Origin: Stegostoma tigrinum | Lineage: Eukaryota | DNA length: 64,000 nt | Assembly: GCF_030684315.1 (NCBI RefSeq) | Contig: NC_081387.1 | Span: 23,182,647-23,246,646 of the forward strand | Direction of reading: 5' to 3' | Shown: positions 1-64,000 of the stretch, one piece after another | Position numbering within the stretch: the stretch's first letter is position 1 | Layout of the letters: every line of letters starts with the position of its first letter | Translations under genes and position numbers: made by a program | The notes under the pieces: generated by a model | Databases searched by the model: none | What the model was told of the DNA's origin: nothing | What the model saw: only the letters and a program-made list of their open reading frames with translations

Positions 1-105
1 GGAAAATAGGTGACAGGATTAGATAGAGGATCTGGATCAGCGCAGGCTTGGAGGGGTGAAGGGCCTGTTCCTGTGCTGTAATTTTCTTTGTTCTTTGTTC
101 TTGTT
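1..105 (+). mobile_element. 3' tail of a CR1-type LINE or related SINE
   Basis: gaagggcctgttcctgtgctgta followed by (ttctttg)n tail, as in other CR1 ends in the window. Confidence 0.7.
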
Positions 106-109
106 CTTA

Positions 110-1115
110 TTTAAGTTTTATACTTCTGATTCCAAACCAACTTCCTCTTTGTCAAACAGAATGCTACATTTTATGATATTATGGTCACAGTTTCCTTGGA
201 GATATGTTACTCCGCCATTACTTATTCAACCTGCCTCATTACATATCATCATCCCTTTAAAAAAAGGCCCTGATGCCTGGTTGGATCCATAACATATTGT
301 TTGAGGAAACTGCCCTGAATCCTTTTTCATGCCAATCTCTGCCAATCTCACATCACATTCAAATGATGATTAAAGTCATCCATGATTAATGTACTTTGTT
401 ACATGTGCTCCGTATCTCCTAATGTTCTCTGCCCTACCATGCAGCTACTTCTCTGGGAGCTACAGATTACTCCGATCAGAGTTTTCACCCTGTGTTTATA
501 TCTTGCTTGTATGGATTCTCATCTTCTGATCCAAGGTCATTTCTTGCTATTGTGCTTATCCCATCCTGGAAAAACATTATTATCTCACCACCTTTTTCTT
601 CCTGCTTACCCTTTTGAAAAGTCACATACACTTGAATATTTAGTTCCCAGCTTTGATCTCCTTGTAACTGTTGTCTCCATAATGACTATAAAATCAACGC
701 TTTTATCCGGTATTTGTGATGTTCATTCAATTGTCCTGAATACTACGTGCATTCCAGAGGAATTAATTTTGCCCTTTTTTCTCCCAGTGGCCCTGTTTAC
801 TGCTGTTATTCTATGTCTGTCTATTCTGCCCCTTCCTGCCTCACTCAGGGTGTTGTTATCCAAATAGGAGGCCCATAATGCTGCCATTCCCTCTTGCTTT
901 GGAAACCTACATTTCTCCTCTCCCAAACCCTTCCTTTGTCTAATCAATGTAAAGCTCTCTCTACAGCCCTTGTTATTCGATTCACTGGGGCTTTGGTTAT
1001 AGCAGGGTTCAAGTGAAGCCTATCCTATCAGAGCCACTCCCTCCTGTCCCAGTACTGGTCCCAGTGCCCATGAACTGGATCCCATTCCACTCCCACCAAT
1101 CTTTGAGCCATGGAG
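110..1115 (-). mobile_element. Decayed CR1 LINE, ORF1 esterase end and ORF2 endonuclease start
   Basis: Minus-strand translations GHWDQYWDRREWL*DRLHLN (SGNH ORF1) and IQGSFLKQYVMDPTR (APE domain). Confidence 0.7.
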
Positions 1116-1279
1116 CCATATGGAAATATAAATTGATTTAACTCAATAAATTGGGAATAAAATGGTGGCATCAATCTCAGTGACTGTGAAAATTCCGGAT
1201 TTTCATAGAAACTCACTTGGTTCGACAGTGTCCTTTCAGGAAAAAAAACCCATTCTCTTTACTTGGTCTCTGACTAAAT

Positions 1280-1720
1280 CACACTCCAGATCTCAGGGAC
1301 AGGACGGACATGTATTTGGAATAACAAGGACTGATTGGGAATAGTCAAAATACCTCTATGCACAGGAAATTGTGTCTCACTAACTTGATTGAGTTGCATT
1401 TTGGAAAGTTAAATCAGGGCAGAACCTACACATTTAGTAGTAAGGTCCTGGGAAGTGTTGCTGAACAGAGACCTTGGAGTGCAGGTTCATATTTCCTTGA
1501 AAGAGGGGTCTCAGGGTGACAGTACAGTGAAGTATGCATTTGGCAGAGAACAGAGAACATAGAACAGTACATCACAGGATGCTTGTGTTTATTGGTCAGT
1601 GCATTGAGTACAGGAGTTGGGGTGTAGTGTTGCGGCTGTACAGGACATTGGTTGGACCAGTTTTGGAAAACTGCATTCAGTTCTGATCTCTCTGCTGTTG
1701 GAAAGATGTTGTTAAAGTTG
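1280..1720 (+). mobile_element. Decayed CR1 RT fragments
   Basis: Matches the RT 3' region of intact CR1 copies (cagagaccttggagtgcaggttcat; ctgtacaggacattggtt). Confidence 0.65.
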
Positions 1721-3939
1721 CTTTTGAGACAGTGATTTGGTCACAGCACAAAAAGTAATTTTTCGTCTGAAAGTGAATTGTCGTCAGAGATTCAGTGACT
1801 GGTTACAGCACAAGTGAGGGCCGTTCAGCTGTTCCAGTCTGTGCCAGCCCTCTGCAACGGTAATTCACTGAGCTCCACTCCCTGCTCTTTGCCCATTTCC
1901 CTGCAATTTATTTTTATCCTGTTGCCTATCTAATTGCTTTTTGTAGCCATGTCCAATTCTGCATTCCAGATCCTTTTGGCAGAAGCTGTAGGTGTGACGT
2001 AGCCCAGTGCCATACAGCAACATGTCAGTCCTCTTGATACTTCAATGCTCCCCACTGTGATAAGGTGCCTACTTCTCCCTCTGTGCTGGTCAGCAATGCA
2101 AGCAGGTCAGCACAAAGTGAGTCAGCACTGAGGAAATAGTGTAAGAGCCATAAGACGCATCTTATGTAGATGCGAGAGATGTGTGTATTCCTGTGTGCAG
2201 AGTGACCTGGCAGAAGCAATGCAAGTCAAAACTGTCACAAAGTTGCCTGCAGTGAATTTCATCTGCCATGTGGCTGTTCAACAAGGCTGCTCATAATCTC
2301 TCGAGATCTGTTGCCATTTTCCTCTCGTTTACTGCATGTTCAGGTTTTTAGACACCCAAATGTTTTGTCTAAATCCAAGTCCTTAACGTATTTCAGGAAT
2401 AGGAATGGCCATTCAACTTTGGGAAGACCTCACTCCAGCCTGTAAAATCTCTACTTTCTATAAACAAAATGTGTTCCATCCCTTACTGATGTTGTATTTC
2501 TGCTGCCCTCTCATTACTTTAGCAACTTGTCTGTGCACTGACCATGGTAGGAGGGATGGTAGGGATTAGGGGGTCACTGTCTGGGCCAGCAGACCTATGA
2601 CCCATCCCTAATTGCCCTGGAGGAGTTAGTGGTGAACGACCTTCTTGGAACCACTCCTTGGGGAGCAGTTACACCCACAATGCTGTTTGGGAGGGAATTC
2701 CAAGGATTTGACCCAAAGAAAGTGAAGTAACAGTTAAATTGTTCATCATCAGAATTGTTTGTGGCCTGGAGGGGACCTTGGAAGCCATCGGAATTTCAAA
2801 TTTTCTGGGAAGAATATTGTTCAATATTTAAGTCGATGTTTGTGAGTAGATAGACAGATCAAGTGTGTTAACCCCACCATCTCCATGTGACCTCATGGAA
2901 AATATCACTTGTGTTGAACCTTACAAATCTTTACTCTCTCTTTATTAGACCATGACTGCGCAATGGCCATGAATTCTTCATCCAGAGAGCTTTACTGATT
3001 TTCTGTATTTTTAATCATGGATTTAAATCGGGAAAAACTGTTGTAAAAACCAAGGACTTCTGAAGGATTGTTGCATTTTTGTAAAGCAAGGAAAGTGGAA
3101 TTCACTGGAAGTGCTGTTTACACAGCTACATGTTCAAGCAGAACGAGAAGCTTAGTTTGCAGATGAACTTGAGCCAATGGTTTTGGCTGAATGGAGCTTT
3201 GGCTGACAAGTAGCTGATTGGTCTGTGGACGAGTGAGTTATCAAGGATAAAGGCCTTCTGCCAGTCAGTGACCAGGATAACTGAACAGCTTGGGTGGTGT
3301 GAATGAAGTGGCAGAAGCAATTAGATCTCTGTAAGAGCAGGAGCTGTCTCTTTTCTCTGCTGCAAAAACCACCAGAAGCCTGAAGAAAGTGGATTTGTTT
3401 TCTTGTCACTGGTTGCTGTGAGCTGTGGCTCTTAACCTGTCAGCCAGAGACTTTATGTGTATGCACTAGCCATTCTGCACATTCTCCAAACAAGTGAAAA
3501 TCTCTAGAGAAGCAGAATCAAGGAGCAGCATGCCCTGACAAGCTGGAAGGACCATCTCAGTGAATCCTGTGAAGCAGGACGATTGAACTATGATCCCAGG
3601 CTTACCCTTTCTCCATCGCACTCAGGTTTTTTTGATGTCTGTGTGTCTAAATGTGTGTGTAGAAGGAGCTTTATATGGAGAATGGAGTTTTAACCTGAAG
3701 ACTTACATATACATATCAAAGGTTCGCAATTGTTTAGATGTAACTAGAATCTATTTATTTGTAAGAAATAGTAATTCCTGTGAATTGCAGAAACCTGGCT
3801 CATGCTTTTTGCCAACATGAGTCTAAAAGACAAATAAACAGGAGAGTTTTGTGTACTTTTACACAATATTGAATTTAATGATAATTCTAGGAATAGCAGG
3901 ACTTGATGTTGAGCTCAATACCCCTGTGAGGTGTAACAC

Positions 3940-5165
3940 AGATTGCTCCAGTACTGTTACAGCACTGGCATCCAACCGAAGATGTGGAAAATTGCCCAGG
4001 GATATCTGTCCACAAAAAAGCAGAACAAATCCAACCCGGCCAATTCCCACGCCATCAGTAAAGTGATGGAAGGTGTCATGAACAGTGCTATCAAGCTGCC
4101 CCTGCTCAGCAGTAACCTGTTCAGTGACGCCCAGTTTGGGCTCCGCCAGGGCCAGTCAGCTCCTGACCTCATTGCAGCCTTGGCTCAGACATGAACAAAA
4201 GAGCTGAATTCCAGAGGTGAGGTGAGAGTGACAGAGCTGTATTTGACTGAGTGTGGCATCAAGGAGCCCCAGCAAAACTGGATCAATGGGTATCGGGGGA
4301 ATGTCTCTGGTGATTGGAGTCATACCTGACACGTAGGAAGATGGCTGTGGGTGGTGGAGGTCACCATCGTAATGTCAGTAGTGGGGATGTTCGCCAATGA
4401 TTGCACAATATTCAGCACCAATCACGACTCCTCAGACACTGAAGCAGTCCGTGTCTAAATGGAACAAGATCTGGACAATGTCCAGGAGAGGGCTGACAAG
4501 TGGAAAGTCACATTCATGCCAGGCAAATACCAGGCAATGACCATCTCCAATAAGAGATAATCTACTTGTTGTTTGCTGACATTCAGTGATATTATGCCCC
4601 ACTATTAATATCCTGGGAGATTACCAAAGAACGGGTCAGAGGCTGGGAATACTACAGCAAATAACTCACCTCCTGATTCCCCAAAACCTGTCCATCATCT
4701 ATAAGGTGATATCCAGGAATGTGATGGAATATTCCACACTTGCCTGGATGGATGCCGCTTCAAAAACACTCAAGAGACTTGACACCATCCTGGACAATGT
4801 AACTGGTGTTTAATTGGCACCACATTTACAAGCGTTCTGTCCCTCCACCACTGATGCTCAGTCGCAGCAGTGTGTGCCCTATCTACATGATACTCTGCAG
4901 AAATGCACCAATTTTCCTCAGACACAACCTTCCAAACCCACAACCTCTACTATCTATAGGGATAAAGGGCAACAGAAAAATGAGAACATCACCACCTTCA
5001 AGTTCCCCTCTGAGCCACTCACCATCCTGACTTGGAAATATATCACTGTTCCTTCGCTGTCACGGAGTCAATATCCTGGAATTCCCTCCCTAGTGGCATG
5101 TGGGGCTACCTACAGCAGTGGACTACAACATCTCCAAAAGGCAATTCACCACCAGCTTCTCAGCC
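3940..5165 (+). mobile_element. Decayed L2/CR1-group LINE (RT and 3' end)
   Basis: KKQNKSNPAN...SKVMEG...DAQFGLRQGQS, MFAND, VMEYSTLAW, SWNSLP motifs with frameshifts. Confidence 0.75.
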
Positions 5166-5970
5166 AGGGACACCCATGTTTTGTTGTGAAGGAAAAACCA
5201 GGGTGGAACATTCAGTCCCTGGGCATCAGTTGATATCTAATCACGGTTAGAAACCTGTGACCAACAACTCCTCAATTTCGAACCTTACATCCCTAAACAA
5301 CATGGAATGAGTCTCATCTTGACTGGGTTAATTTTCCTTTTATATATATTACTTTTCCATTGCACCATTTTATATAATATTCTCTCATCTGACGCTGCAG
5401 AACATTTTCCTTCATCTGCTGTCGGTAAAACCCACTTTCTTGATGAACAATGACAGAAAATACTCATTTTGAAACTCAATCATATCTTTTCCTTCATCAA
5501 CAGGTCTCCATTTTGACCCCTTATCAGCTCCACCACTCCCCTTTTATAACCTGTCTACTGTTAATACACCGATAAAAACTGTTCAGATCTCCTTTATCTT
5601 TACCAGACCTTTGGACTCCTCATTATCTTCCAGTTTATCAAAAGCAAAAGCTGTGCTGTGGAACACAGGAGCCCACAAACAGGATGGTGGGCAGGTTCAA
5701 TCTTGATTATTGGATTAAGATGTGAAAATGCGTCAATGGTCTTTCAGTAAGCCTGGAAATGGACAGTCAAACTTGAGTCTAAATTCTAATATCGACATGA
5801 CATCTGAACTTGAGGTGGCCTCCCATTTGGTTTTCTGCTCTGGGAAAAAGCAAACTCTCCGTTGTTATTGCAAAATGTTTACACTGTCGTTCTTCTCTCT
5901 CTGCCATGCCTTTACTCAGTTTGGAATGTATAAAGTATGAAATGTAGTGAATAACGTGCCTATGAAGGAT

Positions 5971-7949
5971 AACAAAGTGTGGAGCTGGATGAACACAGCA
6001 GGCCAAGCAGCATCCCAGCAGAACAAAAGCTGACGTTTTGGGCCTAGACCCTTCATCAGAAAGGGGGATTGGGAGAGGGTTCTGGAATAAATAGGGAGAG
6101 AGGGGGAGGCGGACTGAAGATGGAGAGAAAAGAAGATAGGTAGAGAGGGGAGTATGGGCGAGGAGGTAGGGAGGGGATAGGTCAGTCCAGGGAGGACGGA
6201 CAGGTCAAGGTGGTGGGATGAGGTTAGTAGGTAGGAAATGGAGGTGCGGCTTGAGGTGGGAGGAGGGGATGGGTGAGAGGAAGAACAGGTTCGGGAGCCG
6301 GGGACGAGCTGGGCTGGTTGTGTGATGCAGTGGGGGGAGGGGACGAGCTGGGCTGGTTGTGTGATGCAGTCGGGGGAAAGGGAGATTTTGAAGCTGGTGA
6401 AGTCCACATTGATACCATTGGGCTGTGGGGTTCCCAAGCGGAATATGATTTGCTGTTCCTGCAACCTGGCGGAAGTGTCGGAGGATGATGCGTTGTAACC
6501 GGAGTTTGGTGGGGTGGTATGTGAGGACAAGGGGAATTCTGTGGTGGTTGTTGCAGGGGTGGGGTGTGAGGGTTGTGTTGCGGGAAATGGGGAAGAGGCG
6601 GTGGAGGGCATTCTCGACCACTGAGGGGGGGAAGTTGCGGTTCTTGAAGAACATGGACATCTGGGATGTGCGGGAGTGGAATGTCTTGTCGTGGGAGCAG
6701 ATGCGGTGGAGGCAAAGGAATTGGGAATAGGGGATGGAATTTTTGCAGGAGGGTGGGTGGGAGGAGGTGTATTCTAGGTAGCTGTGGGAGTTAGTGGGCT
6801 TGAAATGGACATCCATTTCTAGCTGGTTACCTGAGATGGCGACTGAGAGGTCCAGGAAGATGAGGGATGTGTTGGAGATGGCCCAGGTGAACTTGAGGTT
6901 GGGGTGGAAGGTGTTGGTGAAGTGGATGAACTGTTCGAGTGCCTCTTGGGAGCAATTTCCCGCAACACATCCTGCCCCCCCGCAACAACCACCCGAAGAG
7001 ATCCCCCTCATCCTCACATACCACCCCACCAACCTCCGGATTCAATGCATCATCCTCTGACACTTCTGCCATCTACAATCCGACCCCACCACCCAAGACA
7101 TTTTTCCATCCCCACCCTTGTCTGCTTTCCGGAGAGACCACTCTCTCCGTGACTCCCTTGTACGCTCCACACTCCCCTCCACCCCCAACACACCCAGCAC
7201 CTTCCCCTGCAACCGCAGGAAGTGCTACACTTGCCCCCACACCTCCTCCCTCACCCCCATCCCAGGCCTCAAGATGACTTTCCATGTTAAGCAGATGTTC
7301 CCCTGCACATCTGCCAATGTGGTATACTGTATCCGCTGTACCCGGTGTGGCTTCCTCTACATTGGGGAAACCAAGCAGAGGCTTGGGGACCGCTTTGCAG
7401 AACACCTCCGCTTGGTTCGCAATAAACAACTGCACCTCCCAGTCGCGAACCATTTTAACTCCCCTCCCGTTCCTTAGACGGCTTGTCCATCATAGGCCTC
7501 CTGCAGTGCCACAATGATGCCACCCGAAGGTTGCAAGAACAGTAACTCATATTCCGCTTGGGAACCCTGCAGCTCAATGGTATCAATGTGGACTTCACAA
7601 GCTTCAAAATCTCCCCTTCCCCTGCTGCATCCCAAAACCAGCTCAGCTCATCCCCTCTCCCCCACTGCATCACAAAACCAGCCCAGCTTGTCCCCGCCTC
7701 CCTAATCCTCTCACCCATCCCTTCCTCCCACCTCAAGCCGCATCTCCATTCCCTACCTACTAACCTCATCCCGCCTCCTTGACCTGTCCGTCCTCCCTGG
7801 AATCCTCTCCCCATCCCCCTCTCTGATGAAGGGTCTAGGCCCGAAACGTCAGCTTTTGTGCTCCTGAGATGCTGCTTGGCCTGCTGTGTTCATCCAGCCT
7901 CACACTTTGTTATCCTGGATTCTCCAGCATCTGCAGTTCCCATTATCTC
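5971..7949. mobile_element. Penelope-like retroelement insertion with inverted arms (minus arm ~5971-6953: RT C-terminus plus tail; plus arm ~6953-7949: GIY-YIG plus tail)
   Basis: FLDLSV...FKPTNSHSYLEYTSSHP (PLE RT); NVVYCIRCTRCGFLYIGETKQRLGDRFAEHL (GIY-YIG); degenerate 14-bp TSD tgcctatgaaggat/tgcctgtgagggat. Confidence 0.92.
7823..7850 (+). ncRNA. Minimal hammerhead ribozyme motif in the Penelope tail
   Basis: CTGATGA-a-GGG tctag/g CCC-GAAAC-GTC: conserved core boxes, stem II and GUC triplet; Penelope-like elements are known to carry minimal hammerheads. Confidence 0.7.
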
Positions 7950-8454
7950 TGCCTGTGAGGGATGATCTTTTATTTAACGCACAAACACCTGTTTGATACA
8001 ATCAATTACTCAAATCTGTCCATTCTATTAGATCATTGCTGATCAACATGCCAACTCCTTACTCACCTTTTTTATCTGTATTGATCAATACACGTACCAA
8101 GCCAAAAAAAAACTCAGCCCAGACATTTTATTTTTAACCTTTAGAGGTTTTTGGGGAGAGTTCCGGAATTTCATTGCCCTTTTTGTGAAAGACAAGTCCA
8201 GAGATCAGACCTAAATGGCAACTCTATATTGCTGTCCGATCATGCCTACTTCTGGATTCTGATTTCCCTGTGCTTATGTTTATGAAATCCTGATCATTCT
8301 CAATATCTCAATCTTTAACCTACTAAAGTCAAGACATTGCAAATCACATTCGTGCAAACTTTTCCTCGGGATGTAATGCTCCACGTGCTGGCTTCATTCC
8401 AGTGAAAAAGCAAAACATATTCAAATGAAGGAGGGAGGTAAAAAAGAGTAAATG

Positions 8455-9560
8455 TACCTGATTAGCCTGACATCAATTGTTGGAAACATGATGGAATCAA
8501 TGATTGAGGAAGTAATCGCAGCAGCGTTGGAAAATCATAATCTAATCAAACAGAGTCAGCGTGGCTTCATGAAATGGAAATTGTGTCTGACTAATTCATG
8601 AGAGATTTTCAACCAGCGTGGATACAGGGGAAACCATTAATGTGTTATATTTGGACTTCCAGAAGTTGTTGTACAAGGTACCATGCGGTTAAGTTCGGTT
8701 TAGCTCAGTTCACTAGACGTTTGGTTTGTAAAACAGTGTGATGCTAACATTGCGGGTGCAATCCCTGCCCTGGCTGAGGTTACCCTGAAGGACTCTCCTT
8801 CTCAACCCTTCCCCTTGCCTGAGGTGTGGGTGCCTGCAGCTTAAATCACCACCAGTAACTCTGTCTCATGAGAAAGCAGCCGTATGGTCTGGTAAGACTG
8901 TGGCAACTGGAGGTAGTATATCGGCATGAGTAGAGAATTGGCCCATGAGCAGGAAGCAGTCAGTGGGGATAAGGGACCCTTTTTCAGGTTGGTGACCTGT
9001 GACCAGTGGCATTCCACAAGGTTCAGTGCTGGGATCACAGCAGTGTATGATCGATATCAATGACTTGGAGGCAGGAAGCAAGTTTACTGTAGCCAAGTGT
9101 GCAAATGACACGAAGAAAGATGGAAAGGCAATTTGTGAGAGGGATATAAACAGTTTATAGAGAGATGTTGGTAAGTTAAGCAAATGAGCAAAGAGCTGGC
9201 AAATGCAGTATCATGTGGGAAAATGTGATGTTGTTCATTTTGGAAGGGATAACAAAAGAACACAGTATTGTTTCAACGGAGGAAAAACTGCAGAAAGCTG
9301 CAACACAAAAGGGACTTGTGCACGAAACACGGAAAGCCAGCATACAGGCACAGCAGGTAATCAGAAAGGATCACAGTCCAAAGATGTGCATGTTGAGTGG
9401 ATTTGCTGTATTAAATTGACTATCATGTCCAGGGATCTGCAGGCGAGGTGTATCAGCCATGAGATGTGCAGAGTTAGGAGAATAGGGTAGTGGGTTGTGT
9501 TTGGGTCAGTGCAGACTCAATGGGTGGAACGGCCTCTTTTCACTGCAGGGTTCTGTGATT
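8455..9560 (+). mobile_element. Decayed CR1 RT region interrupted by a SINE (~8690-8905) and ending in a SINE tail (~9370-9560)
   Basis: SQRGFMK, YLDFQK, SGIPQGSVLG, WQMQYHVGKC motifs; tRNA-like head tagctcagtt...ggtgcaatccc. Confidence 0.7.
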
Positions 9561-9799
9561 TTTCCTGTCTATTACTGGCCTTACTGAAGTTGAGGACACT
9601 GGGTTGAGAACAGAGCTGCTGGCTTTCAAACGAAACTTGAAATTTTACCGCATTATGCTCACAAGCTCATATTCATTGATTTCCATTGACACAGTCAATT
9701 CATCTATCTTGTTTAAAATGCTGCATGCTCTCAGATGAAGAGCTCTGAACATTGACTTTCTACTGTTTCTATGTATTCTGCTTTTGTTTCTGCTACACT

Positions 9800-11340
9800 A
9801 TTAGAGCCAAGAGTAATGATTAGGCCCTTCAGCCCATTGAGGCTGCATCAATAAAATAAATCACCGAACTACACTGATCTCACTTTGCAGCACTTGGCCC
9901 AAAGCCGGGAATGTTAGACATTGGAAGTGCTTATCCATGTATTTTTAAAGGTTCTGCCAATCCTCTCAGGCAGCTCATTCCAGATTCCCACATCCTCTGG
10001 ATGAAAAATATTTTCCTCAGATTCCCCCTAAACCTCCTGCTCTTCTTCTTAAAATTATGTCCCTTCAATATTGACCCTTCAACTAAGGGCAACAGTCATT
10101 TCCCATCTACCCTGTCCATGCCCCTCATAATCTTACCCTCCTCAATCAGGCCCCCCTCTTCCCGCCTCAGCCTTCTCTGCTCTAAAGGAAACAACCCGAG
10201 CCTATCCAATCTCTCTTCATAGCTCAACTACTACAACCCAGGCAACATCCTGGTGAGTCTTCAGTCCACCCCTTAAAGTGCAGTCACATTCATTCTCTGA
10301 TGTAGTGACCAGAACCGTACACTGTACTGCAGTGGTGGCCGAACTGAAGTCCTGTATAACTCAACATAACACCTCATGTTCTTATAATCTATCCCATGAT
10401 TCATAAAGGCAACTGTCCATGTGCCACGTTAACCATCCAATTAACCTGTCCTGCCGTCTTCAGGGATCAGTGGACAATCTCACCAATATCTCTCTGTTGC
10501 TCTGAGCTTCCTATGATCTGCAATTAAACAGGACACTATTGTTTTGTTCCATCTTCTAAAGAGCATCATGTCACACTTTTCAGGATTAATCTCCATGTAC
10601 CACTGATGTGCCGATCTCACCAACCTATATGCAGGGTCTTGTCACCTAAAGCTCCCTCCTCTCTATTAACCACACAAAAATCTTCGTGTTGCCTGGAAAT
10701 TTACTGAATATTCCTTTCACATTCTCATCCAGATTGTCTATATAAATCTGTGTAAATTACAAACAATATGGGACGAAGCGCGGATCCCTGTGGTATGTCA
10801 CTGGACACTGGATTCCAGTCACACAAACAGCATTTCACCCCATCCTCTGTCTCCGACCACTTGGACAATTTTGGATCCATTTTGCCAAATTACCTTAAAT
10901 CAAAAGCACTTTTCCGTTCTTTATCAGTCTCCCATGTGAGATCCTGTCAAAGGCTTTGCTGAAATCCATATAAACCACATCACTGCGTTACCCTCACCCA
11001 AACATTTGGTCATCTCCTCAAAAAATTCAGTCAAATTTGCTCAGCACGGCCTCCCTCTGACAAAACTCTGCTGACTATTCCTGGTCAAATCTTGCCTGTC
11101 TGAATGGAGATGACTTCTCTCCTTCAGAATTATCTCCGATAGTTTCCCAAACACTGATGCATGACTCACTGGTCTGTGATTCCCTGGTTTATTGCGACCA
11201 GCCTTCTTGGAAAGTGGAAACACATCAGGTGTCCTCCAGTCCTCTGGCATCTCCCCTGTAGCCAGAGAGGAATTAAAAATGTGTGTCAGGGCCCCTGTAA
11301 TTATCTCTCTCACTTCACACAGCAGCCTGGGATACAACTT
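9800..11340 (-). mobile_element. Decayed CR1 LINE ORF2 and 3' end
   Basis: ORF 11041-11358 (PRLLCEV...PEDWR...PGNHRPVS) plus downstream RT motifs. Confidence 0.85.
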
Positions 11341-11344
11341 TTCT

Positions 11345-11690
11345 TGTAATTCATTCACAGGAAGTGGATGTCACTGGCTGTGCCAGCATTGTTTTATTGC
11401 CCTGGGGGTATTTATGAGTCAATCACATTGCTGTGGGTCTGGACTCACATGTGGGCCAGACCAGGTAATGATGGCAGGTTCCTTCCCTCAAGGACATTGG
11501 TGAATCAGATGGGATTTCTGACAATCAACAATGGCTTTATGGTCATTTTTAAACTTTCAGTTCCAGATTTTCATGTAATTCAAAATCCATCATCTACCAG
11601 GACAGAATCCGAACCAAGCCCCCAGAACATGACCTGGATCTCTGGAGTAACAGTCCAGAGTTAGTCCCACTGGACCTTCGCCTCAGCCAG
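11345..11690 (-). mobile_element. tRNA-headed SINE (same family as 41795 and 57705)
   Basis: Reverse complement of the 57705-58065 element. Confidence 0.7.
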
Positions 11691-11904
11691 ACCCGGAATT
11701 TTGTCCACATTTGAACTCACCAAAACCTCCATTGACTCCTCACTCTCTTTGTCAAATAACTGAAGAACATCACAGTCCATGTTCCCAAATTCTATGCACA
11801 TTTTTTTGCTCCAAAATGAAGACAGAAGTGAAGTACTCATTTCAAACCCAACCACGACCCTCTGGTTCATTGCACAGATTGCCCCTTTGGTCCCTAATGG
11901 GCTC

Positions 11905-12490
11905 TGAGTAAAGTTAGAGAACATGGTATTCAGGGTGAGCATGCCAACTGGATACAAAGTTGGTTTTACTTTGGAGACAGAGTTTGGTGGTGTTGGGGGA
12001 TTGTTTTTTAGACTGTGACCATTGGTGTTCCACAGGTACTGGGTTCACTTTTGCTTGTCATTGATATAAATGATTTGGATGAGAATATGGGAGGTGTGCT
12101 GAGTAAGTTTGAAGATGACATCAGGATGAGTGGGATTGTGGACAGTGAAGAAGGTTATCTAAGACCAGAAAGAAATCTTGACCAGTTGGGTCAATGGGCT
12201 GAGGAGTAGCAGATGGAGTTTAATTTGGACAGATGTGAGGTATTGCCTTTTAGTAAAACAAAAAAGGCCAGGACTTATTACAATTAATGGTACGGCCCAG
12301 GGCGGTGTTGTAGAACAGAGAGAATGAGGGGTTCAGCTACAAAATCCTTTGAAATCTGTGTCACAGGGCAGTTAAGAGCCCATTTTGCACACTTGCCCTC
12401 ATTGCTCAGACCTTTGACGATGGGAGATAGGACATCATGTTGACATTGTATGAGATGTTGGCCTCTCCTGGACGGCTGTGTCCAGTTCTG
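11905..12490 (+). mobile_element. Decayed CR1 RT fragment
   Basis: INDLDENMGGVLSKFEDD...LDQLGQWAE. Confidence 0.8.
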
Positions 12491-12494
12491 GTCA

Positions 12495-13005
12495 GAGAGT
12501 CATAGAGTCACAGAGATGTACAGCACGAAAGCAGACCCTTCGCTCCTACGTGTCCATGTTGCCCAGATATCCTACATTAGTCTCGTCCACTTGCCAGCAT
12601 TTGGACCATAATTCGTCTGAGCACTCCCTATTCATTTGCCCATCCAGATGCATTTTAAATTTTGTAATTGTACCAGCCTCCACACCTTCCTCTGGCAGCT
12701 CATTCCATCCATGAGTCACCCACTGCGTGAAAAAATTGCCCCTAAGATCCCTTTTCAATCTTTCCCCTCTCGCCTTAAACCTGTGCCCTCTAGTTTTAAA
12801 CACCCCCACCCTGGGGAAATCCATTTACTCTATCCCAGCTGCTCATGATTTTGTAAACTTTTATAAGGTCACTCTTCAACCTCTGATGCTCCAGGGAAAT
12901 TCATTCCAGCCCATTCAGCCCGACTGTGCAGCTTCAACCCTCCAACCTTGGCAATCCCCTTGTAAACTTTTTCTGAATCCATTCAAGTTTTCACAACATC
13001 CTTAC
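12495..13005 (-). mobile_element. CR1 3' end
   Basis: KTRGHRFK...RGNFFTQ...WNELPEE. Confidence 0.8.
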
Positions 13006-13573
13006 AACCAGCAAACCTTAAACAGACCATCGCTTGCAGCAAACTACCCAACCTTCAGGACAACATTGACCACAACACCACACAACCCTGTTATGGTAAC
13101 CTCTGTAAAACATGTCAGATCATCAACATGGACACCGCCATCACGCATGGGAACACCACCCACCCACGTGCACAGCAGTTACTCATGTGGCTTGGCCAAC
13201 GTTGTCTATCATCCGCTGCAGGTACGGATGGCTCGAGGCATGGTACATGGGCGAAACTGTGCAGACACTATGACAACTGATGAATGGATATTGTGCAACT
13301 CTCGCCAAACCGTGATGGCCTCTCCCATTGGGGAACACTTCAGCGCTCAAGGACATTCAGCCTCGAATCTTTGGGGAAACATCCTCCAAGGCGGACTTTG
13401 GGAAACACAATAATACAGATTTGCGAACAGAGGCTGATAGCCAAGTTCGGTCCCCATGAGGACGGCCTCAACTGGGATCTTGGGTTCATGTCACACGACA
13501 GTGACCCAACCACACTATACACTCCCACACAGATCCTCTCTCATACATACACTGTCTCTCTCTACACCCCCCC

Positions 13574-13610
<37 letters not shown>

Positions 13611-14335
13611 TTATTCTCTCTCTCTCTATCTCACACACACACTCACACACTTATTCTCNNNNNNNNNNNNNNNNNNNNNNNNNNNNNNNNNNNNNNNNNN
13701 NNNNNNNNNNNNNNNNNNNNNNNNNNNNNNNNNNNNNNNNNNNNNNNNNNNNNNNNNNNNNNNNNNNNNNNNNNNNNNNNNNNNNNNNNNNNNNNNNNNN
13801 NNNNNNNNNNNNNNNNNNNNNNNNNNNNNNNNNNNNNNNNNNNNNNNNNNNNNNNNNNNNNNNNNNNNNNNNNNNNNNNNNNNNNNNNNNNNNNNNNNNN
13901 NNNNNNNNNNNNNNNNNNNNNNNNNNNNNNNNNNNNNNNNNNNNNNNNNNNNNNNNNNNNNNNNNNNNNNNNNNNNNNNNNNNNNNNNNACACACACACT
14001 TATTCTCTCTCTCTATCACACACACACTTATTCTCTCTCTATCTCACACACACACACTTATTCTCTCTCTCTCTATCACACACACACTTATTCTCTATCT
14101 CTATCACACACACACACACACATAAATCTATGGAGTGAATTTGTATTTGTAGATACGTTATAGTTTTGGGTCTATTTAACACATCCTCATCAGTGCTGTG
14201 GCTCTTTGATCTTTTACTATAAATTCTGTGTCTGATTCCTCCTCTCTCACCAACACCTGCGGGAGCGAGGCTTGAAAGCTTCTGTTTTCAAATAAATCTT
14301 TTGGATTAAACACCACACATGATGGTGTGTGATTT
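13005..14335 (+). mobile_element. Decayed Penelope-like element (GIY-YIG region and tail) containing a microsatellite and assembly gap
   Basis: YSCGLANVVY, PIGEHFS, EQRLIAKFG..DGLNWDLGFMSH motifs. Confidence 0.75.
13552..14122. repeat. Compound (CA)n/(CT)n microsatellite with a higher-order ~30-nt unit (cacacacacttattctctctctctat); assembly gap at 13659-13989
   Basis: Read directly. Confidence 0.9.
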
Positions 14336-14349
14336 CAAACACTATACTC

Positions 14350-15180
14350 ATATAATTTCATTCCATTGAACTCCTTTTGTCAGGAATACTGCTTCACATG
14401 TTAATTTGTCAAAAGAGTTGTCAGCACTTTGAAACTTAATACATGCTTCTCTCTCAAATGACTTCCCAGCACAGACTGAAAAACAAAGTCAGAGTCTGGA
14501 AAGATCTGCTCTTGTATCGTGAGGCTGTGGGGGAAGGTTAGATAGGAAGAAACTGTCCCACTTGGTGGAAGGATCAATAGGAAGATTGAGAACAGGTTGA
14601 AGGGAAAATGGCATTGGGAACATGATGTTCTGAAATTCAGTGCCTGACAGTGTGGTGGAGGCAGGGACATTTGAAGGATCTGTAGGGATGATTAGAATGG
14701 GTGGGTGTCACACAATAAACTTCTCCCGTGGAGAGCTGCACATGTGTGATCAGGTCCTGCACTCTAAGCATTCTGTGATCCTGTGCCTTACTGCAGATGC
14801 GGCTCCCGTGAGTCACACAGGTATTGACCAGCACCCACATACTACAGCTCCAACACATCACCTCCCTGCTGTCTCTATTGAGTTTTATCCAACTAATCAG
14901 GTTGCAAGTTTAGAAGTACCACTCAACAATATTTTGTAATTATTAGGAAGTAGTAATTCTCTAAATTTATTCTGATACTCAGATCCCTTACTTACCATCG
15001 CAACTGTTGTCACATTAAATTAACACCCTGAGACATGCTCTGGGTCATACTCTTTCTGTTTTATTTGTTACTTACCAAATCAGAATTTTTAATTTCTCCA
15101 TTAAAAGTAAAATGTTTCAAGACAGAAAAAAATCTCACTATTTCTCTCTGACACGTCTATAAGTTCTCTTGCTGAGTGTG
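14350..15180 (+). repeat. Upstream segmental-duplication block, copy A (paralogous to ~57000-58226)
   Basis: Collinear match, e.g. gtcaaaagagttgtcagcactttgaaacttaatacatgcttctctctc, with many substitutions and indels; translated ORFs 14640 and 57319 are visibly homologous. Confidence 0.9.
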
Positions 15181-15185
15181 GTCAC

Positions 15186-15990
15186 CTGGAGGTGATGCAT
15201 TAATTTTAATAACATTAATGATTTTCGGTGAGTTACAGTTGAAAGAGCAACTTGCCCGCAGTGACACATTTGTTCGAAGGAGGGAGCAAAAGCCAAAGAG
15301 CGAATTCAGTGAAAACGAAAGTAAATGTTTTCAGGGAGGGGCTGTCGTTGTGAATGTCTCCATTTTTTACACATTTGTCCGAGAAAAGGCGGAAAATGTT
15401 CGATCAGATTGTGGGAAAGTAAGAGGTGAGTCTGAAACCCTCTTTAATTTCAGGAAGGGCTCATTCCCAGTGGGATCGGGTGGATTTTAGTCCCGCTGAA
15501 AGATCCCAATCAAATCCAAGGAGTTGAACGGGGAGCCGCTGGGGATTGTGCAGTGAAAAGGTGAAACCTTTCTCCAATGTCTCTGATCAGCTGCACAGAG
15601 CCTGGAGCTGGTTCCTGTCAGTATAAGGGAACAGGAGGGAGAGGCAATGTGTAACATTCACTTCTCAGGGTCAGACACAGCGACTGGAAAGGGAGACGGA
15701 AGTGAAAAGGAGGAACAGAGTGAGGGCCATGAGATGGAACATGACCCATTGGGGTTTCTGTTTAAAGGCAAATAATTCAATCCTGGAGACAATTGTGACG
15801 CTTCATGTCCTGACATAAACTTTAATTGAAGAGTTTCCCTTGTGTTGAGTCCATTCTCCGATTCCATTCTTTCCCATTTCGGGTTTTCTGCCTCCACCAT
15901 CGAGAGCAGCTGCGTGGGCCCTCAGATCCGGAGCGCTCTCCATTCCTCAATCCATCAATTCCTCTCCACTTCCCTCCGCCTCCCTTCAGC
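15186..15990 (+). promoter_or_regulatory. Putative promoter/first-exon block of gene 1 (copy A): ISRE AGTGAAAACGAAAGT 15308-15322, donor AGAG|gtgagt at 15426, ETS-IRF composite GGAAGTGAAA 15698-15707
   Basis: Motifs read directly; non-TE, locally CpG-enriched; same block precedes the paralog leader exon. Confidence 0.6.
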
Positions 15991-17040
15991 TTGTTCCGAG
16001 AACCTCTCTGCAATTCTCTGCTCCTTTCAGCTGGTTCTTCAGATGTCGCTTTGACTGATCTTTTACTGAATTGATTTACATTCTGTTCGCTGCTTTCACT
16101 CTCAGTCTCTCCCTTGTTGAGCCCAGGATCTCCTGTGCTTTGCTGACTGCTCTCTCAGCATGGCCTGTCACCATCAGAGATTGATCCACACAAACCCCCT
16201 CCCTCAGTTCCTGCTCACTCGACGGAATTGTGTCTGTAAATGGACAGTGTAATTCCTTGCTCCTTTTGTTAAAACACATCACTTCACAATCTGCTCAGTT
16301 AAATTCAATCTGTCAGTTGTCTGCGTATTTCTTTCCCAAGGATGTAAGAAAATCACTTGTGAACATGACTGTTGTTATCCATGTGTTTTTGTGGATGTTT
16401 GAATCAATGCCTGTCCTTGATGGAAACCTGGCCAAGTAGTGATGACAATTTCTCCGGAAATAAATCCTCCCCATCTGGCTGCACTTCCATCATGAGACCC
16501 ATCGAGGCTGTTCTGCTGGCCGTTTGGCCTTTTTCACACCTTTCCCTGACCCTCTGCTCTTTGGGTCCTCTCCTCCTGTTGAGCATCTCATCTCATTTAA
16601 ATTCTCATTCTAACCCATCCTTCCCAGTAATTTTCTCACTGATGGACCTTCACTGTTTTCCTCCCTCATCCTCTGCATTAAACAACTTCTCATCTTTCTG
16701 ATGAAAGGTCATCACCCTGAAACATTAACTTGCCTTCTGTCTCCCTAACAGATGAATAGATTGAGTTAATTCAGACTTTATTTTTTAATTTCTCATCATT
16801 GATAATTGAAGAATCTCCTTCTGAAATAGAATCAGATAGTTTTACAGCACAGAAACAGGCCCTTCGGCCCATTGCGTCCATGCAGATTCTGATTCTGTTT
16901 TCCAGGCCTTGGCCTGTAGCCTTGTCTGCGATGGATCGTCGAGTGCTGATCAGAATTATTCTGAAATGTCTGAGGTTCGTGCTCTTTTAGGCAGTGAGTT
17001 CCAGATATTCATACATTCTGGGTGAAACAAACTTTCTTTA

Positions 17041-17590
17041 CATAGAACATAGAACATAGAACAGTACAGCACAGAACAGGCCCTTCAGCCCACAATGTTG
17101 TGCCGACCATTGATCCTCATGGATGCACCCTCAAATTTCTGTGACCATATGCATGTCCAGCAGTCTCTTAAATGACCCCAATGACCTTGCTTCCACAACT
17201 GCTGCTGGCAACGCATTCCATGCTCTCACAACTCTCTGCGTAAAGAACCTGCCTCTGACATCCCCTCTATACTTTCCACCAACCAGCTTAAAACTATGAC
17301 CCCTCGTGCTAGCCATTTCTGCCCTGGGAAATAGTCTCTGGCTATCGACTCTATCTATGCCTCTCATTATCTTGTATACCTCAATTAGGTCCCCTCTCCT
17401 CCTCCTTTTCTCCAATGAAAAGAGACCGAGCTCAGTCAACCTCTCTTCATAAGATAAGCCCTCCAGTCCAGGCAGCATCCTGGTAAACCTCCTCTGAACC
17501 CTCTCCAAAGCATCCACATCTTTCCTATAATAGGGCGCCCAGAACTGGACGCAGTATTCCAAGTGCGGTCTAACCAAAGTTTTATAGAGT
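17041..17590 (-). mobile_element. Young 5'-truncated CR1 LINE (3' end)
   Basis: Intact 148-aa ORF VRPHLEYCVQFW...; (catagaa)n tail. Confidence 0.92.
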
Positions 17591-17600
17591 TTTACCTTCT

Positions 17601-18390
17601 AAGAAAATCCGAAAGAACTGCGGATGCTGAAAAACAGGAACAACAATGAAGTTGCCAGAAAAGCTTAGCAGGCCTGGCAAGAATAAAGAATAAAAAAAGG
17701 CAGAGTTAATGTTTCAGGTCCAGTGATGGTGGCTGTGAAAACGTCAGTTTGTAACCACATTTTGCTGCTCACAATGTGGTCTCCTCTACATTGGGGAAAC
17801 GTAGTGTAGACATAGTGACGGCTTTGCAGAACATCTACGTTCTGATGGCAAAAAAAGACCCTGAACTACCTGTTGCCTGCCACTTTGATGCACTTGCTGC
17901 CTGACCAACATCTCTGTCTTGCTACAGTGTTCCAGCGAAGCCCAACGCAAGCTGGAGGAACAACACCTCATTTTCCGCTTGGGGACCCTACAGCACTCTG
18001 GACTCAATATTGAGTTCAGTAATTTTAGGGCCTAAAGTCTCCCATGTCCCAGCCCCCTAGCCCACACACCAGGCCTTGTTACCACACAGCCTGCCACTAC
18101 ACACTCCCTGTTGTTAGTCACTAACAGCCCCCATTAACAACTACTCACCCTCCCAGCCTGATCAATGGCAACTCCTTTGTCTGTCCAACTGTCTGTCTCT
18201 CTCTTTGGGCTCTATCCTCTCGTTTACTCCCTACCCCACCCACCTCCGTATTTCCTGCATCTCAATTGACATTTTCCCAGCCACCATCAGTTCTGAGGAA
18301 AAGTCACCGCACCCAAAACGTTAACTCTGAATTTTCCTTCACGGATGCTGCCAGACATGCTGGGCTTTTCTGGCAACTATATTTTTTCCC
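17601..18390. mobile_element. Penelope-like insertion: inverted tail (~17601-17750) plus forward GIY-YIG/tail
   Basis: CSQCGLLYIGET, KLEEQHLIFRLGTLQ; flanking tttaccttct/tttacctcct TSD. Confidence 0.8.
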
Positions 18391-18804
18391 TCTTTACCTC
18401 CTCTTTCAGTTAAAGTGACCCCTGGATGAAGCGGGAGAAGAAGCTTTGCCTTATCTAACAAGTCTATGCCCCTTAAAACTTTTTACACTACAGTCAGATT
18501 CCCTGCTCAATTTTCTCTGCTTTGGGAAATCAACCCCAAACTCTCCAGACTATCTTCATTGCTGAACCACTCTAGCCCAGGAAACATCCTGGTGGATGCA
18601 CTTTCACCCTCTCTGGTGCAATCATGTCTTTCCAGCACTGCACACGTTACTCCAACTAATTAAGTAACATTATACACTGCATACCTACTTATTCATCTTG
18701 CTGTCTCTCCATTGAGCTCACTGCCAGCTAATCCTCCCTCAATCCAAACTCCCCAACCCCTCTATCCCTAAATGTAACCCAGTGTCTTGAATCTCTTCCT
18801 GCAG

Positions 18805-18929
18805 CTGGACTCGATAATGATGATTTCACTGCTCGCTATGTTTCTCGATATACTTCCTGATCAGAGTTCTTCTGCAGTGTTTGTGAAAAATATCTCATTG
18901 CGGAATAGTCTGACTTTCTGAAGCTAGAG
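18805..18929 (+). other. Candidate non-coding (5'UTR) exon of gene 1
   Basis: atctcttcctgcag acceptor and GAG|gtaagt donor in non-repeat sequence upstream of the leader exon; stop codon in frame with the CDS, so UTR if real. Confidence 0.4.
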
Positions 18930-19460
18930 GTAAGTTTCAGACTGCATGATTTTAATGAGAATAGTTAGAAAAAGACAGACTTTCTGAACAACATAAACAG
19001 AGACAGGTCAGGAATATCAGCTCTGAGATTATATGATGAGACATTTTAACACTTGGTTGAAAGTGCATATGCCTTTTATTTCACTGGAATTATTAATTTA
19101 AATGGATTACACCCCATTTAAAATAGCAGATTGCTAAAGCAAGTGAAGATTTTCACATTTATTCTTTAATGTGATGTGGGAGTCATTGGCAAGGTCAGTA
19201 TTTATTACTAATCCCTAATTGTCCTTGAACTCTGATTTACTTGTTAGAACATTTGAGACAGTAGTGTTGAGTCATCCACATTGCTGTTGGTCTGGAGTCA
19301 CATGTCGGCAGGTCTGGGTAGGGACAGCAGATTTCCTTCCCTAAAGGACATGAATGATCCAGTTGTGTTTTGACCACAATATGAGTTCAGTGCCATCTTA
19401 TCCTCCCTTCATCTCCCTTTCATCCAAACTCCCCAGCTGCCCACTCTTAATTGCTTTTAA

Positions 19461-19967
19461 CCGCACTTGGAATACGACGTCCAGTTCTGGTCGCCCTATC
19501 ATAGGAAAGATGTGGATGCTTTGGAGAGGGCTCAGAGGAGGTTTACCAGGATGCTGCCTGGACTGGAGGGCTTATCTTATGAAGAGAGGTTGACTGAGCT
19601 CGGACTATCTTCATTGGAGAAAAGGAGGAGGAGAGGGGACCTAATTGAGGTATACAAGATAATGAGAGGCATAGATAGAGTTGATAGCCAGAGACTATTT
19701 CCCAGGGTAGAAACGGCTAACACGAGGGGCCATAGTTTTAAGCTGGTTGGAGGAAAGTATAGAGGGGATGTCAGAGGCGGGTTCTTTACACAGAGAGTTG
19801 TGAGAGCATGGAATGCGTTGCCAGCAGCAAGGTCATTGGGGACATTTAAGAGACTGCTGGACATGCATGTGGTCACAGAAATTTGAGGGTGCATACGTGA
19901 GGATCAATGATCGGCACAACATCGTGGGCTGAAGGGCCTGTTCTGTGCTGTACTGTTCTATGTTCTA
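19461..19967 (+). mobile_element. Young 5'-truncated CR1 LINE, same subfamily as 17041-17590, opposite orientation
   Basis: 139-aa ORF nearly identical to ORF 17131-17577; ttctatgttcta tail. Confidence 0.92.
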
Positions 19968-20500
19968 ACCTTAGTTCTTTGAAGGTGGCAGGATGTCGGG
20001 AGAGAGAGGTGAGTAAAGCACATGAGATGTTGGCTTCATAAACAGAGGAATTGAGTACAAAAGCAGGGAATGTATGCTAAACCTGCAGAAAACTCAGTCG
20101 GTTGGTCACAGCGACGTGAAAACTGTCTTCGTTTCTGGCACCACCTTTATAAAAGGTGTGGGGGCATCTGAGCGGTGGAAGGAAGATTTTTCAGAATGGT
20201 TCTAGGGAAGGGATTGTAGTTACAAGTGGAGCACGGGGATTGATATAAAGAGTTATGGAGGGGAACATGATGGTTGAGTGATGGTTAAGGTTTCGAGAGC
20301 TTTCTAAACAGGAACAGAACCGGACTCCTGTCCCAGCAAATGGAGGTGAAGCTTCTGACTTGCAAACGTCAATATCAATCCACCTCTGCTGTCAGCAGCC
20401 CTCATTCCAGAGTGTACCCATCTTTTAGAGACCAAAATTCCAGGTGAATGGGCAGCACTTCCCAAATCAGGAAACCAAAAACAGGAAATATCCTGAATTA

Positions 20501-20726
20501 AGATAATAAAGTGTGAAGCTGGATGAACACAGCAGGCTAAGCAGCATCTCAGGATCACAAAAGCTGACGTTTCGGACCTAGACCCTTCATGAGAGAGCTG
20601 TGGTGAAGGGTCTAGGCCCGAAACGTCAGCTTTTGTGCTCCTGAGATGTTGCTTGGCCTGCTGTGTTCATCGAGCTTCACACTTTATTATCTTGGATTCT
20701 CCAGCATCTGCAGTTCCCATTAACAC
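20501..20726. mobile_element. Palindromic mini-Penelope (two inverted tails) with 15-bp TSD
   Basis: ~90-bp inverted arms; aaatatcctgaatta at 20486-20500 and 20727-20741. Confidence 0.88.
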
Positions 20727-21229
20727 AAATATCCTGAATTACTCTTCCTGAACCCAGGCTGAAAATTTAACTCATTGAATCTGTAACGGAATGGAAAGAA
20801 TGGGCCATATATTTCCACTACTGGGAATGGGAATGAATAAATATACAATGCTGTGTCTGTTGGAAGTTTGACACATGCTGTGTATTTGTCCAGGAAGTGT
20901 CAGTGTCTGATGAGCTGATTTGTGCTGCCTGGAACCCTCCAATGATCTCAGTGTCAGAAACTTGGTTGAGATACACACCACATATTCAGATACATATCTG
21001 ACAATTGTCGTATTGTTCAACTTCCAGTGTAACTGTTTAGTTAACAGTTTAACCCAATACCTCATTGTTCAAAGCAACAGAATACCCCTTGACCTATCTA
21101 CACCCCCGACACTCCAACTTCCCAATCATGAACTTAGCAAAACAAGGAATCAAAATGGAGAATGGGTTTGTTGCCTGAAGTTGGTGAACTGTTGTGTTGA
21201 GCCCAGAAGGCTGTAAGGTACGTAATTGG

Positions 21230-21650
21230 AAGAGGAGTTGGGACGTGTAGTTGAGGTTGTACAGGACATTGATGACACCTCTTCTGGAGTAATGTGTGCA
21301 GTTCTGGTAATGGGAAGGATGTTATTAACTGAGGAGGGTTCAGAAAAGATTTACCAGGATGTTGCTGGGAATGGAGGGTTTGAGATTTTAAGTTAGACTA
21401 GAAAGACTGGGATTTTTTTCACTGGAGCATGGGAGGTTGAGGGGTACCTTATTGAGGTTTATAGAATCATGCAAACTGCCAGAGGAAGTGGTGGATGTGG
21501 GCCCAGTTACAACGTTTAAAAGACATTTGGAAGTACATGAAGAGGAAAAATTTGGAGGGATGTGGGCATGGCGCAGACAAGTTTAGGTTGGGACTATGGT
21601 CAGCGTAGACTGGTTGGACCAAAGAGTCTATTTCTGTGCTGTATGACTCT
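21230..21650 (+). mobile_element. Decayed CR1 3' end, preceded by a short Penelope fragment (~21140-21235)
   Basis: gagggttcagaaaagatttaccaggatgttg; ctgtgctgtatgactct tail. Confidence 0.75.
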
Positions 21651-22248
21651 CCAATTACCCTCTTGCACCCTACTCACTCACCATTATTCTCTCTCAAACA
21701 CTATCCTACAACCCAGTTTGCATCCAACTTTAAAATAAGAAAAAGTTAGGGTGTAGACTACCTTCTCAAAATATTTTGAGGGCGTCTGGCCTGGTCTATC
21801 ACAGCAGCGATGGACCCACCCAGTGTTCCTGATGAAATACAGGACCTTTACAATCTGACCTGACAACAGGATCTGATGTTGGAAAAGGGGTCGTCCATCT
21901 CTGCTGCTCCCCACTGTCAGTTATCTCCTGAATCCCCGAGCTGAGCATTTGTTAATGCAGCAGAGAAAGAAAACCCATTAGGAAAAACATGGAAAAGTAA
22001 GAATATGCTGATCGTTGCTGACATAGAATGATGGAGGCCTTTAGCACAGAAAAAGGCACTTCAGCCCATCAAGCCTGTGCATATCACCCAAATCTTCTAA
22101 TCGCAGCACTTGGCCTATGGTCTGCATACCTTGTTGGCAGCGATATGTATAATATCATCATCAGACAATCTGGCTCATTATGTCAGTGTCTCAATCCTGT
22201 AGTTGACATTGCTCTTTTAAGAAATATCTTGAGAATTTTTTGTTTCAG

Positions 22249-22336
22249 ATGAGATCCTTCAATCACTTCTTGCCCATGATGCAAGGAAGACATTTGAGTA
22301 TTGTGCTGCTCCTTGGTTTTCACACTGTGCTGTCAG
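22249..22336 (+). CDS. BTN-like gene 1, signal-peptide exon (MRSFNHFLPMMQGRHLSIVLLLGFHTVLS; start may be ATG 22249, 22276 or 22279)
   Basis: ttttttgtttcag acceptor, hydrophobic core SIVLLLGF, CAG|gtaagc donor in phase 1 matching the IgV exon; resembles the paralog leader at 60440. Confidence 0.8.
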
Positions 22337-25300
22337 GTAAGCAAAAGAATTGAACTGCAAATTATTACTGACACTTCAGGAGCAGCATCTCTTTACCAGA
22401 TTAGCTAATTTAACATGAAGTTATTCACAATTAGTAAAGCGTTAAATTAGGGTACTTTTCATGGGGAAACTGACAGATCCCTCACCCTGTGTATTCTTCA
22501 GTCTGTTCTTTCTCAAAAATCTCATTTAATGGTGTCATACAATCTGCTCCAATTGCATTCAGCAGCATCTAATTGCACAACTTGATGGAGAGTAAGTTCC
22601 CAGGGAAGGCCATGGATGACGGTGTGCCTACACTAAACATGATTGTATCCTTTCTCTGATTAGATACCGAGCCTCTGCTGTGTCTTTCTAGTATTTTCTC
22701 GTTTCAGATTTCTATCAGTTGTGGGTTTTCTTTCTTCTCATTGTTTCTGCAGCTCAGGGGGTGAAAAAGCTGAAGAAAAATTACACCTGCCTTTTCTTGT
22801 GCTCCGAATTCCCTATTTCTGTCCTCTTTTTTTAATCCCATGAACACAACAAAGGCTGTATCAGCATCATCCAGCTTGAAAATTTCCTTCCCTCTTTATT
22901 CCATTCAGATGTTTCTCAAAACTTGCTTCCTTGACCAGGCTTTTGGGTTTCTGCCCGAATCTTGTTTCATGTGGCTCACTGTCACATCTACATTCTGGTA
23001 AGTTTTCTCCTCCAGAAAAAGCAAATTTAACAACAAAAGTTAATTGTACAGACAATTTCATACAAAACTCACCATGATTTAAATAAGCAAATAATCTGTT
23101 CATAGCATTTATTGAGTGAGGAGTGTTGCTGCAGCATTGGGAGATCTTTTTAAACATTTTTAAATAGTTTCATGGGATCTCTCACTCCCACTGGAACAGA
23201 CACACTACACTGTGGATTCAATGTCTGAAGAAAAAGATGTCACTTCCAACGATATAACACTCTCTCAGAACTCATTGAAGTTTCAGCTCATATTGTGTGC
23301 TAAATTATAAAAGTGGAATTCAAATGTCATAAAAAGCCAGCGTTCCATTGATTTTGTACATTCGTTCCGGACTCAACAATACCTTAATTTCAAATTGTCA
23401 TCCTTGTTTCAAATGCTTTAAATCCTCCCTGTGTCTGTAATCCCCTCCAACTTCACAACTAATGTTCCTCCTAATTTGTTTTCAGGTGTAGAGCAATTTT
23501 TAAAATTGTGTAGTCATGCATAGTTATAAAGTTAAAGGGACCAATTTTTGCTGTTTGGACACTTCGGGTTACTGTGCCAGTTAATGGGGGGAGTCGTGCC
23601 CACAACTTTCTGGGAGATCTGCACTAATCTGGTTCTGCTGTGTTTGATATCCCCAAAATGAATCGCGCCATATTGGTGGCTGTACCTTCAGGCACCCAGG
23701 TCCTAATCTGTGTGTTACCCAAGACCATTCTCTTGGCCACCTGCCCTAATCTGTCACATATGGGTCAGTGTCCAAGTTACATCTCGAACATTCGTGTGAA
23801 AGTCCGTGGGACATTCTTGCAGGATGTAATGTTATGAGGTGGAGGTTGATCCCTCCTCCCCCGAGAACTAAAAACGAAATACACAACAGGAGTACCCCGC
23901 CTCATCATCTGTCAAAGCAGTGTGAAAAGTGGTGTCACCTGTCTTTCAGCAGCTTCTAGTGGTTAAATTAAATAAATCCCTAACACTCACTTTACAATCA
24001 ACAAGTAACAATTTATTTATCTAACTCTTACCAGTGAACAGATGAACTAAACTATTAACAAACGGAATAAACGCCTTCTAACTAGTAACTATTCCTGACG
24101 AACAAGATTCTATTGACCTGATGTTCTCATAAAACAAATCCCGCTCATAGAAAATAAAAATGGAATTTAGCCCCTTGAAATTACAGCGAGGTTACGTGTT
24201 TTCTGGAATGTTGTGTGCCTTTTCCGATGATTCTTTAGTGGTGAGTATTAACTAGTTGTGCCTTTGGTACCTTTATTTTTAGTTAGTGCTTTCTCTAAGA
24301 CATAGAGAAAACTGTGAGAGCCAACAAGTCTCTCTTGAGAGCTGAGGACTGTTAACTCTGGCAGATGGCAGTCCTTGTTTTGTACCCTTGAAAACATATC
24401 AGTTTTTTACAATTGGATTCGTCCTATGTTGTCAAAGCCGTCAGATTTAAATTTAATTGTTTCTGGTACATAAGTGCCTCGTTATTGATTGGCTAAATTC
24501 AAAAATGTGTTGCTTTAGTAACAAAACTGCTGTTTGGTCTGCTGCCTGTATGGCCTTTCAGTACAGATAATTCAATTCAGGCGCTCTCTGTATACTTGCA
24601 AACTTTCAAGCTGCCACTCACAGACATCCATTTTTCAAAGAAAATGCACATCATTTTTTACAGGGACCACACAATGCTCCCCCCCGCCCCGTAGCATTTT
24701 ACAAACACGAAATTCTAACTTGCTGCCTCCCAATCCACAAGTGCTCTGCCCAGCTTCGCAACAATAAGCACATGCTGCTTTTGTTTAAAACCATGAACAA
24801 ACCTGAAGTGTATATGGAGAGCTTGGTTGCTCAGCAATAAAAGGATGAACTGCAGAATTCAGATTTCCAGCATCCACTGTAATTTGCCGTCGTGAAGTAA
24901 GAACACTGCTTCATTGTTCAGGGAGCTGCATTTCCTGCTTCTGCCCTCCTGGTGATCACTTACCATGGTGGAGCCAGAGTAGAATATATTAAGGGGGTCT
25001 TGAGTTGGGCTTGTGGAGAATGTGGCCCATCACTGTACACTATGATTCATTTCTTCTTGTGATTCATAAATTTGCCATTGAAATTTAGAAGACGAATAAT
25101 CCTTAACTTTTTTTCCCAAAAACCCTCGATAACCTTTGATGGAGAATTTAATTAACATCCCACCATTTTTTCACTCCATCCATCTCAGGTTCCTGGACAG
25201 AATTTCCCTTTTGTCACCCAATCTGTTTCTGGAAACTGTTTAATGAACTATTCCGTGTGTAAACAAGGGCACAGTTAAAGTTTCTTTTTAAAATCTTTGT

Positions 25301-28300
25301 CTCTTTTTTGTATTTTTCAAACAAGTAGTTTTTTTTGGTGGAATTAGTAAGATAAAAAAGCATTTTTTTGCGTGTCCTTTAAAATATCTTCCTGGAGATT
25401 AAATCTGTTCATCTGGCGAGAATTCTGACTTTGCTATTTTGTATTTTGCCAGAGATATTCCATGTGTTTGTACCAGACTATCCCATCACAGTCTCTGTGG
25501 GTGAAGATGTTGTACTGGATTGCCAAGTAGTCCCAGATATATCTCTGGATACTCTGGAGGTTCGATGGTTTATATCAAATTCAGCTTCACAAGTTCATTT
25601 ATATACCGGTGGGCAGGACCGACCTGATGTACAAGATAAAGGTTATCAAGGGAGGACGGAACTGTTTAAAGATGAGCTTCCTCGTGGAAATGCCTCTCTG
25701 AAACTGAAGAAGATAGAAGTGTCAGACGAAGGGATTTACACATGTTTCATTAAGTCCAAAACACACCATGATCAAGCAGTGATAGCTCTGAAAGTTGCAG
25801 GTTGGTCTTTCTCATTGTAAAGTGCAAATGATCACTGAGTATAATGTAATATTCAGAATATAACATTTTTAAACCATGAATGGGAAATAATCAACTGCAT
25901 TCCATTGGAAAATGAAAACAACAAATCATTTTCTGGAATATTCGAGATGTCAGTAAATAATTCAAACCACTAGCTACAGCTCAAGCTGAAAATGATGGAA
26001 TGCATATAAAATATATGATTAGGAAGCCAAATGCAATGTTATTCCTTGTGAAGGAAAATGAACTATAAAAGTAGAGGTGATTTCTGTAATTGTACAACGT
26101 TGTTGTTGTGATTGTAATGAAGTCAGGCAGTTTGTGAGTGCCCAGATTGGGACTGTTAATCTGGTCCAATCAGGGAGCTCTAACTGACAGATAAAAACAG
26201 GAGTGCCAGAGGTTCTGTTCATTCTGGGAGCCACCTCTGAGGTAACTAGATCAGTGGCACATACTGTGCAATAGAGAGAGACTTGGTGACAGGGTACCAG
26301 CCTCTCTGGAGTTATATCAGTAGGAACAAGAGTAAAACATGTCCCTGAATAGATTTGCTCGCAGTAGTCATCTTTGAGTTGGGCTAAACATTTTTGGCAT
26401 CATGTGCTATTTGGGAAGCTGAACCTGTTTGATCCTGCTGTTGAAGACTGAACCCAGCATGTGCAAAATCAGCAGTTTTTATTTCTTGGTAAATGATACT
26501 GTGACAGGTGAAAAGCAGTGAGTAATTCTTCTGACAGTTTGTAGACCTGCAGCTTTTTCAGTTATTAGGAGCCTATCTTTCCCTGAGGCTTCAGACACTA
26601 AAATTTCTCAAGAGTTGATAGATTTATTTAAGGAATATTATGACCCCATGTCTCCTGTAACTCTGAGACACTATTGGTGTTATTTGACAGTTTGAGACTA
26701 GGAGAAACCGTGATGGGATTTTTGATGAGATTAAGGTGAGACTGGCAGAGACATATGATTTTGGTTTAGCTGTTAATGATGTCCCGAGAGGCTGTTTGAT
26801 ATGTGGGATTAATGATGTAACCATGCAAAGGTGCTGACTAGCTGAAGCCCAACTAGACTTCAAACAGGAACTACAACTGGCTTGATCATTTGAAAGTGTG
26901 ACAAGTGGAGCTTTTGAGTTACAGGATGTTCTGATGGAAGTGGACCCTCTCACCAGGCTGTCTGACTTTGGGGAACAGCACTTGAGTGAAGACAATTGCA
27001 CAGCCTCACTCAGTTCAGGGAGCTGACAGAGGGACTGTCGGTCAGACCACAGCAAAATCCAAAACAAAAGTGGGCCTTGGCCAAGCAGTTAAAATCCCGT
27101 TCAGGATCCAGGCTGGCAAGCCATTGTAGCTGCTGCCTGGTATACAGACACAAGACACCAAAAGAGACCCACGAGGCCTAAATTGAGTGAGAGAGTTTAT
27201 GGAGAGTGCAGACCCTGAAAAGTCCACCTGCATCTAGTTTGGAACAGTTAAATTGCTTTGCAACATCCAATTCCGAACCAATCAAAATAAACGTCTGGTG
27301 AAATGGTCACCCAGTTCTCATGGAGGTCCATAGCAGTTCGATTATATCAGTGTGGCTGTATCAATGATTACAGAACCAAACTTCGATAAAATTCACTCCA
27401 GACTTTAACCCTTCACTTGGTGTAAGGCCTCAGCTTGACTGAGAACCTATACTGGGGAACCTTCACGGATTAAGCTTGCCCCTTCGGTTCTGGTCTCTTT
27501 CGATAAGCATCCGGTTCAGTTAGTTACTACTGATTGCAGTAAAAGGTACTGGCTCGATGGGGAGAAATTGGTTGAGAAAGATTGACCTTGAAAAGTGCAA
27601 CATGTTTTGATTAGCAAATGGCTGTGAAGTGAAATCTGAATTAAATACTGGAAATTTTTCAGGGAGGTCTGGGGACTGTCAGAGGAGCCAAGGCCACCCT
27701 TGCATGTTGACCAGGAAGTAATTCCTTGATTCTGCAAGGCTCTCCCAGTGCCATATGCCTTACATGTAGAGGCAGAAATCTGTAGGCTGGAAAGTGAAGG
27801 TATCACTAAACCAGTACAGTTAGTGGAATGGGCAACAGAGGTTGCATTGACTGTGAGGCACCAATGGGTCAGTTCGCTTTTGTGAGGATTTCAAACAAAT
27901 TAGATTTCCTACAGTGTGGAAACAGGCCCTTCGGCCCAATAAATCCATACTGCCCCTTGCAGCATCCTACCCAGACCCATCCCCCTCTAACCCACACACC
28001 CCTGAACACGACGGGCAATTTAGCATGGCCGATCCACCTAGCCTGCACATCTTTGGACTGTGGGAGGAAACCCACATAGACACGGGGAGAATGTGCAAAG
28101 TCCACACAGACAGTTACCCGAGGCTGGAATCGAACCCGGGTCCCTGGCGTTGTGAGGCTGCAGTGCTAACCACTGAGACACCGTGCTGCCATAAATGGTA
28201 AATCACTCCTCGCAGCTGGATAAATACCCAGCCCGTCATGTCGGGGACTTACATGTAGAGCTGCTGGGGTGGTGGTACTTCACATAGCTGGACTTGAGCC

Positions 28301-31300
28301 ATATGTACCTGCAATTCAGGTTAGATGAGGATTCGCAGAAGTCAGCTACATAAGGTTGGTACCAATATACGACGCTGCCGTTTGAGGTACCATCAGCCTG
28401 TGTCATATTTCAGTGGAAAACAGAGAACATTTTACAAAGTCTACTCCACGTTGCTATTTATCTGGATGATGTGTTAATAACCAGGAAGAGCAGTAAAGAA
28501 CACTTGGAGAACTTGGACATGGTTCTCAGATGTTTCTCCAGGGCAGGCGTACATCAGAGAGGGGAAAAATCTGTGTTGCAGATGCGCCCAAGTGATCTAC
28601 TTGGGAGACAGGGTCAACAAGACTGGGTTATATCCGGTTGGAAGATAAAGCAAGGGCGATCAAAGGTGCCCCAACTCCCAGTGTATGTCGGAGCTTTGGT
28701 CTTTCCTTGGGTTGGTGAATTATTACGGGAAGTTCAGACATAACCTGGCCTCCATCTTGTCACCCTTACGTCAGCTCTTGTAGAAGGATCACCTGAGGGA
28801 ATGGTTGCACAGACAAGCTGTAGCCTTTAGGGAAGTGAAGAAGCAGTGAAGATTTTGGCTCACTACAATCCCAAGCGAGATCTTGTATTGACATGGAATG
28901 CCTTCATACACAGCACTGGGGTCGTGTGGGCCCACCAGTGGCCTGATGGATAGTGCCTGCTTCCTGGACCTTGGCAGATGCCGAATGCAATTATGTCCAG
29001 ATAGAGAAGAGGAGGTTTGGTGATCATTATCAGAGTGAGAAAGTTCCAACTGATGTAAATTTGTGACAGGAACGGACCACAAACCCCTGCGCAGTCCACC
29101 TAAGTAGGACCAGACTGAGTCGCCAATAGCTTCTGGTCAAATTCAGCAGTGGGCCCTTTTCTCAGTGCATACTATTTCAAATTGCAACACTGTCCAAGAG
29201 GCCAAGTGGCAAATCTGGATACTGTGAGCTGTCTCCTACTGGCAAATACACCACCAGTGGTGCTGTTACTGGAAGAGTCCATACTGGTTTTGAACTTCCT
29301 GGGCACCTTTCTGGCCAACACTGACAACGTGACATTATGGATGCAAAAGGATTCTGTCTGGGCGAAACTAGAACCAGCCAGTAGTGATGGGGGAAACGAA
29401 AGGGCCATCACAACCAGAATCGAAACCTTTCTGTACCTGGCAAGACCAAATCACCATAGAAGGCGGTGCATTTTTATGAGGAGCCAGAGTGATTGTCCCG
29501 AGTAAAGGTCACCCCCAGATACTGGCTGACCTCCACGAGGGTCATCAAGGGGTTTCAAAAAACAAGATGGTTGGCAAGAAGTTATGATTGGTGGCCAGGA
29601 TTGGATGCAGACAAAGCCGCATTCCTGGGACAATGCCCTCAGTGCTAACAAGGACAGAAGTTACCACCAGCAGCTTCCCCATGTTTTTGGGAATGGCTGG
29701 GTAAATGCTGACTTTGGTTACACATTGATTATGCTGCTCGTTTCATGGGCCCCATGCTCCTTGTCATTGTGGATGCCTATTCAAAGTGGTTGACGTGCAG
29801 AGAGTTCATTTGTCAAACGTGGGATAACAGATAGAGGTAGAGAAGCTGTAAGCATCTTTTGCAGTGCATAGACTCCCAGAAGTGTTGGTCACAGACAAAG
29901 GGCCATCATTTACCAGCTTGGAATTCAGGTATTTCTGAAAGGCAAATGACATTTCACTCCATACCATCCATTGTCCATGGTCTGTCAGAAAGAGAAGCCC
30001 AAACTTTGAAGGGCAGCTCAAAGAAGCAACCTACAGTATCATTCGAGACCAAACTGTTGTGGTTCCTATTTGATGATAGGACTGCCCCTTATGCAACTGC
30101 AGGGGTAGCTCTGGTTAAGTTGCTAATGCGAAGAAAACACCACATCAGGTTAAATCTGATTTTTCCCAGAGCCTGAGATGGACATGCTGGGTATTGAAGC
30201 CTCAATGCCGTTATTGCCTGAAGAACAGAATGAATTTCTTCTGAGATGTTCCGGGCACCAGAGGTGGGCTGTTTTCTGTCACGCACTACCTGCGTCCGAG
30301 GCAGAGTCCGGGGAAGCAGACCTGGAGGAAAAATGCCCCAGGAGAAGCTACAAGAAAGAGAACAGGTCTACATCCCTGGACTTAGAGGGGGAGGGATAGA
30401 GTGATTGTAACAAGGTCAGCCAGGTGACCCTCATAGAAAGGCTGACACTTTGGGCCTAGACCCCTCCAGGCCCGAAACGTCAGCCTTCCTGCTCCTCTGA
30501 TGCTGCTTGGCCTGCTGTGTTCATCCAGCCCTACACCTTGTTATCTCAGATTCTGCAGCATCTGCAGTTCCTACTATCTCTGAACCTCACAGAATGAGTT
30601 CCCTGAGTGGAGCTGTTAATCTGGCCCAATCAGGATCCCTCATTGACAGATCGAAACTGGAGTGTCAGAGGTTCTGCTCACTCTGGGAGCCGACACTGAG
30701 GAAGTGCCAAATACTATGCATGTGTAAATGAAGGGTGACTGGTGACTGAGTTATTTCAGTTGTGAGACCACATCTGCGTAATGTATACACTTCGGCCCAC
30801 TGCTGAATTTGACCAGAAGCTATTGGCAACTCAGTCTGGTCCTACTTAGGTAGACCATGCAGGGGCTTGTGGTCAGTTACTGTCACAAATTTACATCAGT
30901 TGGAACTTTCTCACTCTGATAATGATCACCAAACCTTTCCTAATTGAGTTAGATGCAGCTCAGAGAAGAGATTATCTTCTGAGGAAAGGGTGGACAAGTT
31001 GGACCTGTCAGAGTTTGAACGAGCGGTAGGTGATCCTATTAAATTAAAAGATCTTGTGGGGACAACAGGGTTGGTCCTGAAACTCTGTTTTCTCTTTATG
31101 AGTGGGATTAGAACTGGGGGGCACCACAGAGTGTCATTAGTCTGTGGAATTATCTTCCTCGGAATGTCATGTAGATAGGTTCAGTGCATATTTGTACACT
31201 GAGTTAGTTCTTAATTAATAAAACAGTCAAAATATCAAGGACAGTACATCAGAAAGTGGGCTTCAGACTTACGATCCTCACCAAGTACATTGATATCATG

Positions 31301-34300
31301 GAGAACAAGAAGGAGAACAAGCACTGCTTCAGGATTTGAACCAGTAAATAATGCGACAAGGTGATATTGAAGATTCATTGTTGAAATTTATTGCGGAAGG
31401 AGTCCATTCAGTCCCTTGAGTCCACTCCATCCCTGTAACCCTGCATTTCCCATGGCTAAAGCACCTATCCTGCACAGAACACCTGGAGGAAACCCTTGCA
31501 GACATAGGGAGAATGTGTAAACTCCATACACAGTCACCTGAGGATGGAATTGAACTTAGGTCTCTGGCATTGTAAGCTAGCAGTGTTGACTATTGTGCCA
31601 CCGTGCTGACCAAACTGCTTGATAAGGAAGCAACCCTTCGCTGTCCCTGCTGTATTGCTGTTTGGGGAAGCTGGGCTCGCTGGGGTTGCCATACCTATAC
31701 TGGGCAGCTGAAACATTGTTGTGTCTGTGATAAATCCAGTCATGGTGCAGCTAACTACTGCATCACATGGACGTTCTGCAGGTCAGAAGGCCATCAACCA
31801 AAGGACTGCAGCCTGTATATTGGCCACTTCTCCAAGACCTGCCTAAAACACTGCGTCTGTTTTGCACAAGTCGCAAGAGAAAAGGAATATAGATACAAGG
31901 GCTCCTAGAGGCTGACAGCAGGGAATCTCTGTGTGCATCAGTCATCTCTCAGTAAAGCCCAGCTCCAGGAGCAGGGAATCCCTCAGTAAAGCCCATCTCC
32001 GGGAGCAGGGAATCCCTCAGTAAATCCCAGCTGCAGGATCAGGGAATCCTTCAGTAAACCCCAGCTCTGGGATGAGGGTATTTCTCAGTAAACCCAGCTC
32101 TGGGATTAGGGAATCTCTCAGTAAACCCCAGCGCCGGGAGCCGGGAATCTCTCAATAAACCCAGCTCCAGGATTAGGGAATCTCTCAGTAAACCTCAGCT
32201 CCAGGAACAGGGACTCTCTCAGTAAATCCCAGCTCCGGGATTAGAGAATCTCTCAGTAAACCCCAGCTCTGGGAGCAGGGAATCTCTTGATACATAATAA
32301 TCCATCCAGCAGAACAGTGCTATCTGTGTATCCTAGGAGGAATTAGAGACGGGTTGTGGAAAAATACAAGAGGAAGCTGTCGAAAGATGGTCAGTGGTGA
32401 GGAGAGTTTCCGGAAAGAGCTTAGCAATACTGGGGGATGATGTTTTTGGCGTTTGGCTGTGTGATCATGGATTGTAGCTGAATGGCACATCCTCTGCCTA
32501 TCGGAGGCGATTCCACTACACACCCTTTGGGCTGTGTTTCTGGATGTGTTTGATATTATCAGAAATGGAACTGAAAACAATAACATCACAGCGGCAGATG
32601 TTGATGAAGGGATTCAGTGAAGTTGAGATGAAGGAGTCGAGAAAGATTGAGAATAGGATAAAGGATCTGATTCAGATTCATTGTTATCCTTCTGGCTGAG
32701 AAACAGGGGACAGGCCTGGTGGTGTTGACATTGGCCATTTTAACATTATCACCAACAGTTAAATTATTCACACAGGCAAGGCAAGGATAGTTCTATATTA
32801 ATGCACAGAACAGTACAGTGCAGGAACAGACCCTTCGGCCCACTATGTCTGTGCTGACCATAATGCCACTCTAAACTAATCGTATCTGCCTGCACGTGGT
32901 CCATTTCCCTCTACTCCCTGCTTGTCCATGTGTCTGTCTGAACCCCTCCAAAAAGTTGCTATTTTGTCTAAGCATCTGCTTCTATCACCTCCCCTGGCAG
33001 CACAGTAACCTCCCACCCTCTTTGTAACAAATATGCCTCACACATCTCCTTTAAACTTTCCCCCTTCACCCTGAAGCTATGTCCCCTAGCATTTGACATT
33101 TCCAACCTGGGAAAATGACTCCAACTACCCACTTTATCCATGCCTCTCATAGTTTATCTACTTCTATCAGGTCTCCCGTCAGTTCTGATGCTCTACTGAA
33201 AATATTCCAAGTTTGTCCAACGTCTGTTTATTGCTAATACACACCAATCCAAGCAAAATGCTGGAAAACATTTTTTGCATCCTGTTCAAAAACACATCCT
33301 TCCTAACGTAGGACAACCAGAACTGCCCATTATACAACTGAGTTTCATGAGTGTTAGGACATTGTTGTTCTGTGTAGAAATCTAGGCTGTAAACTCATCT
33401 GCCTTACCTGTTAAACTGCTTGCATTAACATTAATACTATTAAGATCACCAGTCCCGCTGTGTTCATTAACCTGATCCTGCCTGCTCTTCCAATGAGACT
33501 GATGACTTAACCTCTACCTCTTCCGCAATCACTCCACATGGTGACCTACTGCCCACCCTCTGCCCCTCACCCCGCCACACTGGACTGAAATGACTACGTA
33601 CTGTTGAAATTAAACATTTAATAATTTAAAATGAATATAAGTTTGAATAAGTGACTTTATGCTAATTGCAGAGTTTGGACAGCGGCCTTGGGTTGATGTG
33701 GAGGAGAACAACAAAGGACTTTGTGTTGTGTGTCGATCAGACGGATGGTATCCTGAGCCACTGATACAGTGGGTAGATGGGAAAGGAGATGCGACAGTAC
33801 AGTCTGAAACAGAATTCATTCAGGACCCCACAGGCCTCATCACTGTCCAGAGTCGTATTAATGTCCAAAGTGATTCTGTGAACAAGTTTTCATGTTTCAT
33901 AGAAAACCAGTTATTGAGCAAAAGACGAGAGGCCCATCTCCAGATATCAGGTAGGTGTGTGTTTGGTAATCATTTGATGGGCGATATTTCTCCCCCCCCC
34001 CCCCCCTCCCCACCCCTGAAGACACTAACTCAGACTGGGTGTGAATCCACGAGCACTGATTTGTCTCTGGACAATACCAAGAGGCAGCTTTTCATATTTG
34101 AAGCTGAAACATTGAGAAGTGAGTAGACTATCCACAGCACAGCTTCAGCTGGGCCTGATGTGTACTTACCCAATGTCCACATTTCATATTCCAGCTGTGG
34201 TCACTGGATAGAGATTAGGACCAAGGACACTAAGTACTGTGCTTTTGGCTGACTGTTATTAAGAGAGACAAATGTTTATTCATAACAGCACCTGAAATCC

Positions 34301-37300
34301 AAATGAATCTCAAGTTCTTTCAACAAAAATTCTTAATAGCAATGGTATTATTTACTTGTATGTCTTGGGAAGGAATCAGTAGCTGAGATTATTCCTGAAG
34401 GTTGATGAAATTATGATACTTTGAAGAAAATCCCAAATATTTGTTTCATAGGTTTGTGTCTTGCAGATCAAATACTGATTCTGTTCTTTTTAATCTTAGA
34501 TGAGTTCTTCCCCAGAGTCAATGCTTGGCTTGTATGTTTCTTGGTGTTTCTTGGCCTTGTGATTGCGGCTATTACTATTGATGTAATAGTCCACAGAAAA
34601 GAAGATGAAAAGATTAAAGGTAGGAGCAAAATAGACATTTAAAGCTTGACATTTGTGGACGTACATTAAGGTTGAAATGAATTATAATTGTAACAGTTTC
34701 TGAATTATCTGAAAATTATTCTGAAATGGAAAGAATGTAATATGAATGTGAAATTTTAATTTTTTTTAGCTTTCAGGATAATCCCTTGCTTAGCATGCTG
34801 CTTCTCTGCAAAGGAAGAAAAGTTATGTTAACTATCTCTGAGACAGAATAAGCCCTTTATTAAAGTTTCATTTTGGGACATGAGACTAAATGGTTAGACC
34901 AGCATTTATTGCCCATCTCTAGTTGCAGTTGAGAAGGTGGTGTTGAGATGTTTTCATGGTCCGCTGCACTCTGTGTAATATGGGTACATTCACAGTGTTT
35001 TATTTCTGTCACAGTGTGATATAACTGAGTGGCTTCCCAGGCCATCTCAGAAGGCAGTTCAAAGTCAAACACTTTATTATGGGCCTGTCTGACCAATTTC
35101 CTTTCCTGAAGGATATTAGTGGAACAGTCAGTAACTTCATTCCCTCCACTATCTAAACTCAAATTGTGATTCAATCAGTGGTTGACCCCTTCAAACAAAT
35201 TCGCTCTGAGGATGGAGTCAGTCAGGGATGGAGTGAGAAATCTGCAGGATGTGTGTGTGTGAACTTGCTGAGCAGTGAATTGGGGAGCAAGGCATGTAGG
35301 ATTGTGCGATGTACTCTGTAAATAAATGTTATTGGTTGTAATAAATTGGGACAGCAACTCAAAATTGTCAGAAAAGTCAGATAGGTACAGCCTCCAAAGA
35401 ACATGATACTTTTTGGAAAATTAATGCCGTTCAGTACAGCTACAGAAGATAGATAGGGTACGATATGTAGAAAGGTTAAGACTGTTTTACCATGTGAATG
35501 AAATGGCGCAGTAGGTGAAAGAAAGTGATTTTGTTAACTGCATATTGGGCACAGATTCCAGTCCGATTCGAAACTTAACATCCCTGAAAGTCCCTGATAT
35601 CGAAATATTTTCAAAGATTGTAGGCCTTACTCAAAGGACACTGTCACCCTAAGCCCCCAATGTGAATTTAGAACATTACCACTTTAATTCATGGGAGAGC
35701 CCCTCATGGTAAGAATCAAGGAGATTATGGAGCATTGTGATTTTGGACCAACTTTAAATAGGAGATTGCCATGCAATCATCCAAAAGAAGCTTAGTAAAA
35801 ATTGTAAATGGATTTTAGAAGGTTGCTGGAGATTAGTTTAGGCATGGAGAGTGTGGAGAAGGGCGAGCAGGAGATACAAAGTGCTTTGAGAAGCACAGCC
35901 CACCAGTTCGGATGGGAAACTGCAAGCAACAGTGGTGGTGTCCGGAGTGAAGGTGCTGGTGAAAGCAGGGAATGGATCCAGGAACCGGAATAGCCAGAGT
36001 GTACAGAAGGTTAAACCAACAGCCTTGGACAGGCCCTGAGGGTGCAGAGTGTTTCCAGTGTGGGGGAGGCCAACCTCCATAGCAGTGTTTTCAAGAAGGA
36101 GCTCACCTTCTGATGTTGAAGAGCACTGGGACCAGGCTGACGACATGTGTAGGTTGGGGGTGAGCAGTGGCTGGTGGGCATTTACATGAATAGGCTCAAC
36201 AGTGGCTCCAGTGAGGTACTGTCAGCAATGCCCTCAGCCCAGTGTCTGGTCAGGGCCCATGTTTAATGTGGTGTGATTAGCTCCAAGAGATCAAATTAAA
36301 TTAACCAGAGACTTTTAGCATCAGAGAGGGTGAAGGGGGTCACACAATCCAGAAGCTATCCCTAGGTTTTTCAGAGTTAGGCCTGTGCTCTGTGTGTTAT
36401 TGGAGAAGTTGGAGATGGAGTTGGAGAGAATGAAAAGACCTTGGCATCATTCACCCTGTGTGATTTTCTGAATGGGCAGCACCCATTGTGCCAGGAGTGT
36501 AACTGGATAAGTTCATTCCCATCTGTGGGGATCACAAGCTGGTGGCTATGATGTGGCTGGATAAGCATCTCGTTTCCAACAGGAAGATCGATATGGGAAC
36601 GCAGCTGGGGCGGGGGGTGGGGGTGGTCAGACATTCTCAGAGTTGGACATGACTCATGCCGAGCAGCAGCTGGAGCTGTCAGAGCCTCACGGGAATATGT
36701 GACTATTAACACCCACAAGGAGTTGTATCAATTTACTCACTTGTACTGTCTTCCAAAGAACCACGGAGAGCTTACTGCAAGACTTGCCAGTTATTGTTGT
36801 GTCTTGGATAATGTATCAACTAACCTCTTGTAAAAGAGCATTTGTTGATTTTGGGAGAAATATGAAGGAGTTCCCAGGAAGCAGGAGTGGACCTTAATAG
36901 AGAAGCACCTTCCAGGTTAATGAGGTGGTTTGCTTGGGTTATCAGGTGGATGCACAGGGTTTGCACCCCCATGGAGGACAAGGTGAGAACAATCAGGGAG
37001 ACACTGGCCCCTCGGAATATCTCTGAACTCAAAACCTTTCTAGGAATGGTTAAGTCCTGTGGGTGATTCCTCCCAAGCCTTTCCACAATGTTAGCGCCAC
37101 GACAAAAATAACGAAAGAAACAACAGGGCCTGGGTCGGACCACAAACTGAGGCTTTTAAACAGGTCCAGAAGGTGCTTCAATTATTGTGTTTCCTGGTTT
37201 GCTTCAACCAGCAAGATATTACTGACATCCTCATATGGTGTTGGGGCAGTTTTATCCCACACAATGGATAATGGGGCAGATAGACCTGTGGGAAATGCAG

Positions 37301-40300
37301 CAAAAATACTGTCGGACGCAGAGAAGAGCTATTTGTGAATAAGAGAGACGACAGAGCAGTTATTTGTGGCAACAAAATGTTCCACCAATATCTATACTGG
37401 AGACATTTCATCATGTGGTGACAGACCACAAGCCACTGTTGGGAATATAAGGTGATTTGACCAATAGCTTTGGCCTTTGAACATTGTCCTGAGACCTCAA
37501 TAGCCAATGCTGATGCCCTCATCATGTTCCCTGACCAGAGATAGGCACAGGCCCCACAGTGTCGGAAGAGATGGGAATGGCCATGAATTTTCAAACTACT
37601 TCATCTGTTTTAGCTCAACAAAGTAAGTACTGGGCTAACAGAGACCCACAATTCTCAAAGGAGAAGCAGATAATAGTGTGTGGCTGGCAAAACAAAAGAT
37701 TTTTTAAAAGAAATTAAACCTTACAAGTTGGGGAAAAGTGAGCTTCGTTGTGAGCATGGTATTGTCCTTTGGGGATTGAAGGCTTTTATTCTTGGGTCGG
37801 AAGAAATTTGTTCCTGAAATATTTACAAAAGACGTATCCGGGTGTATTTAAAATGAATAAAATGGTTTCAGGAAGCTCTGTTGGCAGTCTAGCATTGAAG
37901 CAGCAGTTAAAGATGCGGTAAAGTGCTGTGATCAGTGCTAATTTCAGCAGACGTTACCCGTCCCAAGCCCACAATTGTGAGGTGAGTGACAGTCCTTGAT
38001 ATCAAGGCTGCATTCGACCAAGTGTGGCATCGGGCTGCTGTCACAAAATTGGAATCAATGGGCAAACTGACTGCTGATTGGAGTCATACCTGACGCATAG
38101 GAAGATGGTCATGGTTTGTGGAGGTCAGTCAGTTCCAGAACATTTCTGCAGGATTTCCTGAAGGTAGTGTCCTTGACCCAACCATTTTCAACTGCTGCAT
38201 CAATGATCAAGCAATTGACCAGAGGAGATCCAATCAGTGATGAATATTGTTGAAATAGCAAGGCCTTATGAATTGGAAAGATTAAAATCCATATGTCCAA
38301 GTGATAAAGCATGGATAAAGAGGACAGCTAAACAACTGAAGATCATGAATATGTACCAGAAATATAATCCCATCACTGCCTATGTTTCACCCCAATGTGC
38401 ATTAAGTGATGTATTTAACTGAACAGTTTTGTTGAAATTATATCATGATGAGAACGTCTAGTGAAAGATGAAAAACATCATTTGTAAATTCTGACAGATC
38501 TTCAGATTGAGATTTAGAATGTTAAAATGTTGTTCTGATCCCAGCTGATGGTTTTCTGGACAAGTCTGAACTGTGTTCTGTTTGTGTCCCGATGTTGCTG
38601 CTATCGGGTGCGGCGGTAGCTGCAGAATCTCACTCACTAACACGTTCCTGTGTTCTTGTCTTTCAGAACTACAGGAATTCCTCACTTTGGAAGGTAAGTT
38701 ATTTCAGAACCATGTCAGGATTCTGATTTACAGACACTGAGTAAGAAAATTCCAGTTTCACTTCATGGGAATCCAGGAATTCTGAACAAAGAGGATGGAA
38801 TTTTATAAGGGTCTGAGCGCTGTGGTCTGTGGTGAGAAATTGATGGAATTGTGTGAGGTGTCCATTGAGACCCATTTCAATGTCACTGCCTGGCATTGAG
38901 GTGGGATTCTCACAAAGCTGCAATGTGTGTTGCCTATGAAAGGGGAATATTGCGAATGAACGACCATATTAACTGCATACCTCACCTCATTAATATACAG
39001 CCTTCTATCGCACCAAACCTGTCAGACAGGCAGGATACTGAGAATTCTCGACATGGAGATCCAAACATGTACCTGCTGACTTCAGCTCACTGCTCACTCC
39101 AAAGGGATCTCAATGTTGGAAATTAGACACCAACCTCTCAGGGCATGCCGCATGTAACCCATGTCCATGGACATTGGCATCCAACATGTGCCAGCCTTGA
39201 AATACCCTCATGGCACATCTCCAAACATTGTAAAACTGCTGCTTGGACACTGTCCACTCAGAGGCACACACCCAGCTCATGGACTGGGCGAAACTGCATC
39301 GCTGGGATGTTTACTTGTTCTTTTAACCCTCACTCACTCTCAGCTTATCTGGATATTAGCAGCATTCCTGCTTTTTCATTAACATTTACTCCTTGTCCCT
39401 CAGCCAGAGATACAATGCTCACAGTTCTGCTGTTTAACCGTTTAGTGGAGACACGGAGCCAAGAAGCTGGTCAGATTGTCAGCAGAACACAGTCAAGCCA
39501 AGGGAGGTAGCCTTCAGCCAGAGGATATGGTCAGTCAGTAGCATTACCCCTCATTAGCTGTGAGGGATCAACTATCAGCTAGTACCCCACCCAGCCATAC
39601 GGACACTTACTGACTAGTGGGGACTGTTTTCCTCCTGAATGGGAGAGAGGTAGTTGTTAATGGAGACGAAAGTGCTCTTACTGTTGGTGTAGGTGTGAAG
39701 GTGTCCTGAGGAAATGTGTTGGCAGCACAGAGAACAAACAGGGTTTGTGGTGTCAGGTGTTGGTGTGGGTGATGGAGAGTGAGTGAAGATGTTCCAGTCC
39801 GTGGTAAGTGTGGTAAAGCATGAGCCTTGGTGGGAGGTGGGTGCAGCAGCAGAGACAGAGTGAGTGTGTGGTCATGGAGAGAAGATGGTGGATCACATGG
39901 TGGTGGAGAGGAGAATGTCGCTGATGTGCTGGCAGTCCTCCAGACGCTGAGACTGTACTCACCCATGTGCCACCCTCTGACCAGGCAGGGACTGGCATCA
40001 TGACCATCTCGGCTGGTTCTGGGGGAAGAGGGTATCTACACCACCCCGTCCAGCGGGACCGTCCGGTTCCTCTCTGCTCCATCTGGGGAAGATGGCAGGA
40101 ACTGTATGGGGCAGCTGCAGGCTGACAGACCTGTCTGGCTGCACAACAGCTTTGCAGAGATGGCACCGCTGCCAGGGATCAGGTCAGTTCTGAGATGTCC
40201 CAGCAGTGGCGAGTTGCTTCAGAAATGGTGGGTGGTAGGATGGGGCTAGAACTGAATGTGAGGCTCGTAGTGACATGGTCTGTTGTTAATGGGGTGAACG

Positions 40301-43300
40301 ACATGGAGAGAAATAGTCCATGAAACTTGATGAAACTGATTGTTAACCAAAAAAGGTTAGATTCAGCCCAATGTTCGACAATCCGATTTGCTTTTCCCTG
40401 ATTAATCTCCGTCAATGGCCGAGATGATTTCACATGCCTGTGAACTTCACACCCTGTTATAGTTAAACAACATCCCTCAGCAGTCCTGACTGGGTGTGCA
40501 GTGAGTGAGATGTTGCTCCTTCATCTTTGGGACTGGGTGGCTTAATGGGGCCAATCCTGTCTTTTTGCGTTTTGAAACATTTTTGTACATTGGATACAAA
40601 TATGTTGTATCGCAGAACCATCAAGTTTTTTTTTGTTTATCATTCTCCAATATTATGAAATGCTCTTTCACTGTTAGCTGTTGATTATCACGTGATTAGA
40701 TATGGTCCTTTTCTGGTGCAGATAGTTTGATACAGTGCTTCTTTAATTAAAATTTTTGTTATCTTTATGTCATTATTCTTTACTATTTCTTGAAAGATAT
40801 GCTTCGAGTGAGAGGACAGAATACAGAATGAAAGAGCGCAATGTCCTGGATCAGTGAAAACAACAAACTAATTTCATCATTATTCTGTAATCTTTAATCT
40901 CTTGTATCATTTTATTTACTTTGCATGTTTTCTCTTTTTTTAAAACCTCTGATTTTTGTTTCTTTGGAGAATGAGTTTAGAGAGGTTTTGCTGATTGGTT
41001 ACTCTGTCCAAGGTAACAACTGAGCAGAATGCTACTTGATCTCACTTCCTCCCCAGTTAGCCAATGAAAAGCAGGAAGAATCTCCACACGACAATCAGAA
41101 TCTGACTGTCTGTCCAAGGGACATGTGACCACAAAGAGCCCCTTTCAAACATGCACGAAACAGGTGGAAGTAGCTTGATGGATAGGTTCGGCTGTCAGAG
41201 TTTTCAGCTCCCGATGTGTCACTGGGACAGAGTTGGAATGTAATAATCATGGGCCGATCATGAGATAGAAATACTGTCAACACTTCCCAATATTCCAGTC
41301 CCAGTTTCCGATCAATGTCAGTCTTTACATCAATGGGATAATTATTCTGAAATGAACAGAGCATTTGAACAAAAAGAGAACCTAAACTGCTTAGGCAGCA
41401 TGTTTGGAGAGAGAAACCAAGATAATGTTTCAGGTCAGTGACCTTCGGGAAAAAGAGACGTATCAGGTCTTGAGCAAATGCTGGCCTGAGGTCAGGGGAA
41501 GGGACAGTGGGGAAGGGGGAAGTGCGAAAGGAATGAAAGGTTCATGACAGGGTGGAAAGCAAAAGTGATTCAGTAATGAAATGGACAATGATGTAAAGCA
41601 TCATTGGGATTGTGCACTGGAAAACAAGTCCCTTTATTCCTGGAGTCATCACAAATGTTCAAGATGTTTAAAAGTATGCCAAGTTCCCCAGTTTACCAAT
41701 CTTTCAGACCAAGATTGATAAAAAGCACAGAACAGGTTTCTGTACATAAGTAAATAGACTGTAGCTGCTGGTCAAACATTCTGAACCATTGGCATGGGGG
41801 AGATGATGGCTTAGTGGCAGTATTAGTGCACTGTTAATCCAGAGACCCAGGAAATGTTCTGGGGACCCAGGTTTGAATCCCACCAGACTGTGGATGGTGG
41901 CAGATGGTGGGGCTTGAATGCAATAAAAAAAATCTGAAACTAAGAGTCTAATGATGTCCATGAATCCATAGTCAGAAAAACCTAGTGGGGTTTTCAGTGG
42001 GGAACATCCTAAAGGAAACTGCTTTCCTTATCCGGTCAGACCTACAGTAACGTATTGACTCTTAACGGCTCGCTGGGCAATTAGCAATGGGCAATAAATC
42101 AGCTACACCCTCATCCCATGAATGAATAAAAAACATGAATAGCTCAAATCGCATAATAAACTGCCTTGTATACCTTTCCTCTCTCTCCAAAAACACACAG
42201 AAAAAGAAAACATGGGTGTTCATGTTCACAGAGAGCTGCTGACTCTTGTGCTATCTGAACACTGCTCTTGATCGTCCTTCTCCAGATGCTTTCACTGGTT
42301 TGCAGGAGACCCAGATTGTACAGGTCACACTTATAAAAGATCCCTGACTTGTTTGTTAAAGCCGTAACTTACAGAAAGTGCTGAAGGAAAAATAAACAAA
42401 TACTCTTCAGGCTGGAAATGAGTTTTGTTGCAGGAAACGGAGAGAACTTCTGAGCTGATGAAGATCCGTTGATGTCTCTGTATCTTATTCAAAGTCCCAA
42501 GCTACATCTGGTTCTGCATCTTTTCCTGCTGCTTGAACCAGTGACTGTGTAAACAGTGCTTACAGTCAGATGGTTGATCGGTGCTGCAAGAACAGTAAAT
42601 GTTGGAGATCTGAAATAAAAACAGAAAGTGCTGGAGGAACTCAGCAGGTCTGGAAAAGTCTGTGGAGAGAGTGGAAAACAAAATGAATGTCACATTCATG
42701 ATGACTCTTCTTCAGAATGTGTGTGTTCCATAGAATGGCAATATCAAACTCGAATGGTGCGCTTTGTCCCTCTCGACACAAACGATGCCAAACGTGCTGA
42801 ATTTCGCTTATAGTTCCTGTTTTTGTATGAGATGAGACTAAAGGGAAATAGTAGGATCATCGCCAACTGCGACTGTCTAAAAAAAGTGATTTTCAATATT
42901 CTTGTTCCACACAGGTTTCAACAAACTGGAAATAAATCGTGGTAAGTACAGAACTAACATACAATTCAATAAAACTAACCTGAACTGACAATAGATATTG
43001 AAGAATACTTCTCATTGGAAATCTTATTTAACTCGGCTTTTCATTTCTGCTGAAAAATTTTATTTCATATGAACGTAGAAGTTACCAATATGTCAATATT
43101 TTGTCTTCATATCGTGCATTTCTAAATAGATTTCATGAAGCTATGTGTATTTAACCATATATTCACATTTATAATTCCATGGTACTGCAGGAATGTTTTA
43201 TTTGCACAGTGTTTGTGGATTGAATTCACTGATACATTCAGGCTTCAGGACATGGTGAGGTCAAGACGCTGTGACATATTGGCCTTGGTTCCTGATGATG

Positions 43301-46300
43301 AGCTGAGTGGGTGTGGGGCAGAGGGTTCCGTCTTACCACCTCATGTTATTTGGGGTCATTGTTGTTTCTGGTTATTGTGTGGGTTGAAGTGCTCAGAGGG
43401 ACAGTGCTGATCGGTTCTGTAGAATCAGACCCTTGACTGCTTGATAGTTCCCCAGTTCATTAAATCTCCCACATACAGTCATTGCAGGTTTGCAGAGTGA
43501 GGGATGTTGTGAGGGGGCAGTATTTCACAGAGGGGAATGTATTAGTTGCAGCCAATAATAAAAGTTGTCTAAATTGTTCATTGGACAGTCCGTGTCAGCA
43601 CTGAGCTGCACCCTGGAAAATTGCAGGAGGATCCCAGCTCTGCGTGATCTGCTGCTGTTCACACAGTTCAGTTCAAGGGCAGGGGATCAAACGGGCAAAT
43701 GTGATAGAGGACAGTCTGAATGGAAACTTTTCCTTTTGATGTTCTGCAACTGAGTGTCAGCTTCCTCTGAATCACTGTCAGATTTTATTGCATGACTGTC
43801 AATTTCACTGGGTCAGTGTCAGTGACTCCATTTCAGTACAGTCACACTGCAGTCACAGTGAAAACCATGGGTTACAGTCAGTGAGGTCAGTGTAAAATAC
43901 AATCAGAGGTCAAACACCAGCAGGAACTCACTCTGGGATCTCAGATGGAGAATCTGTTCAGGACCAAACTGTCAGGAGAGTTGGTCACTGTGTAGAAATG
44001 GAAAGAAACCCTTGAATTTCTACCATTTCAGGATCTCAGAATATTCCCAAGTGTTTGCCAGACGAGGGAGTGTTTCTGAAATGTAGACCCAGGTTTTCCA
44101 TTTGTCGTGCAGGCATTATTCCAGTGTAGATGGGAGCTTGACATGAGGATTCTGCAGAATTCCCATTATAACATACTCCAAGTGAATTGCCTGGGATATT
44201 GAATTTTCCGGTCAGCAATTCATTTACCTCTGGACCCCTCCGAAAATATCCGTTTAAATGGGGGAACTTGGTGAGTTGCACCATAATCAAGCAACTAGCT
44301 ACTCAGGAAAACTTTGGACCTGGTCGATCTCCTGAGCATCTACGAACCTGATCTCCCACCTCTCCCAGACCCTGACATGACATCACCCTGTATCGCTGTG
44401 ATCTGACTGCCCCAGCCCTGGACCTGACCTCCCACCTTCACCCACCCCACCGTGTGTCTCCACCCCCACCCCCCGTCCCCCTCATTCCCTGCTCATTCTG
44501 GACTCGATCTGTCCTGCCCACCACAACCTACTGCAAACACTCCATCACTTTCCTGGTCCCCACTACCTTGCGCTGCAGCACCCGACTTAACTGGCTCCAT
44601 CACCCGATTCAGCTGGCACCCTCCCCTCACAGCACCCAAATCTTACCCCCTCAGGCAACGCTGGAGAAACTCAGCAGGTCTGGCAGCATCTATGGGGAGA
44701 GAAACAGAATTAATGTTTCAAGTCCATTGACACTTCTTCAGAACTGAATGATGATGGAACATGGATTCATTTTTATGCTTTTGAGAGACAGAGGATGAGA
44801 CAGAGGACAGATGGAATAGACACCCAGTGCAAAAGATAAAGGGGTTGTTAAAGTAGACAGAAAAAAGGACATACAAAGGATCTAAAGATATGGGGGAGGC
44901 CATTTAGCGCTGAGATGTGGAGACTGTCTTCACTCTGAGTGAATAAGGTCAGAAGTCACATGACACCAAGTTATAGCCCAACAGGTTTATTTGAAATCAC
45001 AAGCTTTTTGAGCACTGCCCCTTTGTCAAGGGACTTCATCTGGTGTCATGTGATTCTGATGCTGTCCGCCCCAGTCCACCCTCCACTTCACTCCGAGTGG
45101 TGAGCCTGTGGAATTCTCTGCCACAGAAAATGGCTAAAGCCAAAACAAGTTACTGTTTTCAAGAAGGATTTCAGTATAATTCTTAGAACTGAAGGCTCGA
45201 AGGGTATGGAGGCGGGAAGAGCAGGAGCAGGATGTGAGCCATGTAAAGTGACAGACCAATCATGAATGTAAGTGGGAAGAGATTTAACAAAGATGGAGAA
45301 ATAGAGTCAAGGGAAGGAAGAGATAAGTTCCATGGGGCAGGATCAGGCTGCAATGATGGGTCTGCCAGTGCAGGCCTGTTTGTGAATTTTGGGGAGGAGG
45401 TAGAAGGGAGCTGTGTGGGTTTGAGGCACAATGATTTGGGAAGCTGTGGGGGGGGGCGAGGGGTTAGATTTCCAGAGGAGATGAAGTCTGTGACAATCTT
45501 AGAAACAACAGCGTGATGTTCAAAGGTGCAGGCATGATCCAGGAGAGATAGAAGAAAGTGCTGATGTCCCCCTTTCATTGATAAGATCAAATGGAGACTG
45601 ACTGACTGGTTTGAGGAATATCTCCATCCTGACAGTAGGAATGAACACAACATTTCAGTTATGACCATTTTAAAACGCACCTTGCTCTTAATGGAGCATT
45701 TCTGTCCTGGGCCTGTAGGCACAAAAACACACTCGAGAAAGAACGCCTCATTTTCTGCTCAGGCACTATGCAGCCTCGAGACTTCAACATTGAATTCAAT
45801 AACTTCATAAACTGACGTAAAACAGAGAATTGCAGATGCTGGCGATTTAAAACAAAGAGAAATTGCTGGAGAAACTGGTTTGGCAGCATCTGTGGGCAGG
45901 ATCGCAGCCTGATGTTAAAAATCTACTGACTTTCGCGGCTCGCCCTGCCACTGCTCTTTCCTCGCCTTTTTATATTGCACTGCTGTCAGACAGCAGACAA
46001 ACTGAGTTAGTTTTTGTCCCACACTCAGCTCCATCCTGTACAGTTTTAGTCACCTCAATCAACATCTCATTTTATTGCTCTGGCTGAGCCAAAGCAACCT
46101 TTCACTGTTTATTCTCCTGCTCACACTCCATTCGAGCAGTATGCCTACCTCTCACAGCAGGTAATAATCTCCATCCCATTCAGGGTGGCACTCCTCCTGC
46201 CTGGGGAAGCCTGCTTCCACCATACAGTTCCTGACTGCCCCAGGCAGGTTAGCACCTACTGCAAAACCCTCCTTTCAGAGGCTTTCCCATCATTGCGGAG

Positions 46301-49300
46301 ACTCCCATTGTGCCAGCAAATTTCCAGATGATCCAAACCCGTCAATATCCCGGAATATGGAATGCCGGAGGCTTCTTGGGTTGTTCCTTCTTTTTGAATA
46401 TTTTGAACATCACGCTGAACGCTGCTCCCAGCAGCAAAATGTTACGGTTCAATCATGGATTTAGTGGGATGTAACAAATTAAGTGATTCAAATGAAAAAA
46501 CTTATTGGTGGTAATATATATGTATGAAGTGATGATGAAATAAATAGTAAGATCTATTAAACAGTAAATATATGTAACGCAGTAGATAAATATGTTTGTT
46601 TCTATAACAGTAAATATACATTAAGCAGTAAAGGTGAAGGGGAAGTACAACGAGATCTGGGTGTTCTTGTACATCAGTCAATGAAAGCAAGCATGCAGGT
46701 ACAGCAGGCAGTGAAGAAAGCTAATGGCATTCTGGCCTTCATAACAAGAGGAGTTGAGTATAGGAGCAAAGAGGTCCTTCTGCAGCTGGACAGGGCCCTG
46801 GTGAGAGCACACCTGGAGTATTGTGTGCAGTTTTGGTCTCCAAATTTGAGGAAGGACATTCTTGCTATTGAGGGAGTGCAGTGTAGGTTCACGAGGTCAA
46901 TTCCTGGAATGGCGGGACTATCATATGTTGAAAGATTGGAGCGACTGGGCTTGTATACACTTGAGTTTAGGAGGATGAGAGGGGATCTGATTAAGATAAT
47001 TGAAGGATTGGACACTCTGGAGGCAGGAAGCACGTTTCCACCGATGGGTGAGTCCAGAACCAGAGGACACAGTTTAAAAATAAGGGGTAGGCCATTTAGA
47101 ACAGAGTTGAGGAAAAACATCTTCACCCAGAGAGTGGTGGATATATGGAATGCTCTGCCCCAGAAGGCAGTCGAGGCCAAGTCTCTGGATACTTTCAAGA
47201 AAGAGATAGATAGAGCTCTTAAAGATAGTGGAATCAAGGGTTATGGGGATAAGGCAGGAACAGGATACTGATTGTGGATGATCAGCCATGATCATAATGA
47301 ATGGTGGTGCAGCTTGAAGGGCCGAATGGCCTACTCCAGCACCTATTGTGTATTGTCTATAATCTGGATACGGTAGAAACACATGTAGGTTAATGCGTTA
47401 TTTAAGTTAATGAGTGGATCTGTTAGCCTAAATTACTTTTGACAAGTTTAACAATGGCTCTCACTGCCCTCCTGCCTGTCAGGGACCACATTTTACAGCG
47501 GCTGGTCTGGAGAGCCCGGGGTTCCTGGTCCCATTCGAAATCCCAGCCCAAGCGACGTTCCCTGAATAGGGCAAAGTCCCTGATGTGATGCCTGTGCTGA
47601 ATCGAAGATTATGTGCCGCATCATTATTCCCTGGAACTTTCAGTACTTTCCCAGCCATTTCACTGGACAGAAAAACATCCAGGTGGCTCTGTGTGACAGC
47701 CAAGCAGGACAGTACGCACAGTCAGGGTCACATCGTCTGCTCATTCCTCAGTCAAAACAAGCTGCTTTCACATGAAGCCTGTTTCCCACATATGTTCCAC
47801 TTTATTTCAATTGCTCATTGTCACGTGCACTTAACCCTTAATGAGCTGGTTTGAAGATATTTTTAATCCTGCTACTACATTTGGTAAGTCAGGACCTGAG
47901 GGAACCCATTGCTTTGTGGGAGCAAAAAGTAGGGGGTGAGGGTAGAAATGTGGGAGATGGCCCTGTTGAATATAGTAATCGGGAATTCTCGGCTGCGGAA
48001 GAAGGTGGATGTTTCTGAGGCCTCCCTGAGGAAGGTGGCATTTTCAGACCATTGTGATGGAAGCGGAAAAACTGGGAAAATGGGAAGGAGTTCTTACAGG
48101 AAGCAGGCTGTGAGAATGTATAGACCAGGTAACTGTGGGAGTCGGTGGGTTGTTAGTGGATATTGGTGGCCAGTCTGTCCCCAGAAATGGTAACAGAGAT
48201 GTCAAGGAAGGGATTGGAGAAGTCAGAGATGGATCAGATGAAGGTGAGGGCAGGATAGAAATTGGAAATGAAACTGATAAATTTTTCCAATTCAGATTAA
48301 TTCCAGGGATGAAAGGGCTAACCAACAGCGAGCAGTTGAATAACTGGGATCGTACTCACTGGAATTCGGAAGAATGGGTGGGGGGTATCTGATTGAGGGA
48401 TATAAAATATTAAAGGGAGTTGATAAAGTAGACATTGAACAGACAATTCCACTTGTGGGACAGTCTCAAACACGAGGTCACAGATATAGAGTCGGGGAGG
48501 AGAAACTATATGTGAATCTGTGGAAATCACTGCCCCAGAGTACAGTGGAGGCAGAATCAATCAACAGACTGACAAAAGAAATAGATATGTTTCTGAGGAA
48601 AAGCAGGTTAAAGGGCTGTGGGAAGCAGGTAAGGAAAGTGGAGGTGAGACCAGGATAGGATCAGCCATGACCTTGTTAAATAGGCAGCACTGCCTACTTC
48701 TGCTCCTAATTCTGATGCTCCTCTGTTGAGAATGATACCAGACTTGAAACATGAACTCTGTTTCTCTCTCTCCACGCACTGCCAGAGCTGCTGAGTTTCT
48801 CCAGTTTTCTCTATGTTTGTTTGAGATTACCAGCATGAGTAGCATTTTGTCTTTCCCCAAATATTACATTTACCTCAGGGATTTACCCGTTCACACGAGC
48901 TGTTAAAGTAATTGTGATCCTGGACCTTTATATCACAGAATACAGAAACTGACTGCTGTGAGAAAGGGAGCACAATTTACCTTCCCCCGACTCTCCTGCA
49001 CTTACAAGGGACTTATCAGATTTGAAATCTGACTTCACATTTAGAAAACAGAATATGGAACAGTCCAGCACAGGAACAGGCCCTTCGGCCCTCCATATCT
49101 ATTGCTGACCATGGTACCATTCTAAATTAATCCCATCTGCCTGCACATGGTTGGTATCCCCAGTTTCCTGAAGGGGACCTGATCCGAATCTCCTGTCAGA
49201 AATGCACAGCTTGATCTTCAGGTAAGTAAAGGGGACAGAGTGTTAATCTGAGTGTGAGTGTAACTCCTCAGAAAATCCAGACCAGTGACATTATTTAGTG

Positions 49301-50659
49301 TTGGAAAGATGGCAATCAAACTGCACAACTCTCCCCCTCCCCTGTCCTGAACCCCCTCATCCCAGTCACATTCCTCACTGCCCCCTCAATTTCCCAATGG
49401 ATCCCTGCACCACCCTCAACCCCAGTTTGTTCTCTCACTGTCCTGATGCCTTATTGACTCTGTCCATCTCCCCTCAGCCAGTCCCCTGCCCTGCCCTCCC
49501 CTTCACCAATACGAGAGATTACCCCCTTCCCAGTTTCCCCCACAAGATCCCTCCCACGCTTCAGATACGAAACAAGACCACTCCAATCCCAGGGAGACTC
49601 CAATCCCAGTCTTCCCATGAACCCCTCTGCTCTCCATCAGCCTGGACACCAATCCCACAGCAAACCTGCTCCCCCTTCACTTTCCCCAATCCCACACGTG
49701 ACTTGCTAAGTCCTGCCCGAACCCATGACAACTTCCCAATCCCCCAGTGAATCCCATTCCCTTACACCCCATGAGTGCCCTGCCCATTGCCCCCTGCATT
49801 ACCCCTCACACTCCACCTGATGCCCCCATAAGACAACATCCCCTCCTTAGGACCTTCAGTGAGTCCCCTCACAATCCTTGATCCTCAAATAACACCCAAG
49901 CCCCTGACATCCTCACCCTCTCCCCAACAGACACACACACATTTTCCCCCAACTCAAACATTCCTACCAACCCCCCCCTCCTCACACATACACACACAGA
50001 GACATGCACACGCACGCACACACATATCCCCCCAACGTGAACATTCCCACCATCCCCCTCCCTCCTATACACACAGACACTGACACATACCCACAGAGTG
50101 TCCCTAATTCCCTGTATTTTCTCTCCCAGTCTCTGTGACCCTGGATGTGGAAACAGCGAATCCCTGGCTCGAGGTGTCTGAGGATCTGAAGAGTTTGAGA
50201 TGGACCGGGACCTGGAGGGATCTCCCTGACACCGGGAAGAGGTTTACACACTGGGAGTGTGCCCTGGGATCAGAGGGATTCACATCAGGGAGACATTACT
50301 GGGAGGTGGAGGTGGTGGAGAATCGGCGCTGGAGTCTGGGAGTAGCCTCAGAGTCTGTGGAGAGGAAGAGAGGGGTCAGTCTGATCCCGGGGAATGGATT
50401 CTGGATCATTGGGCGGGAATGGGATCAGTTTTATATAAACAACACTCAATCCCCTCTCCCTGTCGGTCAGGTCCCCGGGAGGGTGGGAGTTTATCTCAGT
50501 TATGAGTCTGGGACAGTTTCATTTTACAACGTGGACACCATGTCCCATCTCCACACCTTCACTGGGAATAAATTCACTGGGAAACTTTATCCTTTCTTCT
50601 GGAGTTGGGATTTAAACCAGTTTCTGAGAATCTGCACCGAAGGGGCGGGGGCTCCCTGA
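22249..50659 (+). CDS. Butyrophilin/BTN-like type I membrane protein (SP-IgV-IgC-TM-short coiled coil-B30.2), spliced, 7 coding exons, ~472 aa: join(22249..22336,25453..25800,33672..33950,34500..34619,38667..38693,42915..42941,50130..50659)
   Basis: All exons have AG/GT boundaries and phase-1 junctions and concatenate to an open frame (1419 nt including TGA). Domain order and the 348-nt IgV exon are typical of butyrophilins. Orthology to a named BTN cannot be assigned from sequence alone. Confidence 0.9.
25453..25800 (+). CDS. BTN-like gene 1, IgV exon
   Basis: 348 nt; EIFHVFVPDYPITVSVGEDVVLDC...LEVRW...YQGRTELFKDELPRGNASLKLKKIEVSDEGIYTC is the BTN/MOG-type V-set motif; ttttgccag acceptor, GCAG|gttggt donor. 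Confidence 0.95.
27900..28190 (-). mobile_element. tRNA-derived SINE (HE1-like, CR1-type tail) nested in the Gypsy pol
   Basis: Minus strand begins ggcagcacggtgtctcagtggttagcactg...gggttcgattcc (A/B boxes); same family at 31380-31610 and 63205-63525. Confidence 0.85.
30439..30580. mobile_element. Mini inverted Penelope tail inserted in the Gypsy 3'LTR
   Basis: aggctgacactttgggcct...aggcccgaaacgtcagcct; TSD tgaccctcatagaa/tgaacctcacagaa. Confidence 0.8.
31380..31610 (-). mobile_element. tRNA-derived SINE (HE1-like), decayed
   Basis: Similarity to 27900-28190. Confidence 0.7.
31943..32287. repeat. Minisatellite, ~31-32-bp unit (cagggaatctctcagtaaaccccagctccggga-g), ~11 copies
   Basis: Read directly. 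Confidence 0.92.
32800..33330 (-). mobile_element. Decayed CR1 3' end
   Basis: MRGMDKV...FPRLEMSNARGHSF. Confidence 0.8.
33672..33950 (+). CDS. BTN-like gene 1, IgC (C2/B7-type) exon
   Basis: 279 nt; EFGQRPWV...VCRSDGWYPEPLIQW...NKFSCFIENQLLSKRREAHLQIS; ttgcag acceptor, CAG|gtaggt donor. Confidence 0.93.
34500..34619 (+). CDS. BTN-like gene 1, transmembrane exon
   Basis: 120 nt; DEFFPRVNAWLVCFLVFLGLVIAAITIDVIVHRKEDEKIK (FFP...W juxtamembrane motif typical of BTN); polypyrimidine tract plus tag acceptor, AAG|gtagga donor. Confidence 0.92.
34860..35110 (-). mobile_element. SINE/L2-tail fragment
   Basis: ccagcatttattgcccatc...; reverse complement of the 57705 family tail. Confidence 0.6.
35400..37975 (+). 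mobile_element. Heavily decayed Gypsy internal region (gag/RT/RNaseH/integrase remnants)
   Basis: YVTINTHKELYQFT, APRNISELKTFLGMV, SSYGVGAVLSH, TDHKPLLG motifs. Confidence 0.75.
37985..38210 (+). mobile_element. L2/CR1-group LINE RT fragment (family of 3940-5165)
   Basis: LDIKAAFDQVWH; GSVLDPTIFNCCIND. Confidence 0.7.
38667..38693 (+). CDS. BTN-like gene 1, 27-nt juxtamembrane micro-exon (ELQEFLTLE)
   Basis: Strong acceptor tgttcttgtctttcag, AAG|gtaagt donor, phase 1-1, heptad-like content. Confidence 0.8.
38793..40455. mobile_element. Probable decayed PIF/Harbinger DNA transposon (Myb/SANT-like remnant on minus strand)
   Basis: Minus-strand LDGVV.DTLFP...AWSE...VSTVS..WRT resembles a Myb/SANT-like domain; terminal gg..gaattt / aacttcacaccc are weak TIR-like ends. 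Confidence 0.4.
41795..42135 (+). mobile_element. tRNA-headed SINE with L2-like tail
   Basis: tggcttagtgg...ggtttgaatccc boxes; catcccatgaatgaataaaaaa tail; same family as 57705. Confidence 0.75.
42915..42941 (+). CDS. BTN-like gene 1, 27-nt juxtamembrane micro-exon (GFNKLEINR)
   Basis: ttcttgttccacacag acceptor, GTG|gtaagt donor, phase 1-1; joins to give INR|VSVTLD at the start of B30.2. Confidence 0.8.
44655..45900. mobile_element. Cluster of Penelope fragments (tails, minus-strand RT N-terminus ~45250-45550, plus-strand GIY-YIG end ~45680-45815) with a CR1 fragment
   Basis: Minus-strand FYLLPKIHKQACTGRPIIAA; LIFCSGTMQPRDFNIEFNNF. Confidence 0.7.
46630..47360 (+). mobile_element. 5'-truncated CR1 LINE (relatively young)
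   Basis: 196-aa open frame AVKKANGILAFITRG...HLEYCVQFWSP...; gaagggccgaatggcctactcc tail. Confidence 0.9.
47890..48725. mobile_element. Penelope fragment (minus, ~47890-48290) followed by decayed CR1 3' end (plus)
   Basis: Similarity to 6600-6930; LIEGYKILKGVDKVD...TRGHRY. Confidence 0.65.
49320..50100. repeat. C-rich low-complexity intron segment with (CA)n before the B30.2 exon
   Basis: Strong C/A skew with many C runs. Confidence 0.7.
50130..50659 (+). CDS. BTN-like gene 1, terminal B30.2 (PRY-SPRY) exon
   Basis: VTLDVETANPWL...RF...ALGSEGFTSGRHYWEVEV...WSLGVA...RVGVYLSYESGTVSFYN...LYPFF; strong acceptor tattttctctcccag; TGA at 50657. Confidence 0.96.
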
Positions 50660-50910
50660 CGTCACAGTGACCTGACCCTGGGGTCAGGGGTCAGAAACAT
50701 ACTTTGAGAACATATTGGTATAAAATATTCTTTAAAATTTACAATTTATACTTTGTACAATCAGACTGTAAATAACTTCAATATAAATAGAAATGTCAGA
50801 TGGACCTGACCTCAGGGTGAGGGACTGGGTCAGAGGTGAGGGGTCAGGGTGTTACTCAATGTGTCATTCAATTTCAAGATTATATTGTTGAAAATCACAA
50901 CCAAAGTGTA

Positions 50911-50962
50911 AATAAATCAGACAGAAATGTAAATGTCAGGATGAAAATAAAAAATAAATAAA
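50911..50962 (+). terminator. Cluster of AATAAA polyadenylation signals ending the gene 1 3'UTR
   Basis: AATAAA at 50911 and several overlapping copies at ~50946-50962, followed by GT-rich ttgtgtctgt, ~250-300 nt after the stop. Confidence 0.65.
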
Positions 50963-51452
50963 TGAATTGTGTCTGTCATTCCTTCATTTACCCCCAGCTT
51001 CAGTCCCACCCTCCATCCCTTCACCTCTTTCCCAGTCTGGATCTGGGATTTCTCTGTGTTTCCATTTCTCACTCTGCACCCAGAACATGAAAATCCTGAG
51101 GGAGAAATCCAACACTGACAGGGTGACAGAGCTGCATTTACATAGCGCTCTATTAAGCTGCCTGTGTCATTGGGGAAGGGAGTTACACAAGATCCACTCT
51201 CTCCCAGGATTTCCAGCATTCCCAGGATTTCACTCCAGTTCTCTCTACACAGATGCTGCCTGACCTGCTGAGAAATTGCAGCATTTTCTGTTTCTGGTGC
51301 GGACACTTCCCACCTTTTCTCCAAAATATATGTAGAGAGTAAACACATTCCCAACAACAGCTCATCCCTGAAAGCTTTTTCTTTCAATTTTCAGTCAATT
51401 CACAAATTGATCGATGATCAGCGAATCTTTTTTAAAACACGGTACAGGACCG

Positions 51453-51522
51453 CCACCGCCTGGCGGGACATGGTACTGCGGCTGTCAGTGATTCAGTGAC
51501 AATTACATCCAGCAGGTGGCGG
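51453..51522. promoter_or_regulatory. Divergent pair of CTCF-like motifs between the tandem genes
   Basis: Minus strand GCAGTACC-atgtc-CCGCCAGGCGGTGG (upstream motif plus core, 51453-51479); plus strand CCAGCAGGTGGCGG (51509-51522). Confidence 0.5.
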
Positions 51523-51719
51523 TATTACACAGTGAAATCCTGGGGTTGGTGTCAAACAGAAATAACATCAGAAAATGCTGCCAATCCCCAGCAGGTCAGT
51601 CAGCATCTGTGTACAGAGAACCAGAAGGAACAGGGTTCAATACTGGGCATGGTAGGAATCAGAAATTTAAAAAAAAAACAAGAGTCCAGTGACCCTTCTT
51701 CAGGACTGAAAGTCTTTGG

Positions 51720-52125
51720 TCAGATTGTGGGAAAGTTAGAGATGAGTCTGAAACCCTCTTTAATTTCAGGAAGGGCTCATTCCCAGTGGGATCAGGTGGA
51801 GTTTATTCCCGCTGAAAGATCCCAATCAAATCCAAGGAGTTGAACGGGGAGCGGCTGGGGATTGTGCAGTGAAAAGGTGAAACCTTTCTCCAGTGTCTCT
51901 GATCAGCTGCACAGAGCCTGGAGCTGGTTCCTGTCAGTATAAGGGAACAGGAGGGAGAGGCAATGTGTTACATTCACCTCTCAGGGTCAGACACAGCGAC
52001 TGGAAAGGGAGGCGGAAGTGAAAAGGAGGAACAGAGTGAGGGCCATGAGATGGAACATGACCCACTGGGGTTTCTGTTTAAAGGCAAATAATTCAATCCC
52101 GGAGACAGTTGTGTGTTTTCATCCC
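51720..52125 (+). repeat. Third, partial copy of the promoter block (matches ~15403-15805)
   Basis: Direct alignment by eye; lacks the ISRE part, donor changed to ag|atgagt, keeps GGAAGTGAAA at 52014-52023. Confidence 0.9.
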
Positions 52126-52279
52126 CGGGAACAGACCTTTAAAGCAGAAAGTTAATGTTCAGCCATTCCTCCATCCACATTGATTGCAGTTTGCTGCTTT
52201 GTTTAAGTCGGGGCTTTAAAGAGAATTGATGCGCTAACTTTCCCTTCCCCTGTGTAAATATTTAATTTGTACATTTTAG

Positions 52280-52555
52280 AGAGATGGACAAGGGAAGCGA
52301 GGATACTGTGAGGAAAAACACTTTCACACAGCGAGTAGTTCGAGCCTGGAATGTGCTCCTGGAAATGTGGTGGAGGCAGACTCAGTTGGGGAGTTGGAAA
52401 GAGCATGGGATGGTGTTTTGGATGATAATGGTGTACAGGGATATGGGGAAAAGGCAGGAGATTGGCCCTAGATCATAGACCCAGACACAATGTTGGAGAT
52501 GGTGCAGGCACGATGGGCAGAATGGCCTCCCTCTGCATCAGCATCATTCTGTGAC
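52280..52555 (+). mobile_element. Decayed CR1 3' end
   Basis: VRKNTFTQRVVRAWN. Confidence 0.75.
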
Positions 52556-53089
52556 TGTGTGAAATTTGAGCCGATCTATTCACACAGACCTGTGCTGTAT
52601 CCAACAAGACCATCTCCGACAGCCTCGCCTTCCTCAGGGATAGCATTGCCCATGTGATGGTCAGGGGCTGTGGGCACTTGCCTCATCTGCCTGGTCCAGG
52701 AGAAAGGCCTTTGACAGAATCTCCCACAACTGACAGAGTGGACACACTCTGTAACATGGGGTTTGGGGGGTGGGGGGGGAAGCACTTGGATAGAACTGTC
52801 CCACACAAACAGCAGTGACCCAGTTGCCATCAGTGGGTGGGAATCAGAAAGCTGTCCCAGCCAGGCAGGGCTGCCCTCTCTCCCCTGTCCTCCAGGTGTG
52901 TTGTGTAGGACCTTTTCCTGAATCCCATCACCCCCAGGATGGGGGGAATGTGAGGGGGGAAGGTCTCAGGTTGTGGAGGCACTGAGATGAATATCTCCTG
53001 CACGTCGACCCCATCGCTGTCTCCAGCTTGGATTCACTGTTAGTGTAAAGACTGGGTTAATATCTCTGACCAGTTCAAACTGCCCTCAG

Positions 53090-53530
53090 GAACCAACATG
53101 AATCAGATTAAGAACGAGGGCCATGTTCTTTGAAAACTGGCCTGATAGATCCTTGTTCTCTTCACTGACAGGACGGATGACTTGACAGTGCAGGGAATTT
53201 TGTTCTGAGGGCCTGGGGTGTGTGCTAAAACTGGGAAGGAACGAAGCGCTCTTAAGTTTTGCTGACATTAAGCGAGATATTGTTATCTTTGCACCATACC
53301 ACAAATCACTCTATCTCTTTTCTGTATTCTGTCTCACATTGTTTGTTATCTGGCCCACAACAGTGGTGCCGCTTGTGAACGTGGACGTGGCATTTGCACG
53401 GAATTTGGCCACACAGTCACGTATGTACACGGAGTACCAGAGGGGGCAAAGCGTGCAGCCTTGCAGGGCACCAATGTTGAGGATTATTATGGAGAAGGTG
53501 CTGTTGTCCATCTTCACCAACTGCGGGGGC
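53090..53530 (-). mobile_element. Decayed Rex1/Babar-type LINE RT fragment
   Basis: NIGALQGCTLCPLWYSVYIRDC...TTVVGQI matches the GAPQGCVLSPLLYSLYT.DC family motif. Confidence 0.6.
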
Positions 53531-54205
53531 TCAGAGGCAACTTGCAGCAGTTGCTTATGGAGTGTTGCTGGAGCTGAACACACGCAGCCAATTGAGGAGT
53601 ATTCCATTACAATCCTGACTTGTCCTTGGAGGTGGTGGACAGGTTTTGGGGCGTCAAGAGTACCCACAGCATCTGACCAACTCTTGTGTCTTCTTGTTTA
53701 TGTGGCAAGTCCAGTTGAGTTTCTGGTTAATGCTAAGCCCCTGGATGTTGGTCATGGGGAATTCAGCGATGGTGTGCAATTCTGGTGAATGAAGCCAGCC
53801 GGGGGTTCTGGATCACAGCTGGGGATCATTTTAGTGATAGCGATCGTAACACTGTATATTTTAAATTTTTTATGGAAAAGGAGAAAGAGAGCCTACAAAA
53901 AAATGGTTTTGAATTGGGGTCAGGCTGATTTTATAAAAATAAGGCAGGATCTGGTGAAATTAGACCGGGAACAGCTACTTGAGGGTAAATCAACAGGAGA
54001 GCAGTGGGAGGCATTCAGAAAGGTGCTGGGGCAATACATTCCCTTTCAGGGTGAAATGTAGGAGCAACAAACCTGGCGAATCCTGGATGTTTATGAATAT
54101 TCAGGACTGGATCAAAAGTAAGAGAGAGACATGTAGCAGAACCTGCTTACAGAGGCATGCTACAGGGACCAGAGCTAGATTCCGTAACGTTTCTGATATT
54201 CGTAA

Positions 54206-55438
54206 ATGATTGAGTTCTTTGAGAAGGTGACCAAACAGGTAGATGAGAGTAAACCGGTTGATGTGGTGTATATGGATTTCAGCAAGGCGTCCAATAAGGT
54301 TCCCCACAATAGGCTGTTGTACAAAATGCGGAGGAATGGAATTGTGGGAGATATAGCAGTTTGGATCGGAAATTGGCTTGCTGAAGGAAGACAGAGGGTG
54401 GTAGTTGATGGGAAATGTTCATCCTGGAGACCAGTTCCTAGTGGTGTATCGCAAGGGTCGGTGTTGGGTCCACTGCTGTTTGTCATTTTTAGAAATGACC
54501 TGGATGAGGGCGTAGAAGGATGCGTTAGTAAATTTGCAGACGACACTAAGGTCGGTGGAGTTGTGGATAGTGACGAAGGATGCCGTAGGTTGCAGAGAGA
54601 CATAGATAAGCTGCAGAGTTGGACTGAGAGGTGGCAAATGGAGTTTAATGCAGACAAGTGTGAGGTGATGCACTTTGGTAGGAGTAACCAGAAGGCAAAG
54701 TACAGGGCTAATGGTAAGATTCTTAGTAGTGTAGATGAGCAGAGAGATCTCGGTGCCCATGTCCACAGATCCTTGAAAGTTGCCACCCAGGCTGACAGGG
54801 CTGTTAAGAAGGCATACAGTGTTTTAGCTTTTATTAATAGAAGGATCGAGTTCCGGAACCAAGAGGTTATGGTGAAGCTGTACAAAACTCTGGTGCGGCC
54901 GCACTTGGGGTATTGTGTACAGTTCTGGTCACCGCATTATAAGAAGGATGTGGAAGCTTTGGAAAGGGTGCAGAGGAGATTTACGAGGATGTTGCCTGGT
55001 ATGGAGGGAAGGTCTTTCGAGGAAAGGCTGAGGGACTTGAGGCTGTTTTCATTAGAGAGAAGAAGGTTGAGAGGTGACTTAATTGAAACATATAAAATAA
55101 TCAGAGGGTTAGATGGTGTGGATAGGGAGAGCCTTTTTCCTAGGATGGTGACGGCGAGCATGAGGGGGCATAGCTTTAAATTGAGGGATGAAAGATCTAG
55201 GACAGATGTTCGAGGTAGTTTCTTTACTCAGAGAGTAGTAAGGGAATGGAACGCTTTGCCTGCAACAGTAGTAGATTCGCCAACTTTAGGTACATTTAAG
55301 TCGTCATTGGACAAGCATATGGACGTACATGGAATAGTGTAGGTTAGATGGGCTTGAGATTGGTATGACGGGTCGGCACAACATTGAGGGCCAAAGGGCC
55401 TGTACTGTGCTGTAATGTTCTATGTTCTATGTTCTATG
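54206..55438 (+). mobile_element. Young 5'-truncated CR1 LINE (378-aa RT C-terminal ORF), inside older CR1 debris (53790-54180, 55440-55800)
   Basis: VYMDFSKA..KVPH, QGSVLGP, KFADD, WQMEFNADKC; (ttctatg)n tail; lacks endonuclease. Confidence 0.95.
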
Positions 55439-56999
55439 GAGATGGGAATGTGGGCGGTTGATAAGCAAGTTTACAGAATACACAAAAATTGTGCAGGTGA
55501 TTGACAACAAGGAAGTGTTAAGTTATGGGAGGGAAGATGGGCAGATCAGTGGTAGATGTTAATCCTGACAAATGTGAGGTGATGCACTTTGGCAAGAAAA
55601 TGAGGTGAAGGAGTACTCAATAAATGGCAAGACACTGGAAGCTCAGAGGAACAGAGTGATCTTCGGATACTTGTCCGCAGACCTCTGACTGTGGCAGGAC
55701 AGTGTAATCAGGTCATTAAGAAGGGGTCCAGGACTCTTGTCTTTATGATTGTGATAAAAATTAAAAGAACAGGGAGGTGGTGCTGGATCTGTGTGGGAAT
55801 TTGGTTCGACCACAGCTGGATTACTGTGGGATCATGAGGGAAAGTGGGACTTGTCTGGAGAGCAGTATATTTTTGGCAGGATAGACTTGTTAGGCCCAGG
55901 AACCTATTCTGCACTGTCTGATTTTACGATCTTTGCTGTCCATTTGATGTTACTTACAAGTTTACCCTCAAAGTTAATATTCCCCTCTTTATTCTTTAGT
56001 TAGCCATGTTTTGTTGGATTTTAAGGTTTTCCCAGTCCTCTGGCCTACAAATCATGTTTGATACATTATATGTATGTTTTCTTTCAATTTGATGTTACCC
56101 TTCACATTGCCTTCCCAGAATCCTCCTTTCTCAATTTGAGGATGAATCTCAGCCATCAGGCTGAGCATTAGTTTTTGCTGCTTTGTATATCTTCATTTTT
56201 AATTGGATCCCCTCATTGGTAATATTTGTTAGCCAACGGCAGTTTATCTTTCTCATTATTTTTGCTTAAATATCTTTCACTACTTATCTCCAGACCTTTG
56301 TCATGATCCATTTTCTTTGCCCATTTTAGGCAACTTTCTCCATCCTTCTGTGACTGTCCTTGTTAAATTGAGGACGCTGGTTTGAAAATTAGTAGCAGAC
56401 TTTCTTCTTGGATTTGAAATTCTACCTCATTGTGATCACTACTTCATATTCATCTATTTCTATTGATCTATCTTGTTCAAAAGTCATGCATTCAGACAGA
56501 CAGCATTAAGCTTCAACTTTCGACCATTATTTTGTATTCTGTTTCTAATTTCTGCTCAGTCATGCAATACAGAAGAGGCTTATCGAGTCACTACCAGCAA
56601 AGAAAATCTTCTGCCTACAATAATCCCATTTTCCACCACTCGGCCCATAGTGTGAATGTTATGCCATTTCAATAAATTTTAAAATGTTATGAGGCTTCCT
56701 GCATCGACTGCTACCCTCCAAGGCAGTGCATCCCAGATTCCCTCCTGACTTGTAAATACTTTGATGGGCTTCATTAATTAAAATATTAACTCATCTGTTG
56801 GAACAATAGATAGTTCTTTTCTAAGTATTATTCTTATTCTACTCCTAACTTCATTTTCATCCAGCGTTATTCAATCCTTGACACAGCATCAATTCCTTCT
56901 CTTTAAGCTTTGAAAACATTACCTTCCCGTCTTTTCCATTGACTGTATCCCAACACTCCAGTCTGGGATCAATAGTAACTTCATAACTTCTTATTCTAA

Positions 57000-58226
57000 A
57001 ATAATTTCATTCTATTGAGCCCCTTTTGTCAAAAACACTGCTTCGCATGTTACTTTGTCAAAAGAGTTGTCAGCACTTTGAAACTTAATACATGCTTCTC
57101 TCTCACATGACTTCCCAGCACAGACTGAAAAACAAAGTCAGTCTGGAAAGGTCTACTCCTGTATCATGAGGGTTTTGGGGAAGGTTAGATAGGAAGAAAC
57201 TGTCCCAGTTGGTGGAAGGATCAACATCAAAATTGAGAATCAGTCGTAGGCAAAAAAAAATGGGGAACTTGAGGGAAAATGCTTAGACACAGTGTGGGTG
57301 GTTAAGTTCTGAAATTCAGTGCCTGACGGTGTGGTGGAGGCAGGTACATTCAAAGGATCTATGGGGGATGATTGGGATTGGGGGTGTCACAAGATAAACT
57401 TCTCCCGTGGAGAGCAGCACATATGTGAAATGGTCCTGCACTGTAACCATTCTGTGACCCTGTGCCTTACTGCAGATGTGGTTGCTGTAGGTCACACAGG
57501 TAATCACCAGCACTCACATACTACAGCTCCAACACATCACCTCCCTGCTGTCTCTATTGTGCTTTATTTAACTAATGAGGTTGCAAGTTTAGACATATCT
57601 CTCAACAATATTTTGAAATCATAAGAAGTAGTAAATTTGACATAATGCTCAAACCACCCACTACTCTTGGCAGTTATTGCCCCAGTAAGTTAATACCTGG
57701 ACATAAGAGGCAATGGCCTAATTGCTATTCTCACTGCACTGTTAAGCCAGAGGCCTAGATTAATGTTCAGGAAACTTGCGTTCAAATCCCGCCATGGCAG
57801 ATGGTGGAAGTTGAATTCAATTTTAAAAACCTAGAATTAAACGTCTCATGATGACCATGTATCCATTGCCAATTGTCAGAAAAACCCACGTGGTTCACTA
57901 ATGTCCTTTAGGGAAGGATACTGCCACCCTTACCTGGTCTGGACTACATTTGACTCCAGGCCCACAGCAATGTGGTTGACTCTTAACTGCCCTCTGGGCA
58001 TTTAGGGATGGGCAATAAATGCTGCCCTTACCAACAATGCGCACAAGCCATGAATGAATAAGAAAGTAACACATGCTCGAGGTCGTACATTTTCATACTG
58101 TTTCATTTGCAGTAACTTACCAAATCAGAATTTTAATTTTTCTATTTGAAGTAAAATTGTTTCAATAAAGAAAGAAATCACTTAGTTATTTCTCTCTGAC
58201 AACACAATAACATCTCTTACTGAGTG
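57000..58226 (+). repeat. Upstream segmental-duplication block, copy B, interrupted by a SINE at ~57705-58065
   Basis: Collinear with 14350-15180. Confidence 0.9.
57705..58065 (+). mobile_element. tRNA-headed SINE inserted only in copy B of the duplicated block
   Basis: A/B-box-like head, L2-like tail; absent at the collinear position (~15030) in copy A. Confidence 0.8.
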
Positions 58227-58385
58227 CAGTTGGGAGCCTCTCACTGACCTCACTGTCTCTGTTCCCTTCCTAAGGAGAGACAAACACGACGCACCCAACT
58301 CAGTCATATCTGTCAGGAAATGGAAAATTAGTTTTGTTAACAACATTAGTAAAACATTCTTTATAAGGAATATGTCCAAGTTATG

Positions 58386-58527
58386 NNNNNNNNNNNNNNN
58401 NNNNNNNNNNNNNNNNNNNNNNNNNNNNNNNNNNNNNNNNNNNNNNNNNNNNNNNNNNNNNNNNNNNNNNNNNNNNNNNNNNNNNNNNNNNNNNNNNNNN
58501 NNNNNNNNNNNNNNNNNNNNNNNNNNN
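58386..58527. other. Assembly gap (N run)
   Basis: Read directly. Confidence 0.99.
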
Positions 58528-58899
58528 GGTTTGTTGGTGGTTGATGATTACTGATTCAGGGCCTTCAAGCTAAGCAGTTTGAGAACGACTTGTCAAACCA
58601 GCCCCTCAGTTCTGTCAAACCTTTCCCAATGTTTCAAGAAGGACCCAGTCAGGCTGACGTCAAATCACTTGCCAGTGATATCCATCCCCAAGGATAAAGT
58701 GGAAACCAGTTGTATAACAGGTCAGGAGGACAGGAAAGCAAAGATATATATCTGATCAGAATGGGCAGTAGTTCAGTGTCAAGCCCATTTTATCTTTGCA
58801 CCATGCGCTAACCTTCTAACCATTTGAGTACAGTTTATAGAAAGGCAGCAGAATGTTTCCAACAGCTGAGGAATCAATTACTGTACGGGTTGTTTTGAG

Positions 58900-59240
58900 G
58901 CTGTGAATTTCTCTTGCAGATGTAGTGAATGCTGCCTGACAAGCTGTTCCATCGAGCAGAAGAAGCAGAAGCTTAAACACATGTATCAATAGGTTCAAGA
59001 ATAACTTCTTCCCTGCTGATATTGGACTGATGCATGGCCGTTTCCAAATAATGTTGGTGTTATTAATGTCACTGTTGCTTCATGCACCTCTTGTGCAGTG
59101 TATTCTGTTTCACTTGTCGCAGCACCCGATGATCTGTATTTCCTTGCTTACTTTGACTTCTCTGTTCTGCTCGCAATCTAAGCTTTTCACTGTACTTAGG
59201 TAGATGTGACAACAGTAAATCAAAATCAATCAATCAAGAT
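58900..59240 (+). mobile_element. LINE 3' end (Rex1-like)
   Basis: RFKNNFFPA motif; (aatc)n tail. Confidence 0.55.
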
Positions 59241-59392
59241 TTAATGCTGTGGAGTGACAAGTGGTTCCCAAACTCTGCCCCAATACAGGTCCCAGCGCAA
59301 AGGCTGGAATTCAAAGCGTCGCCTGGAAAATAATTCTGGTCCCACAGTGAGATGTATTCACACAAACTTCACTTTATCCATTAAATACATGC

Positions 59393-60205
59393 CCGGAGGT
59401 GATGCATTAATTTTAATAACATTAATGATTTTCGGTGAGTTACAGTTGAAAGAGCAACTTGCCCGCAGTGACACATTTGTTCGAAGGAGGGAGCAAAAGC
59501 CAAAGAGCGAATTCAGTGAAAACGAAAGTAAATGTTTTCAGGGAGGGGCTGTCGTTGTGAATGTCTCCATTTTTTACACATTTGTCCGAGAAAAGGCGGA
59601 AAATGTTCGATCAGATTGTGGGAAAGTAAGAGGTGAGTCTGAAATCCTCTTTAATTTCAGGAAGGGCTCATTCCCAGTGGGATCGGGTGGATTTTAGTCC
59701 CGCTGAAAGATCCCAATCAAATCCAAGGAGTTGAACGGGGAGCCGCTGGGGATTGTGCAGTGAAAAGGTGAAACCTTTCTCCAATGTCTCTGATCAGCTG
59801 CACAGAGCCTGGAGCTGGTTCCTGTCAGTATAAGGGAACAGGAGGGAGAGGCAATGTGTAACATTCACTTCTCAGGGTCAGACACAGCGACTGGAAAGGG
59901 AGACGGAAGTGAAAAGGAGGAACAGAGTGAGGGCCATGAGATGGAACATGACCCATTGGGGTTTCTGTTTAAAGGCAAATAATTCAATCCTGGAGACAGT
60001 TGTCACGCTTCATTTCCTGACATAAACTTTAATTGAAGAGTTTCCCTTGTGCTGAGTCCATTCTCCGATTCCATTCTTTCCCATTTCGGGTTTTCTGCCT
60101 CCACCATCGAGAGCAGTGAGTCCAGCTGCTTGGACCCTCAGGTCCGGAATTCTCTCCCTCCCTCAATCCGTCAATTCCTCTCCACTTTCCTCCGCCTCCC
60201 TTCGG
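59393..60205 (+). promoter_or_regulatory. Putative promoter/first-exon block of gene 2 (copy B): ISRE 59515-59529, donor at 59633, GGAAGTGAAA 59905-59914
   Basis: Near-identical to 15186-15990 (offset 44207); ~200 nt upstream of the leader-exon acceptor. Confidence 0.6.
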
Positions 60206-60409
60206 ATGAAAGGGATGAAATTTAAAATTTGATGTAATTTAAAGAAAAAATAATTACACCTTTAGGAATATCAAAGAATTGCGTTAATCTGGACAGTAGA
60301 ATATGTCCAGGAGGTTTGTGATACATGGCGTATTGAACAATGAAAGGTTTATACTCTGAAACAAAGATTGAAGGCACTGAATGACAGCTGTATTTTGTTT
60401 GTGTATCAG

Positions 60410-60497
60410 GCCTGGTTATTCTGCTGAGACCCCACAAAGATGGAAGGAGTTCACCTCATCCTGCTTTTGCTGTTTGGGATTCCATGCTCTGTGTATG
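60410..60497 (+). CDS. Signal-peptide exon of a second, probably paralogous BTN-like gene (ATG 60440; MEGVHLILLLLFGIPCSVY); rest of gene outside window
   Basis: ttttgtttgtgtatcag acceptor, AAAGATGG Kozak, hydrophobic leader, phase-1 ATG|gtaagg donor; similar to MQGRHLSIVLLLGF of gene 1; downstream of the same duplicated promoter block. Confidence 0.75.
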
Positions 60498-62116
60498 GTA
60501 AGGAATATATTAACATTTGATCATTTTTGATTGGATACAACACATCAACCAGGTATCAAATTGGAACAGTACGTTATTGAGTGAATATTTGAGACCTTAA
60601 CTGTTGCTTTGCTTTATTTGCTGTTTTAACACATGAGAGTTTGGCATTTCCTTGAAATGAACTCAACAGATGAACTGCAATTACAGTGTCTATTGTGTAA
60701 CGTATCAGATGTTGTAGGGACTGAATGCAACAGATACCTGGCTGACATCTCCTCTTGTGTGAGAGAGGCTGTTTAAGATTAAGGGCTCACCCTTTTAAGA
60801 TGGCAATGAGAATGTTTTTATTTCTTAGGGACAGTTTAGAGTGTGGAATTTCCTTGCCAGAAGGTTGTGGAAGCTGAGTCTTTAAGATAGTTGAGTTAGG
60901 TACAGTTTTTGACTGACAGGTGAGCGGAGGTAATGGCGCTGACAGGAAAGGCTGAACATGACACCACATCAGGTCAGCCATGTTTTTGTCAGGAAATATG
61001 GGCTGCTTGTTTTTAAAGCTACAGAAATCAACAAAACTGAGTGATATCTTCACCCAACGCAAACTTATTGGAAATGGGTATCAACAGGGATCTGACTGCC
61101 TTCATGTATTAGACCTATCATGGCCTTGGTGATATTCCTCCCTGACAGTATCCTCACCCTCAGAAACTGCTGCCGTTTTCCCAGCTGTTCAGTGTCCAGA
61201 ATATCCCACAGAGGGTATAGACACAACATGGATGACAGCTCAGTGATGATAGCCAGGACCTCCTCAGTCTCAGCCTGTACTTGGACTCTGACAGCTGTCG
61301 ATATTGATAGGGAGGAGGCTGATCATTTCACTTACATTCGTGCCCACCTCTCAGGGAAATTGGGGCTGTTCCCCTGGTGGCTCAGTGGTTGGAGGTTCCT
61401 GTTGCTGCTGGGTTTGGTGACACCTCATGTCACCTCATGATCAGCATCGCCTGGAGGAATCCATTCAGTGCTGGTTCCATCTCAGATGAGTCAGCAGAAA
61501 TTCTGTGGACTGTGTCAGAAGGCGCGCACAATGACAGCGACATGTTCCTGATCCAAAGAACAAAGAAAAGTACAGCGTAGGAACAAGCCCTTTGGCCCAT
61601 GAAGTCTGTGCCAACATCTGTACCTTCTCCAAAGCTTCCACATCCTGCTGGTAGTGCGGTGACCAGAACTGAATATAATATTCCACATGTGGCCTTACTA
61701 AAGCTCGACACAGCTGCACCCTGGCTGTATCCCTCACGCTGATTCACAATGAATTGACTTGTGAGTTTGTCACACAATGTGGCTGGACTCTTCACCTTTG
61801 CAAGGAAGCCGAGGTTATGGTTTGCTATGGTGTTCTGAACGATGTGAGCTAATGGAAATGTATGTTGTAGATCCTCAGATGCTAATGCTTCACTGGGTGA
61901 GTTAAGTTCAGACACGCATTGACCCTCAGAAATGCCAACTAAAAGGACAGTTACTCCTGAACATCATAGACCACGTTGATGCATACACAGACTTTGGTAT
62001 GAGAATGAGGCATCCTCTGCAAAGTTGATTACAGTGTAGTGTAGGCGAAGTGACACAAGAATGGCAAATTCAGTTGAGAATCTTAATGTGCGTCTCCATG
62101 GATTTGTGTATCTGAC

Positions 62117-62445
62117 ATAGAACATAGAACGTTACAGCACAGCACAGGCCCTTCAGCCCTCAATGTTGTGCCGACCTGCCATACCGATCTGAAGCCCATC
62201 TAACCTGCACTATTCCATGTACGTCCAAATGCTTATCCAATGACGACGTAAATGTACCTAAAGTTGGTGAATCTACTACTGTTGCAGGCAAAGCGTTCCA
62301 ATCCCTTACTACTCTCTGAGTAAAGAAACTACCTCTAACATCTGTCCTATATCTTTCACCCCTCAATTTAAAGCTATGCCCCCTCGTGTTCGCCGTAACC
62401 ATCCTAGGAAAAAGGCTCTCCCTCTCCACCCTATCTAACCCTCTG
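62117..62445 (-). mobile_element. Young CR1 3' end, same subfamily as 54206-55438
   Basis: RGLDRVERESLFPRMVTANTRGHSFKL...; catagaacatagaa tail. Confidence 0.9.
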
Positions 62446-63204
62446 GCGTATAACCATCTTAGTTTATACGGTTCATGACCACAATTATTCAATGTAGGCA
62501 ATCAATATTCTGTCAGAAATTTTCAGATGGTTTACTAAGTTTAAGAATGAGCAGTGTAGAAATGGTACATTAGTAAATAAGACAAAAAAACTGATTTGAA
62601 ACAAACTTTATCATGCAGCAACTGGTTAGGCTATAGAATGTACTGCCTTGAAATGTGGTGGAGGGATATTCAATTGAGATATTCAAGAGTATATTGGATA
62701 GTAATGGTACTCCGGCATATAGGGAAAAGGCAGGAGATTACACTGGTGTATTCCCTTGTGTCAGATACGGTGGACTGAATGGCTATCTTCTGTGCTGAAG
62801 GAATCTGTGACTGTGATTGGTGTGCTGTTGCTAGAAGTATTTTCTTTCTCCCCACTGGCTGCAACATGCATTTCTTGTTGTATATTTGAAAGAGGTTGAT
62901 TGGTTACAGATTACTTTGCAACAGATTCAGATATACTTGAATGTAACAAGAACATATCAATTAAACAAATCTGAACAGATCACAAATTTATTTCTGTGTG
63001 ATATGAAACAACATTATTTACTGTGTTCGTCATGTTACAATGGAGTCTGTGATGTTGGGGTGGGGAAAAGCTGTGTGAAGTGGGCAGAGACTGAGGAAGA
63101 GTTTTGTATTCACCTCTGGCTCCGTCAAAAGTGGACATTGGCAGGAATATGATCAGGTCTCTGACTGGGTCCACGTGGTCAGATCTAGTCTCCTTACCTT
63201 CACA

Positions 63205-63525
63205 GAATTATAGAATCCCTACAGTGTGAAAACAGGCCCTTCGGGCCAACAAGTCCACACCGAACCTCAGAGCATTCCACCCAAACCCATGCCTTTAGCT
63301 TACCTAATCTACACATCCCTGAACACTACAGGCAATTTAGTATGGCCAATTCTCCTAACCTGCACATCTTCGGACTGTGGGAGGAAACCGGAGCACCCGG
63401 AGGAAACCCACGCAGACGCAGGGAGAAAGTACAAATTCCACACAGACAGTTGCCTGAGGCTAGAATCGAACCTGGGTCCCCGGTGCTGTGAGGCAGCAGT
63501 GCTTATCACTGAGCCACAGAGCCAC
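63205..63525 (-). mobile_element. tRNA-derived SINE (HE1-like)
   Basis: Minus strand gtggctcagtgataagcactg...ggttcgattc; same family as 27900. Confidence 0.85.
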
Positions 63526-64000
63526 TCACTTCTAATTTTGTTTTTTATTTAATTGTGTGAGGCCATGTGCTCGGTACGCAGCTTTATTAGATGCAAGCGC
63601 AGGCCACAATCAGAGTATTGACGATATGACCTTAAGGAAAGATATTTGCAGAGAGGGAGTGCAACAAAGTTTCAGCAAAAAATATTCCTGTAATGCAAGG
63701 ATTGTCCTATGAGCAAAGATCATTGGCCTGTATTTCCTGGAGTGAACTTATTCAAACATGAACAATTCCAATGTGGATTGACAAGGAAGGATGAAGCAAT
63801 GTTCCTCCTGCTAGGGGTCTCGAACCAGGTGACACAGTCTCAGACATTTTCTTTAGTTAGGAAGGAGACATGGGCATCACTGGCTGAGCCAGCATTTACT
63901 GTCTGCTCCTAGTTGCCCCCTTTAGTAGGTGATGGTGGTGAGCAACCTTCTTGGACTGCTGCAGTGTATGGGCGGTCAGTAGATCCACAATGCTGTTAGA

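What the first reader, a model, noticed from the sequence alone, without database searches (positions are those of the whole stretch)
22249..60497. Tandem cluster of full-architecture butyrophilin genes (IgV-IgC-TM-B30.2) in a probable cartilaginous fish
Seen: a clean 7-exon ORF with BTN domain order, then a second homologous leader exon behind a duplicated promoter. Established: mammalian BTN/BTNL proteins work as heteromeric pairs from tandem loci (BTN2A1/BTN3A1, BTNL3/BTNL8) and are ligands for gamma-delta TCRs; sharks have gamma-delta T cells. Inference: this may be an early-diverging jawed-vertebrate BTN pair, co-regulated and possibly co-assembling. The host taxon is itself inferred from repeat content.
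Basis: partly seen in the sequence, partly recalled or inferred. Interest (0 to 1): 0.75.

Follow-up and report, generated by a model that had tools for sequence, protein, structure and literature searches.

The report
Shark butyrophilins share sensor with TRIMs
This zebra shark gene is a real, already-annotated butyrophilin whose inside-the-cell binding domain is about 90% identical to those of a TRIM ubiquitin ligase and of distantly related butyrophilins of the same species, likely because that exon is repeatedly exchanged among neighbours, so it likely works as a variable intracellular sensor, while pairing with the adjacent butyrophilin is only weakly predicted and a gamma-delta T-cell role is untested.

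Summary
The 7-exon, 472-aa IgV-IgC-TM-B30.2 gene is real and 100% identical to zebra shark RefSeq XP_059495481. The 60410 exon is the leader of a second, full-architecture butyrophilin class (19/19). Shark butyrophilins are already reported (PMC12841164), so that part is ordinary. The shared domain varies most at positions equivalent to the BTN3A1 ligand pocket, whose basic residues are absent. Both genes carry a 604-base first-exon block differing at one base. Best reading: a butyrophilin with an exchangeable, TRIM-type recognition domain, possibly paired with a stable partner (weak structural support, 0.53 against 0.00). Junctions were not checked on reads. Gamma-delta TCR binding is untested.

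The parts
15188..15425 (+). Likely first exon / 5' block of gene 1 (splice donor GTGAGT at 15426); start not mapped
   Evidence: RefSeq model P0043 (isoform X1 of gene 1) begins at 15218 and continues into IgV; 239 of 239 bases identical to 59395-59633
14343..14956 (.). Older homology block upstream of the 5' block, paired with 56992-57634
   Evidence: 82.4% over 647 columns
22249..22336 (+). Gene 1 (class A1) leader exon, signal peptide
   Evidence: 29 of 29 residues match P0003/P0044
25453..25800 (+). Gene 1 IgV exon (C53-C127, W68, sequon N109)
   Evidence: Pfam V-set 1.7e-14
33672..33950 (+). Gene 1 IgC exon (C166-C220)
   Evidence: Pfam PF22705 butyrophilin IgC 7.7e-20
34500..34619 (+). 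Gene 1 transmembrane exon
   Evidence: hydropathy 2.81 at residue 251
38667..38693 (+). Gene 1 juxtamembrane micro-exon 1 (27 nt)
   Evidence: conserved in class A
42915..42941 (+). Gene 1 juxtamembrane micro-exon 2 (27 nt)
   Evidence: conserved in class A
50130..50659 (+). Gene 1 terminal B30.2 (PRY-SPRY) exon, member of the pool shared with TRIM and class D genes
   Evidence: AATAAA at 50911, 50946, 50953
51708..52113 (+). Third, partial copy of the 5' block, splice donor lost
   Evidence: 95.8% over 406 columns; donor G is A at 51742
59392..60203 (+). 5' block of gene 2: likely first exon to 59632 plus start of intron 1
   Evidence: 603 of 604 bases identical to the gene 1 copy, then about 86%
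60410..60497 (+). Gene 2 (class C) leader exon, ATG at 60440; rest of gene beyond the window
   Evidence: 19 of 19 residues match P0067/68/81-84

Best explanation
Gene 1 is an intact zebra shark butyrophilin whose B30.2 domain is 87-91% identical to those of a TRIM ligase and of other butyrophilin classes of the same species, likely through repeated exchange of the terminal exon, and which would therefore act as a membrane-anchored intracellular sensor with a variable binding face, possibly as a heterodimer with the adjacent class C butyrophilin. Steps: (shown) architecture and identity to RefSeq; ectodomain classes older than the shark-ray split; B30.2 of classes A1 and D mixed with TRIM B30.2 by taxon, class C B30.2 not; variation concentrated on the ligand face; no phosphoantigen pocket; near-identical first exon on both genes. 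(Inferred) gene conversion or unequal crossing-over among neighbours as the cause; selection for ligand diversity; co-regulation through the shared 5' block. (Predicted, weak) A1-C dimer. (Untested) ligand, downstream receptor, any gamma-delta TCR contact.
For:: IgV+IgC tree of 104 rows gives classes A (99*), C (92) and D (99*), each with sharks and batoids. B30.2 tree of 119 rows; class C 18 of 18 in one clade (99*); 82 rows of A1, D and TRIM mixed (94) and sorted by taxon; gene 1 sits with Stegostoma D genes and TRIM P0185 (93). AU tests on 111 rows reject an A1 clade (p 2e-6) and a TRIM clade (p 5e-41); nearest B30.2 is a same-species TRIM or other class for 13 of 15 A1 and 16 of 23 D genes, 0 of 15 C and 0 of 3 A2 (rows with no same-species comparator skipped); gene 1 is 87-91% to same-species D/TRIM whose ectodomains are 40-41% alike or absent, 76-78% to its Hemiscyllium and Chiloscyllium orthologues., same 35 genes: class changes IgV 1, IgC 1, B30.2 12; order changes 15, 14, 9 (9 is the minimum); 12 of 15 informative site pairs among 8 Stegostoma copies show all four combinations. 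P0003 equals gene 1 through residue 306 and differs only in the last exon; the tails of P0003 and TRIM P0185 read like gene 1's sequence past its stop in another frame. Five myliobatiform TRIMs on other contigs form a TRIM-only clade (97*), while three on the butyrophilin-bearing contig mix with class D. 7 of 8 pocket-equivalent positions are among the 12 most variable of 170 columns (cut-off chosen after seeing the data; 6 of 8 among 11 at a cut of 2.5 bits). No TRIM exon lies in the window (282 proteins) and no gap between micro-exon 2 and the B30.2 exon. Precedent: B30.2 conversion across zebrafish NLR groups (PMC4852459) and finTRIM-NLR shuffling (PMC2657112). A1+C ectodomain-TM-linker complex: weak support, 0.53 against best of 3 controls 0.00, runs agree in at least 97% of contacts, partner pLDDT at least 82; the mark was reached by 51 of 78 solved and 2 of 108 mismatched pairs, but at 0.60 or under by only 5 of the 78 and by all 4 mismatches that passed.
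Against: All relatives are protein models, mostly from one annotation pipeline; no DNA-level conversion tract or dN/dS was computed, so selection is not shown and four-combination sites could be recurrent change. The junction into the B30.2 exon was not seen on reads; skate Logan contigs of class A1 stop or run into the intron after the micro-exons (5 of 5). The TRIM set is the top of one search (120 of 1277 hits listed), trees are quick or FastTree with many open forks. 2 of 15 A1 genes (P0016, P0017) and 7 of 23 D genes do not follow the pattern; four D genes keep an older B30.2. The one Stegostoma TRIM (P0185) looks partly degenerate. The complex score may come from solved BTN2A1/3A1 and BTNL3/8 structures (listed) and was not held against homodimers or other classes; linkers differ by 11 residues between A1 and C. 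Near-identical copies could in part be false duplications of the assembly.
Confidence: 0.55

Rival explanations
1. One reading: genes 1 and 2 form an obligate heterodimer that is a ligand for shark gamma-delta TCRs, like BTN2A1/3A1 or BTNL3/8.
For: Tandem classes kept since before the shark-ray split; near-identical first exon; weak complex support 0.53 against 0.00 with the calibration counts given above; heteromers are the rule in mammals (PMC5798315, passages); same chromosome as MHC-I in three elasmobranchs (PMC12841164).
Against: No orthology to the mammalian pairs shown; none of the five alignable basic pocket residues kept in gene 1, at most 3 of 5 in any of 107 elasmobranch B30.2 domains; four classes and at least 15 models, so the partner is not defined; butyrophilins persist in squamates without the gamma locus. 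Compatible with the best explanation, but adds an untested receptor.
Confidence: 0.25
2. The B30.2 sharing is a neutral by-product of conversion among neighbouring similar exons; the protein works through its ectodomain as a B7-like co-inhibitory or co-stimulatory ligand.
For: Proximity predicts mixing (off-contig TRIMs stay apart); the 5' non-coding block is homogenised too; surface loops vary most in any family.
Against: Class C on the same contig is not mixed (0 of 15); pure homogenisation would flatten all columns, yet the scaffold is near-invariant while ligand-face columns reach 2.4-3.2 bits; duplicates with identical ectodomains differ at pocket-equivalent positions 365, 378, 380 and 454.
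Confidence: 0.25
3. Annotation artefact: class A1 ends after the micro-exons, like BTN3A2, and the B30.2 exon is the remnant of a lost TRIM gene that gene models have attached.
For: Fused TRIM-BTN models exist in relatives (P0178, P0187); class A1 Logan contigs lack B30.2 (5 of 5); no read-level junction here.
Against: No RING, B-box or coiled-coil exon in the window; the exon is intact, in phase, with poly(A) signals; 17 A1 models from 13 species carry a pool-type B30.2 at the same junction; class C spliced full-length proteins lie on 1.9-2.0 kb Logan contigs (P0075; P0270 on 19 contigs).
Confidence: 0.1
4. Gene 1 acts alone or as a homodimer as a cell-intrinsic restriction factor, capturing viral or other proteins at membranes with its TRIM-type B30.2, with no T-cell receptor involved.
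For: Shared recognition domain with E3 ligases; one GAAANNGAAA motif in each 5' block (14 matches of the motif in the whole window, so weak); human BTN3A3 restricting avian influenza is recalled, only a search listing was seen.
Against: IgV and IgC are strongly conserved within class, which points to a fixed extracellular partner; no functional data.
Confidence: 0.2

Closest known systems
RefSeq XP_059495481-483, butyrophilin subfamily 1 member A1-like, Stegostoma tigrinum
   Same: Identical protein, 472 of 472.
   Different: Automatic name only; no classes, B30.2 sharing or function attached.
Human BTN3A1/BTN2A1/BTN3A2 and BTNL3/BTNL8
   Same: IgV-IgC-TM-short linker-B30.2; best PDB hits of both genes are BTN3A1/3A3 (E 6.5e-84, 2.1e-93); tandem paralogues.
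   Different: Separate clade; linker from IgC to B30.2 58 aa against about 100 in BTN3A1; basic pocket H351, H378, K393, R418, R469 (PMC4303140) reads W, S, S, Q, W and R412 falls in a gap; B30.2 shared with TRIMs.
Zebrafish NLR-B30.2 genes and finTRIMs (PMC4852459, PMC2657112)
   Same: B30.2 homogenised across groups whose other domains stay distinct; variation on the binding loops; proximity matters.
   Different: There the NLR B30.2 domains are closer to each other than to TRIMs (55-65% similar to group A finTRIM); here a membrane Ig receptor and E3 ligases share domains at 79-92% within each species, implying continuing exchange across protein architectures.
Cartilaginous-fish butyrophilins in Marenco et al. 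2026 (PMC12841164)
   Same: Presence in sharks and rays, lineage-specific duplication, MHC-I linkage in Hemiscyllium, Carcharodon and Hypanus.
   Different: In the parts read (1-3 of 4, main text through methods) no zebra shark, no per-domain trees, no TRIM comparison; its Figure S2 tree is a picture I could not read.
Elasmobranch 'zinc-binding protein A33-like / nuclear factor 7-like' TRIMs
   Same: B30.2 domain, 89% with P0185.
   Different: [quoted passage not shown]

Membership tests
Butyrophilin (BTN/BTNL) | Signal peptide, B7-type IgV then IgC | tested here: met
Butyrophilin (BTN/BTNL) | Single TM, short linker from small exons, C-terminal B30.2 | tested here: met
   genomic model and RefSeq identity, not reads
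Butyrophilin (BTN/BTNL) | IgV closer to BTN/MOG than to other B7 members | tested here: inconclusive
   bits: BTNL8 86, MOG 82-85, BTN3 73-77, BTN2A1 69-71, VTCN1 68, CD276 63-67 per domain, PD-L1 42-46; HHLA2 not in the 60 shown of 137; no tree with named B7 outgroups was built
Butyrophilin (BTN/BTNL) | MHC linkage | not testable with these tools
   no genome held; reported for three other elasmobranchs
Phosphoantigen-sensing BTN3A1 type | Basic pocket H351, H378, K393, R412, R418, R469 | tested here: not met
   none kept in gene 1 or in P0067
Heteromeric BTN/BTNL pairs | IgC-dependent heterodimer with a paralogue | tested here: inconclusive
   weak support, 0.53 against 0.00; like complexes are solved; no homodimer control
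Heteromeric BTN/BTNL pairs | Binding of a gamma-delta TCR V-gamma domain | not testable with these tools
   needs shark TCR reagents
Orthologue of a mammalian BTN/BTNL gene | Groups with that gene in ectodomain trees | tested here: not met
   elasmobranch rows form one group (SH-aLRT 90, quick tree) apart from 23 teleost and tetrapod rows; only two mammalian rows, both long
TRIM (class IV) E3 ligase | RING, B-box, coiled coil | tested here: not met
   none in the window; only the B30.2 is shared
B30.2 receptor families under conversion and positive selection (NLR-B30.2, finTRIM) | B30.2 tree discordant with N-terminal domain tree | tested here: met
B30.2 receptor families under conversion and positive selection (NLR-B30.2, finTRIM) | dN/dS above 1 on binding loops | not testable with these tools
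   only proteins of relatives were at hand; variability is clustered there

The most novel reading that the evidence does not exclude
For some 250-300 million years (age recalled) sharks and rays have run one pool of pathogen-recognition B30.2 exons shared by cytosolic TRIM ligases and surface butyrophilins: a specificity won by a TRIM is copied onto a butyrophilin, which pairs with a fixed class C chain under a common promoter and reports the intracellular ligand inside-out to lymphocytes such as gamma-delta T cells. Phosphoantigen sensing by BTN3A1 would then be one frozen case of an ancestrally variable system.
Probability: 0.2. Interest if true: 0.85.

Novelty: new variant of a known kind. 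Interest (0 to 1): 0.52.

Why it matters
What butyrophilins did before mammals, and what their B30.2 domains bind outside BTN3A1, is open. A fixed class beside classes whose B30.2 is continually traded with TRIM ligases gives a concrete hypothesis, natural test pairs (P0044 and P0003: same outside, different pocket) and a warning that whole-protein butyrophilin trees in sharks mix two histories. The bare presence of shark butyrophilins is not news.

Tried and rejected
Whole-genome work: none held, so gene order beyond the window, gene 2's body, MHC synteny and DNA-level conversion tests stay open. Run search: no RNA holder listed (22 rows, 18 guessed RNA with shares 0.10-0.12); no reads were laid, so the junctions are unchecked on reads. 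First exon coordinates were off by one base at three exons and were corrected. The search of 50% representatives with the IgV exon was swamped by multi-Ig proteins and gave no B7 outgroups; 8 of them looked up were fish or skate butyrophilin-like or unnamed models. The careful ectodomain tree did not finish; the quick tree is reported. The bacterial promoter scan does not apply and found nothing. Rejected: the 5' block as an ordinary dispersed repeat (its three copies are the three most similar pairs of 16 self-matches of 200 bases or more, and two lie upstream of leader exons; a locus-restricted repeat is not excluded); a phosphoantigen sensor; a hidden TRIM or third butyrophilin gene in the window (other hits were single-query matches to repeat-derived parts of mis-built models). 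Literature: searches listed no paper on TRIM-butyrophilin B30.2 exchange in sharks; Suurvali et al. 2022 (Immunogenetics 74:129), which could cover it, is not held. The Greenland shark preprint's one mention concerns rockfish; the bamboo shark single-cell paper names btnl2 in one T-cell cluster only.
Full report
Observation. The seven exons named under parts join to a 1419-nt frame of 472 aa, every intron GT-AG and phase 1. Pfam gives V-set, butyrophilin IgC, PRY and SPRY. The protein is identical to P0044, RefSeq XP_059495481-483 of Stegostoma tigrinum, which fixes the host as the zebra shark. The exon at 60410-60497 matches 19 of 19 residues the start of P0067/68/81-84, full-architecture butyrophilins of the same species; at least four near-identical loci of this type exist by accession blocks, differing at 2-5 residues, so which one continues from the window is not fixed. 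Only gene 1 is whole in the window; tblastn of 282 stored proteins found no further butyrophilin or TRIM exon.

The 5' block. 15185-15987 and 59392-60203 are 96.9% alike over 812 columns, on top of an older 82% block further upstream. The core differs at 1 of 604 bases and holds a donor at 15426 / 59633; RefSeq isoform X1 of gene 1 (P0043) starts inside it. Genes 1 and 2 have ectodomains only 42% alike, so the near-identity is recent; conversion or capture of a first exon and promoter is inferred. A third copy at 51708-52113 lacks the donor. Co-regulation is plausible and unshown; multi-mapping reads could have placed the exon in the model.

Family. Three homologue searches gave 253 stored proteins with the cluster look-up. 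An IgV+IgC tree of 104 distinct rows (quick tree) puts the elasmobranch genes in one group (90) with classes A (A1 with gene 1; A2), C (gene 2) and D; A1, C and D each hold sharks and batoids, so the classes predate their split. Accession blocks give at least 15 butyrophilin models on the one 31.9-Mb Stegostoma contig: 3 A1, 1 A2, 5 C, 6 D (a count by inference). By PDB search both genes are nearest BTN3A; for IgV alone the margin over VTCN1 and CD276 is modest, so membership rests on the full architecture.

The unexpected part. Gene 1's B30.2 is 89% identical to a Stegostoma RING-B-box TRIM (P0185) and 87-91% to class D butyrophilins, but 76-78% to its own orthologues in Hemiscyllium and Chiloscyllium. 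In a B30.2 tree of 119 rows (75 butyrophilins, 44 single-RING TRIMs under 560 aa; fused models left out) class C is one clade (99*), while A1, 21 of 25 D and all TRIM rows form one group (94) sorted by taxon. AU tests on 111 rows (eight long outgroup rows dropped, simple model) reject clades of A1 (p 2e-6) and of TRIM (p 5e-41). The nearest B30.2 is a same-species TRIM or other class for 13 of 15 A1, 16 of 23 D, 0 of 15 C and 0 of 3 A2 genes. On the same 35 A1 and D genes (five D rows dropped: four with the older B30.2 and P0049) class needs 1, 1 and 12 changes on IgV, IgC and B30.2 trees, and order 15, 14 and 9, the minimum (FastTree). The switch falls at the last exon: P0003 equals gene 1 through residue 306, and the tails of P0003 and P0185 read like gene 1's sequence past its stop in another frame. 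TRIMs whose longest contig differs from that of the butyrophilins stay in a TRIM-only clade (5 rows, 97*), those on the same contig mix; contig length is only a proxy for place. I infer continuing exchange of the terminal exon among neighbours, as argued for zebrafish NLR-B30.2 groups (PMC4852459, passages) and, as an older single event, finTRIM-NLR (PMC2657112, passages).

Binding face. In the 82 pool rows the scaffold is near-invariant and 12 of 170 columns reach 2.35 bits or more. Mapping BTN3A1 by the alignment, the pocket residues H351, H378, K393, R418, R469 (PMC4303140, passage) and W350, Y352, W391 (PMC7348870, passage) fall on residues 338, 365, 380, 403, 454, 337, 339, 378; 7 of these 8 are among the 12 (hypergeometric 9e-9; the cut-off was set after seeing the data and rows are related, so read it as descriptive). 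Gene 1 keeps none of the basic residues, and no elasmobranch row of 107 keeps more than 3 of 5. So this is not a phosphoantigen sensor; the same face appears to be diversified. Selection is inferred, not measured.

Pairing. Mammalian butyrophilins work as IgC-dependent heteromers (PMC5798315, passages). ESMFold2 on gene 1 residues 30-297 with P0067 residues 21-299, without alignments, gave weak support: 0.53 against 0.00 for the best of 3 controls, runs agreeing in at least 97% of contacts, partner pLDDT at least 82; the mark was reached by 51 of 78 solved and 2 of 108 mismatched pairs, but at 0.60 or under by only 5 of the 78 and all 4 passing mismatches. Like complexes are solved, so this shows likeness, not that these two bind or prefer each other.

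Against and open. No reads were laid on the junctions. Skate Logan contigs carry spliced full-length class C (P0075; P0270 on 19 contigs) but class A1 only up to the micro-exons, two reading on into the last intron; this may be assembly breakage at a repeated exon or true B30.2-less isoforms. Relatives are gene models; TRIM sampling is the top 120 of 1277 hits; the one Stegostoma TRIM looks partly degenerate; copies may include false duplications.

Known and new. PMC12841164 (parts 1-3 of 4 read; Figure S2 is a picture and was not seen) already reports butyrophilins in all jawed vertebrates tested, lineage-specific duplication, MHC-I linkage in three elasmobranchs and persistence in squamates without the TCR gamma locus. 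PMC11788884 and PMC13262535 (passages) date the family to gnathostomes. PMC8813856 and PMC10445537 (passages) note TRIM and butyrophilin genes side by side in bird MHC regions and their shared C-terminal domain. Searches listed nothing on B30.2 exchange between shark TRIMs and butyrophilins; the 2022 review by Suurvali and colleagues could not be read and may bear on this.

Verdict. The finding of value is a butyrophilin cluster with a fixed class and classes whose recognition exon is shared with TRIM ligases across sharks and rays: a new variant of a known kind, interest 0.52.

Noticed in passing
window 34500-34619 (residue 266): An aspartate near the inner end of the TM is kept in class A (D in 15 of 20, N in 2, 3 not parsed); a candidate retention or pairing signal.
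   Followed up: partly
P0005, P0039, P0079, P0101: Four class D genes keep an older B30.2 outside the pool (98*) while others with similar ectodomains carry the pool type: direct sign of exon replacement.
   Followed up: partly
P0081-P0084, P0123, P0028, P0110 and others: Many models skip the TM exon, predicting non-membrane IgV-IgC-B30.2 isoforms; P0018 skips IgC.
   Followed up: no
P0280, P0282 (skate Logan contigs): Class A1 transcripts that read into the intron after micro-exon 2, giving a B30.2-less product like BTN3A2.
   Followed up: no
window 15311 and 59518: One ISRE-like GAAANNGAAA motif in each 5' block (14 matches on both strands of the window) and an ETS-like motif at 15697, 59904, 52013; weak.
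   Followed up: partly
window 51708-52113: Orphan third copy of the 5' block 1 kb after gene 1, donor lost, no exon found behind it; maybe the scar of a deleted gene.
   Followed up: partly
P0009 (Hemiscyllium), P0004, P0178, P0187, P0255: Fused gene models (A1 then class C IgC; TRIM with BTN) suggest same-strand interspersion of classes and TRIMs in relatives.
   Followed up: no
window 54206-55339, 28354-28740, 37054-37335, 7061-7474: Retroelement remnants: RT (RVT_1), RT and RNase H of LTR type, and a GIY-YIG (Penelope-like) piece within inverted repeats at about 5900-7900.
   Followed up: partly
window 31887-32321; 13659-13989; 58386-58527: 34-base minisatellite in intron 2 region and two assembly gaps, neither inside the coding span's last introns.
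   Followed up: no
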